64,000 bases of DNA from an uncultured virus (IMG/VR IMGVR_UViG_3300026185_000029) (taxonomy: Duplodnaviria; Heunggongvirae; Uroviricota; Caudoviricetes), in IMG/VR virus record IMGVR_UViG_3300026185_000029; one strand, given 5' to 3'. The notes beneath the pieces were generated by a model. The model had not been told where the DNA came from. It saw nothing but the letters and a program-made list of their open reading frames with translations, and searched no databases. Each line of letters starts with the position of its first letter. Positions within the stretch are counted from its first letter, which is position 1. Shown piece by piece: positions 1 to 64,000 of the stretch. The translations under genes and the position numbers were made by a program.

Positions 1-127
1 GGACAGACAAACGCTTCACGTCTGTCCCTTTTTTCTTTATTATATTCATTTCTGAATGCTTCTGGAGATCTTTGATGAATCTCTCTTTTTATTGATAACG
101 AATAGAGGTATTCACCATGACTGTAAA
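1..127 (+). repeat. 127-bp exact direct repeat, copy 1 (hairpin, T-tract, TTTTTATTGA motif, RBS and first codons of ORF 117)
   Basis: Identical to 6791..6917 base for base; the copies diverge after ATGACTGTAAA. Confidence 0.97.
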
Positions 128-1586
128 CTACACCCTTTCCACCGTTTCCCTCAGCTCGGGCGATTTGGACTCAGTCCTTGACGCACACGAAATCATGGAA
201 GGAAACCAAGGCGTTGACAAGCCCTTGGAATTCTTAGAGGAGGATAAGTTTGTCAAACTCGACGCGGCTGTCCGTCGCTTGAGTGAACTCAGTCTTGAGG
301 AGTTAAGCCTGCTTACACGTAAGTGGGCAGAGAAGCTTCAAGGTGAATATGTTTACCCGCTTGTAACACAAACAGCAGAAGGCGAGGTAGTGTACCAACA
401 CTGCTTGCACTTAGCTGCAGCCCGCTCTTTCAGCCCTGTGCTGGCATCGCCGCACAGTGGCCAAGGTTTCAGCACGGTGCTTGAGTGGAAGCTCAAGCAC
501 CCGGCTATCCTAAAGTTCGAAGTCACCGTCGGGGGACTAGACACCGAGGAGGAAGCGGAGCAATTCAACAGCCTAGTAGGAAACGAACGGCTTAAACACC
601 TAAAAGCGTTGGCAGCGCGTAAGGTTAACCTGGAGTGGCGGGCTCCAGGCTCCGATGAATGGAAACCCTATACTGTGGGTGCCCTTGTACCCGAAGGTAG
701 CGCAGGTTACCGGTTGGAACATGACTCCGGCTTCACCGCCGGTGCCGCAGTGGAAAAGCGCCAATTCGACTTTGTCGTTACGCAGACCCCTCGGGTGATG
801 CCTGAAGACATTGTCATCATTGGGAAAGGTGAGTCTGCCACCCAAGCGCGGGTTACCATTATCATTAAAGGCGTATGGTGCGCCGTTTCCCAAGCGGAGA
901 AATTCGCAGCCACATTGTCTAAATTGTGCGTGGACGCTGTCCCGGAAGCGCATAGTCTGAAAGATACAGAACTCGGCGGTATAGTTCTGTATGCCGAACC
1001 GGAGGTAAGTATGGATAAATTCATCCAGAAAGCTCTTGAGGGTGAGGTGACACCTATCAGCCTACCGCATGTCGGTCTAGGACAGGAGACCGCCAAGGGG
1101 GCACCGACGTACAACCCTGCGGCAGCAACGGTACTGGCCCTCACGGGCAAACGTGTCTTACGGAAGACCCATCAGGTAACCCAACCTGTTGAGGTTCGTG
1201 GGGAGTTGAAAGACTTTCCTGTCGGAGACATCGTGTGGGATTCGGACGAATTCGTTGACTTCCGGCGGAAGTGGTCAAAAGCCACGGTCCGTACTGGCGT
1301 CTGGGGCCGGTGGGTTGACCCCTACATGGTTTCAATTCTGAAGTCTGCGGTGAAATATTCCCAGATGGAAGAGAAGAAGGATACCCAGGAATGGGAAGAA
1401 TATCCTTACCGGTTTGTTCCTGCCGGTCCAGAGGAAGAGGACGGATACTATTACTTCCACCGTACGGAAGTTCGGATTGAGCTGGCTCCAATGACCATGG
1501 AGACCAGCACCCAGCTGGAGAACTTAGGCTCCACTCCTACGGGAGGCATGTTCTGGGAATTACAGAATACGTTTAACGTTCTGTAA
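117..1586 (+). CDS. Putative divergent RNA polymerase beta-like subunit (middle/C-terminal part)
   Basis: 489 aa, GAGGT RBS. Segments HLAAARSFSPVLASPHSGQG, DSGFTAGAAVEKRQFDFVVTQTPRVMPEDIVII, GGIVLY and KDFPVGDIVWD are colinear with RpoB MQRQAVP..PLVGTG, GELALG..EDSILV, GIVYIG and EDMP..VDIVLN. Adjacent to the DxDGD gene. Confidence 0.55.
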   Translation: MTVNYTLSTVSLSSGDLDSVLDAHEIMEGNQGVDKPLEFLEEDKFVKLDAAVRRLSELSLEELSLLTRKWAEKLQGEYVYPLVTQTAEGEVVYQHCLHLAAARSFSPVLASPHSGQGFSTVLEWKLKHPAILKFEVTVGGLDTEEEAEQFNSLVGNERLKHLKALAARKVNLEWRAPGSDEWKPYTVGALVPEGSAGYRLEHDSGFTAGAAVEKRQFDFVVTQTPRVMPEDIVIIGKGESATQARVTIIIKGVWCAVSQAEKFAATLSKLCVDAVPEAHSLKDTELGGIVLYAEPEVSMDKFIQKALEGEVTPISLPHVGLGQETAKGAPTYNPAAATVLALTGKRVLRKTHQVTQPVEVRGELKDFPVGDIVWDSDEFVDFRRKWSKATVRTGVWGRWVDPYMVSILKSAVKYSQMEEKKDTQEWEEYPYRFVPAGPEEEDGYYYFHRTEVRIELAPMTMETSTQLENLGSTPTGGMFWELQNTFNVL

Positions 1587-1611
1587 TTGAAGTAATAGAT
1601 TAATATTAAAA

Positions 1612-1665
1612 GCCCAGCAATCGCTTCACGCTGGGCCTTTTTTCTTCTCCTATCTTTTTATTGAA
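1612..1665 (+). promoter_or_regulatory. Intergenic module: hairpin with AATCGCTTCAC loop, T-tract, CTTTTTATTGA motif
   Basis: GCCCAGC-AATCGCTTCAC-GCTGGGC followed by a T run; the same layout precedes all five module genes. Confidence 0.75.
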
Positions 1666-1684
1666 CAATATAGGAGACAATACC

Positions 1685-2695
1685 ATGATTAACTACACCA
1701 TGGCCCAAACAATCGCAGCAATGCTATACAGCACCGGTCATAACGCCCGGGTGTTGGCAGACCTTCTCCCGGAGCTCATCCTTGAGCCAGAGTTGGTCCC
1801 CTCTCCCGAGGGTAATGTGCAAATCCGAAAGGATGATGGGGACCTAATGGAAGTCAAAGCCTACCTAGGCGAGACTGAGGCTTGGTATAAAATCCTTAAA
1901 GAGGACTTCCGCCTTCCCCAGGGTGCGGAGGTTCCCGACGACCCGACGAAGGCCTTGAAATGGATGATCTCTACCTTCGGGGAGGCATTCATCCTCCGGC
2001 TGAATGGAGGGAAAATGATGTGGATCTCTCCACTACTTGGGCTCCGTCTTGGTGATGGCGGAGGCGGACAGTTAAATCTGTATGCGGAGGTAGTATATCG
2101 CTATGTGCTACTGATCACTTCGTGGCGTCACCACGGTGATAAACTATGGCAGGCTGAATGGAAACAGTGGCTCGCCTCCCACCGGGCGGTCATAAGTCAG
2201 CAGTTACGTGGGGAGGAAACCAGCGAGGCGAAAGCCGGACTGGTGGCCAAAGCCACTCGGGCAAAAGGCGCGTACAGCGCTAAGGTGGGGGCGTGGATGG
2301 CCCGTATCCCGACAGTAAATGAAGGGAAACAAAACATCAAACCGGGCTCGGTATACGTTTCTACCGAAAGCCCGTTGGCCCGTCTGCAGGGTCATACCGT
2401 CTTCCTATGGCGGAACCCAGTGCTAGTACCACAGTTCTTGGATGTGAAGGTAGTAGGGCAACCTACTGCTGCGTGTCCGGAGCCGTGCTGGGAAACTAAG
2501 AAGCGATTACTTCCAAACACGAAAGTATTCTTGCACCCACACGACCCCTCCTTAACCGGCGGGGACGTAGATGGGGACGGAGTGCAATTAGTGTCTCTGG
2601 AAAATCTCCTACGGTGGACCATAAAAAACTGGCATGTGGTCGAGTCCTGGCCTGGGCTGGCTGAAGCAATTCAGCACTACTTCTTAGAAGACTAA
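1685..2695 (+). CDS. RNA polymerase beta-prime-like catalytic subunit fragment (double-psi beta-barrel with DxDGD)
   Basis: KAGLVAKATRAKGAYS...TVFLWRNPVL...VFLHPHDPSLTGGDVDGDGV is colinear with RpoC KQGRFR..KRVDYS...VLLNRAPTL...LHPLVC..NADFDGD. ATG 1685 follows a GGAG RBS (the track starts at 1661). Confidence 0.85.
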   Translation: MINYTMAQTIAAMLYSTGHNARVLADLLPELILEPELVPSPEGNVQIRKDDGDLMEVKAYLGETEAWYKILKEDFRLPQGAEVPDDPTKALKWMISTFGEAFILRLNGGKMMWISPLLGLRLGDGGGGQLNLYAEVVYRYVLLITSWRHHGDKLWQAEWKQWLASHRAVISQQLRGEETSEAKAGLVAKATRAKGAYSAKVGAWMARIPTVNEGKQNIKPGSVYVSTESPLARLQGHTVFLWRNPVLVPQFLDVKVVGQPTAACPEPCWETKKRLLPNTKVFLHPHDPSLTGGDVDGDGVQLVSLENLLRWTIKNWHVVESWPGLAEAIQHYFLED

Positions 2696-2702
2696 TTATT
2701 TG

Positions 2703-2845
2703 AGAACCTAGCAATCGCTTCACGCTAGGTTCTCTTTTTTCTATCTATTGAGTCTAGTATATTCATTGCATATATAAATATTTAATTCATTGTATTGTTC
2801 TGAACATACAACGTTTGGCCATATGAGTTGGTCTTTTTATTGAAA
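2703..2845 (+). promoter_or_regulatory. Intergenic module: hairpin with AATCGCTTCAC loop, T-tract, CTTTTTATTGA motif
   Basis: GAGAACCTAGC-AATCGCTTCAC-GCTAGGTTCTC; CTTTTTATTGAAACCGTATTGAGG upstream of ATG 2868. Confidence 0.75.
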
Positions 2846-2867
2846 CCGTATTGAGGTAAAACTCACC

Positions 2868-3998
2868 ATGGCTAAGAAACTCAAAGTCTCAAAAGCTAAA
2901 ATCGCCCAAGCTCGTCAAACTCTCAGCGGAGGGAACCATGCTGGCTCTAACGAGTCGGCGTTGGTTAATCCAATTCGCACCTTGTTTGGCAGCTGGGAGA
3001 ACTCGGCTGACTTGCCGGACTTCTTCAAGGATACGTCCAAGAAAAAGTCCCTGACTCAGTACCCGCTGAGCCTAGATCAGTTGCTGAAGCTGGTCGAAAT
3101 GTCATGGAACCCACGCTCTCTAAAGGTCGAGGTCAGTCAATGGGAACAGCTGGTTAAACAGTTGGACCCGGAGGCTGAGGGCCAGCCGGAGGGTAGTGCC
3201 TTCTCGTGCGACGAATTGAAAAAGCTGGCGGTTGGGACGCGTCAGCACTACGCCCTCGTCTCCGTGGCCTCCGGTTTCGACTGGAGTGCGCGGGGCTTGA
3301 ACCTGCTGGGCTTGCTGCAGGGGATGGGATGGTTTAAAAACCTTCCGGAGGCTATCCAAGCCAACTGGCAGACGGCCGTATTGGCATGTATCTGGTGTAT
3401 CTATGAAGGTCTCGGCCTTTCTGGCTATAATCAGACTGTGCTGGACTGGCACGCAGCAATACGAAAGTATTGCCGAAGTGGTAACCTCAACCACTTCACC
3501 GTGGGGGAAACCCTGGCGGCGTTCCGAGCGAAACACCAGGATGATGAACAATTCCTACACGAGGTCTTCCAAGACCTCTTACGGGGAGAGGGAATCCGGG
3601 ATGAAGTAGTCACCTCTTGTGAGGTGTGGCAGATAGTACTGTTCCTTGCCCACGGGCGGGAAATCCAAGCACGGCTTAGTCAGGGCCGTAAGCTTGGTAA
3701 GTACCTATCGACCTACGGGGCTTGGGCATTTAGTCCTGAGGATATCCAGTTCCTATGCCTGGCAGCTCAGCTCCAACGAGCCGCTGCTAAAGGGCGCCTC
3801 AGCCTAGACGAAGGAGACGACGTCGAGGGCAACGCAGGGTTAGTACAGGCCCTATCGAAATACGACCGTCACTGGGAGTATATCGAGAAACTAGAGTTCC
3901 CTACGGCATCAATAAAGATGCTACGGGACCTGTACCCGATCCTCCAGAAATGGAGTGGGACTCGTTCTAAATTGTTGAACCAAGAAAGCGAGTTCTAA
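2868..3998 (+). CDS. Hypothetical protein of the RNAP module (possible additional subunit or specificity factor)
   Basis: 376 aa, GAGGT RBS, same GC-rich composition and spacer module as its neighbours; no firm motif. Confidence 0.6.
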   Translation: MAKKLKVSKAKIAQARQTLSGGNHAGSNESALVNPIRTLFGSWENSADLPDFFKDTSKKKSLTQYPLSLDQLLKLVEMSWNPRSLKVEVSQWEQLVKQLDPEAEGQPEGSAFSCDELKKLAVGTRQHYALVSVASGFDWSARGLNLLGLLQGMGWFKNLPEAIQANWQTAVLACIWCIYEGLGLSGYNQTVLDWHAAIRKYCRSGNLNHFTVGETLAAFRAKHQDDEQFLHEVFQDLLRGEGIRDEVVTSCEVWQIVLFLAHGREIQARLSQGRKLGKYLSTYGAWAFSPEDIQFLCLAAQLQRAAAKGRLSLDEGDDVEGNAGLVQALSKYDRHWEYIEKLEFPTASIKMLRDLYPILQKWSGTRSKLLNQESEF

Positions 3999-4010
3999 TA
4001 ATATCAACTA

Positions 4011-4083
4011 AAGGTCTAGCAACCTCTACACGCTAGGCCTTTTTTCTTTCCTCCTCTCTCTTTTTATTGAAACCGTATTGAGG
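4011..4083 (+). promoter_or_regulatory. Intergenic module: hairpin with AACCTCTACAC loop, T-tract, CTTTTTATTGA motif
   Basis: AAGGTCTAGC-AACCTCTACAC-GCTAGGCCTT; CTTTTTATTGAAACCGTATTGAGG identical to the copy at about 2834. Confidence 0.75.
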
Positions 4084-4092
4084 AAGAACATC

Positions 4093-5349
4093 ATGCTAAA
4101 ATCCAACCTTGTTGCTAAGTCCACTACTGAACTCCTAAACAAAGCCGGTATCCATCCCGGTGTTTGGAGTGAGCCTCAAGTGGGTGCCTTGATCTATGTC
4201 GTGGTCCCCATGGCATTTCCCTACGCGAAAGCGCGGGGAGGCAAGAACAAATCGGAGGTGAGCTTGTTCTTCAAGGGAGGCTTCATGTCTACCCGGTCTA
4301 AAGCCGAAGGACGGGAGGTGGTCCATACATCCGCCCCGTTCATCCAATTCATGTCGGAGCTCCCCCGCAAGGAGGAGGCCTTTGAACGGAAACCTGGGGA
4401 GACTCAGATTTACCGTATCTCTCAGGTGACTGAGGAGATGGAGGACAGTAAGGAGGTGTTTGTGGTGGAGGGTGTAAAAGCCACTCGCTGGCGGCACAAG
4501 GTTACTGAGGCTGAGCAAAGCCGCAAGCTGGCGGTAGGGAGCCGGATCCCTTATAACTTCCGGTTAGAGCTAGGGGTCCAAACTCTAGCAACCTTGGTCG
4601 GGGGCGAAACCGACTGGGCCGATCAGTGGGAGGCCCTGAAAGAGGTAGTGCCTCAAGCACAGCCTCAACTCCACCTGCTCGTTTGTTTGGGGTCTGAGAC
4701 CCACCTCAACCAAGCGGAAAACAAAGAGGTCTTTGGCATGGAGGGGGTACAGGCCTACCATGTCAATCTCTCTTCGGAGAACATAGTCGCGGCTAAGTGG
4801 GTGATGGCCGTAGATGAACTGTACGATCAATCGGCTTGTCTGCCGGATAACCCGGTCTGCCACGATGAGGAGTTTGAGGACCTCCCGGACGCAGACGTTA
4901 AACAAAAACCTAAGTCGGTTGGGGAGGTACTTAGCCTCAAAAACCCTGCTGGCACTCTGCGGAAGCTTTGGCTGAAGCAGATCAATACCCTTAAAATGGA
5001 ACTTGATCAATTAGACGAGTTCCTCTCTAGTCTCTCGGGAGACCTGGAGTTCTGGTGGAATGAGAAGATTGGTGAAGAAGGACGTGCGACAGTACGTGCT
5101 GAGCTGAGCCAACTCAAGCGTTCCGCTAAAGCCGAAGCGAAAGCTGAAGGCCGTCGTCAAAAGGAAGCTAAAGCGGAAGCTAAAGCTGAGACCCAACAAC
5201 CGGTCGAAGCGAAAGCTGAAGTTAAGGCTGAAGCGAAAGCTGAAGTTCAGAAGGAGGTAGCTGCACCCGCTTCACCGCAGCAAACTCCTAATAAAACCGC
5301 CTTCGCGGGTATAGTCCTTGACGACTGGGATGAATTCGAAGATATGTAG
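4093..5349 (+). CDS. Hypothetical protein of the RNAP module, possibly beta-prime C-terminal-like; AKAE-repeat and acidic tail
   Basis: AKARGG..FKGGFM and PYNFRLELGV weakly echo RpoC SGARGS..MRGLM and ANFREGLNV; ATG 4093 follows a GAGG RBS. Confidence 0.45.
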   Translation: MLKSNLVAKSTTELLNKAGIHPGVWSEPQVGALIYVVVPMAFPYAKARGGKNKSEVSLFFKGGFMSTRSKAEGREVVHTSAPFIQFMSELPRKEEAFERKPGETQIYRISQVTEEMEDSKEVFVVEGVKATRWRHKVTEAEQSRKLAVGSRIPYNFRLELGVQTLATLVGGETDWADQWEALKEVVPQAQPQLHLLVCLGSETHLNQAENKEVFGMEGVQAYHVNLSSENIVAAKWVMAVDELYDQSACLPDNPVCHDEEFEDLPDADVKQKPKSVGEVLSLKNPAGTLRKLWLKQINTLKMELDQLDEFLSSLSGDLEFWWNEKIGEEGRATVRAELSQLKRSAKAEAKAEGRRQKEAKAEAKAETQQPVEAKAEVKAEAKAEVQKEVAAPASPQQTPNKTAFAGIVLDDWDEFEDM

Positions 5350-5372
5350 AAACATCCCTGTATATATATTTG

Positions 5373-5433
5373 AGACTAGCAACCACTAGTCTCTTTTTTC
5401 TTCCCTCTCTTTTTATTGAAAACAAATTGAGGT
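5373..5433 (+). promoter_or_regulatory. Intergenic module: short-loop hairpin variant, T-tract, CTTTTTATTGA motif
   Basis: GAGACTAG-CAACCA-CTAGTCTC, T run, CTTTTTATTGAAAACAAATTGAGG. Confidence 0.7.
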
Positions 5434-5440
5434 ATCACTC

Positions 5441-6778
5441 ATGGCCGTTCAATTCATCTCCAATCAAAAAGACCTAGCGCAAAAAAGTGAAATACTCAGC
5501 ACCATCACGGTGTTCGAGATGTTCATCTTTGGGGGCTTGGCTAAAAACCCGAAAGGGGAAGATATCAAATCCCGTAAGTATAACGTGCAAACGTTATCGT
5601 GGGAGGAGGATGTCTACCCTATCGATGGGTATTGCAACCCGGATTGGATCAAGAAAAACGGTAAACCTGAGAAACCCCTGGCCGGTGTCTGGGCGGTCAT
5701 CAATGCCATTAACGCGGTAACGATGTTCCGGTTCAACCATGGCTCAGTCCTCCCGGAGGGTTGGGTCGACGCCTTTAAGCAAGGGGGCTATTTCACGAAG
5801 AATGGGACTACTCTCCCGGCCTTCAAATCTTGGCTCCTGTACTGGGGGCACCGGGAAACAAAACAGTACACTTCGACGGGCAATTGGTTTTGCGAGACTG
5901 ATCCTGAGTGGGTTCTCTCTGATGAGGAGGAGGATTTCAAAGGGAAACGGATCAAGGAATCATACTTGCTTGATTACTGGTGGCTGCCTTCTACGGCAAC
6001 TTTCGACGCCTTCTTCCAGGCGGCGGCCACCGTTAAGAATAAAGACAATAATTCAGTCACCCTTTACGACACAGTAGAGGTGTGCTGGACACCAGAGCGG
6101 GTTTACTTCCCTGGCTTCCGCCGGGAGGGACGGTTCCGTTATACTTGGAAGAGCTGGGAGGGCGAATCATACAACTGGGTTTCAGGTGACGCTGAGATGC
6201 TAGGAAACGTTCTCTTCTGGTGGTCAATTATGGAGGTCCCTCTACGGGATATATCACGGCTGCTCAATCGTGATTCCACCAGCCTGGTGGCTCCTAATCG
6301 GGTATACGGGCAGCCCAGTCCATTAAACCGTGCGAGTGATCGTGATACGGTAGGGCATCTCAAGCTACGTCTCTCCAACCCCGGCAAATCAGGTCCTTGC
6401 CTGCCGGAGGTGTATAACGACGAAAGTCCCTACGCCGCCGCTGAAGCGGCTCGGTTCGCCTTCGAGGAAGGGCTGCCGGTATTGTTTCAGCATCAACTAG
6501 AGAGCCTGCGGGTCGGAAAGGTTGCCGCAGGTCTGGGTAAGAGCACCATAAAACTCTTGCTCCCTGTCTTTAAAGATGGGGTAAAGAAGACGGCGAAAGT
6601 CGGATTCTCTGTGGGTCCCTTCCTGGTCGATAAAGTGACTAAACTCTTTAACCGCGATTCGTTAGAGTTACGGTGTCAGCCTATTGTAGAGGCTGACTTA
6701 AATGCGGATTTAACCGATAAAGAGCATGAGCAAGGAGACGCGCTCATGGAGGAATTTGATTCTCTAGTTGATTTATAA
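5441..6778 (+). CDS. Hypothetical protein of the RNAP module, possibly the beta N-terminal part
   Basis: 445 aa; LVAPNRVYGQPSPLNRASDRDTVGHL resembles the RpoB fork region [22 protein letters not shown]. Confidence 0.45.
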   Translation: MAVQFISNQKDLAQKSEILSTITVFEMFIFGGLAKNPKGEDIKSRKYNVQTLSWEEDVYPIDGYCNPDWIKKNGKPEKPLAGVWAVINAINAVTMFRFNHGSVLPEGWVDAFKQGGYFTKNGTTLPAFKSWLLYWGHRETKQYTSTGNWFCETDPEWVLSDEEEDFKGKRIKESYLLDYWWLPSTATFDAFFQAAATVKNKDNNSVTLYDTVEVCWTPERVYFPGFRREGRFRYTWKSWEGESYNWVSGDAEMLGNVLFWWSIMEVPLRDISRLLNRDSTSLVAPNRVYGQPSPLNRASDRDTVGHLKLRLSNPGKSGPCLPEVYNDESPYAAAEAARFAFEEGLPVLFQHQLESLRVGKVAAGLGKSTIKLLLPVFKDGVKKTAKVGFSVGPFLVDKVTKLFNRDSLELRCQPIVEADLNADLTDKEHEQGDALMEEFDSLVDL

Positions 6779-6790
6779 AAAAAATCTTTG

Positions 6791-6917
6791 GGACAGACAA
6801 ACGCTTCACGTCTGTCCCTTTTTTCTTTATTATATTCATTTCTGAATGCTTCTGGAGATCTTTGATGAATCTCTCTTTTTATTGATAACGAATAGAGGTA
6901 TTCACCATGACTGTAAA
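6791..6917 (+). repeat. 127-bp exact direct repeat, copy 2
   Basis: Identical to 1..127; followed by unrelated AT-rich non-coding sequence. Confidence 0.97.
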
Positions 6918-8025
6918 AATAATATTTATATGTAACTTAAAGCTTTGTCCATAAAGCCCCCGTTGGGTTCTAAAGCTTTCTTCTTTAAGTTTATAAACTC
7001 CACAACTTTTCATCCGAAACAAACACACAATAATCAGCTTTAGCATATACCTTACAGAGTAAATCTTTTAATAAGTTTTAAAGGAACACAACAAATGTTA
7101 TATTATATAAACACTCTATTTGATAGAGTCTTTTTTTTGAAACGTTGACAGTAGTTGAACACCTTTGTTTAGCTTAACTGCAAATGACTTATATTAGGAG
7201 CAATACTAATTGTATTAGTCCAGCCTTGTCTGTGAAAGATAATAGTTTATCCCGTATAACTCTTCAATGGCCATGCCTTGTAGTAGTTTGGGTTGTTATT
7301 ATCAATCACAATAGACGGGTAGGGTGAGGCAATTAGTACCTATATAATGTCGCAGTTTAAAGTTAGATATCTGTACCATAACCTACTGTCAACAGTACCT
7401 CTCCTCTACGAGGATCCGGGTAAAAGTCTCAAATGTGCCACTCTCAAATGTGCGGCCTGATGTACCTACTGACAATGACTATACGAGTTGTGCTTCTGGC
7501 CAACTTCGTATATGTCTCAGTAGTGTATAAGGGTCTGTCGAGAGTGTGTCGAGGCTTCCGGATTATTAGTAGGGGGGAGATATTACTCCCTAAGTTTATA
7601 GTCCGGAGGACTGTTTTTGCAAAGTAGTGATTGATTGTCATTGTTTGTATCGTATATTAAGCTTAGTTTATTTTCTTATTGCTTATGGCATAAGATGCGA
7701 CGCTAGGCAATAGTATGTCTATTAAGCTAAAGCTTGATTCTAGACAAAGCTATGGTTCAGCGTGACTGCTTATGGCGTCATTGCGAGACCAGAGCAAAAG
7801 TCTAGGTTAAAGTGTAAAAGCTTGACTGGACATCTGACAAGGATTATTGCCTCATGGCATGATCGGAGTCAAGGCGAAAGCCAACCTGGGAAGGTTCCAA
7901 TATCCACTGTCATACTCTTAGACAGTTTAATCAGAAGAAGAGAGCCGACCCACAACAGGGAAGGCCAAAGCCCCTACTGCTTGAGTGTAGGTGTAGTCTT
8001 AATCTATAGATACTGGAGGTATCCT

Positions 8026-8589
8026 ATGACTATTTCAATGCGTATGAGCGTTGACGCCGTGAAATTCTTCCCTACTTCACAGGGTAAGAACAAACCCAAG
8101 GCCAACGCTACCTCTCGCACCGAGGAACGTACCTTTCTCAAAGGCCGTTTCGCCGGACTTGATCAACATGGTCAAGAAGATTCCAAGCGCGTTTTGAACG
8201 CTTGGTTCTCTTCTGAAGACCAGGAAGAGATGGTCTGGCAACTCGGCCAAGCGGGCAAAGGGGTCGTGCTCTTGGGCACTTTCTCTGAGGTCGAATTGTT
8301 GGGAGAGGACTCGTCCTCGATCTCCAAGCGCCTCAGCGATGCTCGGGTTGCGTGCTACAACAGTAAGGGAGAATTCTCCTACACTGAAGACGGCGTGCCT
8401 GTAAAGACCAAGGGCGAGGCAGGGAAACCTGTTGTCTTGGAAGTCGAGTACAGCGTCAATATGGTTCACGCTGAGACCTTAACTGGTGACCGCAACGTCG
8501 GTCGCCGTCAGGTCTCCATGCTTGACCAATTGGACGAGGCCCTCGAAGAAGAAGAACAGGTACCTGAAGAAGAAGTACCTGCTCGCTAG
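8026..8589 (+). CDS. Hypothetical protein with acidic C-terminal tail (possible ssDNA-binding protein)
   Basis: GGAGGT RBS before ATG 8026 (the track ORF starts at 7762); ends LDEALEEEEQVPEEEVPAR; GC-rich codons. Confidence 0.6.
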   Translation: MTISMRMSVDAVKFFPTSQGKNKPKANATSRTEERTFLKGRFAGLDQHGQEDSKRVLNAWFSSEDQEEMVWQLGQAGKGVVLLGTFSEVELLGEDSSSISKRLSDARVACYNSKGEFSYTEDGVPVKTKGEAGKPVVLEVEYSVNMVHAETLTGDRNVGRRQVSMLDQLDEALEEEEQVPEEEVPAR

Positions 8590-8606
8590 ACCGGGGAGGA
8601 AAGTTG

Positions 8607-8632
8607 AGAGGGGCCTCCCCCTCTTTTTTTTA
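8607..8632 (+). terminator. Intrinsic terminator
   Basis: GAGGGG-CCT-CCCCTC followed by a long T run after the stop codon. Confidence 0.75.
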
Positions 8633-8659
8633 TCTTCTATTTTTATTGCCTGACAGGAG

Positions 8660-9031
8660 GTGATATATGTGGTAATAGACAGGAGTTTGAGACAGGGATT
8701 ATTAAATCTCCACAATGTCTCAGTCTCAGAGCATCTTTCTTTATTAGAGAGACTGGCTCAACTTCATGATTTGTTTCTTATATTAAGCCCAGCGTGGTTT
8801 AATGACAGGGAGACATATTATGAAAACCTTTGCTCTTCTTCTCCTTTAGGAGTTAGTTGGGTAGAGGCTCTAGACAGGGAAGATAGATATTTCCCAGTAC
8901 TAGAGGTTCTTGGTAGGTATATTTTATATGCCGACCCTCCCCTTAATTTACTCCTTAATAAGGAACAAATTAAAGAAGCTCATAATAGAGCTTTGACAGG
9001 GGTAAAGAAGTTAATGGATATAATCTATTAG
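8660..9031 (+). CDS. Hypothetical protein
   Basis: 123-aa ORF with an AGGAGG RBS nearby. Confidence 0.55.
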   Translation: MIYVVIDRSLRQGLLNLHNVSVSEHLSLLERLAQLHDLFLILSPAWFNDRETYYENLCSSSPLGVSWVEALDREDRYFPVLEVLGRYILYADPPLNLLLNKEQIKEAHNRALTGVKKLMDIIY

Positions 9032-9114
9032 CCACACGTTATCCCCTGCGTTAAAGGGGAATCTAGGTAGGCTGTAGAGAAATCTATGGTTTAGGCCTAT
9101 GCGGTGCTCAAGGT

Positions 9115-9390
9115 ATGAAGATAATTTCTTCATATCGCATACCTTCATCCTTCGACAGGGGATGTAAATATTACTGTCACATGAAACATCGGAGAAGCAT
9201 TATGGTTGTAGTTGATTCTACTTCTTCTCGTAATCATATTTATAAAGATGGTTGCCCGCGCTATTATCTTACCCATAAAGAAGGTTATGGCTGGATCGGT
9301 GTTGACCTATTATGGGTCAAGCCAGAGGAAGTATCCAAAATACAATCCCGGATTCTGCCTGGCGGTACTAAAGTACTAGCAAAGATTTAA
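9115..9390 (+). CDS. Hypothetical protein
   Basis: 91-aa ORF ending immediately before the hammerhead. Confidence 0.5.
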   Translation: MKIISSYRIPSSFDRGCKYYCHMKHRRSIMVVVDSTSSRNHIYKDGCPRYYLTHKEGYGWIGVDLLWVKPEEVSKIQSRILPGGTKVLAKI

Positions 9391-9462
9391 TGCCGAAACA
9401 TACACCCTTCGGGGTGTATGTCTATCAGAGTTGGTTACTCTGGTACTGATGATGGCAAACCA
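9391..9462 (+). ncRNA. Hammerhead ribozyme, type II, with pseudoknot
   Basis: Stem II TGCC/GGCA, GAAA core, stem III CATACACCC-TTCG-GGGTGTATG, GTC cleavage triplet (C9422), stem I TATCAGAG/CTCTGGTA, CTGATGA core; loop TGGTT can pair with downstream AACCA. Confidence 0.9.
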
Positions 9463-10305
9463 TGACAGGTAAAACTGTCATCAGATTTACTATGTTTTCC
9501 CTCCTTTACATATTTAAGGGAGGGTAGTGTTTTATTAAGAGACTGCCTCTTATTAAAGCACTAGTTAAAGACAGTATTGCAGGAACCCGCACAACCTCAA
9601 GGCGGTAACCCATATTGGGAAAGGAGTATAGACAGTTTTCTAGAGACTGAATATATTATATGCAAGATAGGACTTAAGCAGGTCCTATTAAAAATAAACT
9701 GCTAGTGGTTATTAGGATTGATCCCCTAATAATCATGCTATGCCTCTCTCCGGCTATCCCGAATGGGGCTTATATATGGAGAGACTGGGCCTTACCTACA
9801 GTAAGGATTAGAACCCCAGGCGTAAAGCTGTAGGGTAAACATAGGTATATCCTATGTTTATTTCCATAAGGACTCTTTTATCACTGGAAGATAAAGAGTC
9901 TAAGACAGTGACATTTCCAGTACATCTAACCTTCATGTGTTGGGTGAGTCAAATATTCGTCACTGTCGACTTTCTTATCGAGGATAACGTTTTCCCTATG
10001 GACGTTATCTATTAGAACATAGGGACTTCATCAATAGCCGTAGAGTTGATGAAGGTGGGTTATCTACGGGTAAGGAAGAATTCTTCCTTACTTACTTATC
10101 TGTCTTTTAAAGGCATGTGCATAAGATTTATGACCTCTGGGTCATAATCGAAATTGCCATGTCTTTAAAGGGCATCCTCAGGAGAGGACTTGAACAAACA
10201 AGTAAAAATCCCCAGGCTTCTGGGTTAATCCGTGTTAAACGGACTCCCCCTAAATATTTAGAGGGATGGAAGCCATTCATTACTGCAGAGTAGTGAAACG
10301 TAAAC

Positions 10306-10377
10306 GCGCCTTTAGCATAAAGGTAATGCACCGAACTCATAATTCGGCAGATACTGGTTCGATTCCAGTAAGGCGCA
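10306..10377 (+). tRNA. tRNA with CAT anticodon (Met or Ile2)
   Basis: GCGCCTT/AAGGCGC acceptor, CCGAA-CTCATAA-TTCGG, GGTTCGATTCC; no encoded CCA. Confidence 0.9.
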
Positions 10378-10404
10378 TGAATTAAAAAAATACAGGAGAA
10401 AAAT

Positions 10405-10674
10405 ATGAGACTGATTACTGATGACGTTAACTCTCCCGTACCATCGCTAGTAGATAACATTAACGCTCTAACGTTAATTGATGCCTATGATGAGGAATGG
10501 GAGTGGCTCTTCGGAGCCACTCCCACCCCTCTACGGGGAGTTATGGTGGAGGTTACCCCCCTCCACACTCGAGAATGCTTACAAAAGCTCCTCTCCCTAG
10601 GGGCCATTCCCGTACGGGTAATCTACCAGGATGGAGTGCCTACCAGAGTACAGAAACTGGTGAAGCTAAAATAA
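10405..10674 (+). CDS. Hypothetical protein
   Basis: 89 aa, AGGAG RBS. Confidence 0.65.
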   Translation: MRLITDDVNSPVPSLVDNINALTLIDAYDEEWEWLFGATPTPLRGVMVEVTPLHTRECLQKLLSLGAIPVRVIYQDGVPTRVQKLVKLK

Positions 10675-10676
10675 AA

Positions 10677-10825
10677 GTGGAGTCTACCACTTAAAAATAT
10701 AGAGGAAACTCTATACATACTTTCTTGGAGATGAACACCAAGAACATAGTATGAGGCGCGTTCAGCATGGCATGGCCTAAGTCCCTTTGGGATATGGCGC
10801 TAATGTATTATCCTTAGGAGGGATA
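10677..10825 (+). ncRNA. Structured leader family R, copy 1 of 3 (also 13528..13690 and 17028..17187)
   Basis: GTGGAGTCTACCAC-AAAA-GAAA hairpin...GGCCTAAGT-hairpin-ATATGGCGCTAATG-TATCC..GGAGGGATA is conserved, with covarying stems. Confidence 0.6.
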
Positions 10826-11113
10826 ATGAAAACTTTGACTCTGAAAGGTATTACATTCACCCTGAACAATACAGAAGCCCGTGAGCTTCTGGTTTTGGTC
10901 TACGGTGAAAGACAATACAATTGGCCTGAAGAGGCCAAGAAGTTCCTCACCATTGAGGACAGGCTATATATCCGAGGATATCGCAAAGGTATCTCGGACG
11001 GACCCACTTGGCAGGACGAAAGTTCTGCCGTATGGGAGCCTGAGCTCCCTTCCGACCCTCATTATGTGAGGGGTTATGAGGAGGGGCACTGGGAGGCATC
11101 TCAGGATATTTAA
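10826..11113 (+). CDS. Hypothetical protein with YxxGY motifs (paralogous to 48758)
   Basis: ATG 10826 follows GGAGGG; shares DGPTW/DGPSW and YxRGY with 48758..48946. Confidence 0.65.
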   Translation: MKTLTLKGITFTLNNTEARELLVLVYGERQYNWPEEAKKFLTIEDRLYIRGYRKGISDGPTWQDESSAVWEPELPSDPHYVRGYEEGHWEASQDI

Positions 11114-11131
11114 TTCTGAAATGCCTTCCAC

Positions 11132-11164
11132 CCCTGCTGATATACCAGGGTTAAAAGTATATCA
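11132..11164 (+). ncRNA. Compact pseudoknot family P, copy 1 of 4 (also 12217..12249, 14101..14132, 14720..14751)
   Basis: CCCTG/CAGGG stem; loop TGATATAC pairs with GTATATCA (TAGCATAC/GTATGCTA in other copies); each copy lies just after a stop codon. Confidence 0.65.
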
Positions 11165-11166
11165 AG

Positions 11167-11283
11167 GGTTGGCTCCTTCATAGATTAATTTCTATGAAGG
11201 GGTTTAGGCTTCTTCTATCTATTATTAGATGGGGGACAGTGCTTAAGACATTATCTGGTGACAGCAGATGATGGCGCAAACCA
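11167..11283 (+). ncRNA. Structured leader family S, copy 1 (near-identical copy at 11688..11787; related sequence at 9064..9113)
   Basis: GGTTGGCT-hairpin-GGTTTAGGC-hairpin-CAGTGCTTAAG...GCAAACC repeated on both sides of gene 11302. Confidence 0.6.
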
Positions 11284-11301
11284 TACATATACAATATAAT
11301 C

Positions 11302-11685
11302 ATGACTGTTGACACTCTTTCTTTACCTCCAGAAATTCAAGAGAACATTAGTTACGGTATTGCTCATAAGCAGTTACAAGTGTTCAGCTCTCGCGAGGGA
11401 GTTATAGGATGTATAGTAAAGTCCGAATTTGCCGATTTATATATTGACGGTAAGTTCATATTCCGTCATCCACTGTTCCCCTCGACCAGAATCGAGACCT
11501 ACTGCTTGGTAGGAGATAAACAGAAAGTGAAGAAATTCATCGTCTCCGAAGTTCGAGGACAGGCCTACCTGTCTTTAATCGAGCAATATGGAGAGGACGA
11601 GGTCCGTTCCTGGGACCGCTCTCGGACTGACGGCCAGATGGAAACAGCCACCCATGAGACTTATTTAAAGTACATGTTGGCTTAA
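11302..11685 (+). CDS. Hypothetical protein
   Basis: 127-aa ORF between the two family S repeats. Confidence 0.65.
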   Translation: MTVDTLSLPPEIQENISYGIAHKQLQVFSSREGVIGCIVKSEFADLYIDGKFIFRHPLFPSTRIETYCLVGDKQKVKKFIVSEVRGQAYLSLIEQYGEDEVRSWDRSRTDGQMETATHETYLKYMLA

Positions 11686-11803
11686 ACGGTTGGCTCCTTC
11701 ATAGATTAATTTCTATGAAGGGGTTTAGGCTTCTCCCGTCTATTATTAGATGGGAGACAGTGCTTAAGGCTTAAATGCCGCAAACCATTTAGGAAATAAA
11801 AAT

Positions 11804-12208
11804 ATGAAGTTTGTGAATCTCTCCCAACATAAGCTGGGCATCTTAAACCCCCTTCAACCCACCAAAGAGTTTACATTCAGGGGGCGGCAACAGCTGGCCC
11901 TTGACGCCGAACCTCATCTGGTAATCTCATTACCACCTTGGGAAGGGGCTCTTCCTGAAGTTGTCCGAACTTCAGGAGACGAAAGAGAAGTAGATGGAGT
12001 ATCCATCCTTTTTGAAGGTACGGAGGAGATTAAGAATCTCCCTTCCCCTCAAGAAGGGACTATTTTCATCACATCTTACCAAGCTGCGAAAGCGGCTTGG
12101 AGCTTAGGAAGAAAAGACATCTGTTGCCCAGGGCAGTTGGTCTTTGTTGAGCCCCATCAGGGGCGAGGGGAAATTGCTGGTTGCTTAGGTCTGAAAGGAT
12201 CTAAGTAG
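11804..12208 (+). CDS. Conserved hypothetical phage protein (N-terminal NL-S/T-xH type)
   Basis: VNLSQH...LPSPQEGTIFITS...RKDICCPG...GCLGL pattern, common in phages; AGGA RBS. Confidence 0.7.
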   Translation: MKFVNLSQHKLGILNPLQPTKEFTFRGRQQLALDAEPHLVISLPPWEGALPEVVRTSGDEREVDGVSILFEGTEEIKNLPSPQEGTIFITSYQAAKAAWSLGRKDICCPGQLVFVEPHQGRGEIAGCLGLKGSK

Positions 12209-12344
12209 CTTTGCCACCCTGCTAGCATACCAGGGTTATAAGTATGCTACCTCTCCTAGAGGCTAATAGGCAGGTCGGAATACCTGAACTTATAAGAACT
12301 TATAAGTTAAAATGTCTCTCTAATAATTCTAATTAGAATTATTA

Positions 12345-12760
12345 ACTAGCAACACCTTCACGAGGTGAGAGACGCATTACTGCTCGACAGTAATCTAGCG
12401 TTGCTATTACTATGGGTGCTCCCCTGTAGTGATTATTATAGGAGCCTCCACCCCAAGTGACTCACGACTGAGGGGATTATTGGTGGACACTGTGAAAAGG
12501 ACTGATATACTCCTATATAGTATATCCCTTTCCTAGAGGTATATAGGCAGGTTGAAATCCCTAGAGCCAAAATTCTCTCCGACAGTCCAATATGATGTCG
12601 ACTAGCAATGAAGGTGAGAGACCGAGTTACTGCTTGACAGTAATTTATTATTGCTATCACTATTTGGTGCTCTCCAATAGTGATTAATTCAAGAGCCCTA
12701 CCTTAAGAGACGCACAGCTTAAGGAATTATAGTGGACAGTGTGAGAACTTCCTGATAATT
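12345..12760 (+). repeat. Diverged tandem duplication of a structured non-coding unit
   Basis: ACTAGCAA..AGGTGAGAGAC..TTACTGCTYGACAGTAAT..TTGCTATYACTAT..GTGCTC..AGTGATTA..GTGGACA.TGTGA occurs from about 12345 and again from 12601. Confidence 0.75.
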
Positions 12761-13459
12761 GTCAATTGGTAACACCTTTATAGGGTAGGAAGAAATAGAT
12801 TCTTATAGATCTATAACGTTACCTAGCATAGGAGTAAACAGCTATAACTCCTGTCCTAGATCTCTGTGAGCTGGGCTTTTATAAAGCTAACGGTAGTTAA
12901 AAGATAAGAGGTAGGTTCATAAGAAAGCCTCAAATTTATCTAATTGACTTAAATCCGTGGAGATCAGAAGGGGCTGATATACCCCTATATAGTATATCCC
13001 TGTGAACTTCCATACTAGAGTCTAGATTAGCCCTAACAGACCTCGAAAGAGTATCTGTTAGGACTAATCTAGTAGGACACCCAGGCGAGACTGGGGAAGA
13101 TGATAGTATCTTCTAAAGCTATAAATAGTGGCTGAAAAGGTAACAGCACTAGATATAATAGAAGGCTATTGCCTTTGATTAAGATGACAGGTGGAAGTCC
13201 TGTAACCCTTAAGGGTTAAATAGTCATACTGACTATCTTCTACTTATCTTGAAGTAGTTAATAAGACTCGCTATCTTATTAATTACCAGCTAACGTGACA
13301 AGGTTCTTTAAGAACTTATAGGAAGTAGCTGAAAGGTTTGTATAAGATCTTAATTAAAGATCAATGTCCGTTCGAATCGGAGATATTAAGTTTAACTTAG
13401 ATATTAGGTTTAACTTAGTATACGTGCAGCCGTGTTGGTAGGCTGTAGCCAATTATTAT

Positions 13460-13521
13460 AGATAGGTTTTCTAAGGTGGTAGCACTCCCTTAGGATTGAA
13501 GGTTCAAATCCTTCCTATTTA
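13460..13521 (+). ncRNA. Truncated tRNA-like element (acceptor + T arm + one hairpin)
   Basis: AGATAGG/CCTATTT, GAAGG-TTCAAAT-CCTTC. Confidence 0.5.
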
Positions 13522-13695
13522 TCTAGACTAGGAGTCTAACCTAGTATAAAAATCTAATGGAAACATTAGGCAAGCACTCCCTCATACAGAGGTTAGGGGA
13601 GAACAATGCTTGAGACGTCCTCAGCCAGGCCTAAGTACTTACGTTATTGTAAGTATATGGCGCTAATGTTTATCCTTTAGGAGGGATATAGAAAC

Positions 13696-14058
13696 ATGGT
13701 CACTGAAACCAAATTCAAATGGCTGGTGAGAAATCTGGAAGAAAACGCGGCAGTTACTCAACGGGCAATTGCAAATGCCCGTCGGGTCCACGAGGAGCGA
13801 GTTTCACAGGTTGTCTCGATCCTAACCCGAGAGGGTTGGACTGAAGTCTATGTAAAGGGGACTCAAGTCTAAGGGGAGCAAGGCCTCCTCGGTGGGGCCC
13901 ATCTCGTTGTGAACATCACTGACGGGGTGATGAGTTTCCGGGAGTATTTAGACTCCCAGGAAAGCCTCCTACAAGAGGCGTTTGAGATTGAAGATTACAA
14001 GGACTACCTGAAAGGAGAGGGGGCGCAGTTCGTCGATCTTGACGACTATAAACTGTAA
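13696..14058 (+). pseudogene. 120-codon ORF interrupted by one in-frame TAA (13870..13872); missing from the ORF track
   Basis: MVTETKFKWL...KGTQV*GEQGLLGG...DDYKL* in one frame; strong GGAGGG RBS from the family R leader. Confidence 0.7.
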
Positions 14059-14132
14059 AACCCTTTCAAGAAAAAGAAGAACTAATTCTTCTTTTTTCTA
14101 TCCAGCTAGCATACCTGGATTATAAGTATGCT

Positions 14133-14250
14133 CCCAATTCCTTGGGTTAACCTTTATTGAAAAGATAAAGGAATTAGACAGCAACGTCTAATTAGGAGGT
14201 CCGCAAGGTCGTTCAATAGACATTATTCTATTGGAAGAACGCTAAAGGAC
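14133..14250 (+). ncRNA. Structured family Q, copy 1 of 5 (also 14752..14870, 16248..16365, 17799..17904, 26863..26955)
   Basis: 5' pseudoknot (CCC-GATTCCCT-GGG ... GGGAG), then stem-GCWAGGTC-hairpin-GARCGCTMA-stem, with covariation. Confidence 0.65.
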
Positions 14251-14305
14251 AGTTCTAAGTAATTACTTGGGATGCCCTGTATACATCCTTAAACAAGACA
14301 AGAAT

Positions 14306-14707
14306 ATGTTTAGCCCTGTCACCATAGCATCAGCCATCGTACCCGTGAGCCAAATTTTAGTGTACCCCCTAAAGGGGTGCACATACAGGGTCACGCTCAG
14401 TAGCTGTTACGACCTCACATACGAGGACGTAAAAATTCTCGGTAAAAACTTGATGGACAGACTGTCATGTCCTAGTGACTTCGAAGTTGACCCCAAAATG
14501 TCCCCCGCTGAAAACGGGGAAAGACTAGCTAAGCATCTGGTGGAAGTGGCGGAGCGGAGGCTCCGTCTAGCCAAGAGCTTTGGATATTTCGTTGAAGTCG
14601 AGGAGCGTATAGCTGCTCGGCACCACCTATTGGCAACGAAAGTGTCTACAGTGGAGGTAGACGAGGGAGACCCAGAATATAACTGTAGAGACTTTCTCTG
14701 CAGTTAA
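14306..14707 (+). CDS. Hypothetical protein
   Basis: ORF 14267..14707, likely ATG 14306. Confidence 0.6.
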   Translation: MFSPVTIASAIVPVSQILVYPLKGCTYRVTLSSCYDLTYEDVKILGKNLMDRLSCPSDFEVDPKMSPAENGERLAKHLVEVAERRLRLAKSFGYFVEVEERIAARHHLLATKVSTVEVDEGDPEYNCRDFLCS

Positions 14708-14956
14708 TTATCATCCCTACCCTGCTAGCATACCAGGGTTACAAGTATGCTCCCGATTCTCTGGGTTAATTTCTACTGAAAAGGTAGATGGATTAAACTT
14801 TCATTAGTTTAATTGGGAGGTCCGCAAGGTCGTTCAATAGAGTAATACCTATTGGAAGAACGCTAAAAGGCATAGAGGAGACAACCTCTAGTAATATAGT
14901 AATATATTACAAATTAAATCAATAAGACATAAGAACGAGAATAGGACAGGTACAAG

Positions 14957-16003
14957 CTATAACTTGTAAGTTCCTTTAATCTCTAACATCTTATCTCTGA
15001 CACTAGCCCCGGCTTCTTCAGCAGTATGGAAGTAACCACATTCATACTTCTTTTTGCTGTGGGAGAAGGACCCTCTATATCTCTTAGCCTTCAACCCTCT
15101 ACCTTTACAAAAGACTACTCCTAATGGTAGGTCTTTTTTATAGATTAAAGAGATAGGCTGAGGTTTAAGAGAAAGAGAAGGAGCAGGTTCTGACAGCTTT
15201 AATGCTGTCTTCCAATTATCAGGTAGTAGATGGGAATAGCTTGGCAGTACGTGTCTTAGCAATTGCTGTCTTGCCTCTAGTTGGGTCATAAGGGAAGAAG
15301 CGGCTTGAAGTGCTAAATGTTCTCCATGAATGAATTGAACATTCTTCATGAGGCTTATAAAGCACTTAGCTTCTTCATTAATCCCTTTAGGACTGACAAG
15401 ATAAAGAGTATAATTGGTTCTATGTAGATTGAAGAGCAGATCGGGATATCGCCTTTCAAAGAATATTTCTTTAAGGTCGGTCATAGTAATCCTATGCATC
15501 TTCACTTCATAATATATAGCCTCACCACATACTTTTAAATCTATCCTTCTTGTAGGAGGAGTGTCAGAGACAGTATTGGCTAAGATAATCTCTTTCTGTA
15601 GTGGTTTATCTGTTCTAGAGAATAGATCAACTAACTGTGCTACATAATAGTCTTCAGAGGAAGGCTTATGTAGAGAAGGAGTAACTCCCCTGAGAATTTC
15701 ATCAGCCCAAGTTATTACTTGTACATGAAATTCAGGAGAGAGCCATCTAGCCAAATCTATAGCCACTAAACGATGAACCCAGGTTCCTTGTTCAGTAAAG
15801 CTATTCCCCTTTCTTATATAGACTGCTGGTGATGGGCAGATCAGCCTATCACTTTCTAAAGCTTTCATAAAAGCTTTAGTAGAGTCTAGTCTTAGATAAT
15901 CTTTGGGGACTTTATTAAAAGCTTTACACATGGCTGTAGCTGAGAAGAATCCATCTTCTCTAATCTCTATGACATTATCTTTAAAGGATTTTGTTATAAT
16001 CAT
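14957..16003 (-). CDS. KilA-N domain protein with PD-(D/E)XK-like middle and AP2-like C-terminus
   Basis: DGFFSATAMCKAFNK..DYLRLDST..QGTWVH..AIDLARWLSPEF (KilA-N); RIDL..YYEVK; KRYRG..YECGYFHTAEEAG (AP2-like). Confidence 0.8.
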   Translation of the reverse strand: MIITKSFKDNVIEIREDGFFSATAMCKAFNKVPKDYLRLDSTKAFMKALESDRLICPSPAVYIRKGNSFTEQGTWVHRLVAIDLARWLSPEFHVQVITWADEILRGVTPSLHKPSSEDYYVAQLVDLFSRTDKPLQKEIILANTVSDTPPTRRIDLKVCGEAIYYEVKMHRITMTDLKEIFFERRYPDLLFNLHRTNYTLYLVSPKGINEEAKCFISLMKNVQFIHGEHLALQAASSLMTQLEARQQLLRHVLPSYSHLLPDNWKTALKLSEPAPSLSLKPQPISLIYKKDLPLGVVFCKGRGLKAKRYRGSFSHSKKKYECGYFHTAEEAGASVRDKMLEIKGTYKL

Positions 16004-16426
16004 TCTTATAATTATTTAGATCTACATTTAATAGGAAGAAGTGTACAAGTTCTCTTACAGAAGCTGCCTTACTTTGATTAAGGCTACGAGATATTATTTC
16101 TAATTTCTCTAAGTCTTCTGGGTAGAACCCGATACTCAATTGCTTATATTTCTGCTTCATATTAGAAATTTATAGCATTTATATATTTGAGTATAACCTA
16201 TTCTTCCATTGAATGTAGGTCTTTTAGTTTATTTGAGATGATTAAATCCTGATTCCCCAGGTTAGCTTCTAATTAAAAGTTAGATGGATTAGACAGTAAT
16301 GTCTAATTGGGAGGTCCGCAAGGTCGTTCAATAGAGTAATACCTATTGGAAGAACGCTAAAGGACTTGGAAGCTTACACTAAATAAGTTTCTTATGTCAA
16401 TGACATTTATTCTTTAGAAGGAATCT

Positions 16427-16888
16427 ATGACTATTATCGCAATCAATAAAAAGACGGGTGATTACGTTAAAGACTTAGGCATGAAAGGAGAATACCCGTA
16501 TAGTTCCAGTGTCGGACGTGAAGTGTGCTTTGCGGGACAGAAAGAGTCCCGGTGGTTTCCCACGGAAATTAACCCTAGTGGACAAACCGTCTTAGAGCAA
16601 AAGACCCTGGAATGGATGCATAGAGTAGACCCCTCCTGGACTTGCCAGGTCTTCAATAACAACTACAACGGTTGTAAAGAAGTCGTATTGAAAACTAACG
16701 GAGACGGAACCCAACTGACCTCTAATTTTCCTTATTCATTTAAGGATGAGGTAGTTTACTTCCGTTCAGAGCACAAAGGAGAGTGGATGCTCGATTTAAA
16801 CGAGGAAGACAAGTCGCTGATTCTTCAGCTCATTAAGGACAGCGACCGCATTGATGAATGTGATGATGAAGAATGGATCTTTTGCTGA
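16427..16888 (+). CDS. Hypothetical protein
   Basis: 153 aa, AAGGA RBS, follows a family Q element. Confidence 0.65.
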   Translation: MTIIAINKKTGDYVKDLGMKGEYPYSSSVGREVCFAGQKESRWFPTEINPSGQTVLEQKTLEWMHRVDPSWTCQVFNNNYNGCKEVVLKTNGDGTQLTSNFPYSFKDEVVYFRSEHKGEWMLDLNEEDKSLILQLIKDSDRIDECDDEEWIFC

Positions 16889-17202
16889 TTAATGCATAAT
16901 GCAGCTTAACTTCCTATAAAAGACATTGGTTTAGAGGATCCGTCGACTTAAAAAAACTTACAAGCTCACCATTAAACAGTTTTCTCAGGAAACTGTAGTG
17001 GAAGTGGCTTGTCTGTAATTTCAGAATAGTGGAGTCTACCACTTAAAAATACTAAGGAAACTTAGTACAGATACATTCCCGTTATGTGGTTAGGAATGAT
17101 TTATATCTGAGACGTCCACAGCTTGGCCTAAGTACTTATAGCAATATAAGTATATGGCGCTAATGTTTATCCTTTAGGAGGGATATAACTATAACTATCA
17201 AC

Positions 17203-17613
17203 TTGAATTCGCATAACTTCCTCTCTGTGCTCAAAGACACGGAAGACAATGAAGCCTACACGAGGCATCGCCTCCTTTCGCTATGGAACAGCTTAAAAAA
17301 GAATGATGACATTGCTAAAGCTCAAGAGGGTTTAGCAATGGCTCTGTTCGAGCTTCAGAAAGCTTCAAAAGAGAAAGCCTTCTTTTTTGACAAAGAAGGT
17401 AATAGCTATCTCCCAGGCGGGCTCCACAGTGAGTTAGTCCGTATGACTCGATTGCTTGTAGAAACTATGAATTCAGAGGAGCTTTTTCACCCCTCTGAAT
17501 TCAATTACTCCGAAGGCTATGTAAAACACCTCTTTGTGAAGGTTGTAGCATTAGAGATCCAGGAGTTTGTAGACAACAACCCAAAACACGTCGCGGATAT
17601 GGCGCGACGTTAA
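17203..17613 (+). CDS. Hypothetical protein
   Basis: 136 aa, follows a family R leader. Confidence 0.6.
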   Translation: MNSHNFLSVLKDTEDNEAYTRHRLLSLWNSLKKNDDIAKAQEGLAMALFELQKASKEKAFFFDKEGNSYLPGGLHSELVRMTRLLVETMNSEELFHPSEFNYSEGYVKHLFVKVVALEIQEFVDNNPKHVADMARR

Positions 17614-17619
17614 AGAATT

Positions 17620-17691
17620 AGACATATAGCTTAATGGTAAAGCGTTAATCCTAAGGGATTAATTATGAAGGTTCGATTCCTTCTATGTCTT
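17620..17691 (+). ncRNA. tRNA-like element with closed anticodon arm
   Basis: AGACATA/TATGTCT, normal D and T arms, but TTAATCC-TAAG-GGATTAA replaces the 7-nt loop. Confidence 0.7.
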
Positions 17692-17985
17692 TTGGTATCT
17701 CCTAATGTTTCACTTTTGAGAGTTACTAGGTAATCTTTAGAGATTGCCTAGTGATTCTTTTTATTTAATGAAAGCAATAAAGGTTAATCAGGATTATTAC
17801 CCGATTCCCTGGGTTAACTCTTAATTAAAAGTTAAGAGGATTAGACTTTCATTAGTCTAATTGGGAGACCTGCTAGGTCGTCTTCTTGACGAGCGCTCAA
17901 AGGTTTAAATTACATTTACTCTCCTCTCTTTCTGAGGCCTTTAAATATGTATCCTATTTTCTCTTTTTGAGATAAGGGCTCCTAA

Positions 17986-19371
17986 CTACTTAACGGTAAT
18001 GCAAGTCTTTATATTTAACTGCTTAGCCCTTTCGTCCACAGCTTTCTTTATCTTCTTGATTAGTGAGTTCTTACGACGGGAATCTGCAGGTTCGATAGAC
18101 ACTCCATCATATTGATAGAGAGTAATGGCAAACTGTTTAGTTTCCATTGCCAAATCAAAGATGGGCTCTAGAAGGAGCGCTTCATACTCACTTATCTCCT
18201 CTGAGATAATGGAAAGGTGATTTGAGTTATACATACCGTTGCTGGTAAAAGAATGAGGCTTATGGGTTATACCCATTGGAGTCTTAACTTCTTCTTGTGT
18301 AGCCAAGTCCTTAAGCTTTCTAGCTTTACCTTCCATTAATTGGGCTATGATTGGATGCTTTAGGAAGTCATTGCTGCCGAAGTATTGTTCAGAGCATAAT
18401 GTTAATTGTCTTTGTGACATACCATAAACGGCACTATAGAGAAGAGTCTTTAAATTACTCTTTGCTTCAGCGTCTGTTAGGGATAATCCAAGGTCAGGCA
18501 TTAATACTTCCCATATAGATTTACCTTGTGATAGAAGTTCTTGAAGTTCGGGGATGTCCCACAACTTAGCTACTATAGCTAGGTGAGCGTTCTGTAAATC
18601 AAGTTCTATCCAGTGGCCAGTAAGAATCTTGCGGAGGTGGCTGTGGATAGTCTGCAATCCTCTATTGACTTGGAAGAACCTTACAGTATTTCCTGTGAGA
18701 CTAGGTCGATATATTGGTTGAGCTTGCTCCTTCATCTCTTGAAGAATATGGAGTTGCTCTAGATGACATTTAGGATTAACGATTAAGTTTCCTGATTCAT
18801 CTGTGTCATACAATGCTTCCATAGCTAAAGGTATCTTATCAAGAACCTTACTGAAACGGATGGCAGGTAGACGATTAAGATATGTCATAAACTTTAGGAT
18901 TATGGGAGGGGTGTTACTTAGAGATAAATAGAATTGGCTTATTTTCAAGTCTTCTTCCTTTAATTGCTTTCGGGTGTCTTTGTTGAAAGACATACCATTA
19001 GCTATAAAGCATCTCTTTGCCTTTCTATCATAATTCCTTAACTCTTTCTCGACAAGGTCTAAGACCTGTCTAGGGAAGTTAACTGTTGCATGTCTACAGT
19101 AATGTCTATATTTACTGTAAGGCAACACTTCATATTGCATAACTTCATCATGGAAGTCTGTGATATAATTAATACCAGAGAAGCAGTTATTAACAATATC
19201 ATCTAGAACTCTATAATCTCTACCTATCTGATAGATTCCAATAGGAATTTGTCTATAATTTGAATTAAAGAGTAATCTGGACATGTGCCTCCAATGACCC
19301 TCATTGTCTTTTAGACCTGGGTACATAGAGAGTAAAGCTTCTCTGAATTCAACAGTACATGTACGTTTCAT
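17986..19371 (-). CDS. Family-A (PolA/T7-RNAP fold) polymerase-like protein, paralogue 1
   Basis: Motif A WIELDLQNAH, motif B KSNLKTLLYSAVYGMS, motif C LYQYDGV; no exonuclease domain visible. Confidence 0.7.
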   Translation of the reverse strand: MKRTCTVEFREALLSMYPGLKDNEGHWRHMSRLLFNSNYRQIPIGIYQIGRDYRVLDDIVNNCFSGINYITDFHDEVMQYEVLPYSKYRHYCRHATVNFPRQVLDLVEKELRNYDRKAKRCFIANGMSFNKDTRKQLKEEDLKISQFYLSLSNTPPIILKFMTYLNRLPAIRFSKVLDKIPLAMEALYDTDESGNLIVNPKCHLEQLHILQEMKEQAQPIYRPSLTGNTVRFFQVNRGLQTIHSHLRKILTGHWIELDLQNAHLAIVAKLWDIPELQELLSQGKSIWEVLMPDLGLSLTDAEAKSNLKTLLYSAVYGMSQRQLTLCSEQYFGSNDFLKHPIIAQLMEGKARKLKDLATQEEVKTPMGITHKPHSFTSNGMYNSNHLSIISEEISEYEALLLEPIFDLAMETKQFAITLYQYDGVSIEPADSRRKNSLIKKIKKAVDERAKQLNIKTCITVK

Positions 19372-19685
19372 ATTGAATATAGTATTGGTTAAGCTAGAAC
19401 TTAACTAATATTTTACTCCTTTTCTATCTTTGATAGTTAAGGAGTTTTTTCATTTTGACGTATATCTTCTAGACGTAAAGTCTAAGATAAAGTAGCTATA
19501 CGCTATAAGGCATAAGAATTATAGGGATTATGTTGATTAATTAATCACGCCCCAAGGGAGTGAACCATCCTGTGGCCCTCCCTGTCCGGTTGCTGATAAA
19601 GATATGAACTTAAAGATATAATTTTAAGGATATAATCTTAATAGCGATTTTTCCCAAGGTTCCGGTAGTAAAAGGAGTAGAGAAT

Positions 19686-20189
19686 ATGTTTAGAATCATC
19701 GAAGCCGCAAACGAATTTGGCTCCTTAACCATTGAAGGGGCACCGTATCTCTCCAATACTCAATGGCGTCACCTGTTGGCGCCTCTTATGCGGGATTGGT
19801 GCAAGAAGAGAAAGTTAGAGGTCGAACCGTTAACCCCTAATCTCTTCCAACGACATCTGGGAGATAGCCACCCAGTGGCTTTATTTAATACCACTTTCAA
19901 GGTCGAAGGCCTTGAATTCGGTGTTACCCTGAAGACTGATATAAAGGGCGAAATCCTTAGCTTAGAGGTCTCTGAACCTCGGGCTATGGAATGCCCTTTA
20001 CCTTCCAACCGGGAGGCGTTCGTAGGAACGGAAGAATATTATAGTGAGGGTGAGGTATCATACTCTGCCTCCCCTCGCTGTCCCCAACCGGGATGGTTAA
20101 AGGTGGAGTATGATTCCGTAGAATCTCGTACTGCGATTATTGCAATACGAGAGGACCAACAGGAATTCACTTTCCCCATTCCTGCATAA
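19686..20189 (+). CDS. Hypothetical protein (paralogue of 32646)
   Basis: Shares PYLSNTQ/PHLSRTQ, CPLPxxRxxFV and PGW with 32646..33143. Confidence 0.7.
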   Translation: MFRIIEAANEFGSLTIEGAPYLSNTQWRHLLAPLMRDWCKKRKLEVEPLTPNLFQRHLGDSHPVALFNTTFKVEGLEFGVTLKTDIKGEILSLEVSEPRAMECPLPSNREAFVGTEEYYSEGEVSYSASPRCPQPGWLKVEYDSVESRTAIIAIREDQQEFTFPIPA

Positions 20190-20232
20190 ACCAAAAGGAC
20201 ATAGATGGCTTAAGTCTATGTCCTTTTAAGAA

Positions 20233-20285
20233 GCTCCTAATGACAGTACCCCCAGCTATTCTATTAGCATGGTAGGAGCGGGTGC
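20233..20285 (+). ncRNA. Structured family T, copy 1 of 3 (also 24313..24363, 30090..30158)
   Basis: GCTCCT...ACCCCCAR-hairpin-ATGGT-AGGAGC-GGG with a covarying outer stem. Confidence 0.55.
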
Positions 20286-20404
20286 TTAGGTATTAATACT
20301 AAGTAGCAGGTAATAAGTTTACTGAGTGATTTGGTAAACTATATGCCCATAGGCCCCCCTGCGGGTCTATGAATCTGTCAATACACCACACATGGAAAAA
20401 GTAT

Positions 20405-20584
20405 ATGAAAACTAAATCCTATTACGTGGAAGGCTGTGCTCTTCCTAAAGTGGGAGAGACTTCTAGCTACAATGGAAGAAAAGCTACGGTGGTCAATGTA
20501 TTGTTACTTCCACTTCCCCAAGAGGAACAACATCCGCATCAAGGAGAAGCATTTCTCCTGGAAGTAGAGTACAGCTTAGATTAA
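20405..20584 (+). CDS. Hypothetical protein
   Basis: Short ORF, likely ATG 20405. Confidence 0.5.
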   Translation: MKTKSYYVEGCALPKVGETSSYNGRKATVVNVLLLPLPQEEQHPHQGEAFLLEVEYSLD

Positions 20585-20596
20585 TCAGTTTCATTA

Positions 20597-20677
20597 GCAC
20601 ATTAAATAAGGAATGCATTGATGAATAGTAGCAATACTAATCTTTGATGTAGCCCTGTTCAATTCAGGGAATGTGCT
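20597..20677 (+). ncRNA. tRNA-like element (acceptor + T arm, long internal hairpin)
   Basis: GCACATT/AATGTGC, CCCTG-TTCAATT-CAGGG; related to 27409 and 43118. Confidence 0.6.
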
Positions 20678-20699
20678 TTACAGTCTTATTAATAGACTG

Positions 20700-21380
20700 T
20701 CCTGGGTATGTCCTATACCTTTCCTACAGCAGGACCAGAGGTAATAGATAGTCATTGAACTATCAATCCTTTGCGAAGTGATTAGCGTTCATCAATGAAA
20801 GCTAAAAGCAAGGATAATAAAATTAGTTGGCACATACCTGGCCATCTCTACAGTTGAGCTTGGAGATCGAATGAGATCCATGAAGTGAGGGATATAACTT
20901 AGTTACCAAGAAGCAAATTGCTCAGTGGTTGGTAAGTCATATGCTAAGCAGGTATTAATTCAGATAAGAATGAATGTGGAAGCATCGTCCTATGCTTCAT
21001 GCTGTGAACAGCAGTATGTGAGGAAAAAGTTCTTATTGGGAAGTAAGGACATGGATTAGTTAATGTATTCAAGAGTTCATTAATTAGTAACCACGGCTCA
21101 CCATAGTCGTATAAACCAATGAGTGAATAATCTTGGAATGAGATGAAGGGCTATTGGGTCTATACAGGAATTTCCCCTTCTGTATAGATATAAGATTGTG
21201 TAGGCGTATAGTCTATAGTAGCAACAATCAAACTTTCCTTAAGCAAGAAAGAATCTCTTATTGAGATGCGGTACGCTAGTAAGGAATTATAGTCTGCAGC
21301 TATAGTTTCTTATGACTTATTTCAAATCCTTATCTACTGTCACATCAATAGGTGTAGGCAGTAGGTACTGTGATTTGCAT
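20700..21380 (+). ncRNA. Large structured RNA, ROOL-like
   Basis: About 650 nt ORF-free, hairpin-rich, lying between tRNA-type genes. TGAAGTGAGGGATATAA, ATTGCTCAGTGGTTGGTAAG and CCACGGCTCACCATAG recall ROOL RNA from memory; not searched. Confidence 0.5.
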
Positions 21381-21391
21381 TAAGCTGATAT

Positions 21392-21464
21392 GCACCTTTG
21401 GCCGATTGGGGAGGCACCGAGCTCATAACTCGGCTTTAGATTGGTTCGATTCCAATAAGGTGCA
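21392..21464 (+). tRNA. tRNA with CAT anticodon
   Basis: GCACCTT/AAGGTGC, CCGAG-CTCATAA-CTCGG, GGTTCGATTCC. Confidence 0.85.
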
Positions 21465-21504
21465 TGATTCACAAATAATCAATCAGTAAGGAAGGAGTAA
21501 CCTT

Positions 21505-21714
21505 ATGTCCAATACAACCCTCGAACAAGTACTCTCCCAAGTACTCTTCTCGGTTCAAATTATTGAGGAGTATGCAGGATACAAGATGGTTGTGTATGGA
21601 GACGATTTGTCTCCTAGCTTCCTTATCTTCAACGACCAGGGAATGGTGGTGGAGGGCAATACCCTCGACATGGAAATCCCCAGCCTCCAAGCTTGGGTAG
21701 AGCATAACGCGTAA
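21505..21714 (+). CDS. Hypothetical protein (paralogue of 50232)
   Basis: EYxGY..GDDLSP..IF..DM.IP.L..WV shared; AAGGAG RBS. Confidence 0.75.
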   Translation: MSNTTLEQVLSQVLFSVQIIEEYAGYKMVVYGDDLSPSFLIFNDQGMVVEGNTLDMEIPSLQAWVEHNA

Positions 21715-21812
21715 GTTAAGTCCATCTCAGTCTTATATCAATTTATAGGACTGAGGTGGCTAGGTGCAATTCCTAGAATATGTATAGCTAGAAGAAAGAG
21801 GAAGGGAAGAAT

Positions 21813-22226
21813 ATGTCGTTAGTTACTGAAATTAAAGGCTGCCTTGTTAAAGCCGGTCTTAGCCCTGAGGGTGGAGATATAGATTACCCCTATTTCAATT
21901 CTTCTTCCCTGTCCTACCGGGATCCAGGGGGCAATGAGGCAGATATATGTTATACTGCCGAAGGTTTCAAGTTACGGATTGTATCACACAATCCCTTCGA
22001 GGGGAAAGATACAATTACCTATGTCCCTTTGAAAGGGAAGATACCTGATTACTTCCTTATCTACGCGATGGATCAGGAAGATGGTACCATCAACTCCTTA
22101 GTGCTTAAAGGAGCTGCCTTAGGTCATCCTGAGGTCACTCGGTTCATGCAGGATAATCAGGATTCGTTAGGAAGTATGTGCTTCCGCACTGTTTTCTTCA
22201 ACACCCCCCATTTCTGTTGGGGGTAG
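21813..22226 (+). CDS. Hypothetical protein
   Basis: 137-aa ORF with purine-rich RBS. Confidence 0.65.
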   Translation: MSLVTEIKGCLVKAGLSPEGGDIDYPYFNSSSLSYRDPGGNEADICYTAEGFKLRIVSHNPFEGKDTITYVPLKGKIPDYFLIYAMDQEDGTINSLVLKGAALGHPEVTRFMQDNQDSLGSMCFRTVFFNTPHFCWG

Positions 22227-22424
22227 ACACAATCAATCCTCTCTTATATAGGTTCGAGACAAAACTCCTATATAAGAAAGGATTAACAAAGAGAGAGAGA
22301 GGCGTAAAACATTAAGATTTCTACAGATCTTATGTGACCTATATTGATATGTATAGTTGCCGAATAAATGTAGATTCGCTTCAATTAAGTAATTAAGTAA
22401 ACCTAGAAAAAGGAAAGAAGAACA

Positions 22425-23018
22425 ATGACAAACTTTACTAGTGAAATGACTGAGCGTTACCACAGTGTCCAATTAGCAGCTGAGAACATGATCTATCAAT
22501 TCCTAGATGTAGCTTCAGTAATGGAACGCTCCTTAGACCGGGTCTTCATTAAGGCTGAAGACCTTTACGTAGAACATGAAGAACAATTCATTGATACCGG
22601 TGACAAAGTCTTAGCAGGTTTAATGTGGGCGGCTAATGCGGCTTACGTATTCGGGGTTTGGTATCGGGAGCAATTAGAGACTCATACTGAAACCTGGATG
22701 GAAGCATCTTTCATGGATGTCTGCTTCTTCGATTTTCTTGAAGAGGAAGAAGGAGATATTAGTGATGACGATCTTCCTAAACTCATGAGTGGTTGGACAT
22801 TACGGGAGGTAGCGACTCCCATTGTTATGACTGCAGTTGCTGCTTACCGTGCAGCTGACAAAGTTATGAGTCGTCGTGCAAATCTGTTGGCGGCGGAAGT
22901 AGCTAAAATTAACAGCCGATTGAATGCTCAAGTAGCTCAAGTGATCTCTAACATCAAAGAGGAGGTCACCAATCTCTTTAGCTATTGCCGTTCTAACATT
23001 CCCTTTAACTTAGGTTAG
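22425..23018 (+). CDS. Hypothetical protein
   Basis: 197-aa helical, acidic ORF. Confidence 0.7.
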   Translation: MTNFTSEMTERYHSVQLAAENMIYQFLDVASVMERSLDRVFIKAEDLYVEHEEQFIDTGDKVLAGLMWAANAAYVFGVWYREQLETHTETWMEASFMDVCFFDFLEEEEGDISDDDLPKLMSGWTLREVATPIVMTAVAAYRAADKVMSRRANLLAAEVAKINSRLNAQVAQVISNIKEEVTNLFSYCRSNIPFNLG

Positions 23019-23103
23019 AAAGGGAATGTTAGAGAAGGAAGGCTTATAAGACTAATAAGTCTTCCTTTACTCTCTTCGTAACAAGAGTGTAGTGCATAAC
23101 ATA

Positions 23104-23180
23104 ACATCTATAGTTCAATTGGTAGAACATATTGTCTTATATTAAGATGATAGATCCTGGTCCGAATCCAGGTAGATGCA
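23104..23180 (+). ncRNA. tRNA-like element with elongated closed anticodon arm
   Basis: ACATCTA/TAGATGC, D arm GTTC/GAAC, TATTGTCTTA-TAT-TAAGATGATA, CCTGG-TCCGAAT-CCAGG. Confidence 0.7.
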
Positions 23181-23202
23181 TTTTCAATTAGGAAGGCTAA
23201 AA

Positions 23203-23373
23203 ATGGAGGATAATCAAAATCCAATTCTAGCTTTACTCCCGTCCCTTAGGGAAGAGTATGAGAGTTCTTCTCTTAGCAAAGAGATTTGCTTTGAGGATTG
23301 GCTCCACATGAAAAAGTTTACGTATGCCCAAGTAGAGCAGTATCTTGCTGCTCTAGACTATATGGATGAATAA
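23203..23373 (+). CDS. Hypothetical protein
   Basis: Likely ATG 23203 after AGGAAGG. Confidence 0.55.
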   Translation: MEDNQNPILALLPSLREEYESSSLSKEICFEDWLHMKKFTYAQVEQYLAALDYMDE

Positions 23374-23388
23374 TTACAAATTAGAGTT

Positions 23389-23625
23389 ATGGCAAAATCT
23401 GCGCGTAGACGAGCCCACGGAGCACGTATCCTAAATAACTGGGCACGTTCTCATAAAACTGGGCAAGAGCCCTGGAAACTTCTAGAGCTTTCTTTCGGAA
23501 AGGTCTTTAAACAAGACCCTTGGGATTGTGGTAATAGCAGAAAGCGACGAAATTACAAAGAGCGAAAGGCTGCTCGCCGTGAAGAGCGAGAGGCTTACGC
23601 TTTGCTAGAAGAAGAATTTCAATAA
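23389..23625 (+). CDS. Small basic hypothetical protein
   Basis: 78 aa, Arg/Lys-rich. Confidence 0.6.
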   Translation: MAKSARRRAHGARILNNWARSHKTGQEPWKLLELSFGKVFKQDPWDCGNSRKRRNYKERKAARREEREAYALLEEEFQ

Positions 23626-23665
23626 ATTGCACAGGCCTATTCATTTAGGCCTTCTGGAGTTTATT
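23621..23665 (+). promoter_or_regulatory. Leader hairpin family U, copy 1 of 4 (also 25221..25263, 37148..37190, 37953..37995)
   Basis: AATAAATTGYACAGGYCT..AGRYCT..GAGTTTATT, usually just upstream of a start codon. Confidence 0.6.
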
Positions 23666-23681
23666 ATTATTAATCCTTCTT

Positions 23682-23867
23682 ATGAGATCTTTTATTTTAT
23701 TTGGTATAACGTACCAGTACGACTACGAAGGCTGTAGCTTTGAGGAGTTCGTCACCGCAGCGGGGTTAGACCCTGATGATGAATACTCCTGCCAAGATAT
23801 GGTAGGAAAATTCATGAAGATGGTTCGCCAGTCAGGTGGAACTATCTACTTAGAAGATGCTGACTAG
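23682..23867 (+). CDS. Hypothetical protein
   Basis: 61-aa acidic ORF. Confidence 0.55.
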   Translation: MRSFILFGITYQYDYEGCSFEEFVTAAGLDPDDEYSCQDMVGKFMKMVRQSGGTIYLEDAD

Positions 23868-24444
23868 ACTAGAATGAGAAAAGTACTTATCAGTCTCGGA
23901 TACGGAGCAGGTAGGTTGGGTACACTCTCCATTAAGACTAAAAGTTTCTAGTATTGGAATATCCATGTAAGATATAATTGAATTAACTAAATAGTTAATT
24001 TAATTATATTCCTTTTCTATCTTTGATAGTTGAGGAGTATTTTATTTTTATGAGTCTTCTTCAAAAAGACCACTCTGACAGAGTTTTACAATTTATGCCC
24101 TGAAAATCCTGAGATATAAAATGGCTGAAACTCTCACGCTATGAAGGATATGTAGATTTATGACCGCATATTATGCGGTCAGTGCAAGAGAGACCTAAGG
24201 AAGATGACCCAGAAGAAGAAGACCCAGGAGAGGACCGAGGAGATAAAGAAGAAGAGAAGACCCAGAGACCTAGACCTAAATTTCCCAGAATCTCTGTTCA
24301 GTAGTTCTATAAGCCTCCTTGAACAATACCCCCAATCTTAATTGATATGGTGGAGGCGGATGCATCTTTAAGATGTAACAGATAGATAATTTCTATCTCT
24401 ATAAGTTTTTAATTACTTATAGAAAGTTGTTCAAATCAAAAGAA

Positions 24445-24517
24445 CGGGGATTAGCTCAGCGGTTAGAGCAGTGGACTCATAATCCATGTGTCAACAGTTC
24501 AAATCTGTTATCCCCGA
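24445..24517 (+). tRNA. tRNA with CAT anticodon
   Basis: CGGGGAT/ATCCCCG, GTGGA-CTCATAA-TCCAT, AACAG-TTCAAAT-CTGTT. Confidence 0.9.
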
Positions 24518-24547
24518 TAATTCATGTAAAGATAGGAAAGATGCAAG

Positions 24548-24868
24548 ATGAACTTACAAAGTAAATTAGACAAAGCAAGTATTTTCCTTCAAGGGGATTG
24601 GTTTGACCCAGATGCTAGTTTGGCATATGTGCTTCTACAATTACACCTTAAGAAAGTCATCCTCCTAATGGATGTAGCAGACTTTTTAAAGTCTGGATTA
24701 TGTCCTGAGGAGAATGACTCTTATTTCCAGGGACGTGCTCTGGTAAATTTCCTGAAAGCTAATAAGATGCGTTCGGATACTAAAGCTTTAGTAGCCAAAC
24801 TTCAAGAACTTCAGAAGCCCTTGAACATGAAGGCCATACAAGAAGCTTTAGCAACCTTCAGTAAATAG
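24548..24868 (+). CDS. Hypothetical protein
   Basis: 106-aa ORF. Confidence 0.65.
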   Translation: MNLQSKLDKASIFLQGDWFDPDASLAYVLLQLHLKKVILLMDVADFLKSGLCPEENDSYFQGRALVNFLKANKMRSDTKALVAKLQELQKPLNMKAIQEALATFSK

Positions 24869-24904
24869 TATATAGCCCGGTTGGGGCTATACGTATGTAA
24901 ACGG

Positions 24905-24976
24905 GGACTTGTAGCTCAAAGGAAGAGCAACCGACTCATAATCGGTAGGTTGGGATATCGTAATTCCCCAAGTCCA
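24905..24976 (+). tRNA. tRNA with CAT anticodon, atypical T loop
   Basis: GGACTTG/CAAGTCC, ACCGA-CTCATAA-TCGGT, T loop ATCGTAA. Confidence 0.8.
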
Positions 24977-25002
24977 TTTCTTTAATATAAGGAATAAAAG
25001 AT

Positions 25003-25206
25003 ATGTACAAAGTCTATGATGGCCCCTCATATATTGAGTCTTTTGAATTAAAGGAAGCGGCTACCAACTTCATAAATTCAGAGGCCATGGCTGGCAATGA
25101 CGTCAGCGAATACTGGATTGAAAGTCCGAATCCTGACCGACAGTGCCAATGCGGCAGTGGAGAACCGGTAATGGAGTGCCAAGAAGGCACTCCATATTGT
25201 GGCTAA
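25003..25206 (+). CDS. Hypothetical protein with C-terminal CxCGSG (SEC-C-like) motif
   Basis: PDRQCQCGSG...C...C. Confidence 0.6.
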   Translation: MYKVYDGPSYIESFELKEAATNFINSEAMAGNDVSEYWIESPNPDRQCQCGSGEPVMECQEGTPYCG

Positions 25207-25273
25207 TTAATAAATTAATAAATAAATTGTACAGGTCTATATAAAGACCTGATAGAGTTTATTTAACTTAAAT

Positions 25274-25720
25274 ATGGACATTAAGCACAACCCTGAAGTC
25301 CCCACAGGAAACATTAGTATCATCTCTAAAGATGGTGAAGTTGAAGCCTCGGACCCTAGTAGAGTCTTTGGTTACTGCACCTTCAATCAAGAAGATATTC
25401 AGGAGGTTCAGCTTCCTGATTTGTCTGTCCAAAGCATCGCCCTCTTAGCTCGCATTAAAGCTGAGCCGGATGTATCCATGGGCTCGTTCTACGACGAACA
25501 GGGATATGAGAGGGGGTACAACCCCCTGGAGCTATTCGGCTCAGAGGAAACCTTTATCCACCTAAAGCATATTGCTGAAGGTAAGATTACCTCCGGGAAA
25601 GTCGTAGAAGAGCTTGAAGTATTACTCAGTAAATTCTCAGCTCTACCCTTTCATGGGGCGGCAGAGTTAGCTGCTGATTATCTTCTAGGCTCTTTGGAGG
25701 AATTTCCAGTAGAGAGCTAA
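25274..25720 (+). CDS. Hypothetical protein
   Basis: 148 aa, preceded by a family U hairpin. Confidence 0.65.
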   Translation: MDIKHNPEVPTGNISIISKDGEVEASDPSRVFGYCTFNQEDIQEVQLPDLSVQSIALLARIKAEPDVSMGSFYDEQGYERGYNPLELFGSEETFIHLKHIAEGKITSGKVVEELEVLLSKFSALPFHGAAELAADYLLGSLEEFPVES

Positions 25721-25731
25721 GAAGAGCCGTT

Positions 25732-25807
25732 GCATCTATAGTTCAATTAGTAGAACATACTGAGTCGTTAGACTTAGTAGATCCTGGTGCGAATCCAGGT
25801 AGATGTG
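25732..25807 (+). ncRNA. tRNA-like element with elongated closed anticodon arm
   Basis: GCATCTA/TAGATGT, TACTGAGTC-GTTA-GACTTAGTA, CCTGG-TGCGAAT-CCAGG; sister of 23104. Confidence 0.7.
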
Positions 25808-25835
25808 TTTAATATTTGATATAAAGGAGTAGTCC

Positions 25836-26072
25836 ATGATCGGAGAAAGGACGAGTTTATATGGAGCAGCTTCAGACCTTGAAGTTTGCCACCCCACTCC
25901 CAGTGATTGGAAGTTGTATGATCGTTTAAGAGCGCAAGAAGAACAAGAAACTGAAGAGCCACCAATTGAGGTGAATAAAGAGCCACCAACTGAGGTGGTC
26001 GATAAGAATACCATTCGGGTCTACTTCTTTTCTTTCTGTGTTCTAAAGATTGTAAGTAGCAATAAAGGATAG
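25836..26072 (+). CDS. Hypothetical protein
   Basis: AAGGAG RBS; internal EPPxEV repeat. Confidence 0.55.
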   Translation: MIGERTSLYGAASDLEVCHPTPSDWKLYDRLRAQEEQETEEPPIEVNKEPPTEVVDKNTIRVYFFSFCVLKIVSSNKG

Positions 26073-26142
26073 GACAGAATAATATGATTGGATGGGATTT
26101 AATAGCTATCCGTAGTGATGGTAAAAGGATCCCATCTTAGTA

Positions 26143-26219
26143 AGACATCAACTTGGCTGTTTAATAGTACATATTTCTATGAACTATTAAGACTCTCCGT
26201 TCGACTCGGAGGATGTCCA
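26143..26219 (+). ncRNA. tRNA-like element (acceptor + T arm, long hairpin)
   Basis: GACATC/GATGTC, CTCCG-TTCGACT-CGGAG, TTAATAGT..ACTATTAA. Confidence 0.6.
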
Positions 26220-26271
26220 TTTCAATAATTTATAAACACATACACATTAATACCTGGAGGAACGGAAAAAG

Positions 26272-26856
26272 GTGTGTGAAGTATTCGTAGGACCTGCGTT
26301 AAAGGACTGTAGGTATATAGCGGCTAAGGCTGCTGACAAGGCCATACGATCTTACTCCTCAGAACCTAGAGGAGAGGGTACAGAAGCATTCTTTGAATGG
26401 ATGCTTAGTCTGTATGGTGTTAACTTTTGGTCTACCCGGAAGGGAAACAAGGCTGATATCCTCGGATATGACTTCTTCTTAGAGGTTAAGGATTCCGTTG
26501 TAGGAATACAGGTCAAATCCTCGCAAAGAGGAGTAGAGGAGTTTTTAGCTAAAGGAGACTTGGGTAGCTCTATTGTTCTTTTGTGGGTTGATCCTTTACA
26601 GGCTCAATCAAAGAAGGCGTTGTTCAAGACGATGCCTAAACTTCTAAAGGCTTTAGGGTTAGAAGCCCGTCTTGATTCTCAGCTACAAAGTGTGATTGAT
26701 AAAGCTAACGCTTTGTGCAATCATCCACGGATAAAAGGCATTCCTCTAGTAAGAGGTAAAGCCCAAGGCTTCAAGGACTCTGAAATAAGTTTTCTGAAAC
26801 GGTTGGGTTTAATTGGTTTAGACCCAACAAAAACAAAGTACATTTTAAACAAATAA
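26272..26856 (+). CDS. Putative PD-(D/E)XK nuclease-fold protein
   Basis: GEGTE...ADILGYDFF...GIQVKSS motif order. Confidence 0.6.
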   Translation: MCEVFVGPALKDCRYIAAKAADKAIRSYSSEPRGEGTEAFFEWMLSLYGVNFWSTRKGNKADILGYDFFLEVKDSVVGIQVKSSQRGVEEFLAKGDLGSSIVLLWVDPLQAQSKKALFKTMPKLLKALGLEARLDSQLQSVIDKANALCNHPRIKGIPLVRGKAQGFKDSEISFLKRLGLIGLDPTKTKYILNK

Positions 26857-27055
26857 ACAAAAAGGTGATTCCCTACCTAACTAAAACGGGAGGTCTGCTA
26901 GGTCTCTTCTTATATCCAAATGTATTGTGGGTATAAGAAGAGAGCGCTCCAGGGCACAGATAGTTCTTATGAACCATCTGATAGTGCAGTAATGTACTAT
27001 GAATCCCCTTTCATTAAACCATCGGTGGCACCGTTATAGCCAGGGAAATCAGGGT

Positions 27056-27370
27056 ATGAAATTGCATCAATCATGTCGATCAATCGTCGCGGTAATCGTT
27101 ATTACCATCATCCTATTCGGTGCTAAGGCTAGCCTGGCCAAGCCCTTTGAGGATAGTAATCCTCCACCTGATCGAGGTGCACCCAGTCGCACTTCAGATG
27201 GGGGCACAAGGGCAGAGCGTCCTAAAGCTGATACTCCTGACTTAACTGGTCGAGGACGGCCGGATGATCGAAGAGGAGGTGCCTCGAAGAGTCAGGAGGG
27301 TGATTATAAACCTAGGGACAATGGTGGTCCTGCTACTTCACAAGGAAGTGGTACACGATTCACGTGGTAA
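27056..27370 (+). CDS. Secreted low-complexity peptide with three GGTR/GGASK/GSGTR-ended repeats
   Basis: Hydrophobic signal ending ASLA; PPPDRGAPSRTSDGGTR, GRGRPDDRRGGASK, YKPRDNGGPATSQGSGTR. Confidence 0.65.
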   Translation: MKLHQSCRSIVAVIVITIILFGAKASLAKPFEDSNPPPDRGAPSRTSDGGTRAERPKADTPDLTGRGRPDDRRGGASKSQEGDYKPRDNGGPATSQGSGTRFTW

Positions 27371-27408
27371 GCCCTGAGCCTTGCCTGTCTGATTTAAGTC
27401 TGATTTAA

Positions 27409-27484
27409 GCACATTAATGGTTAATATCTCAATTCCTATAATATGAAGGATTGAGATATACCTGTTCGATTCAGGAAATGTGCA
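27409..27484 (+). ncRNA. tRNA-like element (acceptor + T arm, long hairpin)
   Basis: GCACATT/AATGTGC, TATCTCAAT..ATTGAGATA, CCTG-TTCGATT-CAGG. Confidence 0.65.
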
Positions 27485-27513
27485 TTGTACAAAAAAGAAG
27501 TGTAGGAAAAATT

Positions 27514-27852
27514 ATGAATATTACCAAAGAAGAATTAATGAATATGGGCTTCGAAGTCCGTAGTGGCCACTGTCACCAAGGCGGTCACTGGTCGGACCAC
27601 GGCAATGCTGTGGTCATTGCACATCATTCTCTTCCCTCCATAGACAGCGTAAGTGTTAATTCCTATGGGGACGAAGTGGTCTCGTTCCAAGACAAAAGCC
27701 TTCCTAAGGGTGATTGTCTATGCTACTTGGGAAGTGGCGAGAACGAGGAAGAGGCATGGCAAGAGACCATGGAAGCTCTCTCAGAGTACAAAGACTGGCG
27801 TAAAGGTGCAGTCAAGAACATAGAAAAGGCCAAGAGTTTCTATGCAGTATGA
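27514..27852 (+). CDS. Hypothetical protein
   Basis: Likely ATG 27514 after AGGA. Confidence 0.65.
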   Translation: MNITKEELMNMGFEVRSGHCHQGGHWSDHGNAVVIAHHSLPSIDSVSVNSYGDEVVSFQDKSLPKGDCLCYLGSGENEEEAWQETMEALSEYKDWRKGAVKNIEKAKSFYAV

Positions 27853-28027
27853 GAAGGTTCCTGTGATCGAGGCCCCTGCCTTAATATCGTACTCTCAGAA
27901 AGACTGAGGGTACGATTATCAGTTCTGGTTGATATCTTTCTCCTTAAAGATCTTAATATCTCAGAAGAGATCTACAAGGAACAAGGATGTTTGTGTGATG
28001 AAGTGGTCATCTAATACTCTCAGGTAC

Positions 28028-28093
28028 TAGCTATTCTTTGGTAAGAGCCCTTTTAATTAAGGGAAGACCCTGTTCGATTCGGGGTATAGCTGT
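28028..28093 (+). ncRNA. Shortened tRNA-like element
   Basis: TAGCTAT/ATAGCTG, mini D arm TCTT/AAGA, CCCTT-TTAATT-AAGGG (6-nt loop), CCCTG-TTCGATT-CGGGG. Confidence 0.6.
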
Positions 28094-28120
28094 TTTAAAA
28101 TAATAATAGGTGATATATAT

Positions 28121-28360
28121 ATGTCCAAAGAGTATGAGGGGATTATAATTTTCTTTGCCTTGCTATTTGGCTTTATAGGTTTAGTAGCCTTATCTGAAGG
28201 TATGTTATATAACTTCAACCTCCTGCCTCGTGCAGAGTGTGGGAGTTTAGAAAGAGTGACTAAAGGCTTCGGGGTAACATCCGAAGTTCTCTGTAGATAC
28301 GAGGATGGTACTCTGATTGAGCCTCCTTTGGTTTACAAGAATGGGAGAGAATTACGATAA
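28121..28360 (+). CDS. Small membrane protein
   Basis: N-terminal hydrophobic helix, two Cys. Confidence 0.6.
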   Translation: MSKEYEGIIIFFALLFGFIGLVALSEGMLYNFNLLPRAECGSLERVTKGFGVTSEVLCRYEDGTLIEPPLVYKNGRELR

Positions 28361-28384
28361 GAAGAAGGAAGTAAAGGAGGTATA

Positions 28385-29776
28385 CTACTTAACTGTAATA
28401 GTGGTATGAATGTCTAATTCTTTAGCGCGTTCATCTACTGCTTTCTTTATCTTCTTTAGGATTGAGTCTCTCCTACGGTTATCACGAGGTTCAATAGAGA
28501 CCCCGTCATATTGATAAAGAGTTATAACAAACTGTTTAGTCTCTATGGCCAAATCAAATATTGGTTCTAGTAATAGAGCTTCATATTCACTAATCTCTTC
28601 TGAAATTATAGAGAGATGATTGGAGTTATATATCCCATTCTTCATAAAAGAATAAGGGTTATGTTTTACTCCTAGTGAAGTAATGTGTTCTTCCTTTGAG
28701 GCCAAAGTTTTAAGAACTCTTGATTTAGCCTTAAGAATCTCTGTGATAATAGGGTGGGAAAGGAACACTTCCTTCTTTTCACCTAGAGTCCTTTCAGCAT
28801 GTAATACTATCTGGTTTTGTGACATGCCATACACTGCACTATAAAGTAAAGTTTTGAGATTAGACTTTGATTCTTTATCTAAGGGGTTCATCCCTAAGGT
28901 GGGCATTATGATCTCCCAGATAGATTTACCAGTAGAGAGAATTTCTTGGAGGTATGGGATTTCCCATAATTTAGCGACTATTGCTAGGTGAGCATTTTGT
29001 AAATCAAGCTCTATCCAGTGTTCTGTTAAAATGTCTCTAAGATAACTATGGACACTTTGAAGTCCTCTATTTACCTCAAAGAATCTGACAGTGTTTCCTG
29101 TGAGGCTTGGGAGATATATAGGCTGTGCTTGTTCTCTTACTTGTTGAAGTATATTCAATTGGTCCATATAGCAGTTAGGATTAACTATTGGATTTCCATT
29201 AGAGTCTGTGTCAAATAAAGCTTCACAAGCTAGAGGTAAACGATCGATAACCTTACTAAATCGATTTGAAGGTAAGCGATTTAAATAAGTCATAAATTTC
29301 AAGATGATAGGTGGAGTATTACTAAGAGATAAGTAAAGATGGCTTAACTTTAAATCTTCTTCTTTCAGGATCTTTAAGTTATTCTTACTTACAAGTCTAC
29401 CATTGTCTATGAAACAACGTTTAGCCCTTTTATCAAAATTGGTAAGTTCCTTAGAAATAAGATTGGAGAGCTCAGGGCTAGGCTTAAATGAGGCGTGTCT
29501 ACAAATATGCCTCACTGGACTATAAGATGAAACCTGATATGATAAGACATTCTGCTTGAACTCTTTTATAAACTTAAGGGCTATAAATCTATGTCTTATT
29601 AAGTCGTCTAAAACTCTATAGTCTCTGGCTACTTGATATATTCCAATAGGAACTTTTGAGTAGTCTTGGGCAAAGCACAGTCTAGACATATGTCTCCAGT
29701 GCCCCCAGTTATCAGCAAGTCCTGGGTAAAGATTTAACAAAGCTTTGCGAAACTCAACGGTGCAGGTTCTCTTCAT
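28385..29776 (-). CDS. Family-A polymerase-like protein, paralogue 2
   Basis: Close paralogue of 17986 (MKRTCTVEFR start; WIELDLQNAH; KTLLYSAVYGMS; LYQYDGV). Confidence 0.7.
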   Translation of the reverse strand: MKRTCTVEFRKALLNLYPGLADNWGHWRHMSRLCFAQDYSKVPIGIYQVARDYRVLDDLIRHRFIALKFIKEFKQNVLSYQVSSYSPVRHICRHASFKPSPELSNLISKELTNFDKRAKRCFIDNGRLVSKNNLKILKEEDLKLSHLYLSLSNTPPIILKFMTYLNRLPSNRFSKVIDRLPLACEALFDTDSNGNPIVNPNCYMDQLNILQQVREQAQPIYLPSLTGNTVRFFEVNRGLQSVHSYLRDILTEHWIELDLQNAHLAIVAKLWEIPYLQEILSTGKSIWEIIMPTLGMNPLDKESKSNLKTLLYSAVYGMSQNQIVLHAERTLGEKKEVFLSHPIITEILKAKSRVLKTLASKEEHITSLGVKHNPYSFMKNGIYNSNHLSIISEEISEYEALLLEPIFDLAIETKQFVITLYQYDGVSIEPRDNRRRDSILKKIKKAVDERAKELDIHTTITVK

Positions 29777-30265
29777 AGTATAATAGTAAACAATCGTGAT
29801 CATTTACAAATATACTCTTTAGCTATTTATAATAGTTGAGGAGTTTTTTTATAAAAGTGCGCCGGTTTTCCAATGATTCAGTTAAGGAAAAATGGATGAA
29901 AGCTTAACCTCTCCTTACTTACAAGGTTTACCCCTTGCGATACAAGGGAGTGTCCCATCCCCTGCCCCCCTCCTCGACGGTTCCTTAAGTATATATTCTT
30001 AAGTAACTTGAATTTCTTCGGGATTGTACCAGGGATGTCCCTATAAGGGTTAGGAGATTTCGTATTCTTCCATTAACAAATTTCAATAAGCCACCTTAAT
30101 TAAATTCTCAACCCCCAGTCAAGAGACTAAATCTTAATTGACATGGTAGGTGGCGGGAATCTAATCTTCTATAAGAAGCATTAGGTTGCACTAGGAATAG
30201 ACCTAGATATAGAGAATGAAGTGTGAATCCTTTTACCAATTGATAAGCTTTTCAAGAGGTAATAA

Positions 30266-30679
30266 ATGATAAGTAAAGCTCAGCAAATATCTCAATATAA
30301 AGAAACCTTAGAAGAAGAGACTTTAAAAGGTTTACTCACTAATAGTGAAGTCTTAACTCTCGTGGAACCTGAATCAGCTGTGGTGGTGGGTATCTCCTGC
30401 GCTGATGAACATGAAGGATTGCTCCTGGCAATACCGGGCGTGTATATACATCCTTTCATACGGAGAGGTAGTGGAGGTGTGTATTTAATAGCTGGGGAGA
30501 AGAAGGCTGTTAAGGAATATTTAACCCGCTATTTGTGTAACCTGGTAGACATTTTTCTATACTGGGCGTACGGAGAAAGTACCTTCAAGAGCCTGTCCGA
30601 GGAGGACTATCTAAAAGTCTTTAAAGAGGCTCTAGAAGAAAAATACTCTAACTATGTAGAGTACATCAATAGCTTATGA
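30266..30679 (+). CDS. Hypothetical protein
   Basis: 137 aa, GAGGT RBS. Confidence 0.65.
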   Translation: MISKAQQISQYKETLEEETLKGLLTNSEVLTLVEPESAVVVGISCADEHEGLLLAIPGVYIHPFIRRGSGGVYLIAGEKKAVKEYLTRYLCNLVDIFLYWAYGESTFKSLSEEDYLKVFKEALEEKYSNYVEYINSL

Positions 30680-30957
30680 TTATGATTAGCTATATAGTTA
30701 GAGTTCTTGGGTGGGCTATTAGATTCAATCGTGGATATAGATAAAAGGGTTTAAACCCCTTCTCTAACTCTTAATGTAAATAGAAAGAAGATGAAAGAAA
30801 AATTAACCAAATACTTAGTATTTATAAATGGGGTTCCAGGATCCTTGGAAGTTATAGCTTCCTCAGTAGATGAGGCTGTAAAGAAACTTCCGTTTGGATC
30901 TCCAGAGATGATCCAATATATAGAAGAAGTAAAGGTAAAATAATAAGAGAGAGAATA

Positions 30958-31161
30958 ATGAATACTGCAGAGAAGTACAGAACAGAACTCTTTGAGATGA
31001 TTGTGGCTAACCGAGGTTTATTCCCTGGTGTAGCCAACCCAGAAGTAGCTTTGAAAGGTTGCTCTGAGGAAGTTATAGAGGCAGCTATTAAAAAGGCTAA
31101 TAAGCCTCGTAAAGCAGCCAAGCCTATCAAAAAGATTTGGCCTTCTTACCACAATCATTAA
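30958..31161 (+). CDS. Hypothetical protein
   Basis: 67-aa ORF. Confidence 0.55.
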   Translation: MNTAEKYRTELFEMIVANRGLFPGVANPEVALKGCSEEVIEAAIKKANKPRKAAKPIKKIWPSYHNH

Positions 31162-31168
31162 TCTGCAT

Positions 31169-31510
31169 ATGACGCATATGACGAAGCTGATAAGGTTTAT
31201 AGGCCATCTGTTAGACGCAGCTGAGTACGAACAGATGGAAGATTTTCACTTAGAAGAAGACTATGGAGTCATAACTTTCACCTGCCCTGAAGGCAGTGTT
31301 GAATTTCTATCCGCACAGTATGGAGACATATTTGAATTCCGGGTAGATCCAACATGGCCTCTTGAGTTAGATAGTAATACTATCCGCTTAGTCTTAGGAG
31401 AAAGAGATAATGTAAATACCTATCTACAGGAGAAGGTATTAGCATTAGCTAGTAGTAAAGGAGGTGATATAGATCAAGAGATATTAAATTTGTGGTCTAA
31501 GGTCCTTTAG
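31169..31510 (+). CDS. Hypothetical protein
   Basis: 113-aa ORF. Confidence 0.6.
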   Translation: MTHMTKLIRFIGHLLDAAEYEQMEDFHLEEDYGVITFTCPEGSVEFLSAQYGDIFEFRVDPTWPLELDSNTIRLVLGERDNVNTYLQEKVLALASSKGGDIDQEILNLWSKVL

Positions 31511-31519
31511 TTTTACCCA

Positions 31520-31591
31520 CCCCTTATAGCTCAATGGTAGAGCAGCCGACTCTTAATCGGAAGGTTGATGGTTCGAGTCCATCTAGGGGGA
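31520..31591 (+). tRNA. tRNA-Lys(CTT)
   Basis: CCCCTTA/TAGGGGG, CCGA-CTCTTAA-TCGG, GATGG-TTCGAGT-CCATC. Confidence 0.85.
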
Positions 31592-31616
31592 TTTTATACG
31601 TTATGAGGAATATGAT

Positions 31617-32039
31617 ATGACTGAAGTTTATGATATGAATGAAATTATGGTGAACCTAACATTGCATCTTGGATTCTATAATGTGGCCCTTGAAGTCGGG
31701 CCTAATGAATTCAAGAATATGGACGAAGTATTTGACTACTTTGGGGATCCAGCAGCGGTTCCACTTAAAACAGTTGCTGCAGCTACTGCAACTGCTTACA
31801 TCACGTTAAGTCAATTAAAAGTATTGACTGACAAATACAAACCTATAAAAATACGAGAAGTTAGAAATTGGGGTATTGAGGTGTCTATTACACTGGGCTA
31901 TGATCTAGGTAAGCTAGGGATAGATCAAGTGAAGTTGTTGAACTTGGGGGGTGAACCTCCTCATATTCATGAGTTCAAAGAGCTTGCCATCCTCTTCCCG
32001 AGTGTAGTGGAAACAGACAGTAAAGTCTTGGATACTTAG
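31617..32039 (+). CDS. Hypothetical protein
   Basis: 140 aa, GAGGA RBS. Confidence 0.65.
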   Translation: MTEVYDMNEIMVNLTLHLGFYNVALEVGPNEFKNMDEVFDYFGDPAAVPLKTVAAATATAYITLSQLKVLTDKYKPIKIREVRNWGIEVSITLGYDLGKLGIDQVKLLNLGGEPPHIHEFKELAILFPSVVETDSKVLDT

Positions 32040-32051
32040 TTGTTCTTCCTT

Positions 32052-32124
32052 TCTTTTATAGCTTAATTGGTAAAGCGTTAATCACAACTGATTGAAGATG
32101 ATGGTTCGAGTCCATCTAGAGGAA
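32052..32124 (+). ncRNA. tRNA-like element with closed anticodon arm
   Basis: Same T arm as the 31520 tRNA; TTAATCA-CAAC-TGATTGA. Confidence 0.7.
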
Positions 32125-32150
32125 TTTGTTTATATTACGAGGAATATGAT

Positions 32151-32534
32151 ATGAGTTTAGCTACAAAGATGAAAGCCCAGCTACCTCCTCCAAGAGTGGA
32201 GGAATACTGGCGACGCGTAGGGTACTACGAGGTACCACGCAACAAAGAGGCTTACGCAATCTGCTGTTCAATTATTGAGGAAGCTGTTAAAGAAGGATGC
32301 GGTAGTATCCTCCTTTATCTAGACCGGACTTTAGAGTCGCAACTTCGCTACGTAGACAAAGGGTTTAACTATGAAGCCTATGCTTTAGTAGAGATGCTGA
32401 AGCAGGAAGGCTTCGAGGTGATTCAGAATAAAGTAGACGAGGATCTTGAGATCCTAGTTTCATGGACTAAAGATCCTCGTTATCCCACTAAAAAGAAAGA
32501 GGGAGAATCTATTGTAGTTAAGATTCCGCAGTAG
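32151..32534 (+). CDS. Hypothetical protein (paralogue of 34310)
   Basis: W.+.GY..P.N.+AY..C...IE.AV.EG.GS...LE...FNYE...VSWT..P.Y shared. Confidence 0.75.
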   Translation: MSLATKMKAQLPPPRVEEYWRRVGYYEVPRNKEAYAICCSIIEEAVKEGCGSILLYLDRTLESQLRYVDKGFNYEAYALVEMLKQEGFEVIQNKVDEDLEILVSWTKDPRYPTKKKEGESIVVKIPQ

Positions 32535-32542
32535 AAGTGATA

Positions 32543-32615
32543 TCTCTTATAGCTTAATTGGTAAAGCGTCAATCACAACTGATTGGAGATGATGGTTCGA
32601 TTCCATCTAAGAGTT
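32543..32615 (+). ncRNA. tRNA-like element with closed anticodon arm
   Basis: Near copy of 32052 with compensatory changes: TCAATCA-CAAC-TGATTGG. Confidence 0.7.
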
Positions 32616-32645
32616 TTTGTTTTAAAGATTATTATTAGTGATATA

Positions 32646-33143
32646 ATGAACACATTAACATTAACATTTCTCTACAAGGGTGAGGAGAAAGAAATTGAGG
32701 TCCCTCACCTCTCCAGAACCCAATTAGCTAAAGGGTTCTCCTATTGGCGCCGTAATTGGTGCTTACCTCGCATTAAGATACTGTTAGATGGGGTCTATCT
32801 AGAGTATCGTAGTGTAAGAGATAATGGCAATATACCTTTAAAGGGGTATTTTGCAGTGGGAGAATTACCTTTCACTGTATCCTTCAACTACAACATCTTC
32901 ACAAAACAGACCTCTAACTTAAAGGTCTATTATACAGGAGATGCTTTACATTGCCCTTTACCCACCTCTCGCAATACGTTTGTTACCTGGGACGAGGTGT
33001 ATGTCCCCGAAAGCGGGGACTACAGTTATCAAGAGATAGCTGAGTACGGCCTCCCCGGCTGGAAAGACATTCAGTTAGCCTATGATGGAACTGTCACGGC
33101 CATCCGTGCGGATGACAAAGTATTTACATTTACTAAGGAGTAA
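32646..33143 (+). CDS. Hypothetical protein (paralogue of 19686)
   Basis: Likely ATG 32646; the track start overlaps the tRNA-like element. Confidence 0.7.
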   Translation: MNTLTLTFLYKGEEKEIEVPHLSRTQLAKGFSYWRRNWCLPRIKILLDGVYLEYRSVRDNGNIPLKGYFAVGELPFTVSFNYNIFTKQTSNLKVYYTGDALHCPLPTSRNTFVTWDEVYVPESGDYSYQEIAEYGLPGWKDIQLAYDGTVTAIRADDKVFTFTKE

Positions 33144-33147
33144 CTAA

Positions 33148-33711
33148 ATGATCACCATTAGTTATAAGGAAGTTCTAGAACGGAAGGCGGAACTTCTCCG
33201 TAAGCTGCTAAAAGTAGAGGAACAATTGGCAGCTCTCGAACAGCAAAACGAGGATAATACTGATCCTGTAAATCAGGAGCCTCATACTGTTCATGACTAT
33301 GAGGAGTCATGGCTCAGGAAAGAAAAGGATAGATCTTTAACTGTTATCAAATATTCAGATATGGAGATCGGCCATCTAGTCAACACAATGTGTTGGCTTT
33401 CCTCCCGGGTAGTTCCGAGTGATTACTGGCAGGATGGTGATAGAGACATAGCCTTTAAGCGGGTATGCTGGCAACTCGCAAAAAGGTCTAGAGCGGAGGA
33501 GGTCTCTGTGACCTTTGAACAAGCCTTAGAGGCTGGACTATGCGAGGGAGGAATTAAAAGATTCCTTAAACGCTCTGGATACGGGTCCAGCCTACCAGGG
33601 GGGCCTAAGAGTGTCAAACTTAGTTACATCATTAACAAAGCGATGTGGCATCCTTACCACATCGCTCGTTTGGTGCGGTATGTATACCGTAACCACTGGC
33701 CCGAAGCCTAA
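33148..33711 (+). CDS. Hypothetical protein
   Basis: 187 aa, AAGGAG RBS, N-terminal coiled coil, GLCEGGI motif. Confidence 0.7.
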   Translation: MITISYKEVLERKAELLRKLLKVEEQLAALEQQNEDNTDPVNQEPHTVHDYEESWLRKEKDRSLTVIKYSDMEIGHLVNTMCWLSSRVVPSDYWQDGDRDIAFKRVCWQLAKRSRAEEVSVTFEQALEAGLCEGGIKRFLKRSGYGSSLPGGPKSVKLSYIINKAMWHPYHIARLVRYVYRNHWPEA

Positions 33712-33729
33712 AGCTTGAGGTGTAGAAAA

Positions 33730-33810
33730 AGATATATAGCTTAATAGGTAAAGCATTTATTAGAGGACAACCTTTAATAGAAGATACAGGTTCGAATCCT
33801 GTTATATCTA
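33730..33810 (+). ncRNA. tRNA-like element with 11-bp closed anticodon arm
   Basis: AGATATA/TATATCT, D arm GCTT/AAGC, TTTATTAGAGG-ACAA-CCTTTAATAGA, ACAGG-TTCGAAT-CCTGT. Confidence 0.72.
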
Positions 33811-33945
33811 TTCCCTCCTAAGGAACAATAGAATAACTATCAGGTAGTTCTTAATTAAATTGCCTGATGGTTGTTTTATTGACTAAAAAGGAGAGACAGA
33901 GTTTTATATACTAGTTGGACGAGTTAAGTCCTAAGGATTTAAGTT

Positions 33946-34152
33946 ATGACTTACAGAGGATTTGAAACTTACACCATCTACAACCTAGATGGTACTGTAG
34001 AAATTGAGGGTTGGCCTCCTACTGGTACTCAAACTTATTCAGTTACAGGAGCTACTGAAGAGTTAGCTGAAGCTGCCTTTCGATTGGCTGTAGACATTTA
34101 CTTTTTAGAGGAGGTACTACAGTTAAACAACTTATATCCTTTAATTGTCTAA
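33946..34152 (+). CDS. HicB-like antitoxin N-terminal domain protein
   Basis: MTYRGF...VTGATEELAEAAFRLAVDIYF matches the HicB pattern YKGY..G.T.EE...AF..AVD.Y. Confidence 0.5.
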   Translation: MTYRGFETYTIYNLDGTVEIEGWPPTGTQTYSVTGATEELAEAAFRLAVDIYFLEEVLQLNNLYPLIV

Positions 34153-34159
34153 TAGATTC

Positions 34160-34274
34160 GCAGTGATGGCTGAAATGTAACAGCACTATATACAACTAGC
34201 TAGCAAGGAGTATATAGGTATATTTATTGGGTAGCGCCTAATAGATATTAGAGGTTCAAGTCCTCTTTACTGCT
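34160..34274 (+). ncRNA. Class II (long variable arm) tRNA-like element with expanded anticodon arm
   Basis: GCAGTGA/TTACTGC, TGGCTGAAAT D region, CTATATAC..GTATATAG, long variable hairpin, AGAGG-TTCAAGT-CCTCT. Confidence 0.6.
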
Positions 34275-34309
34275 TGATAAATCGTACGTTTACTGAGGAT
34301 CAATCTCGG

Positions 34310-34684
34310 ATGGATTTAGCACAACAAATGGAAAAAAGATTAGATACTATCAAGCGTGAGAATTGGGAAAAGAAAGGTTACTCTAAACCTCCTGAAAATC
34401 GAAAGGCGTATTTAAAGTGTCTCACCTTCATTGAGCAAGCAGTCGAGGAGGGAAAAGGATCGTGCTATCTACTTCTTTCTACACGTCTTGAAGAACATGA
34501 AAGTGAAGTAGGAGACTTTAACTATGAATCCTTAGAGGTAAAGAGACTCTTAGAAGACAATGGGGGCTTCAAAGTCGAGAAAGTTCGGGAGGACGAATGC
34601 ACAGGTGTTGTGTATGAAGTCTCCTGGACAAATAATCCTGAGTATGGGACTCAAACAAAAGTTAAGGTAGTCCGAGTGCGATAA
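34310..34684 (+). CDS. Hypothetical protein (paralogue of 32151)
   Basis: Likely ATG 34310 after GAGGA. Confidence 0.72.
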   Translation: MDLAQQMEKRLDTIKRENWEKKGYSKPPENRKAYLKCLTFIEQAVEEGKGSCYLLLSTRLEEHESEVGDFNYESLEVKRLLEDNGGFKVEKVREDECTGVVYEVSWTNNPEYGTQTKVKVVRVR

Positions 34685-34691
34685 AAGTAGG

Positions 34692-34723
34692 GCAGTGAAG
34701 TGGTTCAAATCCTCTTCACTGCT
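34692..34723 (+). ncRNA. tRNA minihelix (acceptor stem + T arm only), duplicate of the 34160 element ends
   Basis: GCAGTGA-AGTGG-TTCAAAT-CCTCT-TCACTGC. Confidence 0.6.
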
Positions 34724-34837
34724 TGGTGGATGCATCGATAAGACTAACAAAGTTGGATTAAGTAAGGATATATTTTTAGGAATAGAGATGTATTCTTACT
34801 TAATTCTATTGAGTATCAGTTATCATTTTTTTAACAA

Positions 34838-35238
34838 GGGGTCGTCCTGGTTTAGACATAATTGCTTAACTTTACAGTGCAGGTAGAGAGTAGGTCATCT
34901 CTCTTTAATAAAAGATCTGAACGAATAAATGCTAACAACATCGTTCCTTTCGCTCGTAAGGCTGCTTTTGTAGTTGCCTAAATGGGTACTCTTAATCTCT
35001 TTCCATTGGGGATTAGGATTAAACCTAAGATGGATGCATTCTTAATATCTTATTTTCAGTACGAAGGATTAAGAATAAAGATAATCACTGAAACAACCTA
35101 TTCCTTCTAGGGTTAAAGAAGGATCCCATTCTGAGGATTAGAAGAATTCTGTGTATACTGGATATATGTATACTAAACCTGTGAATGAATTGTAAAGAAT
35201 GGCCTTTATGGACAGCGGTTCGATTCCGCTCGACTCCA
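34838..35238 (+). ncRNA. ssrA: tmRNA; tag ANNIVPFARKAAFVVA (34931..34981)
   Basis: GGGGTCG/CGACTCC acceptor with G3:U, GCGG-TTCGATT-CCGC T arm, resume context ATAAAT-GCT-AAC, cyanobacterial-type tag; CCA not encoded. Confidence 0.95.
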
Positions 35239-35278
35239 TTCCATAAGTTTTGATAGATTTATAGATTGATAGATTCTA

Positions 35279-35351
35279 GGAGATATAGCTCAGTGGTTAG
35301 AGCGTCCGACTCATAATCGGAATGTCGTAGGTTCGAATCCTACTATCTCTA
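35279..35351 (+). tRNA. tRNA with CAT anticodon
   Basis: GGAGATA/TATCTCT, TCCGA-CTCATAA-TCGGA, GTAGG-TTCGAAT-CCTAC. Confidence 0.92.
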
Positions 35352-35372
35352 TGCCTAACAAGATAAGACACA

Positions 35373-35648
35373 ATGAAAAAGACAAACATTAGGCTAAGTA
35401 TAATCATTTTTTCTCTTCCTATACTTTTGTTACAAGGCTGTGTGGGAATAGCCTCGATGCAAGAGATGGAAGCCAGATGTGAAGCTGTGTACGGACGAGA
35501 AGAGGGAGTTAATGTCACCGTTAAAAAGGTAGGAGCTACAGGCCCCTTTAAGTGTCTTGTGAAAGAAGAAAAAGGTGATATCTTAGGAACATTCCATTGG
35601 ATTCCTACTGAGCAGGAGATGAAGGAAGTTATAGAAGATGTACATTGA
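35373..35648 (+). CDS. Putative lipoprotein (paralogue of 35831)
   Basis: Signal peptide + LLQGC lipobox; SM.EM..RC..VYG..EGV.VTV.KV...P.KC.V...FHWIPTE. Confidence 0.75.
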   Translation: MKKTNIRLSIIIFSLPILLLQGCVGIASMQEMEARCEAVYGREEGVNVTVKKVGATGPFKCLVKEEKGDILGTFHWIPTEQEMKEVIEDVH

Positions 35649-35830
35649 GATTAATATTTACACTATTAATCCCAATGAATATATCTAATACCTCTGAGTT
35701 AACCTTAACTATATTAGGTTCTACGTTACATGACTTTATAGATCTTCATACTGAGTGTTCTGATATCAGTAAGTTAGGGTCTACCAGTCTGAAGAAGAAT
35801 TAACTTCAAAGAAGAAGGTAATTAGGAATT

Positions 35831-36091
35831 ATGAATATCACAAAGACTCAGCTAATTATGGTAGCTTTAGCTTTTCTATTCTCTAGCGGTTGCGCTAATA
35901 TTCTTTCAATGGAAGAGATGCAGCGCCGTTGTAATGTTGTATACGGAGGTGAAGGGGTTGAAGTAACGGTTAGAAAGGTTAATAACTCTACCCCTTATAA
36001 ATGTATAGTTCGCCGGGAGGGCGAATGGTTTGGAAGTTTTCATTGGATTCCTACTGAGGAGCAGGTAGAGCAGAATGGCACCAGGAACTAA
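35831..36091 (+). CDS. Putative lipoprotein (paralogue of 35373)
   Basis: Signal peptide + FSSGC lipobox; shared motifs. Confidence 0.75.
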   Translation: MNITKTQLIMVALAFLFSSGCANILSMEEMQRRCNVVYGGEGVEVTVRKVNNSTPYKCIVRREGEWFGSFHWIPTEEQVEQNGTRN

Positions 36092-37282
36092 GAAAGGGCA
36101 TATACCTCCTTCTAGGAAGAATATGTGTCTTGAGATACTACTCTATCCTTCAAGTATATTGAGGAGTAATCCTGATATCCGATTACCTTCTGAACAAGAG
36201 AGTGAGACCACCGAGAACTAAAAAAGGTAATACCTAGATAACTAAACTTATAGAAGCTAGTGCCCGTAATGAGGCCTTGTATCAAAGCCTTAACATCTGA
36301 TTCTAGAGGAACTAAGATTAGGTGTTAGAAGATAGATAGGTTAAAGCTATTATATAAGGTTCAACCTTAAAGACCTCATACCTTAATTGAGTATGTACAG
36401 TAAAACTAATATCCCTTTGGAAAGGATATTGGAAAAGGTCATATTTTATCTAATACTAGTTAATAGATAGAATATGGAGTCCTGGAGTTAGTATCACTTC
36501 AGTTAATATACTGTTCCTAGGTATATTAAATAGATAAGCATGTGGCTTATAAAGTTAAGGATGTAGACGATCCTTAAGTATTAGTAGTAATACTAATATA
36601 TACAATTTGTTAGAACTAACTATAGACTGATCTTCTATAATGAGTAGTTCTAGTTTTGTAGGTTTGAATTAATAAACCTTCTTAAATAGATAGCAGTATG
36701 TTCATTTAGTAGGCCCAGCGAATGAACTCAATACTCTATAGCTAGAAAATGGGGTCTATACTCTTCTTAATTTAAGTAGAGATTAAGAAAGGGCGAAATA
36801 CTAACTATCTACTTAGTGTCTACCTGATGGCTTCTAAGGAATCATAGACAATTTATAAGAAGTCTAAGTCTTCAAACTGGGAGTAATAGTTTGGAGGCGA
36901 TATAAATCTCCCTCACTGCATCCAATTAATCCATTACTGGATTTAATAAAGTCATCTAATCGGCTGGATGTAAGTACCTTTAGATTAGTGAGTTAATCTT
37001 TCTATATAGTCTTTTAAAGGATTATATAAGAGATTAACAAAAGGAGATTTTACTAGGGGCAGAGGACTCGGTAAGGAACTATCTTATTTTAGAATGAGGT
37101 GGGTGTACCTTTAATGACTTCCAAACCCCTAGTGTAAATCTTTAACAAATGGATTGTACAGGTCTTTATATAGATCTGATAGAGTTTATTGGAGCTTATC
37201 AAAAGTATGGTGGTGATTCTTATCGGGATATGAAAAAATAGACATTTTAATAGCTTTAATTAAAGCAGAAGAATTGTCGTCT

Positions 37283-37372
37283 ACAAATGTAAGAGGGTTT
37301 AAATCTAGCTATTATTTAATTAAAGAATAGTAAAGTATCTAGATATAGAGGGTTCGACTCCCTCCATTTGTA
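37283..37372 (+). ncRNA. tRNA-like element (acceptor + T arm, long hairpin)
   Basis: ACAAATG/CATTTGT, GAGGG-TTCGACT-CCCTC. Confidence 0.6.
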
Positions 37373-37404
37373 TTGTCCACTAATACAAAGAAAAGGAAAC
37401 AAAA

Positions 37405-37836
37405 ATGATTTATACTACACATGAATTGATTCGTGTATTAGATGAAAGCAAAACCTTTGAATGGGTCAAGTTATTCCCCAAAGATTCTGAAGTCAATATT
37501 GTCAATCCCAGTCTTGAAAAAGGTTGGCATAAGGACTATTCAGTATATAGTCGTAAGGAACCTTTACATAATCCCACTCGAAATGATATCCAGGAAATCC
37601 TTAATAAGACTATATCTTACGAAGAAGCACTAGAATTATCCAAAGAGGAATTAACTAATATCTTCGACCTAGGACATGCAGAAGATGTGCTATCAGTTAG
37701 TACAGATAGTCCTGTAACCCGTTGCTGGGTAGCGCTGACTGCAGACAATCATGTAGTCGTACAATACGACCCTCTTCAGGGGGATAGCTATACTACCATT
37801 ATTATGGGAGGTCATTGGGTCGTTCCTGCAGAATAA
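37405..37836 (+). CDS. Hypothetical protein
   Basis: 143 aa, AAGGA RBS. Confidence 0.65.
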   Translation: MIYTTHELIRVLDESKTFEWVKLFPKDSEVNIVNPSLEKGWHKDYSVYSRKEPLHNPTRNDIQEILNKTISYEEALELSKEELTNIFDLGHAEDVLSVSTDSPVTRCWVALTADNHVVVQYDPLQGDSYTTIIMGGHWVVPAE

Positions 37837-38008
37837 GTATCAATCGAAAGCAGAGGTGTGTAAATATATACACCTCTATCTTTTTTCTTTAAAGAATCTA
37901 AAAGTTGGAGAAGATGAAGGAAGGAGGCGTTTTATTAAAACCTTAACTTCATAATAAATTGTACAGGTCTTTATATAGATCTGATAGAGTTTATTGGAGC
38001 TTATCAAT

Positions 38009-38434
38009 ATGACACTTGACTTGAGTTGGGCTGAATATTTAGAAAACTACGATACTATACAAGTTGGAGGTGATACTTACCAAGCTTATCTATGGAATAA
38101 TGAAAAGTGGCATATCTATAGGACCAACGGAATCGGGGGGACTTACCAGGGAGAGGTACTCCATAGTGAAGAGATTAATACAGCTGAGAAAGCTGTCAAA
38201 TTCATACTGGCCCAACAGGTCACTAACTGGGCTCAGAAGTTAAATAAAGAAGAAGAAATCCATAAGGATGGATTAACGCTTCAGGTAATCCTTTACGATT
38301 GTGATTCTATAGCTTACTGGCTGGTGTATCATCACGATACTCCAACAGGTGAGCCTTTACAAGGTGTAGTGCCCTGGAGTGAAGAGATTGACACAGCTGA
38401 GAAAGCTGTAGATCAGATCAAAAACTTTCATTAA
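38009..38434 (+). CDS. Hypothetical protein with internal two-fold repeat
   Basis: QG.V..SEEI.TAEKAV occurs twice; GGAG RBS before ATG 38009. Confidence 0.7.
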   Translation: MTLDLSWAEYLENYDTIQVGGDTYQAYLWNNEKWHIYRTNGIGGTYQGEVLHSEEINTAEKAVKFILAQQVTNWAQKLNKEEEIHKDGLTLQVILYDCDSIAYWLVYHHDTPTGEPLQGVVPWSEEIDTAEKAVDQIKNFH

Positions 38435-38471
38435 TGCGGCATAGGGTTAGTATCTCCTATTTAAAAGATAC

Positions 38472-38537
38472 AAGCTTTGCTAGGTGCAAATCTTATTTGA
38501 CATATAAGGTTACCTGTTCGATTCAGGTAAAAGCTTT
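38472..38537 (+). ncRNA. Degenerate tRNA-like element
   Basis: AAGCTTT/AAAGCTT, ACCTG-TTCGATT-CAGGT. Confidence 0.5.
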
Positions 38538-38654
38538 TATTAAGAATTGAAAGAGCGAATAGATGTCTAACTTAAATTGGAAAACTACTACTTTCTGGTA
38601 TAGCTCTACTGAAAGACCGGTGATTACTTATTGGGCTACTCAGAGAGAAGCAAA

Positions 38655-39290
38655 TCAGCAGATATGAGGGGGTATACAGATATAGACTCCTGTTTGATCT
38701 TTCTTAGTTGAGTTAAAAGGAGATATAATTATAGACTCACCCCAAATACTATAGTCCATTTTAACCCCTTTACTTTCTCTAGGGGTCAACTGACCTATAC
38801 AGAGGAAGCCCTCTTCAGAGAGTTTTAAATGAGGAATAGCTAAGTATAAACCTATTAAGGGCTCTGATATATCGTCATCTTTGAAGGGAGAATTTATCTC
38901 TCTGAGTAGTGGTGGTATTTCAGTAGTAGATTGAGTAGGTATAGCTATTAAGTTAAAGCAATTGAAATGAAGCATATAGTGGTAGTAGCTTTTATTACTT
39001 CTAATAATTAGTAATTGAGGCTTTCTATCTTCTATATAGCTAATAGTTGCTTTAACTTCTTTCTCTTCAGGGTATCTAGTATGTTCGATATTTTCCTGAG
39101 TGAAGTGGGACTCCATATTGAAGGGTAGACCTTGAATATTGATACAAAGAGGTTTATTAAGCATTTGATAAGTAAAGAAGTGGTTGCAGAAAAAGCCTAG
39201 GGGTATGGACGAATGATTAGATTGGAAGTAGAGTTTAAAGATGGAATAATAACCTTTTATGATTTTGATACTAAAGAAGGTGCAATGCAA
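38655..39290 (-). CDS. Hypothetical protein (start uncertain)
   Basis: 211-codon ORF co-directional with, and downstream of, paralogue 3. Confidence 0.4.
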   Translation of the reverse strand: MHCTFFSIKIIKGYYSIFKLYFQSNHSSIPLGFFCNHFFTYQMLNKPLCINIQGLPFNMESHFTQENIEHTRYPEEKEVKATISYIEDRKPQLLIIRSNKSYYHYMLHFNCFNLIAIPTQSTTEIPPLLREINSPFKDDDISEPLIGLYLAIPHLKLSEEGFLCIGQLTPRESKGVKMDYSIWGESIIISPFNSTKKDQTGVYICIPPHIC

Positions 39291-39364
39291 GCCATGCTAT
39301 CTTTAGTCAAAGGAGGTACCATCAAGAAAATCTTATTGATTATGGATAATACTTAATGGTAATT

Positions 39365-39805
39365 CTATAATCCTTTTATATAAGTGAAGAATAATCCTTT
39401 ACTTATATACTCAATCTCTTTGGTGGTGAAACCTGACTTATTAGTTCTCACCCATATTCTCTCGGTACAATCTAAGCCTTTAAGATCTGTCCTTAGTAAA
39501 ATACCCTGGGTACCAAATAGGTGTGGTTTAGGGAGTAGATCTAAATCCTTTAATTCAGATAATACTTCTTCTTTATCAAAAGTCTGAGTAGGTGTAAGTT
39601 GCCAGTAAGCGAAGTCCCATATACCCATGAAAGATTTTAAGCCTTCTTTGTACATTAGTATATCTATCTGTATTGGCTTATAAGTTCTGGAAGTAATTAT
39701 GGATGCCTCATATTCAGGAAAAGGATGATAGGCTTCAGTTTCATATAGTGAATTTATGAGGGGTAAAACACTTATTCCATTAATTGCTAATTTTGTATAT
39801 GTCAT
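39365..39805 (-). CDS. Hypothetical protein
   Basis: 146 aa, immediately downstream of paralogue 3. Confidence 0.55.
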   Translation of the reverse strand: MTYTKLAINGISVLPLINSLYETEAYHPFPEYEASIITSRTYKPIQIDILMYKEGLKSFMGIWDFAYWQLTPTQTFDKEEVLSELKDLDLLPKPHLFGTQGILLRTDLKGLDCTERIWVRTNKSGFTTKEIEYISKGLFFTYIKGL

Positions 39806-39838
39806 CTAGATTAGGTTTATTAACCCTTTGATAAAAGG

Positions 39839-41281
39839 TTAAGAAGGGATTGAATATGTAAGGGTAGTAATTATACCTAAACTTTCAGCTCTTTCTTCTA
39901 CTAATTTCTTCAGCTTCTTTATTAGGGGTAACCTTCTGGATCTCTTTTGAAAGTTAATAGTAAGACCATCAAACTGGTAAGAACAATTTGTCATTTCTTT
40001 TGAACTAAGACATAGATCAAAGATGGGTTCTAATAAAAGCATTTCTAATTCATTAGCCTCTTGGCTAAGAATAGATGTAAGGTTAGATTCGAAGTATCCA
40101 TCTTTATCTGTGTAACAATAAGGTTTCACCTCTTTCCCTAGAGGAGTAACGTGAAGCTTCTTAGACCTAAGCTCTTTGAGTCTTTTATTCCTACCCTCTT
40201 TGACGGCTATAACTAAAGGATGTTTGTAGAACTTCATGAAGGGAGTGTAACCAAATACTTGAGTCATACCTACTTCTAAAGTTTTTAAGCTCATGCCGTA
40301 TATAAGACCATAGAAGAAATCTTTGAGTTGAGCTTTAAGAACTGGATTAGGATATTCATAGCCCATAGCTGGAAGGAGTTCTTCCCAAATACTCTTACCT
40401 GTAGAAAGAAAGTCTTGTATTTCTTGAATATTCCAAAGCTTAGCTATTATGGCTAGATGAGCGTTTTGAATATCAACTTCTACTGAGTCTTGGGTCAATA
40501 TATGTCTTAAGTGGGAATGAATTCCTTGTAAGCCTTTATTAATCTCAAAGAGTCTGACTGTATTTCCTTTAGAACTAGGGACGTAAAAGGGTTGAGGCTG
40601 GCATATAAGAGATTCAATAATATCTCTTTGATCCTTTTGAGCTGCTACATTAATAATAAAGTTACCATTTGCATCCTTATCGTATAAAGCCAATTCAGCT
40701 TCAGGGATGTGCTTACAGATAGAGGAGAATTTATTAACGGGTAGATCGTTTAGATAGTTTTGAATTTTAGTGGCTACTTCAGGCATATAATGCATTTTTG
40801 ATATAATCTTTGCGTATTCTTTGTCTTCTTTTCTAATGGCTCTTTTGATCTCAGGAGTTAATATATTACCATTTTCTATTAACACCTTACGATTATTTTT
40901 ATAAACCTTATCTCGCTCTCGCTCTATTAATCTTTCTATCTTTGAAGAGAAATTAGGGACTGCATATCTACACTTTGAATTGTTATAATCATATTCTATC
41001 AGCTTATATTTAAACACTTGAGTTCTAAACTTTTCTATGTAGTACAAAGCACAGAACCTATTATTATGGAATTCACTCATAGCCTTAAAATCAAAGGCTA
41101 TATGTCTCTGACTAATCGGTATTCCTAATACAGTAACTCCGTTATCATCAGCTACCTGATGAGCTTTACAAAATAAAAGTCTATCTATATGACGCCAGAA
41201 CAAATTATTATTTTGTAACCCTGGATATTCTTTTAGAATCGCTTCTCTAAAAACCTGACTACATATTCTACGTAGAGCCAT
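39839..41281 (-). CDS. Family-A polymerase-like protein, paralogue 3
   Basis: VEVDIQNAH, KAQLKDFFYGLIYGMS (compare PolA AKAINFGLIYGM), SYQFDGL. Confidence 0.72.
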   Translation of the reverse strand: MALRRICSQVFREAILKEYPGLQNNNLFWRHIDRLLFCKAHQVADDNGVTVLGIPISQRHIAFDFKAMSEFHNNRFCALYYIEKFRTQVFKYKLIEYDYNNSKCRYAVPNFSSKIERLIERERDKVYKNNRKVLIENGNILTPEIKRAIRKEDKEYAKIISKMHYMPEVATKIQNYLNDLPVNKFSSICKHIPEAELALYDKDANGNFIINVAAQKDQRDIIESLICQPQPFYVPSSKGNTVRLFEINKGLQGIHSHLRHILTQDSVEVDIQNAHLAIIAKLWNIQEIQDFLSTGKSIWEELLPAMGYEYPNPVLKAQLKDFFYGLIYGMSLKTLEVGMTQVFGYTPFMKFYKHPLVIAVKEGRNKRLKELRSKKLHVTPLGKEVKPYCYTDKDGYFESNLTSILSQEANELEMLLLEPIFDLCLSSKEMTNCSYQFDGLTINFQKRSRRLPLIKKLKKLVEERAESLGIITTLTYSIPS

Positions 41282-41678
41282 GGTATAATTAATTTATGTG
41301 AATAGTTTATATTGATCATTATACCTTCTAACTAATTCTAAAAGTTAGGAGGTAATTTTTATATAGACTACAGAAACGTTATAGACTCATATAAATTAAT
41401 TTGTCGAGAAAAAAAAGAGGCTCAAATCGCTGTATCTATTGTTATACTTACAGTATAGGGAAATGGGTTGCGGTACAGTAGAAATGAAAGGGATGTGAAG
41501 AAGGAATGAAGAGAAGGAGAGAACCCCTAAGAGTGAAGGTGAAGGAAAGGAACCCAAGGATGAGAACCTAAATTTCCTCAAAATCCTTTCAGTATTGGCT
41601 TCAACTTTATTAATCTTTTTTCTTTAGTTTAGAGAACGTTAATGTAGCTTAAGAGTTAACGAAAGGAATGATTAAGAG

Positions 41679-43118
41679 ATGTCAAATCGTATAGTCTTTC
41701 AACCATTAATAACTTTTAAGATTAAAGAGATATTAAAAGTCATGTTCAAGAAAGAAGTAATTGAATTCCTTAACCTCCTTGCTTTTTTTAAAGGAGATTG
41801 TACTGCTTATCTCGTAGGAGGAGCAGTACGTGATGCTCTATTAGGAGATAATAACCCTAAGGACTTAGACATTGAAGTCCATGGAGTGACCGAAGAGCAG
41901 CTATTAGAGATTGCTAAACAATTCGGTAAAGCTTCTTTAGTAGGCCAAAGCTTTGGAGTTATTAAACTTCAACATCCTAAGTTAGGAGAAATCGACCTTT
42001 CTTTACCCCGTAAAGAGAAGAAGGTTTCTCAAGGTCATAAAGGATTTGAAGTACAAGTAGATCCTTACCTTGGCATTAAAGCTGCTTTAAGCCGTAGAGA
42101 CTTCACGATTAATGCTATGGCATGGAACCCTTCTCAAGGTCTTGTAGATCCATTTAATGGAGCAGTAGACTTAGAGGGGAAAGTATTACGTCATGTATCC
42201 GATCAATTTGCTGAGGATCCATTGCGAGTGCTTAGAGGGATGCAGTTCTGTGGGAGATTCGGTCTTACTGCTGCTCCTGAAACCATTGAATTGTGTAAGA
42301 CTTTAATGTCCGAGTTTCATACTTTGGCAGTAGAACGAGTATGGATAGAATGGGAGAAATGGGCTACTAAGTCTATTGTTCCTTCTAAAGGTTTGCAATT
42401 CTTAGCGGACTGTGGGTGGATTCAGTTCTTTCCAGAAGTAGCTGCAATGAGAGATACTCCACAAGATCCTACGCACCATCCTGAAGGGGAAGTACTCTTA
42501 CATACTGCTTTAGTATGTGACGCAGCAGCTAATATTGCTAATCGTGAAGGTCTTTCCAAAGATCAACAATTAGTATTGTTAATGGCGGCTCTCTGTCATG
42601 ATATGGCTAAACCTGAGACTACTGAGTTTATCGGTGGTCGATGGAGAGCTATTGGTCATGAAAAGGCAGGTGGTCAGGTAGCATTACAGTTCCTGGAGTC
42701 TTTAGGAGTTCCTAATTGGCTGCCAGAGAAAGTGATTCCTTTAGTAGAGAATCATTTAGCTCATTGCAACCCTGCTACTCCTCGTATGGTCAGACGATTA
42801 GCCAAGAGATTAGGCAAAGCTTCTATCCAGGAATTAGCCTGGTTAGTCGAGGCTGATGTAAGTGGTCGTCCTCCGTTACCTCAGTATCTCCCTCAATCCA
42901 TGAAGGATATTCTAGGGCTTGCTAATGAACTTAATGTCCAACAGGAAGCACAGAAACCCATCTTACAAGGACGTCATCTAATTCAATTAGGTATGAAACC
43001 TAGTAAAGAGTTTAGTGTTATCCTAGCTAAAGCTATGGAGGCTCAGTTAGATGGTGAGTTTAGTGACGGAGAGGAAGGTATTGAATGGTTACAATCAAAT
43101 GTAATTGTTCAAGCCTAA
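41679..43118 (+). CDS. cca: CCA-adding tRNA nucleotidyltransferase with HD domain
   Basis: YLVGGAVRD..KDLDIEV, RRDFTINAMA, FAEDPLRVLR, HHPEG..HT, ALCHDMAK; start may be ATG 41742. Confidence 0.93.
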   Translation: MSNRIVFQPLITFKIKEILKVMFKKEVIEFLNLLAFFKGDCTAYLVGGAVRDALLGDNNPKDLDIEVHGVTEEQLLEIAKQFGKASLVGQSFGVIKLQHPKLGEIDLSLPRKEKKVSQGHKGFEVQVDPYLGIKAALSRRDFTINAMAWNPSQGLVDPFNGAVDLEGKVLRHVSDQFAEDPLRVLRGMQFCGRFGLTAAPETIELCKTLMSEFHTLAVERVWIEWEKWATKSIVPSKGLQFLADCGWIQFFPEVAAMRDTPQDPTHHPEGEVLLHTALVCDAAANIANREGLSKDQQLVLLMAALCHDMAKPETTEFIGGRWRAIGHEKAGGQVALQFLESLGVPNWLPEKVIPLVENHLAHCNPATPRMVRRLAKRLGKASIQELAWLVEADVSGRPPLPQYLPQSMKDILGLANELNVQQEAQKPILQGRHLIQLGMKPSKEFSVILAKAMEAQLDGEFSDGEEGIEWLQSNVIVQA

Positions 43119-43193
43119 CGCATTAATGGTTAATATCTCAATCCTTCATATTAGAGGGATTGAGATAGATCCGTTCGATTCGGAATATGTGTA
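43118..43193 (+). ncRNA. tRNA-like element (sister of 27409), directly after cca
   Basis: CATTAATGGTTAATATCTCAAT..ATTGAGATA, TCCG-TTCGATT-CGGA. Confidence 0.6.
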
Positions 43194-43197
43194 TTAT

Positions 43198-44451
43198 TTA
43201 TGCTCAATGTGTTAGCATAAGAGTATGATTGTATTAGAGTTTAAGGCAAGAACTAAACCTGCTCAAGAGTCAGCCATTGACGAGGCAATTCGGACGACTC
43301 AATTCATCCGAAACAAAGCTATTCGTTACTGGATGGACAATCGCGGGGTGGGAAAGTATGACCTCAATAAGCTTTGTAAAAAGCTCGCTGAGGAGTTTCC
43401 GTTTGCCAAAAGACTCAACTCAATGGCTAGGCAATCAGCCGCCGAACGTGCATGGTCTGCAATTAGTCGGTTTTACGACAATTGCAAAAAGCAGGTTAAA
43501 GGCAAGAAAGGCTTTCCTCAGTTCAAGAAGAACGTCCGTTCAGTGGAGTACAAAACCACTGGCTGGAAGCTTCTAGAACCAAAGCACATCAAGTTTACTG
43601 ACGGCTTTGAGATTGGAGAGCTAAGACTGATCGGTACCTATGACCTTGCTCGATATGATGAGTCGCTGATAAAGCGAGTCCGTTTAGTGAAGCGGGCTGA
43701 CGGTTACTATGTTCAGTTTTGTCTTCAAGTTGAGGTAAAAGAACAGGTTGAGCCTAGTCGAAACACAATTGGCCTAGATGTTGGCTTAGAGAATTTCTAT
43801 ACCGACAGCAACGGGCATCAAGAGCCGAATCCTAGGTTCCACAGGAAATCCGAGAAGCGACAAAAACGTCTTCAGAGAAGGTTGTCCAAAAAACAGAAAG
43901 GGTCGTCTAATCGAAGGAAGGCAAGACAGCGACTTGCTAAATTCGCCCTCAAGATAAGTAGGCAGCGTAAAGAACACGCCAAAAGACTGGCGCGTTGCGT
44001 AGTGACCTCTAACGATGTCATCGCCTATGAAGACTTAAGGGTTAGGAATTTAGTTCGCAACCATCATTTAGCGAAGTCAATCACTGACGCTGGCTGGTAT
44101 CAGTTCAGGGTATGGGTAGAGTATTTCGCCAAAAAGATGGGCAAAATCACAATCGCTGTTGAGCCTGCATATACTTCTCAAGAATGTTCAAACTGTGGCG
44201 CTATCGTCAAAAAGTCTCTGTCAACTCGTACTCACAGCTGCGCTTGTGGGTGCGAGTTGGGCAGGGATCATAACGCTGCAATCAACATCTTGAGGAAAGG
44301 CTTGGCTACCGCAGGGCATGTGGGAAGCTCGCTGCTAGACAGTGAAAACGCTTGGGGAGATATGACCGCTTTTCAGGTTGGCTCCGGCCAGCTTGAGAAA
44401 GTCACGTCAAAGAACCAAGAATCCCCGCGCCTTTAGGCCGGGGAGTGTCAA
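43198..44451 (+). mobile_element. IS200/IS605-family element carrying tnpB only
   Basis: Left hairpin TTATGCT..AGCATAA; right end AGAATCCCCG..CGGGGAGTGTCAA; no tnpA; GC-richer than the flanks. Confidence 0.8.
43225..44436 (+). CDS. tnpB: RNA-guided endonuclease TnpB
   Basis: RuvC-I IGLDVG, RuvC-II IAYEDL, Zn finger CSNC..CACG, RuvC-III RDHNAA; catalytic residues intact. Confidence 0.93.
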   Translation: MIVLEFKARTKPAQESAIDEAIRTTQFIRNKAIRYWMDNRGVGKYDLNKLCKKLAEEFPFAKRLNSMARQSAAERAWSAISRFYDNCKKQVKGKKGFPQFKKNVRSVEYKTTGWKLLEPKHIKFTDGFEIGELRLIGTYDLARYDESLIKRVRLVKRADGYYVQFCLQVEVKEQVEPSRNTIGLDVGLENFYTDSNGHQEPNPRFHRKSEKRQKRLQRRLSKKQKGSSNRRKARQRLAKFALKISRQRKEHAKRLARCVVTSNDVIAYEDLRVRNLVRNHHLAKSITDAGWYQFRVWVEYFAKKMGKITIAVEPAYTSQECSNCGAIVKKSLSTRTHSCACGCELGRDHNAAINILRKGLATAGHVGSSLLDSENAWGDMTAFQVGSGQLEKVTSKNQESPRL

Positions 44452-44628
44452 GGTTGGTATGATGAACTTGCCCGTTGGGGAGCTTGTATGAGATCTCTCA
44501 ATGAAGTAATAGGCAAATTCCGTCACCTTGCAGGTAAATATCCTAATAGTCGGTACAAAGGTTTAGTACAAATCTTTGATTACTTAATCACTAAGGGATA
44601 TACGATCCACACTTCTCGCATTGGCTAA
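44452..44628 (+). pseudogene. Probable 5'-truncated ORF abutting the IS right end
   Basis: Open frame GWYDELARWG...TSRIG* begins exactly after TCAA. Confidence 0.45.
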
Positions 44629-44640
44629 TACTAAACAACG

Positions 44641-44895
44641 ATGAGCAGAACATACAGAAAGCGTCCCGGTGGGTATAAGTTACACAGGAGTCCTCGTACT
44701 AGAAGTTCCTTCAAGGGGTTTTATATAGCTTTAGAGAAACTCCGTGAAGCAGGGTTTGAGCCTCCTAATAGAATGAAGGCTTTTGGGAATCCTGGTGGTC
44801 CTCTAAATCCTTTAAAGTATAGTCACAAACCTTGTGCTGCTATCACTGAGTTGCCCAAGCTGAAGTTAAACGGTGAGCCTGTTTATGGGGACTAA
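44641..44895 (+). CDS. Small basic MSRT-start phage protein (paralogue of 45667)
   Basis: MSRTYRK...L.EAG+.P.NR+KA shared. Confidence 0.7.
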   Translation: MSRTYRKRPGGYKLHRSPRTRSSFKGFYIALEKLREAGFEPPNRMKAFGNPGGPLNPLKYSHKPCAAITELPKLKLNGEPVYGD

Positions 44896-45235
44896 TAATT
44901 CATTCAAAGAACTCTATGTTCTTATTAATCAGGAACGGGTAGGAGTCCTTAGATATGATTCTTTGATTTATACCTTTAAGTATTTAGAGGAAGCTAAGAG
45001 AATATATACTAAGCCTCCTATCTTTAACTTTCCTGAGTGGGATAAGAAGTATAAATCCAAGGAACTATTTGCAGTCTTTGTGAATAGAATCATTAATTCT
45101 AAAAGACCTGATTACGACAGAGTAGTTAGGGAATTAGGATTAGATCCTAACAATTTAGATCTTATCGAGTTTTTAATAAGAACTAAAGGAATTAGGCAAA
45201 CAGATAATATCTCCATAATGCCAATCAAAATCTAA
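44873..45235 (+). CDS. Stand-alone HipA N-terminal-like domain (HipS-like) protein
   Basis: LYVLIN..RVGVL...YTFKY...SKELFAVFVNRI...RPD...EFL..TKG....DNI. Confidence 0.7.
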   Translation: MSLFMGTNNSFKELYVLINQERVGVLRYDSLIYTFKYLEEAKRIYTKPPIFNFPEWDKKYKSKELFAVFVNRIINSKRPDYDRVVRELGLDPNNLDLIEFLIRTKGIRQTDNISIMPIKI

Positions 45236-45566
45236 GGGAAGGTAATACTTATGTACATTGTAGAAGTCATATGGTCTGATGGGGACGTAGAGAAATATGA
45301 GTTTTAAAAAAAGGATTCGTGGGACGGTACTAGGATTAGAGTTCTTATTATGAATTAGATAAAGAAGGTATTCGACATTAATACATTAGATAAAGAAGGT
45401 ATTCAACATTAATACATTCACAGTTGATCCTAAAAGGTCTATAAGAGATAATTTCTCTTTATTTGTTGCTCGCTACATTTCTAAGGAGGAGGAGGCAATC
45501 CCCCTAATAGTCGAAGGAGAATTAGTCGGTTGGGTTATCAAACCCAAGTTCGAGTAACAGATATTA

Positions 45567-45633
45567 AGGATAAAAGAGTAAGTCTTTGCTGTGTTTATAT
45601 ACCGGCATCCTGGGGCAGATCCAGGTTATCCTA
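45567..45633 (+). ncRNA. Degenerate tRNA-like element
   Basis: AGGATAA/TTATCCT, CCTGG-GGCAGAT-CCAGG. Confidence 0.45.
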
Positions 45634-45666
45634 TGTTCATTTTTCATTATGAGGCATTAAGTTATT

Positions 45667-45900
45667 ATGTCTAGAACTAAACGCTTTGTTCCACCTGTTA
45701 AGAATCACTACCAAGGTCGTAATACAATGCGGCGCCAATGGGCTCATAAGAGTTACTCTGAAGAGCGTAGTATCTTGGAAGAGCTGATCGAAGCTGGTTA
45801 CCCTCCAAGTAATCGATTAAAGGCTCGTGCAGGTAAGCTACCGATAGAACATGATGAACTTAGTTCTATCCGGGAAGTACACCCCTCCCAATGGAATTAA
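45667..45900 (+). CDS. Small basic MSRT-start phage protein (paralogue of 44641)
   Basis: MSRTKR...LIEAGYPPSNRLKA. Confidence 0.7.
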   Translation: MSRTKRFVPPVKNHYQGRNTMRRQWAHKSYSEERSILEELIEAGYPPSNRLKARAGKLPIEHDELSSIREVHPSQWN

Positions 45901-46015
45901 TTAGTTAATTCTTAAAAGTAATAGAGATTTGTTGATGAGTCTATTCATCATTCGGATTACGGTAGGTGCAATTTCTACCAAAGGTATTGATAGTTAATTA
46001 GAAAGAAAAGAGGGA

Positions 46016-46216
46016 GTGAAGAAAATGCGGGTAGGACAAATCATTGAAGGGTATAAAATCGTCCAATTGGATGCTGACCCTGCGCACGGCTTTTATGGTT
46101 GTGCTGTATCAACTATAAATGGAGGTCATATGTTCACCTTCTGTGCTCATTGTTTAGATGATTTAACGAAAGAATTCTTCTCTTCGTTGGAAGAATTAAA
46201 GGAATGGGCTTCTTAA
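46016..46216 (+). CDS. Hypothetical protein
   Basis: 66 aa, purine-rich RBS. Confidence 0.55.
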   Translation: MKKMRVGQIIEGYKIVQLDADPAHGFYGCAVSTINGGHMFTFCAHCLDDLTKEFFSSLEELKEWAS

Positions 46217-46495
46217 CTTATAGAATCTTATTTCCTATCTGACGAAGATAGTATATGTATAGATAAGAGGTAAAGAAATTTAGGTATAACGAGTTTTGTT
46301 ATTTTCTAATAACCTTTATTTCTTATCTATTTTGTTATTCATTAAGTAATTAACTTTTGGAGTAATTAGAATATGGCATCAATGTTAAAAAATAGCTATT
46401 ATTGGGAAGGCTTTCAAGAAAAGATTTAAAAGATTTAGAGGATTAAAAAGGCTAGATATAGCTCTTCCTCACTAAGTTGAAACTCTTTACAAATC

Positions 46496-46756
46496 ATGCC
46501 AAGAAGGAATCGTCAACCTAGTCTTTTAGGCCAGCTTATTGGAGTAACATTTGTTGCTTTTCTAATGTTGGTAAGTTGGGGATTGGGCCTATTAGTTGAA
46601 CATATATTGTTCCTTAACGGGGTCACATCCCGTCTTTTCTGCCTAGAAGAAAGCCACGAGTTAATCAAAGTAAATGGACGTAAGGATCAATGTATTGATC
46701 CTGTGACTAATCAGCTATATACGGCTGAGAAGAGAAAGATCAACCAATACAAATAG
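46496..46756 (+). CDS. Small membrane protein
   Basis: One hydrophobic helix, two Cys; same layout as 28121. Confidence 0.6.
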   Translation: MPRRNRQPSLLGQLIGVTFVAFLMLVSWGLGLLVEHILFLNGVTSRLFCLEESHELIKVNGRKDQCIDPVTNQLYTAEKRKINQYK

Positions 46757-46782
46757 GTACGAACAAAACAGGGAGAAAGATA

Positions 46783-46974
46783 ATGAATATGATCCATGGT
46801 TTACTGGAACTACTTATTGGTTCTAAAATCAGTAAGTTTACGGTCTATGTGGTATTATTATCTATTATGGCCTTAAATGGCTTTATAGGATTAATCTTGT
46901 TTGATTACCTTTCAGAGGATTTTAGTCTGATGGACTTAGATCCAAGACCGCCTTTACAAGAAGAACAGGAGTAA
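46783..46974 (+). CDS. Small membrane protein
   Basis: Hydrophobic core, GGGAG RBS. Confidence 0.55.
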   Translation: MNMIHGLLELLIGSKISKFTVYVVLLSIMALNGFIGLILFDYLSEDFSLMDLDPRPPLQEEQE

Positions 46975-47073
46975 GACAAATTAATATAGGTTTATAAACT
47001 TTAACTAATGAGGAGTTTATAAACCTGTATATTTGTAGGATAGAAAGAAGAGGAGAGAATATAAAAACAAGAA

Positions 47074-47430
47074 ATGAAATATATCTTTATCAAAGACGTT
47101 ACTCCTAGTGCCCCTCCGTTCCTCACAAGTGATCCGGTTTTTATTAAACCCGGTGTATGGGGAATTGAGGATCCAATTAAGGACACTGGGAATTTAGTTC
47201 CTTTAGATTACTTGATCTGCACTGCGGATCAATACAATGACTTGTACAAGTCCAATAAAACAGGAGGAACTAAGGTATTAGTGAAAGAAGAGGTAAAGAC
47301 TCCTCTCTATCACTTGATGAGAGATCCGATTACTTGGAAACAATATATTATCCAAGGGCGTTTCTTCGGATATTATGTATCACAAGAGTTTGCTAATGAT
47401 GCCGATTTTGTTCCTCAACCGGTAGTATAA
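47074..47430 (+). CDS. Hypothetical protein
   Basis: 118-aa ORF. Confidence 0.6.
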   Translation: MKYIFIKDVTPSAPPFLTSDPVFIKPGVWGIEDPIKDTGNLVPLDYLICTADQYNDLYKSNKTGGTKVLVKEEVKTPLYHLMRDPITWKQYIIQGRFFGYYVSQEFANDADFVPQPVV

Positions 47431-47486
47431 ACTTTAACCGGTAGTATAAAACTTATTGTTCCTTTTCTAACTAATCTAAATTAAAC

Positions 47487-47813
47487 ATGAACATTGAACG
47501 TACTGTACTCTTATCTGCTTTAAATGAAGCAGATATGTTAATTGTTGGTCATCCAAGTTGGGATGAAGCATTAGTCTTGGAAAGGGTCGATGGTTACATT
47601 CATCATCCTTCTTTAAAGGATGGTATCTGGACTTATCCAATTGCTAAGCAGGACCGTCCAATTATTGAAAGAGCTAACTCTTGGGATATTCCAGCAGGTG
47701 ATTGGGGTATTCTATATGGAGCATCTAATAATGATGGGCCAGTAGAGACTTGGGATGGATGTCCTAATGTACACCTAAAAATAATCGACAGAAAGGATGA
47801 AGAAGAAGAATAA
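47487..47813 (+). CDS. Hypothetical protein
   Basis: 108-aa ORF. Confidence 0.6.
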   Translation: MNIERTVLLSALNEADMLIVGHPSWDEALVLERVDGYIHHPSLKDGIWTYPIAKQDRPIIERANSWDIPAGDWGILYGASNNDGPVETWDGCPNVHLKIIDRKDEEEE

Positions 47814-48048
47814 TAAGTTCAAATGGATTAAGAAATTAGAAGTTCTTAATCCTATTAATAAACTCAAACGGCTTTATGAGAAAGTTACTGGAAAGAAAGC
47901 TACTCGTAAAGTTGTTTGGGTATTTATAGCATTGTGGGCTTTTTACCATTCTCTAGTAGGAGTATCTATTTTACTAGGGGGAGGTTTGATTGTAAAGGAG
48001 GCCTATAATGTAGTTATTGAATTTATTGGACCAGTTAATAACTATTGA
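47797..48048 (+). CDS. Small membrane protein
   Basis: Basic N-terminus, hydrophobic C-terminal half. Confidence 0.55.
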   Translation: MKKKNNKFKWIKKLEVLNPINKLKRLYEKVTGKKATRKVVWVFIALWAFYHSLVGVSILLGGGLIVKEAYNVVIEFIGPVNNY

Positions 48049-48122
48049 TAATAGAATTGTTTCCTTTATATTCAAATTGGGAGAAGGTAAAAGACTAAAT
48101 AGTTTTTAATATTTCAATGTAA

Positions 48123-48193
48123 CCCCCAGTAGCTTAATGGTAAAGCGGTCGACTCATAATCGATTGAAGAAAGTTCAATTCTTTCCTGGGGGA
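48123..48193 (+). tRNA. tRNA with CAT anticodon
   Basis: CCCCCAG/CTGGGGG, GTCGA-CTCATAA-TCGAT, GAAAG-TTCAATT-CTTTC. Confidence 0.88.
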
Positions 48194-48310
48194 TTGATAA
48201 AGTTTGTGTAGCCTAGTGGATAAGGCTATTACTACTATTTAATATCTTGAGGCAATAAACATCTCGTACTGCTGTATGAGAAATACTTCAAACTGTGGGT
48301 AGAAAAAGAG

Positions 48311-48742
48311 ATGAGACTAATTCATTGTTCTCATGTTGGGGGTATAAAGAGCCCTCCGGATATTCTTCATAAACAAGATATCGATGACGGTACTGATATT
48401 ATGAGCTACCATCGATACCATTATTTAAAGGGATTACCTGCACCTACAGAAGAGGAAATGTTAAGGAATAGAGAAGATAGAGTTGTATTCTTTTCTTTAC
48501 CTGGTTGGACATTATGGCCTTATGGAGAAATGTACTCCATTGAGGTAGATAATAATACTCCTTGTTATGCCAGTATTGGTGGTAGCTACTCTAGCCTTAC
48601 TAATATAGAGGTTGCGGAAGAAGTACTATTGGAAGTACTTGAAAGAGAAAGATTACCTTTAGATAATATAAGGTTCTTTGAAGTAGTAATTCCCATTAAA
48701 TGGCTTCCTTCAGATATCAATATTATCTATCGATACTTGTAG
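48311..48742 (+). CDS. Hypothetical protein (weak ADP-ribosyltransferase-fold pattern)
   Basis: LIHCS...VFFS...FEVVIP spacing only; family call speculative. Confidence 0.5.
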   Translation: MRLIHCSHVGGIKSPPDILHKQDIDDGTDIMSYHRYHYLKGLPAPTEEEMLRNREDRVVFFSLPGWTLWPYGEMYSIEVDNNTPCYASIGGSYSSLTNIEVAEEVLLEVLERERLPLDNIRFFEVVIPIKWLPSDINIIYRYL

Positions 48743-48757
48743 AAATATATATACATA

Positions 48758-48946
48758 ATGAGTGATAATAAGACTGATAATAAGACTGACTATGAGAAAG
48801 GCTATGAGCAAGGTTATGCTGATGGTCCTTCATGGGAAGAGGGGACTTGGGGCAGATCCGTTTCGAGCCTAACGGGTAATGAATCCTGTGAATATGAAAG
48901 AGGATATAAAGACGGATGGACTAAGAGGTTAAAAGAAGATAATTAA
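48758..48946 (+). CDS. Hypothetical protein with YxxGY repeats
   Basis: YEKGYEQGYADGPSW..YERGYKDGW; paralogous to 10826. Confidence 0.65.
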   Translation: MSDNKTDNKTDYEKGYEQGYADGPSWEEGTWGRSVSSLTGNESCEYERGYKDGWTKRLKEDN

Positions 48947-49066
48947 AAGGGGTTTATAATATAAACTACCAAATGGTACATGTTTGGACAATTAATAGGA
49001 CAAGAGATTAAAGAAGGGTTATAGATCGATTTACCTTTACCATAGATTGTATTCAACAATCTTTGG

Positions 49067-49384
49067 ATGGGTCATGAAATTAGTACGGTTTGGTACACTA
49101 CAGCTTATCTATTGGGGTATATATTAGCCATGACTAAGTACGGATTAATTAGTCCATCAGGTTCAACAGCCGCACAGGCATATGAAGTTCATAATACACA
49201 TCCTACTCGTATCGCCTTTCTCCAACCTAATGCTGAATTAGGTACATGGATGGATCTTCCAGAGCCAGATTTACCTAATAAAGAATGGGTATGGTCTGAA
49301 ATAGAGGATGGACCTTTGTTTGATTCTCTAGAAGATCTATTGAATTATTATAAGGAGAGCAGTCAATATGACCCGGAATACTAA
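49067..49384 (+). CDS. Hypothetical protein (start may be 49130)
   Basis: ORF overlapping the start of the next gene. Confidence 0.55.
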   Translation: MGHEISTVWYTTAYLLGYILAMTKYGLISPSGSTAAQAYEVHNTHPTRIAFLQPNAELGTWMDLPEPDLPNKEWVWSEIEDGPLFDSLEDLLNYYKESSQYDPEY

Positions 49385-49745
49385 TGAAGTTCTAATCCCT
49401 GTTCATGTATGGGGAGATGTTGACCCTCTTCCGCTACTCCAATCCTACGGTTTAGAACCAGAGGATTATGAGATACTTCATCATGAGTTCTACTCTGCTG
49501 ATGAAGTAGAAATTCTAGTAGGAGAGTCTATAGAGGACGAAGAATATACAGAATCAGTAGAGGTTCCTTGTGGCTTCTGGATTCTTTCTGATACTTGCCC
49601 TTGGTGGCAAGTTCATCAACTCACCTATTTACTGGGAAGGAGATGGGATCAATTAGTGGTCCGGTTCCATTGCAGTACCTACTGGAGCTATATTGCACAC
49701 TTCGATCTAGATCCAGTATTAAGAGTGAAAGAGGATGATGTGTGA
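49368..49745 (+). CDS. Hypothetical protein
   Basis: 125 aa, AAGGAG RBS. Confidence 0.65.
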   Translation: MTRNTNEVLIPVHVWGDVDPLPLLQSYGLEPEDYEILHHEFYSADEVEILVGESIEDEEYTESVEVPCGFWILSDTCPWWQVHQLTYLLGRRWDQLVVRFHCSTYWSYIAHFDLDPVLRVKEDDV

Positions 49746-50082
49746 TATAGAAGAAAAAGTGGAACGAAGTATAGGGGAAATGGTATCTCTTCTCCATGCT
49801 AAAGATAAGAAGTTAGGATACAGAGTTACCGTAAGGATTATAATAGAAACTTCTCTTACTTCCTACGAGGACTTAGGAGTAGAACTATACTCAATGACAA
49901 AGTTCTTTAGTGCTCTTCGTAAAGTAGCGGATGTAGCTAATTACAAAGATTTACTGGTAGGTATACTAAAGGAGAGGCTAGTTCCTTTCCAAGAAGAATT
50001 GAAAGAATTTGCTGAGGAGGAAGATTTTCCTGAGTTCTTAGGAATCTTCGTAGAAGAGCTATTCTTGTTCCTGAGTTCTTGA
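49735..50082 (+). CDS. Hypothetical protein
   Basis: 115 aa, coupled to the upstream ORF. Confidence 0.6.
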   Translation: MMCDIEEKVERSIGEMVSLLHAKDKKLGYRVTVRIIIETSLTSYEDLGVELYSMTKFFSALRKVADVANYKDLLVGILKERLVPFQEELKEFAEEEDFPEFLGIFVEELFLFLSS

Positions 50083-50231
50083 GATAGGAGAAGTATTGAA
50101 TTTGTATCGTCGTGAAAGGGTATTAATGAATTAGAGAATAAGCAGTTATAGCTTACATAGATAAAGCAATTATTAGGCTCGTTAGTTACGGGCCAGTTGT
50201 CGTCAATTTCTAATCAAGGAGAGTTATCGTT

Positions 50232-50441
50232 ATGTCTTCATTTACTATTAGCCAGTTGCCTACTCAGGCACAATTCAATCAGGAGTATAAAGGTTATACT
50301 CTTTACGTAGGTGGAGATGATTTATCTCCCACCTATTGGATCTTTGATTCTCATGGCAAATATCTTGATGGAGGCTGTGAAGATATGTCAATTCCTAATC
50401 TCGAAGATTGGGTCAATTATCATTATCCCAATGTAGCCTAA
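50232..50441 (+). CDS. Hypothetical protein (paralogue of 21505)
   Basis: GDDLSP motif; AAGGAG RBS. Confidence 0.75.
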   Translation: MSSFTISQLPTQAQFNQEYKGYTLYVGGDDLSPTYWIFDSHGKYLDGGCEDMSIPNLEDWVNYHYPNVA

Positions 50442-50451
50442 CTAAGAAGGT

Positions 50452-50503
50452 ATTAGATAAAGGAAGTTCCTAATCATAATTATAAATTTACTTCCCATCT
50501 AAT
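50452..50503 (+). ncRNA. Small bulged-stem RNA family Y, copy 1 of 7 (also 53111..53170, 53995..54055, 57692..57759, 58400..58455, 63619..63679, 63721..63787)
   Basis: Outer stem-AAA-RAGTTCCTA-(AT-rich loop)-TTACTY-bulge-outer stem; the outer stems covary. Confidence 0.65.
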
Positions 50504-50672
50504 TTACTGATCTTGATGAGAATGTAGGTGAATAAGGAATAAAGAGAGTTAGATGTAAACAGGTTTTTGTTACTGTCCCATCTTTTCTAATAATCTTTAT
50601 TTCTTATTCATTTTTATATACACAAGGATACGATATCATATATACTCTTCAATATTGAGGAGATGACAATAG

Positions 50673-50744
50673 GGGTGTGTAGTTCAACGGACAGAACAGG
50701 GACCTTCTAAGTCTCATATGGGGGTTCGATTCCCTCCACACCTG
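50673..50744 (+). tRNA. tRNA-Arg(TCT)
   Basis: GGGTGTG/CACACCT, GGGAC-CTTCTAA-GTCTC, GGTTCGATTCC. Confidence 0.9.
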
Positions 50745-50900
50745 TTTAGACCAACGGGCCAACTTCAATCAGGATTTGGATGATATATGTAGAGAAATAC
50801 AAGTCTATGGTTTTGACACCTCTCCTCATCTGATGAAAATGGTAGAGGAGGCCGATGGTAAACTCTAATAATAAATTAAATAAGAAGGAGAGAAATACAA

Positions 50901-52430
50901 ATGAGTACATTTAAAGATAGTGTCTTTAGTGATAAAAGTATTGGTATTGGAACTAATGTATCTACTTGGAATGGGGCTATTTCCTATGACTCTACTAGTT
51001 CTTCATTGGTAGACCTATTCTTTAAATTAGGTAGAGCCTTTAATAACTTTGATAATAACTTTGATTTATTGGTTGAAGCACTAGACTTAGACCCTGTAGC
51101 TACACTTAAGATTATCTTTCATGCAAGAGACCCCCGAGGAGGTAAAGGAGAGAAACAATTATTCATTGATATCTTCCAGCACAACTGGGGTATTCATGAA
51201 AATAAACGTATATCCCTATTAAGTACTGAAGAGTTCTGGTTATTAGCTGCAGAGTATGGAAGTTGGAAAACAACTATCCAATTGGGATATTCTTTAGACC
51301 CTGTTAGTCGTGAGGGGCAATCCTTTCTTCAAGCTGTTAAGAAGCAGTTGAAGCAAGATATCACCTCTGATCGTCCTAGCTTATTAGGCAAATGGCTACC
51401 TCGTGCAAGTAAAAGTCTAGCTAAGACTTATCCTTTAATGCAAAAGGCTTTACTAAAGTCTTTGAGTATGAAAGAGAAAGAATACCGTCAGACGGTGTCT
51501 AGTTTATCTGCAAGGCTCAAGGTAGTAGAGCACTATATGTCTTCCCGAGATTGGGAGCATATTAATTACTCAACGGTTCCTTCCGTGGCTATGAAGATTT
51601 ATTCTTCTGCGTTCCAGCGTCATGATGAAAAAGGATTCTCCGATTGGATTCAACAAATCCAGGAAGGGGTATCTGAAGTGAAAGCCAAATTACTTCATCC
51701 TCATGAAGTATTGAAAGGAGTCTGTAGTGTTGAAGGAGACCAATTAACTCTTAAACAAGAGCAATGGAAAGTCTTAGTAGAGGAAGTTAAAGCTAAAGGA
51801 GTCTTGTCTAACATGATTCCTCTATGTGATGTCTCGGGATCCATGGAAGGGCTTCCAATGGAAGTTTCTATAGCCTTGGGTTTACTCATTAGTCAGGTAG
51901 TAAAAGAACCTTTCAAGGATCTTGTAATTACCTTCAGTGCTGACCCTGAGCTATATCACCTAGATAGCAAGCGCTATCTGCGAGCACGTTACGAAAAGTT
52001 GAGGAATGCACCTTGGGGATTCAATACCGACCTTCAAAAAGTATTTGATCTAATCCTTAATCGGAGTCAACAATACAATGTCCCGGATGAGGATATGCCC
52101 AAAGTACTGCTTATCTTATCAGATATGCAGTTTGATGAAGCAGCTCGAGATTCTTCGTTAACCAACTTTGAGTCTATCCAGGTTAAATACAATGAAGCTG
52201 GTTATACTATGCCTCATATCGTATTCTGGAATCTCAACAGTACAACATTAGATTTCCCTGCACCTCTAGGAGATAAAGTCTCCTTCATCAGCGGGTTCTC
52301 ACCTGTTGTCCTTCAAGCCTTTATGGATGGGGAACAGCTAGGTTCGCGTCAAGTCCTCAATAAGTTAGTGCTAGAGAATCCTAGATACCAACCTATTGAA
52401 GAGCTATGCACTTCCGCCTGGAATACATAG
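50901..52430 (+). CDS. DUF2828-type TROVE-like helical protein with C-terminal vWA domain
   Basis: VDLFF, IFHARDPRGGKGE, EYGSWK, LLGKWLPR, YSTVPSVAM, MIDAS DVSGSM, LSDMQFD, IVFWNL, SGFS. Confidence 0.85.
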   Translation: MSTFKDSVFSDKSIGIGTNVSTWNGAISYDSTSSSLVDLFFKLGRAFNNFDNNFDLLVEALDLDPVATLKIIFHARDPRGGKGEKQLFIDIFQHNWGIHENKRISLLSTEEFWLLAAEYGSWKTTIQLGYSLDPVSREGQSFLQAVKKQLKQDITSDRPSLLGKWLPRASKSLAKTYPLMQKALLKSLSMKEKEYRQTVSSLSARLKVVEHYMSSRDWEHINYSTVPSVAMKIYSSAFQRHDEKGFSDWIQQIQEGVSEVKAKLLHPHEVLKGVCSVEGDQLTLKQEQWKVLVEEVKAKGVLSNMIPLCDVSGSMEGLPMEVSIALGLLISQVVKEPFKDLVITFSADPELYHLDSKRYLRARYEKLRNAPWGFNTDLQKVFDLILNRSQQYNVPDEDMPKVLLILSDMQFDEAARDSSLTNFESIQVKYNEAGYTMPHIVFWNLNSTTLDFPAPLGDKVSFISGFSPVVLQAFMDGEQLGSRQVLNKLVLENPRYQPIEELCTSAWNT

Positions 52431-52439
52431 AAGAAAATA

Positions 52440-52917
52440 AGGCCCCTTACAGCAATATCTTTTTTATGAGGATAAACTAAATGGGGCCTGTTCTAGTTTT
52501 CATCATTTGTGTTTATAGATGAAGCAAAACTTCCTTAATTATCAAGCTGCCAACTTTGAGTTAAGATAGTTTAGATAGATTCATCTATAGATAAAGTCCC
52601 TAACAGCAATTTAAATGTTTTGTTATAACTAAATGGGACTTGTGCAAAAGACTACATGAAGATCTCTAACAGCAATCTAATTTCTAATGCATACAGAATA
52701 AATTGAGATCTGAGTAGTCCTAATAGAAGAAGAGGGTTTGGATATACATTTATGTGTATCAGAAAATCCTTAACAGCATAACTATAATACTAAGAGAAGA
52801 AGACCTCTAACAGCAATTCAAATCTAACAAACATAGAAAAAATGAGGTCTGTAGAAACACAGTTATAAAGCCCCTAACAGCAACTTAAATGTTTTGTTAT
52901 AACTAAATGGGGCTTGT
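52440..52917 (+). ncRNA. Array of five ACAGCAA hairpin RNAs (52440..52491, 52594..52643, 52660..52712, 52801..52852, 52868..52917)
   Basis: 7-bp closing stems differ in sequence but always pair (AGGCCCC/GGGGCCT, AAGTCCC/GGGACTT, AGATCTC/GAGATCT, AGACCTC/GAGGTCT, AAGCCCC/GGGGCTT) around invariant TWACAGCAA...AAAT; sixth copy at 59131..59179. Confidence 0.8.
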
Positions 52918-53272
52918 AGTAACTGTATTTAGATAGATTGAATCTATCAACTAAAGGCATATAGTTTAGATCATTAGCGTGGAGGACGAAAGAAATCCAC
53001 AGTTTGTCATTTTGTGTGGAATTAGTATGTAAGAGTCAAATAGCACTTAAAGATTTTATCTACTAAATCTACATATCAATTCCTAATGATGTAATTTAAA
53101 TATAGAAACGAAGAAGGCAAAGGGAGTTCCTATATTTTTAAGATATAAAGCTTACTCCTCAGCTTTCTTGTTTTTCATCTTTTTACGTTTAGTATTCCAA
53201 TCACTAATAGCTTTTAATCCTCAAATGAATTGAGGGCGTATGTAATAGGTTAGTTTAGTTAACTAAATAAAA

Positions 53273-53349
53273 ACATCTATAGTTTAATAAGCAAAATAAT
53301 ACTTTTTTCACGAGAAGTAGAGATAAAGGTTTGAATCCTTTTAGATGTA
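53273..53349 (+). ncRNA. Degenerate tRNA-like element
   Basis: ACATCTA/TAGATGT, TACTTTTT-TCAC-GAGAAGTA arm, AAAGG-TTTGAAT-CCTTT. Confidence 0.55.
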
Positions 53350-53387
53350 TGTTTTGTTCGAATGTTTAGTAGATTAAGGAGCGAGTT

Positions 53388-53894
53388 ATGTCTCATTGGA
53401 CTTACGTCAAGGGTCACTTTAAGGCTAGTATTGACAGTAAAAATGGAGATAAAAGAATAAGACTAGGGAATGTTATCGATATAAAATGTATTCCGAGTTA
53501 TATCAGTATAGCCCCCAGAGAAGTTGCCTTTTTCCTTTATCAACAGTTTAAACTAGTTGGCTTAAGGCTCTTACCCTTTCAATGTATTAAAGGAGATGAA
53601 GGGTATCTTATGTTCACTTATTTAATGCCTAGTTGGCTAGGAGGAACAACTACAACTGTATGCCGTGGTAATCTTAGAGGTTTAGAAGAAGATGAAGTAT
53701 ATGATACAGTCCAACCTTGGATTGATAATGTACTTGATCATCACAAATTTCCCATTGATGCAAATGTAAAAGCAACTACTGCTACTCATACTCATGAATG
53801 GAATATTACGTTCTCTGAAACAACATATACCCGAACTGGAGTAGAGGATAATGGGGTGGGTAATGGTTTAGATAAGAACTCTCTTCACTTTTGA
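53388..53894 (+). CDS. Hypothetical protein
   Basis: MSHWTYVKG...RGNLR pattern; AAGGAG RBS. Confidence 0.65.
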   Translation: MSHWTYVKGHFKASIDSKNGDKRIRLGNVIDIKCIPSYISIAPREVAFFLYQQFKLVGLRLLPFQCIKGDEGYLMFTYLMPSWLGGTTTTVCRGNLRGLEEDEVYDTVQPWIDNVLDHHKFPIDANVKATTATHTHEWNITFSETTYTRTGVEDNGVGNGLDKNSLHF

Positions 53895-54203
53895 GGAGAG
53901 GAAGTCCTTACATCACAGACTACCCTGACAAAAGGATATCTTCTATATTTCATCAATAAGTAGAATAAGAAAGCTACAACTTTCATCGTAGAATAAGGAA
54001 GCTAAAAGGAGTTCCTATATTTTTAAGATATAAAGCTTACTCCTCAGCTTTCTTGCTATTCTCATCTTTTTACGTTTAGTATTCCAATCACTAATAGCTT
54101 TTTAATCTTCAAATGAATTGAGGGAGTATAGTTCAACTGACCCATAGAATAAGTCTTTAATAGAAGGGCTGAAAGAAGAGTTTATATTATGTAACTATTA
54201 ATT

Positions 54204-54398
54204 ATGAAAAGTTTAAATATTAAAGGTAAATGGTATTTTGATCCCAAGCGGGACAAAGATCTATTAGAGGTTTATAGCAGATTTGCTCTTTTATGCACCT
54301 GTTTTGAAGAGGAGCAACAACGGCTAATGGAGTCTTTATTACAAGTTCCTGAAGGAACTTCCATACAGATTTCTATACTAGTAGGGGATGATGATTAA
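54204..54398 (+). CDS. Hypothetical protein (paralogue of 56428, inside a duplicated segment)
   Basis: FDP.RDK.LLE.Y.RFALL..CFEEEQ..GTSIQISILVGDD; flanking DNA is also duplicated. Confidence 0.7.
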   Translation: MKSLNIKGKWYFDPKRDKDLLEVYSRFALLCTCFEEEQQRLMESLLQVPEGTSIQISILVGDDD

Positions 54399-54529
54399 CA
54401 AACAGATATAAATATTTATAAGAACTGATAAATGTATTAATATATATTAATATTAATTAATCAATCAGTTTTTATAAATAATTATGGAAGAATCTTCTAA
54501 ATAATATAAGTTCAATTGTTCATTTTCTT

Positions 54530-54602
54530 CTCTCCGTAGTTCAGTTGGATAGAACACGAACCTCCTAAGTTTGAGACCCCTGTTCGAGTCAGGGCGGAGA
54601 GG
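54530..54602 (+). tRNA. tRNA-Arg(CCT)
   Basis: CTCTCCG/CGGAGAG, CGAAC-CTCCTAA-GTTTG, CCCTG-TTCGAGT-CAGGG. Confidence 0.9.
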
Positions 54603-54677
54603 CTTAACACCTTTATATTGGATATATAGAATAAAGGGATACAAGAGGATTAAGATTCTTATAAGAACCAATAAATT

Positions 54678-55244
54678 ATGGATGTCTTTAGACACTTCAA
54701 TGTTCCTATTATTCCCACCCATGGAGAGGTACCTTCTGATGGCTTATATTGCTATTCAGATGGGAGTACGAATAGATTTACAGAGGATTGGATTAAGGGT
54801 CAATTAGGATTTGTAAATACAGATGAAGTGACCTATTATGGGGTTTCTTCCTGTGGGAGCTGGGGGAATAAAGTAACTAACATTACACCTTCCGCCGTCT
54901 CGTATAAAGATTTTCTATTCAAAATAATTCCGGTTGGAGTTATGGGATACTACAGTGTAGAGATTGGAGTATTAGGAGGAGAGTCCCATATACTCGAAGG
55001 GTATTACAAACCTTCTAGAATGAGTATAGTTTTAGATAGAGTTATAGAATTTGCCAATGAGCTTTATCTTAAACTTAAAATAGACCATTTGGTTGTAGAA
55101 GGAGATATTAGAGAAATCTCTGACCTTCAATTTGATCCTGAAGTAGGCAAGTGGTTTTATCAAGGTAAAGTTGTTGTTGATAAGTCTTATTGTCAACTAC
55201 CTATTCATAACTACTACGTTGTTACATACTTTGTCAAAGCATAA
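54678..55244 (+). CDS. Hypothetical protein
   Basis: 188-aa ORF. Confidence 0.65.
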   Translation: MDVFRHFNVPIIPTHGEVPSDGLYCYSDGSTNRFTEDWIKGQLGFVNTDEVTYYGVSSCGSWGNKVTNITPSAVSYKDFLFKIIPVGVMGYYSVEIGVLGGESHILEGYYKPSRMSIVLDRVIEFANELYLKLKIDHLVVEGDIREISDLQFDPEVGKWFYQGKVVVDKSYCQLPIHNYYVVTYFVKA

Positions 55245-55273
55245 ACAAAAAGGAAAGGAAAGGAAAGCATAAC

Positions 55274-55996
55274 ATGGCTATTAATTGTGAATGGTTAGAT
55301 ACTCCCATTTCAGAAGGCCTCTACTGGTCATATGATCCAGAGAAAGGGGTGCTACACGGCCGCAACCGTCAGCAGTCTAGTAGTATCCGTATCACTTCAA
55401 TAATCGGGAATAAAGATCCCCGAGAAGTCGTAAACGCTTTAAACGAAGCATCTAAGAAGTTTAATAATCCTAAATTAGAGGACTTTAACTTCTCTAAGCC
55501 GGGTAGTAGAATTGCTATGGTTAAAGAATTACGGGGATGCAGAGACTTAGGCTTAAAGGAGGCTAAGGAATTAGTAGAGAGCCTTCTTCAAGAAGATCAG
55601 GGGGGATTACCCTTTACTCCTTATTCAGGTATTCCTGAATTAGAAGGTATGGGATATTTTCCATTTGAACCCACCCAACCGTTTCCGTTAGAAGGAGCTG
55701 AGGTATTAGGTTATAATATTTGTGATAAACCTCAAGAGGTTTCAGAGGTTATTGCATGGTCAGTGGACTTATATTTGGATACATTCTTAATCCGTCCTTG
55801 CTTCATGCTATTAGAGTCAGGATTAGGTTGGAATCCAGTTGATAAAGTTCTAGTAATGGTTGGGGCGCGTCCAGGCACTTCCTTCTTAGAATGTGAAACT
55901 CATGAAGAGGCGGTTCAAGGGATTGAGATTCTTCGTAAAGCCTTTAAAGCAGGTGAAGAAAGTATGAAACAAAAGGTTGTAAAAGCAATGACCTAA
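55274..55996 (+). CDS. Protein with embedded ribosomal bL12 (L7/L12) C-terminal-like motif
   Basis: SRIAMVKELRGCRDLGLKEAKELVE. Confidence 0.7.
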   Translation: MAINCEWLDTPISEGLYWSYDPEKGVLHGRNRQQSSSIRITSIIGNKDPREVVNALNEASKKFNNPKLEDFNFSKPGSRIAMVKELRGCRDLGLKEAKELVESLLQEDQGGLPFTPYSGIPELEGMGYFPFEPTQPFPLEGAEVLGYNICDKPQEVSEVIAWSVDLYLDTFLIRPCFMLLESGLGWNPVDKVLVMVGARPGTSFLECETHEEAVQGIEILRKAFKAGEESMKQKVVKAMT

Positions 55997-56059
55997 AGTC
56001 TCAAAGTTATTATAGATATATCTACACTATTTTTATTGGTGTAGGTATATCTAATAAAT

Positions 56060-56131
56060 GGGCATATAGTTCAATGGATAGAACAGGGACCTTCTAAGTC
56101 TCATATGGGGGTTCGATTCCCTCTATGCCTG
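56060..56131 (+). tRNA. tRNA-Arg(TCT), second copy
   Basis: GGGCATA/TATGCCT; anticodon and T arms identical to 50673. Confidence 0.9.
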
Positions 56132-56197
56132 TGATCAATTTATGAATAAAGAGCAGTCAAAGGATGTTAGGGAGTTTAATAAAGATTTTAAGGGATT

Positions 56198-56398
56198 ATG
56201 AAAACTAACATCTGGCAGATTAGTATTGGTTACTACGATAACCATAGATGGGTTTATCCTCACACTGTGGAAGTAATATTACCTGTCGAAGGTTCCGAAC
56301 AAGGATATACCAAGGCTGGTAAAATAGTTAGAGAGTTATATCCTAATTGTGTAATTTACAGTTATACAAGGAAACCCACTAATAGAATAAGTCTCTAA
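56198..56398 (+). CDS. Hypothetical protein
   Basis: 66 aa, AAGGG RBS. Confidence 0.55.
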   Translation: MKTNIWQISIGYYDNHRWVYPHTVEVILPVEGSEQGYTKAGKIVRELYPNCVIYSYTRKPTNRISL

Positions 56399-56427
56399 TA
56401 GGAGCAGAAAGAGGAGTTTAGATAATT

Positions 56428-56622
56428 ATGAAAAATTTAATTTTTAAATGTAATTGGAATTTTGATCCCGAGCGGGACAAATATTTATTAGAAGAATACT
56501 GTCGATTTGCTCTATTATCCTATTGTTTTGAGGAAGAACAGCGAGAACAAGTAGAATCTTTATTAGATGTTCATAAAGGAACATCTATACAGATTTCTAT
56601 ACTAGTAGGGGATGATGCTTAA
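56428..56622 (+). CDS. Hypothetical protein (paralogue of 54204)
   Basis: High identity to 54204; GAGGAG RBS. Confidence 0.7.
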   Translation: MKNLIFKCNWNFDPERDKYLLEEYCRFALLSYCFEEEQREQVESLLDVHKGTSIQISILVGDDA

Positions 56623-56816
56623 CAGATCTAAATATTTATAAGAGCTGATAAATGTATTAATATTAAGTAATCAATCAGTTCTTATGAATAGTTATGGAAG
56701 AATCGAACAAAGAGAAAGAATTATGTCTATTCAACAATGTGAATTACTAAGCGATTAAATTCTTAGGTAAATCCTTCTAATTAGTAAACAACTCTTAAAA
56801 AGGATTTACCTTTTAT

Positions 56817-56892
56817 CCTCCAGTACCTCAGTTTGGTAGAGGGTTCTATTTATTAAATAGAAATGACGAACGTTCAAATCGTTCCTGGAGGA
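56817..56892 (+). tRNA. tRNA-like gene with extended anticodon arm (identity unclear)
   Basis: CCTCCAG/CTGGAGG, normal D and T arms, TTCTATTT-ATT-AAATAGAA. Confidence 0.6.
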
Positions 56893-56924
56893 CTTATTCA
56901 TATTACACAAGGATACATAAATAT

Positions 56925-57230
56925 ATGATTGCTAACTGCTTGTCATACGGTATTGCCCACTCTAGACCTACTTTAGAAAGTATTGAAGCACCTTCTAAAG
57001 AAAAGGTGATTGAAATCTTGAAATACCTGAGTGAATTAAAAAATCCTCGTTGGGATGACTTGTTAGATGCAGGCTATTCTTACAATGATTGCTTGTGGCT
57101 AATGAATAGTTTCATTGAGCGTATCGGGGGTATGGACCCAGTACTTGAAGCTCCTGATGATATAGAAGAAGATGTAGAGGAGTACTACGATTATTTCGTT
57201 GAATACATTAAGAATGAATTCAATTCTTAG
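56925..57230 (+). CDS. Hypothetical protein (tandem paralogue of 57273)
   Basis: LS.GIAH..P.L..IEAPSK...WD.LLDAG...MDP...VEEYYD. Confidence 0.75.
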   Translation: MIANCLSYGIAHSRPTLESIEAPSKEKVIEILKYLSELKNPRWDDLLDAGYSYNDCLWLMNSFIERIGGMDPVLEAPDDIEEDVEEYYDYFVEYIKNEFNS

Positions 57231-57272
57231 TAAATCCAATTCTTAATAAACAGTAAACAGGAGAATTAAGAT

Positions 57273-57596
57273 ATGGTAGCTAAGCGATTATCATTAGGCA
57301 TTGCTCATCCCAACCCGGTATTAGATTATATCGAAGCACCTTCTAAGGATGAACTAAGACGCATTCTTAGCTTTATTGAAGAGAAGGGAGCTACTGGTTG
57401 GGATGAATTATTAGATGCTGGTTTTGAATATCAGCATTTAGTCTGGGTGTATAACTCTTATATCATTGAGACTATCAGAGCTATGGATCCCACTATTGTC
57501 ATAAGAAAAGGTATTGGAGATCTAGACGAGGTAGTAGAAGAGTACTACGATAGTATCGTAGAAAGGATTTCGAAAGAGTTTAAAGAATACTCTTAG
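57273..57596 (+). CDS. Hypothetical protein (tandem paralogue of 56925)
   Basis: Same motifs; AGGAG RBS. Confidence 0.75.
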   Translation: MVAKRLSLGIAHPNPVLDYIEAPSKDELRRILSFIEEKGATGWDELLDAGFEYQHLVWVYNSYIIETIRAMDPTIVIRKGIGDLDEVVEEYYDSIVERISKEFKEYS

Positions 57597-57827
57597 TTAA
57601 TAGTAGGTATCGATGTTACTTAGTTATTAGTAGTTAAGAAATATCAGCTACCTATTCCTGTTAACTGAGCAGGAAACATAAAAGGTATATTAAGAAAGCT
57701 AAAAGGAGTTCCTATACTTTTAAGATTTAAAACTTAAAACTTACTCCTCAGCTTTCTTGTTTTTCATGTTTTTGTTAAAGTTCAATCACTATTGAGCCTA
57801 TGTATTTATATAGGCTCAATAGTTTAT

Positions 57828-57900
57828 CCCCTAGTAGCTCAGTGGTTAGAGCGCCCAACTCATAATTGGGATGTCGAGTGTTCAATTCACTCCTGGGGGA
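57828..57900 (+). tRNA. tRNA with CAT anticodon
   Basis: CCCCTAG/CTGGGGG, CCCAA-CTCATAA-TTGGG, GAGTG-TTCAATT-CACTC. Confidence 0.9.
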
Positions 57901-57979
57901 CTTTCAATTACTCGAATGGAGATTCTGTTCTTATCAATCTATCAAGTCCCCAATCTTTATTAAGGAAATTTTAACTAAA

Positions 57980-58378
57980 ATGGAAGTCAGTCAAATGAAT
58001 GATATTGAATTATTAAAAGCTTATACTGCAGAGCGTGCTTGTGGAGATATTCATGGACGAGGTTCTTTTAGTGTAAGGTACGAAACTGAGTTATTAGAAG
58101 AAATAATCTCTCGTGGATTAGGAAACAAAACTATTTGGTGCGTTCTTAATAAAGAAGCGACTGGCACGATAACCTATTTGCAGAGTGATATAGAAACAGA
58201 GAGGGTTTATTCTAAAGGTACTTACGTACAAGTAGAGTTACGTGACCCTAAAATCTGTCTTGATGAGGACGGGGATGGTTTCATAAATTTTAAGAAAGAG
58301 GACTTAGAAGAAGTGTTAGTTGATATTGACGATCCCCCTTCCGATTGGAATGGGGAGACTGCTCTGTTTCAAGGCTAA
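57980..58378 (+). CDS. Hypothetical protein
   Basis: Likely ATG 57980; the track start overlaps the tRNA. Confidence 0.65.
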   Translation: MEVSQMNDIELLKAYTAERACGDIHGRGSFSVRYETELLEEIISRGLGNKTIWCVLNKEATGTITYLQSDIETERVYSKGTYVQVELRDPKICLDEDGDGFINFKKEDLEEVLVDIDDPPSDWNGETALFQG

Positions 58379-58524
58379 ATTCTAAAGTTATTACTGCATA
58401 GAAGCTAAAAGGAGTTCCTATACTTTTAAGATTTAAAACTTACTCCTCAGCTTCTTTGTGAATACCTAATCTTTGTTGTTTATTTATCAAGTCTATATGA
58501 GATTAATTTTTATATAGACTTGAT

Positions 58525-58770
58525 TTGTTATTACTACTTATGCCCAATTACCAAGACATTAATCTTATATACGCTGAGACCGATATATCTTATTCTCAAT
58601 TTATTATCGATACAGTAGAAGAAGTTTATCTAGATATAAAAGATTGGAATAGAGATGCCCTCCTTAGTAGGATATATTATCTTAATAATGTTTTAGAGAT
58701 AATGGTGCCAGGAAAGGATAAGCAATTACTTATTCGTCTTATATCCGCATTAGAACCTCAAAAGAATTAA
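58525..58770 (+). CDS. Hypothetical protein
   Basis: Short ORF. Confidence 0.45.
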   Translation: MLLLLMPNYQDINLIYAETDISYSQFIIDTVEEVYLDIKDWNRDALLSRIYYLNNVLEIMVPGKDKQLLIRLISALEPQKN

Positions 58771-58774
58771 TGGA

Positions 58775-58806
58775 GATGTCGAATCTTCAATTCACTCCTG
58801 GAGGAC
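58775..58806 (+). repeat. Imperfect duplication of the 3' end of tRNA 57828
   Basis: GATGTCGAATCTTCAATTCACTCCTGGAGGAC vs GATGTCGAGTGTTCAATTCACTCCTGGGGGAC. Confidence 0.75.
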
Positions 58807-58817
58807 TAAAAGTTTAG

Positions 58818-59114
58818 TTGAATATATTAAAGATTATGGATAGTCAAACAGATTTTACCATTGAGAGAAATGATGGACTTATAGTACTTTTTGTAAATAG
58901 TGATCTACCTCCTCATGAAATAATTCCTCTTGATGCTTATATCTACAAGGGTGGGGATACGGTTCTTAGGTTATGTGAGGTTGTATATCTTCAAGAAGGG
59001 AAAATAAAACATAAAGTATTGAGGCTTATCCCTTTTAATATTAAGCCAGGGGCACATTCAAATATTAAACTTGTTTGTGATAGTCAAAAACCGTTATTTC
59101 AATTTATCCAGTAA
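58818..59114 (+). CDS. Hypothetical protein
   Basis: 98-aa ORF. Confidence 0.5.
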   Translation: MNILKIMDSQTDFTIERNDGLIVLFVNSDLPPHEIIPLDAYIYKGGDTVLRLCEVVYLQEGKIKHKVLRLIPFNIKPGAHSNIKLVCDSQKPLFQFIQ

Positions 59115-59237
59115 ATACATTTGCTAAGGAAGGTCTCTAACAGCACTCTAATTCTCATTGAATATATAAATTGAGGTCTATTTAAACGTAGTTATCAATT
59201 ACTTATCTTATCAATAGATTTTGGGTCTGTATCTTTA

Positions 59238-61211
59238 TTAAGATAAATGGGCCCCTACTAACTTGATACTTCTTCCTAATCTGGGGATGCAATATTCATC
59301 TACTGCCTTTTGCATCTCCTCTACTACATTGTCTTCTAAGGCTTTTATGGTTAACCCATCATGTTGCCATAAGATCGGTACATACGAGTGATGGGTCTTA
59401 ATTATCATATAGGAGATTATAGATACTTCTATAGATTGCAGGATGCCCGCTATTACTGTTAACATATTCCCTTCATCCTTTTTCATAACACCAGTCTTCT
59501 TATCTCTTCCTAGATTACGGAACTTACGGGCGACAATCTGTTCCCCTGTAGGTAAGGTGATACGTTTCCCATCAAACTCCTTAGTTAACCATCTGAATAA
59601 ACTTCTTACTTCTCTATAGAACGGACTTGATATAAATACTTTCACAATTGCTTCATATTCCTCCTTGGAGAGAACTGAATCAGGATGGTGGTTGTTATAT
59701 GTATTGACCGCTTTTTGATACGCTTTCGTACCTCCTCCTAAGAATGTTGCATGATGCATCGCTTTAATTAAACTTTTATGGAACTTGACTCCCGCTTCCT
59801 TATATAGCTCTTCATATGCAGACCATAAGGATCCTTTAGAAAGATGAGCCTCTAGACTGGGTAGCTTGTCACCCCATAAGGCTAGGGCAATTTGAGCATG
59901 ACAATTCTCTAAATCGACATCCATGAACCCTAGCCCTTCCATCGCATGTAACCTCATCTCTTTACGACAATAGAATAAGTTATCTACTCCTTGTCCATAT
60001 ACTCTAGGACTGACTTTACTAAGGGTCTTATAAAGGAAAGGTAAAGCTCCTTTGCTATTCATAACAGAGAGTTGACGAGAATCTAAATCGTCAGAAGGAA
60101 CATAGCTTAAGAGATTTAAGCCTAAGGCTTCATTGAAGGTGGATAGGTAAGACGCATGATCGGCGGAGAGGATTAAGGAGGCTTGATGGCGCAAGGCAGA
60201 AGGACTTAAGGTGGTGGGGCCTATAGGGGAAGGGTGAGTAGTAGAGGATTCATAGTTGGAATCAGTGGATAAGGTTTGGGATTGGGTATTAGGAGTATTA
60301 TTAGTGGTATTGGTCTTACCCATATCACTAATATCCTTATTCATATCCATCTCCTCATCTCCTATAGTTCCGTCTTCTTGTTCTATGCCAAATCCCCTTA
60401 CTGTATAGTCCTTTATCTTATGACCTTCTTTAATCAACTTACCCACCAGCATGTTGAATGCTTTCTCTCTCCTTTCTGGTTGTATACCCGGTATAAACTT
60501 CCTAATTGCATCTCTTAGATCCTGTTGAGTTATGCTTACATCCGTTCTGCGTTTAATATCATTAACCACTTCTACGGCTCTTTTCTGGTCTTTTAATGCC
60601 TGATAGGAAGTCGCTTCTAGATTTGCTTCTAACTGGCAGTTCTCTTGAAGTGTTGGGTTGTTAGGATAAAAGTTCTTTATCTTGACTTTAACGATGAAAG
60701 TTTCATCAATCTCGTCATATAAAGTAAAGATATTAGTGGTTATAATCTTATAGATAGCATCTGCAATGTAGCGACTCAAACCTTTTGTTTTCCTGACTTT
60801 AGCTTCTGCTGCTATATTTCTCTTATAGTTTGGCTTACTAATTTCGGCTAATACACCTTGTCCTTTAAGGTCTTGTAGGAATTGAGTAGATCTAAACTTA
60901 CTCCCACTATGCAAAGTCTTTCCTTCTGATATCTTATAAGCTAATTCTGCTGGCATTATAGACCCACCATTTCTATCACTAAATGTGCTAATATTATACT
61001 TAAGAGCATCTGATTTAGATAAACCTTTTTGATTCCACATTATATTAAGGAGAGGGAAGTGAGTAGTATAACCAGCAACAGCTTGTGAACGCTCTTTATA
61101 AGGTTTAGTTTTAGGAACTATATAACCATTATGAATTTCTCTTTTTATAATAGGAGTCTTAAAAGATTTATCGTTAGTATGTTCTGTTCTGATTTTCATA
61201 TTTAATGTCAA
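59238..61211 (-). CDS. Family-A polymerase-like protein with N-terminal extension and T/S/P/N-rich linker, paralogue 4
   Basis: MDVDLENCHAQI (A), KSLIKAMHHATFLGG (B-like), LWQHDGL (C); low-complexity linker KTNTTNNTPNTQSQTLST.. Confidence 0.65.
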   Translation of the reverse strand: MTLNMKIRTEHTNDKSFKTPIIKREIHNGYIVPKTKPYKERSQAVAGYTTHFPLLNIMWNQKGLSKSDALKYNISTFSDRNGGSIMPAELAYKISEGKTLHSGSKFRSTQFLQDLKGQGVLAEISKPNYKRNIAAEAKVRKTKGLSRYIADAIYKIITTNIFTLYDEIDETFIVKVKIKNFYPNNPTLQENCQLEANLEATSYQALKDQKRAVEVVNDIKRRTDVSITQQDLRDAIRKFIPGIQPERREKAFNMLVGKLIKEGHKIKDYTVRGFGIEQEDGTIGDEEMDMNKDISDMGKTNTTNNTPNTQSQTLSTDSNYESSTTHPSPIGPTTLSPSALRHQASLILSADHASYLSTFNEALGLNLLSYVPSDDLDSRQLSVMNSKGALPFLYKTLSKVSPRVYGQGVDNLFYCRKEMRLHAMEGLGFMDVDLENCHAQIALALWGDKLPSLEAHLSKGSLWSAYEELYKEAGVKFHKSLIKAMHHATFLGGGTKAYQKAVNTYNNHHPDSVLSKEEYEAIVKVFISSPFYREVRSLFRWLTKEFDGKRITLPTGEQIVARKFRNLGRDKKTGVMKKDEGNMLTVIAGILQSIEVSIISYMIIKTHHSYVPILWQHDGLTIKALEDNVVEEMQKAVDEYCIPRLGRSIKLVGAHLS

Positions 61212-61327
61212 TGAGAGATTGATTTGTCTCTTTGATGTTTACACCCCTTATTTTAACAGATAATAGTCTGAAAAGAATAAGGGATTTTTCTTATAATTAT
61301 TAAAGTTAACTAAAACAATTCAAATGA

Positions 61328-61663
61328 ATGATAACCCTCTTAAAATCCTTTTTAACTATATTAATAGCAGCAGTAATGGTGTTAGGGGAAGGGATAGGGA
61401 AAGAAGTATTAGGAGAGATTGAGACTCTTATCTTTAATATAGTGACAGAGGATAATCAACCTATACCATGCACTGCTGATAGAGGAGTTGATGGGCAAGT
61501 AAGAATGTATGTTTATCGACTAAATAATGAACAAGTAGAAAGGTTCATTGCTTGTGGCAATGAGATTGGAACATATCCAACGGTTCATTATAGTGATCTG
61601 AATCAACAACAGAAAGATTCAGTAAACTACCATATACTTCCACGTATATTTATAGAGAACTGA
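61328..61663 (+). CDS. Putative exported or membrane protein
   Basis: Hydrophobic N-terminus. Confidence 0.55.
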   Translation: MITLLKSFLTILIAAVMVLGEGIGKEVLGEIETLIFNIVTEDNQPIPCTADRGVDGQVRMYVYRLNNEQVERFIACGNEIGTYPTVHYSDLNQQQKDSVNYHILPRIFIEN

Positions 61664-61766
61664 GAAAAAGAAGTCGTATTTATTTACACAGATACGATTT
61701 AGAAAGTTTTTATTTATAATCAATTATTTATTTATTTATTTACCTAGAAGGTAAAAGGAGTTCAAT

Positions 61767-63614
61767 ATGAATTTGCAATCACTTCTCACCTCTAACAAAG
61801 AATTCACTAACGCCTGTTTAGCATTATTTCAAGCATTACCTGAGCGAGTAGGTCAAGCGAAGCAAACTAAGATCTTACCTGAACAAGGATTAATCTTAGT
61901 ATCTTCTAATATTGAATTATTAGAAGAATGGGTAAAAGAGAATGTTCTATCAGGTCATCAACTAAATAAAACCTTTCACAAGAGTTGGGGTTTAATTAAG
62001 GATAGTTCTAATGAAACATTATTAGTTCAACAAATCCTTCATTACTTCTCCACTTACGGGCTTGAGTCTTTAGGATTAGAAGAACAGATTTGGATTCCTG
62101 CTGAGGAGTTAGAGATTCCTGAGCGATTAAAGTACCGAGTAATCAAAGATAGAGAAATAGAAGAAATCATTAACCGTTGTAAAGAGATGTTAGCTTCAGG
62201 CACTGCTCTTAAGGAATCTACAGTATTTAATATTGTAGAAGTACTTAAAGGATTAGAAGTTGACTTAGCCTCTTTAGAAGTTAACAATAAAGAAGCTCAG
62301 GTACTGGTAGTAGAAGCAACAGGTGATCTTCCTAATAAGGAGGATGAATTATTCCGTTACCTGTTCTATAAAGCTACTGGTGGTTTATTAATGGTTATTA
62401 AAAATAAGGCTTCCTATAGTCTTATTATTAATAATGGATATGAGTTACCAGAATTAACAGAGGAGCAGATCTTAGAGTTAGCTAAAGGATTTAACCGTCG
62501 TAAGCAATTATGGATGTCCTTCAAAAAAGCCAATAAGGGAAATATTAGTTTAGTCAATCGTATTGCGAAGAAGTCTAAAAAGGTCCATAGACCTATGCAG
62601 CCCGATGTGCTCAATACGTTAACTAGTAAAAAATGGCCTATATCTCTTGTTGAAAAGGAAGCTAATAAGGCAGCTATTCCTCGATTAATCAAAGCCGTCA
62701 ATGCTTTAAGATTCTATCAACGAGATGATCGTAATAGAGTCTATAGAGTGAGAAATGGTAAAGCCTTTACTAAAGAGCGGATTAGCAAGCAGCCCTCTTC
62801 ATTAATGGCTTTATATGAAACAACTCTACTCCAGGCATTAAAAGAAAAGCTTGGTATGAGAGTTGTTAAAGCGCCTAATAATATTTCTCTTAAGATCCCA
62901 AGTTCTGAAAAGAACTTTATGGGGCCCATTCCGTTTGGTAGTTCTTTAACTATCGAGATGGATAGGGGGAAGAAGCTATTAGTAGGTATTCATTGGGACT
63001 TTTACAACGGTGACTTAGATTTAAGGGCTGACTCCCGAAATCATTCAGTAGCTTGGAATAAGAGCTACAAGATAGATGAGAATGGTAACACTATTTATCA
63101 TTCAGGAGATCTTGTTAGAGGACCAGCTACAGAATGGCTATGCTTCACTCAAATCAATGAAGTCTTCAGACTTGATGTAAACGGCTATCATAATGCGGAG
63201 GAAGGGGCAGCCTTCAAGATGATAGTTGGTCTAGTAGAGAAAGGGCCTATGCCCGATGATAAGGACCAAAATTACATTATCAATCCAGATGATGTTATTC
63301 TTGAGTTAGATGTAGAGCTCTTATCAAAAGGGACTACTATTGGATTCATTAAGCCTTCCACTAATGATGAAGGACAAAGTTGTATGACTTTGACTTTAGG
63401 AAGTGGAGGAATGAATAACCAAGCAGTAGGAGGAGGTAAAGGTGATTTAGCAATTATTGCTGAGAAGGCAATGGTGAATAGTACCGTGGCTATGTTAGGT
63501 TTACCAGATATCTTTACGTTGACCAATTCTGGTTCATCGGGAGAGGGTTATGTAGATTTATCAGAAGACCTGACAGCTGATAAGGTATTATCGCTAATCA
63601 GTGCTAATGGATAA
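61767..63614 (+). CDS. Large helical (TROVE-like) protein with C-terminal TerD-like domain
   Basis: NKTFHKSW..QILHYFSTYG N-terminus; VGIHW..DLDL..AWN..YHSGD..GPATE TerD-type motifs. Confidence 0.65.
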   Translation: MNLQSLLTSNKEFTNACLALFQALPERVGQAKQTKILPEQGLILVSSNIELLEEWVKENVLSGHQLNKTFHKSWGLIKDSSNETLLVQQILHYFSTYGLESLGLEEQIWIPAEELEIPERLKYRVIKDREIEEIINRCKEMLASGTALKESTVFNIVEVLKGLEVDLASLEVNNKEAQVLVVEATGDLPNKEDELFRYLFYKATGGLLMVIKNKASYSLIINNGYELPELTEEQILELAKGFNRRKQLWMSFKKANKGNISLVNRIAKKSKKVHRPMQPDVLNTLTSKKWPISLVEKEANKAAIPRLIKAVNALRFYQRDDRNRVYRVRNGKAFTKERISKQPSSLMALYETTLLQALKEKLGMRVVKAPNNISLKIPSSEKNFMGPIPFGSSLTIEMDRGKKLLVGIHWDFYNGDLDLRADSRNHSVAWNKSYKIDENGNTIYHSGDLVRGPATEWLCFTQINEVFRLDVNGYHNAEEGAAFKMIVGLVEKGPMPDDKDQNYIINPDDVILELDVELLSKGTTIGFIKPSTNDEGQSCMTLTLGSGGMNNQAVGGGKGDLAIIAEKAMVNSTVAMLGLPDIFTLTNSGSSGEGYVDLSEDLTADKVLSLISANG

Positions 63615-64000
63615 AATACAAATAGGCAAAGGGAGTTCCTAATATTTTTATTGGAATAACTTACTCCCCGCCTATTTGTTCTTAAAAGTTAAAAGGAAGA
63701 TAATGAGAGTATAGATAAAAAGAGTATAGATAAAAAGAGTTCCTATTTATAAGAACAATAAATTACCTTACTCTTCATCTGTACTTTAATACACTTATAA
63801 ATCTTCCTAATAACTTCTAAGAGGGATAGAAAGTAAGAGGCAATTATTATTCTTAGGATCAATATAGAGAGTACAAAATCTACTCCCTGTAGATGTACTT
63901 TCATTTACATTGACCCGAATCAATTTTGTCCATTTGAGAGATAATAATTATACTCTTACTATTCTTCCTATTCTTTATCTAACAAGTAAAATAAGTGAGT

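What the first reader, a model, noticed from the sequence alone, without database searches (positions are those of the whole stretch)
13460..56892. About 17 tRNA mimics that keep the acceptor stem and T arm but have abolished the anticodon loop
Seen: elements at 13460, 17620, 20597, 23104, 25732, 26143, 27409, 28028, 32052, 32543, 33730, 34160, 37283, 38472, 43118, 45567, 53273 and 56817 have paired acceptor stems and T arms. Their anticodon arm is replaced by a longer, well-paired hairpin, often with a 3-4 nt loop (TAAG, GTTA, CAAC, ACAA), and several also lost the D arm. Sister copies show compensatory changes (23104/25732, 32052/32543, 27409/43118), which argues for selection on structure rather than decay. 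Most end 20-55 nt before a start codon. Known: RNase P, RNase Z and CCA-adding enzyme read the acceptor/T elbow and ignore the anticodon, and the window encodes its own CCA enzyme. Inference: a tRNA-punctuation system that cuts or stabilises early mRNAs, or decoys for host tRNA-targeting defences that cannot be cut at an anticodon.
Basis: partly seen in the sequence, partly recalled or inferred. Interest (0 to 1): 0.85.

Follow-up and report, generated by a model that had tools for sequence, protein, structure and literature searches.

The report
Anticodon-less tRNA look-alikes between phage genes
A soil phage-like genome carries about nineteen RNA elements that keep the top half of a tRNA but cannot read codons, wedged between small genes where they most likely tell the host's tRNA-trimming enzymes where to cut the long messages.

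Summary
All 18 listed elements fold with a paired acceptor stem and T arm. I added a nineteenth at 34690-34724, a bare acceptor plus T-arm minihelix. In 14 of the 18 the anticodon arm is a closed hairpin with a loop of 6 nt or less, and 8 lack a D arm.

They are tRNA derivatives. Elements 32052 and 32543 share an identical T arm and downstream leader with tRNA-Lys 31520. Sister copies keep pairing in 19 of 23 changed stem pairs.

All lie on the gene strand, intermixed with 11 ordinary tRNAs. Often a stop codon is followed within 18 nt by the element, and a ribosome-binding site and ATG follow 22-52 nt later. None encodes CCA, and T follows the discriminator in 17 of 19.

My best reading (about 0.5) is that they are cis-acting RNase P / RNase Z punctuation signals, like plant mitochondrial t-elements. 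The decoy reading is untested. No RNA data exist, and no relatives outside close strains were found.

I found no paper describing such arrays in phages. Earlier unchecked notes of this scan report similar elements on other phage DNA.

In passing, the window also holds a Ro60-fold protein, a near-threshold hammerhead ribozyme, and a new small-RNA array.

The parts
13459..13522 (+). tRNA-like element (TLE), D-armless; 8+3 bp hairpin in place of D/anticodon arms
   Evidence: MFE fold and z -2.2; strict descriptor hit; T loop TTCAAAT
17620..17691 (+). TLE, full cloverleaf with 8-bp closed anticodon arm, UAAG loop; starts 6 nt after the stop of ORF 17203-17613
   Evidence: ARAGORN tRNA-???; Rfam tRNA 60.2 bits; fold z -3.4; map
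20597..20677 (+). TLE, D-armless, long interrupted hairpin with GCAA loop; 12 nt after a stop codon
   Evidence: (z -4.0)
23104..23180 (+). TLE, cloverleaf, 10-bp closed arm with 3-nt loop; A1.C72 mismatch that is A-U in strain variant L004
   Evidence: (42.1 bits); SD-ATG 22 nt downstream
25732..25808 (+). TLE, sister of 23104; 9-bp closed arm, GUUA loop; 11 nt after a stop, SD-ATG 28 nt downstream
   Evidence: 42.6 bits; z -4.6
26143..26221 (+). TLE, D-armless, 9+4 bp hairpin, UUUC loop
   Evidence: (z -3.3)
27409..27486 (+). TLE, D-armless but keeps an AAUGGUUA D-loop remnant; 10+3 bp hairpin, 9-nt loop; SD-ATG 29 nt downstream
   Evidence: (z -4.7)
28028..28093 (+). TLE with 4-bp mini D arm, 5-bp hairpin with 6-nt loop, 6-bp T stem
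   Evidence: z -2.3; SD-ATG 27 nt downstream
32052..32124 (+). TLE derived from tRNA-Lys 31520 (identical 17-nt T arm, same downstream leader); 7-bp closed arm, CAAC loop; 12 nt after a stop, SD-ATG 26 nt downstream
   Evidence: 51 bits; D4
32543..32616 (+). TLE, sister of 32052; 8 nt after a stop; in-frame ATG at 32646
   Evidence: (51.3 bits)
33730..33810 (+). TLE, cloverleaf, 11-bp closed arm, ACAA loop; 18 nt after a stop
   Evidence: Rfam 59.2 bits; z -3.9
34160..34274 (+). TLE, class-II-like: D arm, 8-bp arm with 16-nt loop, 13-bp variable arm; 7 nt after a stop, SD-ATG 35 nt downstream
   Evidence: (z -5.2)
34690..34724 (+). New member: minihelix made only of acceptor stem (same GCAGTGA strand as TLE 34160) stacked on a T arm with TTCAAAT loop; starts 5-7 nt after the stop of ORF 34274-34684
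37283..37372 (+). TLE with canonical acceptor and T arm and a 50-nt AT-rich middle of uncertain fold; SD-ATG 32 nt downstream
   Evidence: ARAGORN mis-call 'tRNA-Stop'
38472..38537 (+). TLE, D-armless, 7-bp stem with 7-nt loop UUGACAU, 6-bp T stem
   Evidence: z -2.5
43118..43195 (+). TLE, sister of 27409; 14-bp hairpin; its first base is the last base of the CCA-enzyme stop codon; the TnpB ATG lies 31 nt downstream
   Evidence: (z -5.2)
45567..45632 (+). Weakest TLE: 7-bp acceptor, 5-bp T-like stem but loop GGCAGAU; SD-ATG 33 nt downstream
   Evidence: (z -2.4)
53273..53349 (+). TLE, AT-rich cloverleaf, 8-bp closed arm, CACG loop; SD-ATG 38 nt downstream
   Evidence: (49.8 bits)
56817..56892 (+). 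TLE, cloverleaf, 8-bp closed arm with 3-nt loop; SD-ATG 32 nt downstream
   Evidence: ARAGORN mis-call tRNA-Asn(att); z -3.3
10306..57901 (+). Span holding the 11 canonical tRNAs that occupy the same kind of intergenic slots: 10306, 21391, 24445, 24905, 35279, 48123 and 57828 (all CAT); 31520 (Lys CTT); 50673 and 56059 (Arg TCT); 54530 (Arg CCT)
41679..43118 (+). CCA-adding tRNA nucleotidyltransferase (head domain + HD)
   Evidence: Pfam PF01743/PF01966; phrog_2244; NCBIfam

Best explanation
The elements are tRNA genes that were duplicated within this phage-like genome and then stripped of decoding ability. The anticodon loop was zipped into a hairpin, the D arm was often lost, and in one case everything but the acceptor/T minihelix was lost. 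Selection kept the acceptor stem, T arm and T loop.

They are transcribed as part of long + strand messages. There the host RNase P cuts at their 5' end, usually a few nucleotides after the upstream stop codon. RNase Z cuts just after the discriminator. This separates cistrons, or trims a 5' leader, and releases the downstream mRNA with a short leader of about 20-40 nt that carries the ribosome-binding site. The excised element would be a substrate of the phage's own CCA-adding enzyme.

Shown: the structures, their tRNA origin, structure-preserving evolution, strand, placement, and absence of CCA. Inferred: co-transcription, every cleavage step, CCA addition, and any effect on mRNA stability or translation.
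For: (1) Only the parts read by RNase P, RNase Z and CCA enzyme are kept. Acceptor cells pair in 129 of 133 and T-stem cells in 92 of 95, and the T loop is TTCRANT in 15 of 19. The anticodon-arm substitute varies freely in length and sequence. The reduction series ends in a bare minihelix.

(2) Selection for pairing. In three alignable sister pairs, 19 of 23 changed stem pairs stay paired, 11 of them by changes on both sides. 23104 and 25732 have unrelated but perfect 10- and 9-bp arms. In alignment A2, 98.6% of cells pair, 14 of 16 pairs have double changes, and 0 of 500 shuffles reach this. A decayed tRNA 3'-half at 58768-58807 shows what neglect looks like: reading its printed sequence by eye, I count 2 of its 5 T-stem pairs as broken.

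(3) RNA on the + strand. There are 39 G-U among 465 pairs, and the + strand folds better than its complement in 17 of 19.

(4) Placement. All 19 are co-oriented with the genes. 9 of 19 start within 18 nt of an upstream stop. 11 of 19 have an SD-preceded start 22-52 nt downstream, and 13 of 19 if the two with weak SD are counted. 5 of 11 real tRNAs have the same layout at 25-40 nt.

(5) Trailers suit RNase Z. 0 of 30 elements encode CCA, none starts with CC, and T follows the discriminator in 17 of 19 TLEs and 9 of 11 tRNAs. RNase Z cuts CCA-less precursors after the discriminator and is inhibited by C's there (passages read in PMC8549757 and PMC7479834).

(6) Only one strong + strand terminator lies in 20-40 kb, which is compatible with long transcripts.

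(7) A strain variant that lacks ORF 31169-31510 keeps a spacing of about 10 nt between stop and tRNA.

(8) Precedents. Plant mitochondrial t-elements are cut by RNase P/Z and receive C/A additions (PMC1920247, passages read). RNase P separates secG mRNA from leuU in E. coli (PMC2241853, abstract and section titles read).

(9) A near-threshold hammerhead ribozyme starts 1 nt after another stop codon. This is a second kind of intergenic RNA-cutting device in the same genome.
Against: There is no RNA evidence at all: no listed sequencing run is RNA. The host, and whether it has RNase Z, is unknown.

Orthologue evidence is weak. The apparent contrast of 100% against 80% conservation in relative L009 is an artefact of mosaic blocks that also include flanking sequence. 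In L004 the contrast is 375/377 against 97.3%, which may be similarly confounded. 0 of the 40 listed strain variants fall in TLEs, where only about 2 were expected (66 more variants were not shown).

6 of 19 elements have no nearby downstream start (17620, 20597, 13459, 33730, 38472 and the minihelix). Several in the 53-58 kb region sit after terminator-like hairpins, so they lie in 5' leaders rather than between cistrons. A plain hairpin or an RNase E site would suffice for cutting, so retention of D arms and GG D-loop remnants in many copies hints that the whole elbow matters, which also fits a trans-acting role. If RNase P cut at TLE 43118, it would remove the last base of the CCA-enzyme stop codon.
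Confidence: 0.5

Rival explanations
1. Trans-acting decoys or sponges. The excised, CCA-tailed elements accumulate as a pool of non-decoding tRNA bodies. These soak up host factors or defence nucleases and transferases that recognise the tRNA elbow, acceptor end or CCA tail, and they cannot be inactivated at an anticodon loop.
For: Many copies keep the D arm or a GG-containing D-loop remnant and a canonical T loop, so the whole elbow is retained. The genome invests in tRNA and translation upkeep: a CCA enzyme, a tmRNA and 11 tRNAs. Closed, very stable hairpins would make long-lived RNAs. Six elements have no adjacent downstream gene.
Against: Known anticodon nucleases recognise the anticodon loop (own knowledge), which these elements lack. 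The 19 sequences are very diverse, and 8 have lost the D arm, so there is no single mimicked tRNA. The tight stop-element-SD-ATG layout is not needed for a free RNA. No defence or counter-defence gene was recognised nearby. No abundance data exist.
Confidence: 0.2
2. Portable leader and recombination modules. The unit 'tRNA-like element plus short SD leader' is a mobile regulatory cassette whose repeated sequence mediates shuffling of small accessory genes. This would resemble the promoter/stem-loop cassettes of T4-type phages (recalled). RNA processing would be secondary or absent.
For: tRNA-Lys 31520 and TLE 32052 share a T arm and a near-identical leader, yet precede unrelated ORFs. Strain variants differ by whole-gene indels next to tRNAs: a contig of run X4 joins 31152 to 31519, and the L004 deletion ends inside tRNA 24905. 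Identity blocks in L009 comprise the element, the leader and the first codons.
Against: Most elements are too diverged from each other for homologous recombination (families; mean column identity 52-65%). Compensatory changes argue for selection on RNA pairing, not on DNA identity. Other indel breakpoints are not at elements: the PolA-like gene insertions seen in L008 and L009.
Confidence: 0.1
3. 5'-end stabilisers or translation modulators that are not excised at the 3' side. After RNase P trimming, the folded element stays on the downstream mRNA as a base-paired 5' cap that shields it from 5'-end-dependent decay or tunes ribosome access.
For: There is a constant short distance to the SD and start: 22-38 nt in 10 elements. 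Some sit in 5' leaders after terminator-like hairpins. The section titles of PMC2241853 state that RNase P separation destabilises the upstream secG mRNA.
Against: The T after the discriminator and the absence of C or CCA look like RNase Z substrates. Real tRNAs in the same slots must be released to function.
Confidence: 0.08
4. Partners or substrates of the phage's Ro60-like protein. The elements would be Y-RNA-like tRNA mimics, or misfolded-RNA mimics, that bind the TROVE ring.
For: ORF 50901-52430 (DUF2828/DUF7788) is modelled at pLDDT 91.7, and its 12 best PDB fold matches are all Ro60, Rsr or TROVE, at E 7e-8 to 8e-5. Bacterial Y RNAs mimic tRNA, and one is cut by RNase P and gets CCA (PMC4201824, passages read). 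TLE 53273 lies 843 nt downstream of the gene.
Against: The topology differs: Y RNAs close with a Ro-binding stem formed by the 5' and 3' ends. There is no Rfam Y RNA or YrlA match. A better candidate partner lies directly after the gene: five stem-closed RNAs of about 50 nt. 18 of the 19 elements are far from the gene.
Confidence: 0.07
5. Decaying tRNA pseudogenes with no function.
For: They derive from tRNAs. A few copies have terminal mismatches (23104, 26143, 32543, 43118). 45567 and 37283 are poor.
Against: Decay does not build perfect 7-14 bp helices where a loop was, and it does not produce 11 double compensatory changes among sisters. The genuine remnant at 58768 has lost pairing. A strain variant restores A1-U72 and the TTCGAAT loop in 23104.
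Confidence: 0.05

Closest known systems
Plant mitochondrial t-elements (Forner et al. 2007, PMC1920247; passages read)
   Same: Both are non-decoding tRNA-like folds with a conserved T arm (GGTTCRANYCC-type) and acceptor stem and a non-canonical rest, embedded in mRNA precursors next to coding regions. In plants their ends coincide with mRNA termini, and the excised element gets non-encoded C/A.
   Different: The plant elements are organellar, few per genome and experimentally mapped. Here there are about 19 in 44 kb of a bacterial-virus-like genome, interleaved with real tRNAs, showing a graded series down to a minihelix, with a cognate CCA enzyme encoded alongside. Nothing is mapped.
Mitochondrial tRNA punctuation, and bacterial mRNA-tRNA co-transcripts separated by RNase P (secG-leuU, PMC2241853; abstract and outline read)
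   Same: tRNA-shaped units between or beside cistrons serve as endonuclease signals.
   Different: Those units are functional tRNAs. Here most units have lost the anticodon, so punctuation, or another non-decoding role, would be their only function.
Bacterial Y RNAs / YrlA (Chen et al. 2014, PMC4201824; passages read)
   Same: Both are non-coding tRNA mimics with T arm, D arm and acceptor-like stem. M. smegmatis YrlA is cut by RNase P and receives CCA. A Ro60-fold protein is encoded in the window.
   Different: YrlA is circularly permuted relative to tRNA: its ends lie in the Ro-binding stem. It has a conserved Ro-binding motif and lies next to rsr. The elements here have tRNA topology, give no Rfam match, and are dispersed.
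Gammaherpesvirus 68 tRNA-like vtRNAs/TMERs and the mascRNA of MALAT1 (recalled; only a search listing was seen for 10.1101/2019.12.22.886382)
   Same: Both are viral or cellular tRNA-shaped RNAs that are processed by RNase P/Z and CCA-tailed but do not decode.
   Different: Those are eukaryotic and serve as Pol III or processing handles for other RNAs. They are not arrays between protein genes.
Haloarchaeal t-elements (search listing only, PMC6546412; also named in earlier scan note e1-5803452)
   Same: A tRNA-like structure is used as an RNase P/Z cutting signal beside a non-tRNA RNA.
   Different: That case is archaeal, involves single sites, and flanks rRNA or engineered crRNA.

Membership tests
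Canonical tRNA (Rfam RF00005) | 7-bp acceptor stem plus T arm with a T-psi-C-type loop | tested here: met
   129 of 133 acceptor cells and 92 of 95 T-stem cells pair; TTCRANT loop in 15 of 19 (with the register of 28028 and 38472 corrected from the folds)
Canonical tRNA (Rfam RF00005) | Score at or above the family's gathering score | tested here: inconclusive
   7 of 19 reach it (42-60 bits against 29). 12 of 19 do not appear even at E<=1.
Canonical tRNA (Rfam RF00005) | 5-bp anticodon stem with a 7-nt loop presenting U33 and a 3-nt anticodon | tested here: not met
   14 of 18 have closed stems with 3-6 nt loops. 27409, 34160 and 37283 have aberrant loops. Only 38472 has a 7-nt loop, on a 7-bp stem in a D-armless body. 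The minihelix has no arm at all.
t-elements (tRNA-like mRNA processing signals) | tRNA-like fold with conserved T arm and acceptor stem, other arms non-canonical | tested here: met
t-elements (tRNA-like mRNA processing signals) | Lies within an mRNA precursor, co-oriented, next to coding regions | tested here: inconclusive
   Co-orientation and tight spacing are shown. Co-transcription is not shown.
t-elements (tRNA-like mRNA processing signals) | Element ends coincide with mapped RNA termini; RNase P/Z cleavage; non-encoded CCA | not testable with these tools
   No RNA run holds the sequence
Y RNA / YrlA | Ro-binding stem formed by the 5' and 3' ends, with the tRNA-like domain permuted | tested here: not met
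   The ends lie in the acceptor stem. There is no Y RNA or YrlA match in the Rfam scans.
Y RNA / YrlA | Encoded next to a Ro60 orthologue and bound by it | tested here: inconclusive
   A Ro60-fold protein is present. Only TLE 53273 is near it. Binding is not testable.

The most novel reading that the evidence does not exclude
The phage deliberately manufactures a pool of 'blind' tRNA bodies. The elements are excised by host RNase P/Z and CCA-tailed by the phage enzyme. They then act in trans as uncuttable decoys for host immunity or toxins that recognise the tRNA elbow, acceptor end or CCA tail, or as regulators of the phage's Ro60-like RNA-surveillance particle. Punctuation of the messages is only the way they are produced. 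Together with the phage tmRNA, CCA enzyme, hammerhead ribozyme and Ro60-like protein, this would be a virus-encoded RNA-maintenance and counter-defence toolkit built largely from recycled tRNA genes.
Probability: 0.2. Interest if true: 0.9.

Novelty: new variant of a known kind. Interest (0 to 1): 0.72.

Why it matters
tRNA-shaped cutting signals are textbook for mitochondria, but I found no paper describing them for phages. The searches were made, over full-text PMC and bioRxiv; subscription journals are not covered.

Here a single genome shows the whole evolutionary series: working tRNA, then closed-anticodon cloverleaf, then D-armless form, then bare minihelix. At least one parent-to-derivative pair (tRNA-Lys to 32052 and 32543) is still recognisable. 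This makes directly testable how a virus re-uses tRNA genes for a non-decoding job.

If confirmed, there would be three consequences:
- Phage 'tRNA-???' and 'pseudo-tRNA' calls would need re-reading as regulatory elements.
- Dispersed phage tRNAs could be understood partly as message punctuation.
- Compact, portable RNase P/Z processing modules would become available for engineering polycistronic constructs.

Unchecked notes of this scan report similar elements in several unrelated phages, so the phenomenon may be widespread.

Tried and rejected
Relatives:
- Megablast and tblastn against 50,697 phage records gave nothing. Distant blastn hit only generic tRNAs.
- IMG/VR scans with the CCA enzyme, the Ro60-like protein, ORF 4078-5349 and a 22-nt TLE word gave only distant loci or none, and none held TLEs.
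- The metagenome scan with the PolA-like family gave 20 loci. Only L004-L009 belong to this lineage. The other 14 hold no TLE by my descriptor.
- The GTDB genome scan gave 3 distant loci without TLEs.
- No whole genome or record is held.

Expression: no RNA holder was listed among 8 soil-metagenome runs.

Conservation:
- The 114/114 against 80% contrast in L009 was rejected as evidence after one search showed mosaic identity blocks that include the flanks.
- The strain-variant table has 0 of 40 listed sites in TLEs, with about 2 expected, which is not significant. 66 sites were not shown.

Candidates and alternative readings dropped:
- My extra candidate at 30697-30768 was dropped because it has 22 differences in L004. 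Other descriptor hits (26410, 29886, 36358, 62627, 62667) match the chance rate.
- An intron or 4-base-anticodon reading of the ARAGORN '???' calls was rejected, because the extra loop bases are complementary and close the loop.
- Stop-codon recoding as an explanation for the 'tRNA-Stop' call and the roughly 1-kb ORF-free gaps opened no long frame.

Ro60-like protein: sequence searches against the PDB were negative or limited to weak vWA-domain matches. Only the fold search linked it to Ro60.

Other: sigma-70-type promoter matches are fewer than in shuffles, which is uninformative for an unknown host. PMC202377 (the original RNase Z paper) is not held. A preference for U after the discriminator is therefore my recollection. 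What I read supports only cleavage after the discriminator and inhibition by C or CCA.

Full report
CONTEXT

The window is part of a contig of about 119.5 kb seen in soil metagenomes (the window's CCA enzyme is found on one contig of 119,540 bp; 8 soil-metagenome DNA runs).

It is phage-like. It holds 11 canonical tRNAs and a tmRNA, a KilA-N protein, a TnpB, a CCA-adding enzyme and a DUF2828 'RNA-binding protein' of a mostly viral family. Most ORFs match nothing, so 'phage' is an inference.

The CCA enzyme is 49-53% identical to enzymes of Planctomycetota and Verrucomicrobiota. That is only a hint at the host.

Yes.

Detection by standard tools:
- ARAGORN reports 20 genes. Five are 'tRNA-???' with 2- or 4-letter anticodons (17620, 23104, 25731, 32051, 32542), and three are mis-named (37282 'Stop', 53273 'Glu', 56817 'Asn').
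- Rfam's tRNA model scores 7 of the listed elements above its gathering score, from 42 to 60 bits. The alignments show the model's anticodon loop replaced by local insertions.
- The other 9 of 18 are invisible to both tools. They fold without constraints into acceptor stem, central hairpin and T arm.

Fold statistics:
- Z-scores against dinucleotide shuffles run from -1.1 to -5.2, and 9 of 18 have 0 of 200 shuffles folding as well.
- Over 19 elements, 129 of 133 acceptor cells and 92 of 95 T-stem cells pair, and the T loop is TTCRANT in 15 of 19. 28028 and 38472 have 6-bp T stems, so I corrected their register from the folds.

Against chance:
- A strict descriptor finds 26 loci on the + strand, 4 on the - strand, and 3.5 +/- 1.9 in 100 shuffles.
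- Of the 26 loci, 10 are canonical tRNAs, 10 are listed elements and 6 are at the chance level.
- GTTCRANTC occurs 32 times (29 on +) against 3.06 +/- 1.9 expected.

At 34690-34724 there is a hairpin consisting only of a 7-bp acceptor stem stacked on a T arm. Its acceptor strand is the same as that of TLE 34160, and it begins 5-7 nt after a stop codon.

WHAT THE ELEMENTS LOOK LIKE

- Nine are cloverleaves with a D arm: 17620, 23104, 25732, 32052, 32543, 33730, 34160, 53273 and 56817.
- The rest lack a D arm. Several keep a GG-containing D-loop remnant such as AAUGGUUA in 27409 and 43118.
- In 14 of 18 the anticodon arm is a 5-14 bp helix closed by 3-6 nt.
- The exceptions are 27409 (9-nt loop), 34160 (16-nt loop and a 13-bp variable arm), 38472 (7-nt loop) and 37283 (uncertain fold).
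- The closing hairpins share no sequence.
- The extra loop bases that ARAGORN reads as 4-letter anticodons are complementary and pair, so these are not quadruplet decoders.

ORIGIN AND SELECTION

TLEs 32052 and 32543 descend from a copy of tRNA-Lys(CTT) 31520:
- The 17-nt T arm is identical.
- The acceptor and D stems differ by compensatory changes.
- The downstream leader is nearly the same.

Sister-pair comparisons:

| Pair | Stem pairs | Unchanged | Kept, one side changed | Kept, both sides changed | Broken |
|---|---|---|---|---|---|
| 32052 / 32543 | 23 | 17 | 4 | 1 | 1 |
| 27409 / 43118 | 24 | 16 | 3 | 3 | 2 |
| 17620 / 32052 | 24 | 15 | 1 | 7 | 1 |

In total, 19 of 23 changed pairs remain paired.

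Further points:
- 23104 and 25732 carry unrelated yet perfect 10-bp and 9-bp arms.
- On alignment A2 (8 TLEs plus tRNA-Lys), 98.6% of 144 cells pair, 14 of 16 pairs show changes on both sides, and 0 of 500 shuffles reach this. Part of that covariation is inherited from different parent tRNAs, so it proves tRNA shape more than selection after conversion.
- A genuine remnant, the tRNA 3' half at 58768-58807, is 88% identical to tRNA 57828. Comparing the two printed sequences by eye, I count 2 of its 5 T-stem pairs as broken. This is what neglect looks like.
- The strain variant L004 changes 23104 at two sites. Both move it towards canonical form: TCCGAAT becomes TTCGAAT, and A1.C72 becomes A1-U72.
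- The RNA is on the + strand. There are 39 G-U among 465 pairs, and the + strand folds better than its complement in 17 of 19.

ORTHOLOGUE EVIDENCE IS THIN, AND ONE APPARENT RESULT FELL

Relative L009 seemed to show 114/114 identical TLE positions against 80% identity elsewhere. The base-by-base alignment shows mosaic blocks of identity that also cover flanking leader and coding sequence. This is therefore not evidence of element-specific constraint.

That contrast may be confounded in the same way.

In contigs of four further runs, 0 of the 40 listed variant sites lie in TLEs, where about 2 would be expected, and 66 sites were not shown.

More distant loci carrying the PolA-like gene hold no TLE. 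In the data I could reach, the array is confined to this lineage.

PLACEMENT

- All 19 elements and all 11 tRNAs are on the + strand, among small + strand ORFs.
- Nine of 19 elements begin within 18 nt after a stop codon: 17620, 20597, 25732, 32052, 32543, 33730, 34160, the minihelix, and 43118. The first base of 43118 is the last base of the CCA-enzyme stop codon.
- Eleven of 19 are followed, 22-52 nt after the discriminator, by a Shine-Dalgarno-preceded start of an ORF of at least 35 codons. Ten of these lie at 22-38 nt.
- Two more (32543 and 43118) have an in-frame ATG at about 30 nt with a weak SD.
- Five of 11 real tRNAs have the same layout at 25-40 nt.
- None of the 30 elements encodes CCA, and none has CC after the discriminator. 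T follows the discriminator in 17 of 19 TLEs and 9 of 11 tRNAs.
- Only one strong + strand terminator-like site lies between 20 and 40 kb.
- A strain variant (a contig of run X4) lacks ORF 31169-31510. Its replacement sequence begins with TGA and leaves about 10 nt before tRNA-Lys, so the short stop-to-tRNA spacer is kept.
- In the 53-64 kb part, a 5-copy terminator-like hairpin family (D2) precedes TLE 53273 and tRNA 57828. Those two therefore sit in 5' leaders rather than between cistrons.

MECHANISM

Three enzymes read the acceptor/T half of tRNA and accept minihelices: RNase P, RNase Z and CCA-adding enzyme (established knowledge). Passages in two papers support two points about RNase Z. 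It cuts CCA-less precursors right after the discriminator (PMC8549757), and C or CCA at that position inhibits it (PMC7479834).

The elements keep exactly that half, down to a bare minihelix, while everything needed for decoding is destroyed or dispensable. They sit where a cut would separate an upstream cistron from a downstream SD leader.

I therefore favour cis-acting RNase P/Z punctuation (confidence about 0.5), with the excised element a likely substrate of the phage CCA enzyme. All cleavage steps are inferred.

The closest precedent is the plant mitochondrial t-element. Its ends match mRNA termini, and it carries non-encoded C/A (PMC1920247, passages read). E. coli secG-leuU shows that RNase P can separate an mRNA from a tRNA and thereby change mRNA stability (PMC2241853, abstract and section titles read).

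A second, independent intergenic RNA cutter may be present. A hammerhead type II match scores 36.8 bits against a gathering score of 37. It has intact CUGAUGA, GAAA and GUC core elements and starts 1 nt after the stop of ORF 9115-9390.

RIVALS

- A trans-acting decoy or sponge role (0.2) is not excluded. It is favoured by retention of elbow features, and it cannot be tested here.
- A recombination or portable-leader role (0.1) fits the shared tRNA-plus-leader module before unrelated ORFs and the gene-sized indels beside tRNAs. It may coexist with punctuation.
- A retained 5' cap role (0.08) differs from punctuation only in whether the 3' cut happens.
- The Ro60 link (0.07) arose because ORF 50901-52430 is modelled with pLDDT 91.7 on a 60-sequence alignment, and its 12 best fold matches are all Ro60, Rsr or TROVE proteins, including a phage Ro60. 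However, the TLEs have tRNA topology rather than Y-RNA topology, and there is no Rfam Y RNA match. A better candidate partner lies directly downstream of the gene (see below).
- Neutral decay (0.05) is contradicted by the compensatory changes.

NOVELTY

Six full-text searches found no description of anticodon-less tRNA-like arrays in phage genomes. A survey of viral structured RNAs mentions 'tRNA or tRNA-like' candidates only generically (PMC10690425, passages read). Subscription journals are not covered.

Earlier notes of this scan (unchecked AI notes on other genomes) describe similar single elements or small sets in other phages and a haloarchaeal virus. The scan has therefore seen this before on other DNA. 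I used those notes only as leads: the secG-leuU paper, and awareness of 'top-half' hairpins.

What is special here is the number (19 in about 44 kb), the full reduction series, a recognisable parent tRNA, and the accompanying CCA enzyme, tmRNA, Ro60-like protein and ribozyme.

Noticed in passing
window 9391-9464 (+): Hammerhead ribozyme type II match at 36.8 bits, where the gathering score is 37. The conserved CUGAUGA, GAAA and GUC cleavage triplet are intact. It starts 1 nt after the stop codon of ORF 9115-9390. It may be a self-cleaving intergenic processing site.
   Followed up: partly
window 52440-52918 (+): Five copies of an element of about 50 nt lie directly downstream of the Ro60-like gene. 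Each has a 6-7 bp closing stem that differs between copies by compensatory changes, and a conserved CU(U/A)ACAGCAA(U/C) at the 5' side of a large loop (5 matches against 0.5 expected). There are weak matches (21-33 bits, GA 41.5) to the Dictyostelium Class I RNA model. These are candidate partner RNAs of the Ro60-like protein.
   Followed up: partly
window 50901-52430 (+): The DUF2828/DUF7788 protein (phrog_850 'RNA-binding protein') has a Ro60/TROVE plus vWA fold. The AF2 model has pLDDT 91.7, and the 12 best PDB matches are all Ro60, Rsr or TROVE (E 7e-8 to 8e-5, TM up to 0.60), including a Thermus phage Ro60. Sequence searches of the PDB did not show this.
   Followed up: yes
window 17986-19371, 28385-29803, 39839-41281 (all -); also 59238-61211 (-): Three paralogues (67% and 38-40% identical) belong to an 18-member metagenomic family with weak DNA polymerase A motif matches (PF00476, E 0.004; one relative carries the Pfam call). 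Each has the D18 repeat upstream. A solo D18 lies at 24002, where relative L008 has such a gene, and L009 has one inserted near 26860, so the gene behaves as a mobile cassette. The C-terminal part of the 657-aa ORF is distantly related.
   Followed up: partly
window 10306, 21391, 24445, 24905, 35279, 48123, 57828 (+): Seven of the 11 canonical tRNAs carry anticodon CAT (Met or Ile2-type; none has initiator features by eye). The rest are Lys-CTT and Arg-TCT x2 and Arg-CCT. This is an unusual excess of one anticodon.
   Followed up: no
window 34838-35238 (+): A phage-encoded tmRNA (Rfam 118.7 bits) has the tag peptide ANNIVPFARKAAFVVA. It is flanked by the minihelix upstream and a tRNA-CAT 40 nt downstream.
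   Followed up: no
window 43116-43225: TLE 43118 begins at the third base of the CCA-enzyme stop codon, so an RNase P cut there would leave a message without a complete stop codon. The element ends 31 nt before the ATG of a TnpB (guided_TnpB, 268.6 bits).
   Followed up: no
window 53113, 53998, 57695, 58401, 63622 (+): Five copies of a 64-nt hairpin repeat (family D2) are each followed by a T-rich run and mostly sit just after ORF ends. They look like terminators or 3' stabilisers.
   Followed up: no
window 10600-17900: Several other families of structured intergenic repeats occur here (D7/D17/D19, D10/D13, D12, D16, D20). They differ from the tRNA-like elements and are unexplained.
   Followed up: no
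window 58768-58807 (+): This is the 3'-half remnant of a tRNA-CAT, 88% identical to tRNA 57828, with 2 of 5 T-stem pairs broken by my reading of the printed sequences and no 5' half. It overlaps the end of ORF 58525-58770.
   Followed up: partly
window 12209-13458, 36092-37282, 52431-53272: These are ORF-free gaps of 0.8-1.25 kb. Reading TAA, TAG or TGA as sense opens no long + strand frame, so they are probably non-coding RNA or regulatory regions. A T-arm-like hairpin without an acceptor stem lies at about 13362-13384.
   Followed up: partly
window 31152-31519; L004 junction 23920/24944: Strain variants differ by whole-gene indels bordering tRNAs. One contig of run X4 lacks ORF 31169-31510. 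L004 lacks 23921-24943, and that deletion ends inside tRNA-CAT 24905.
   Followed up: partly
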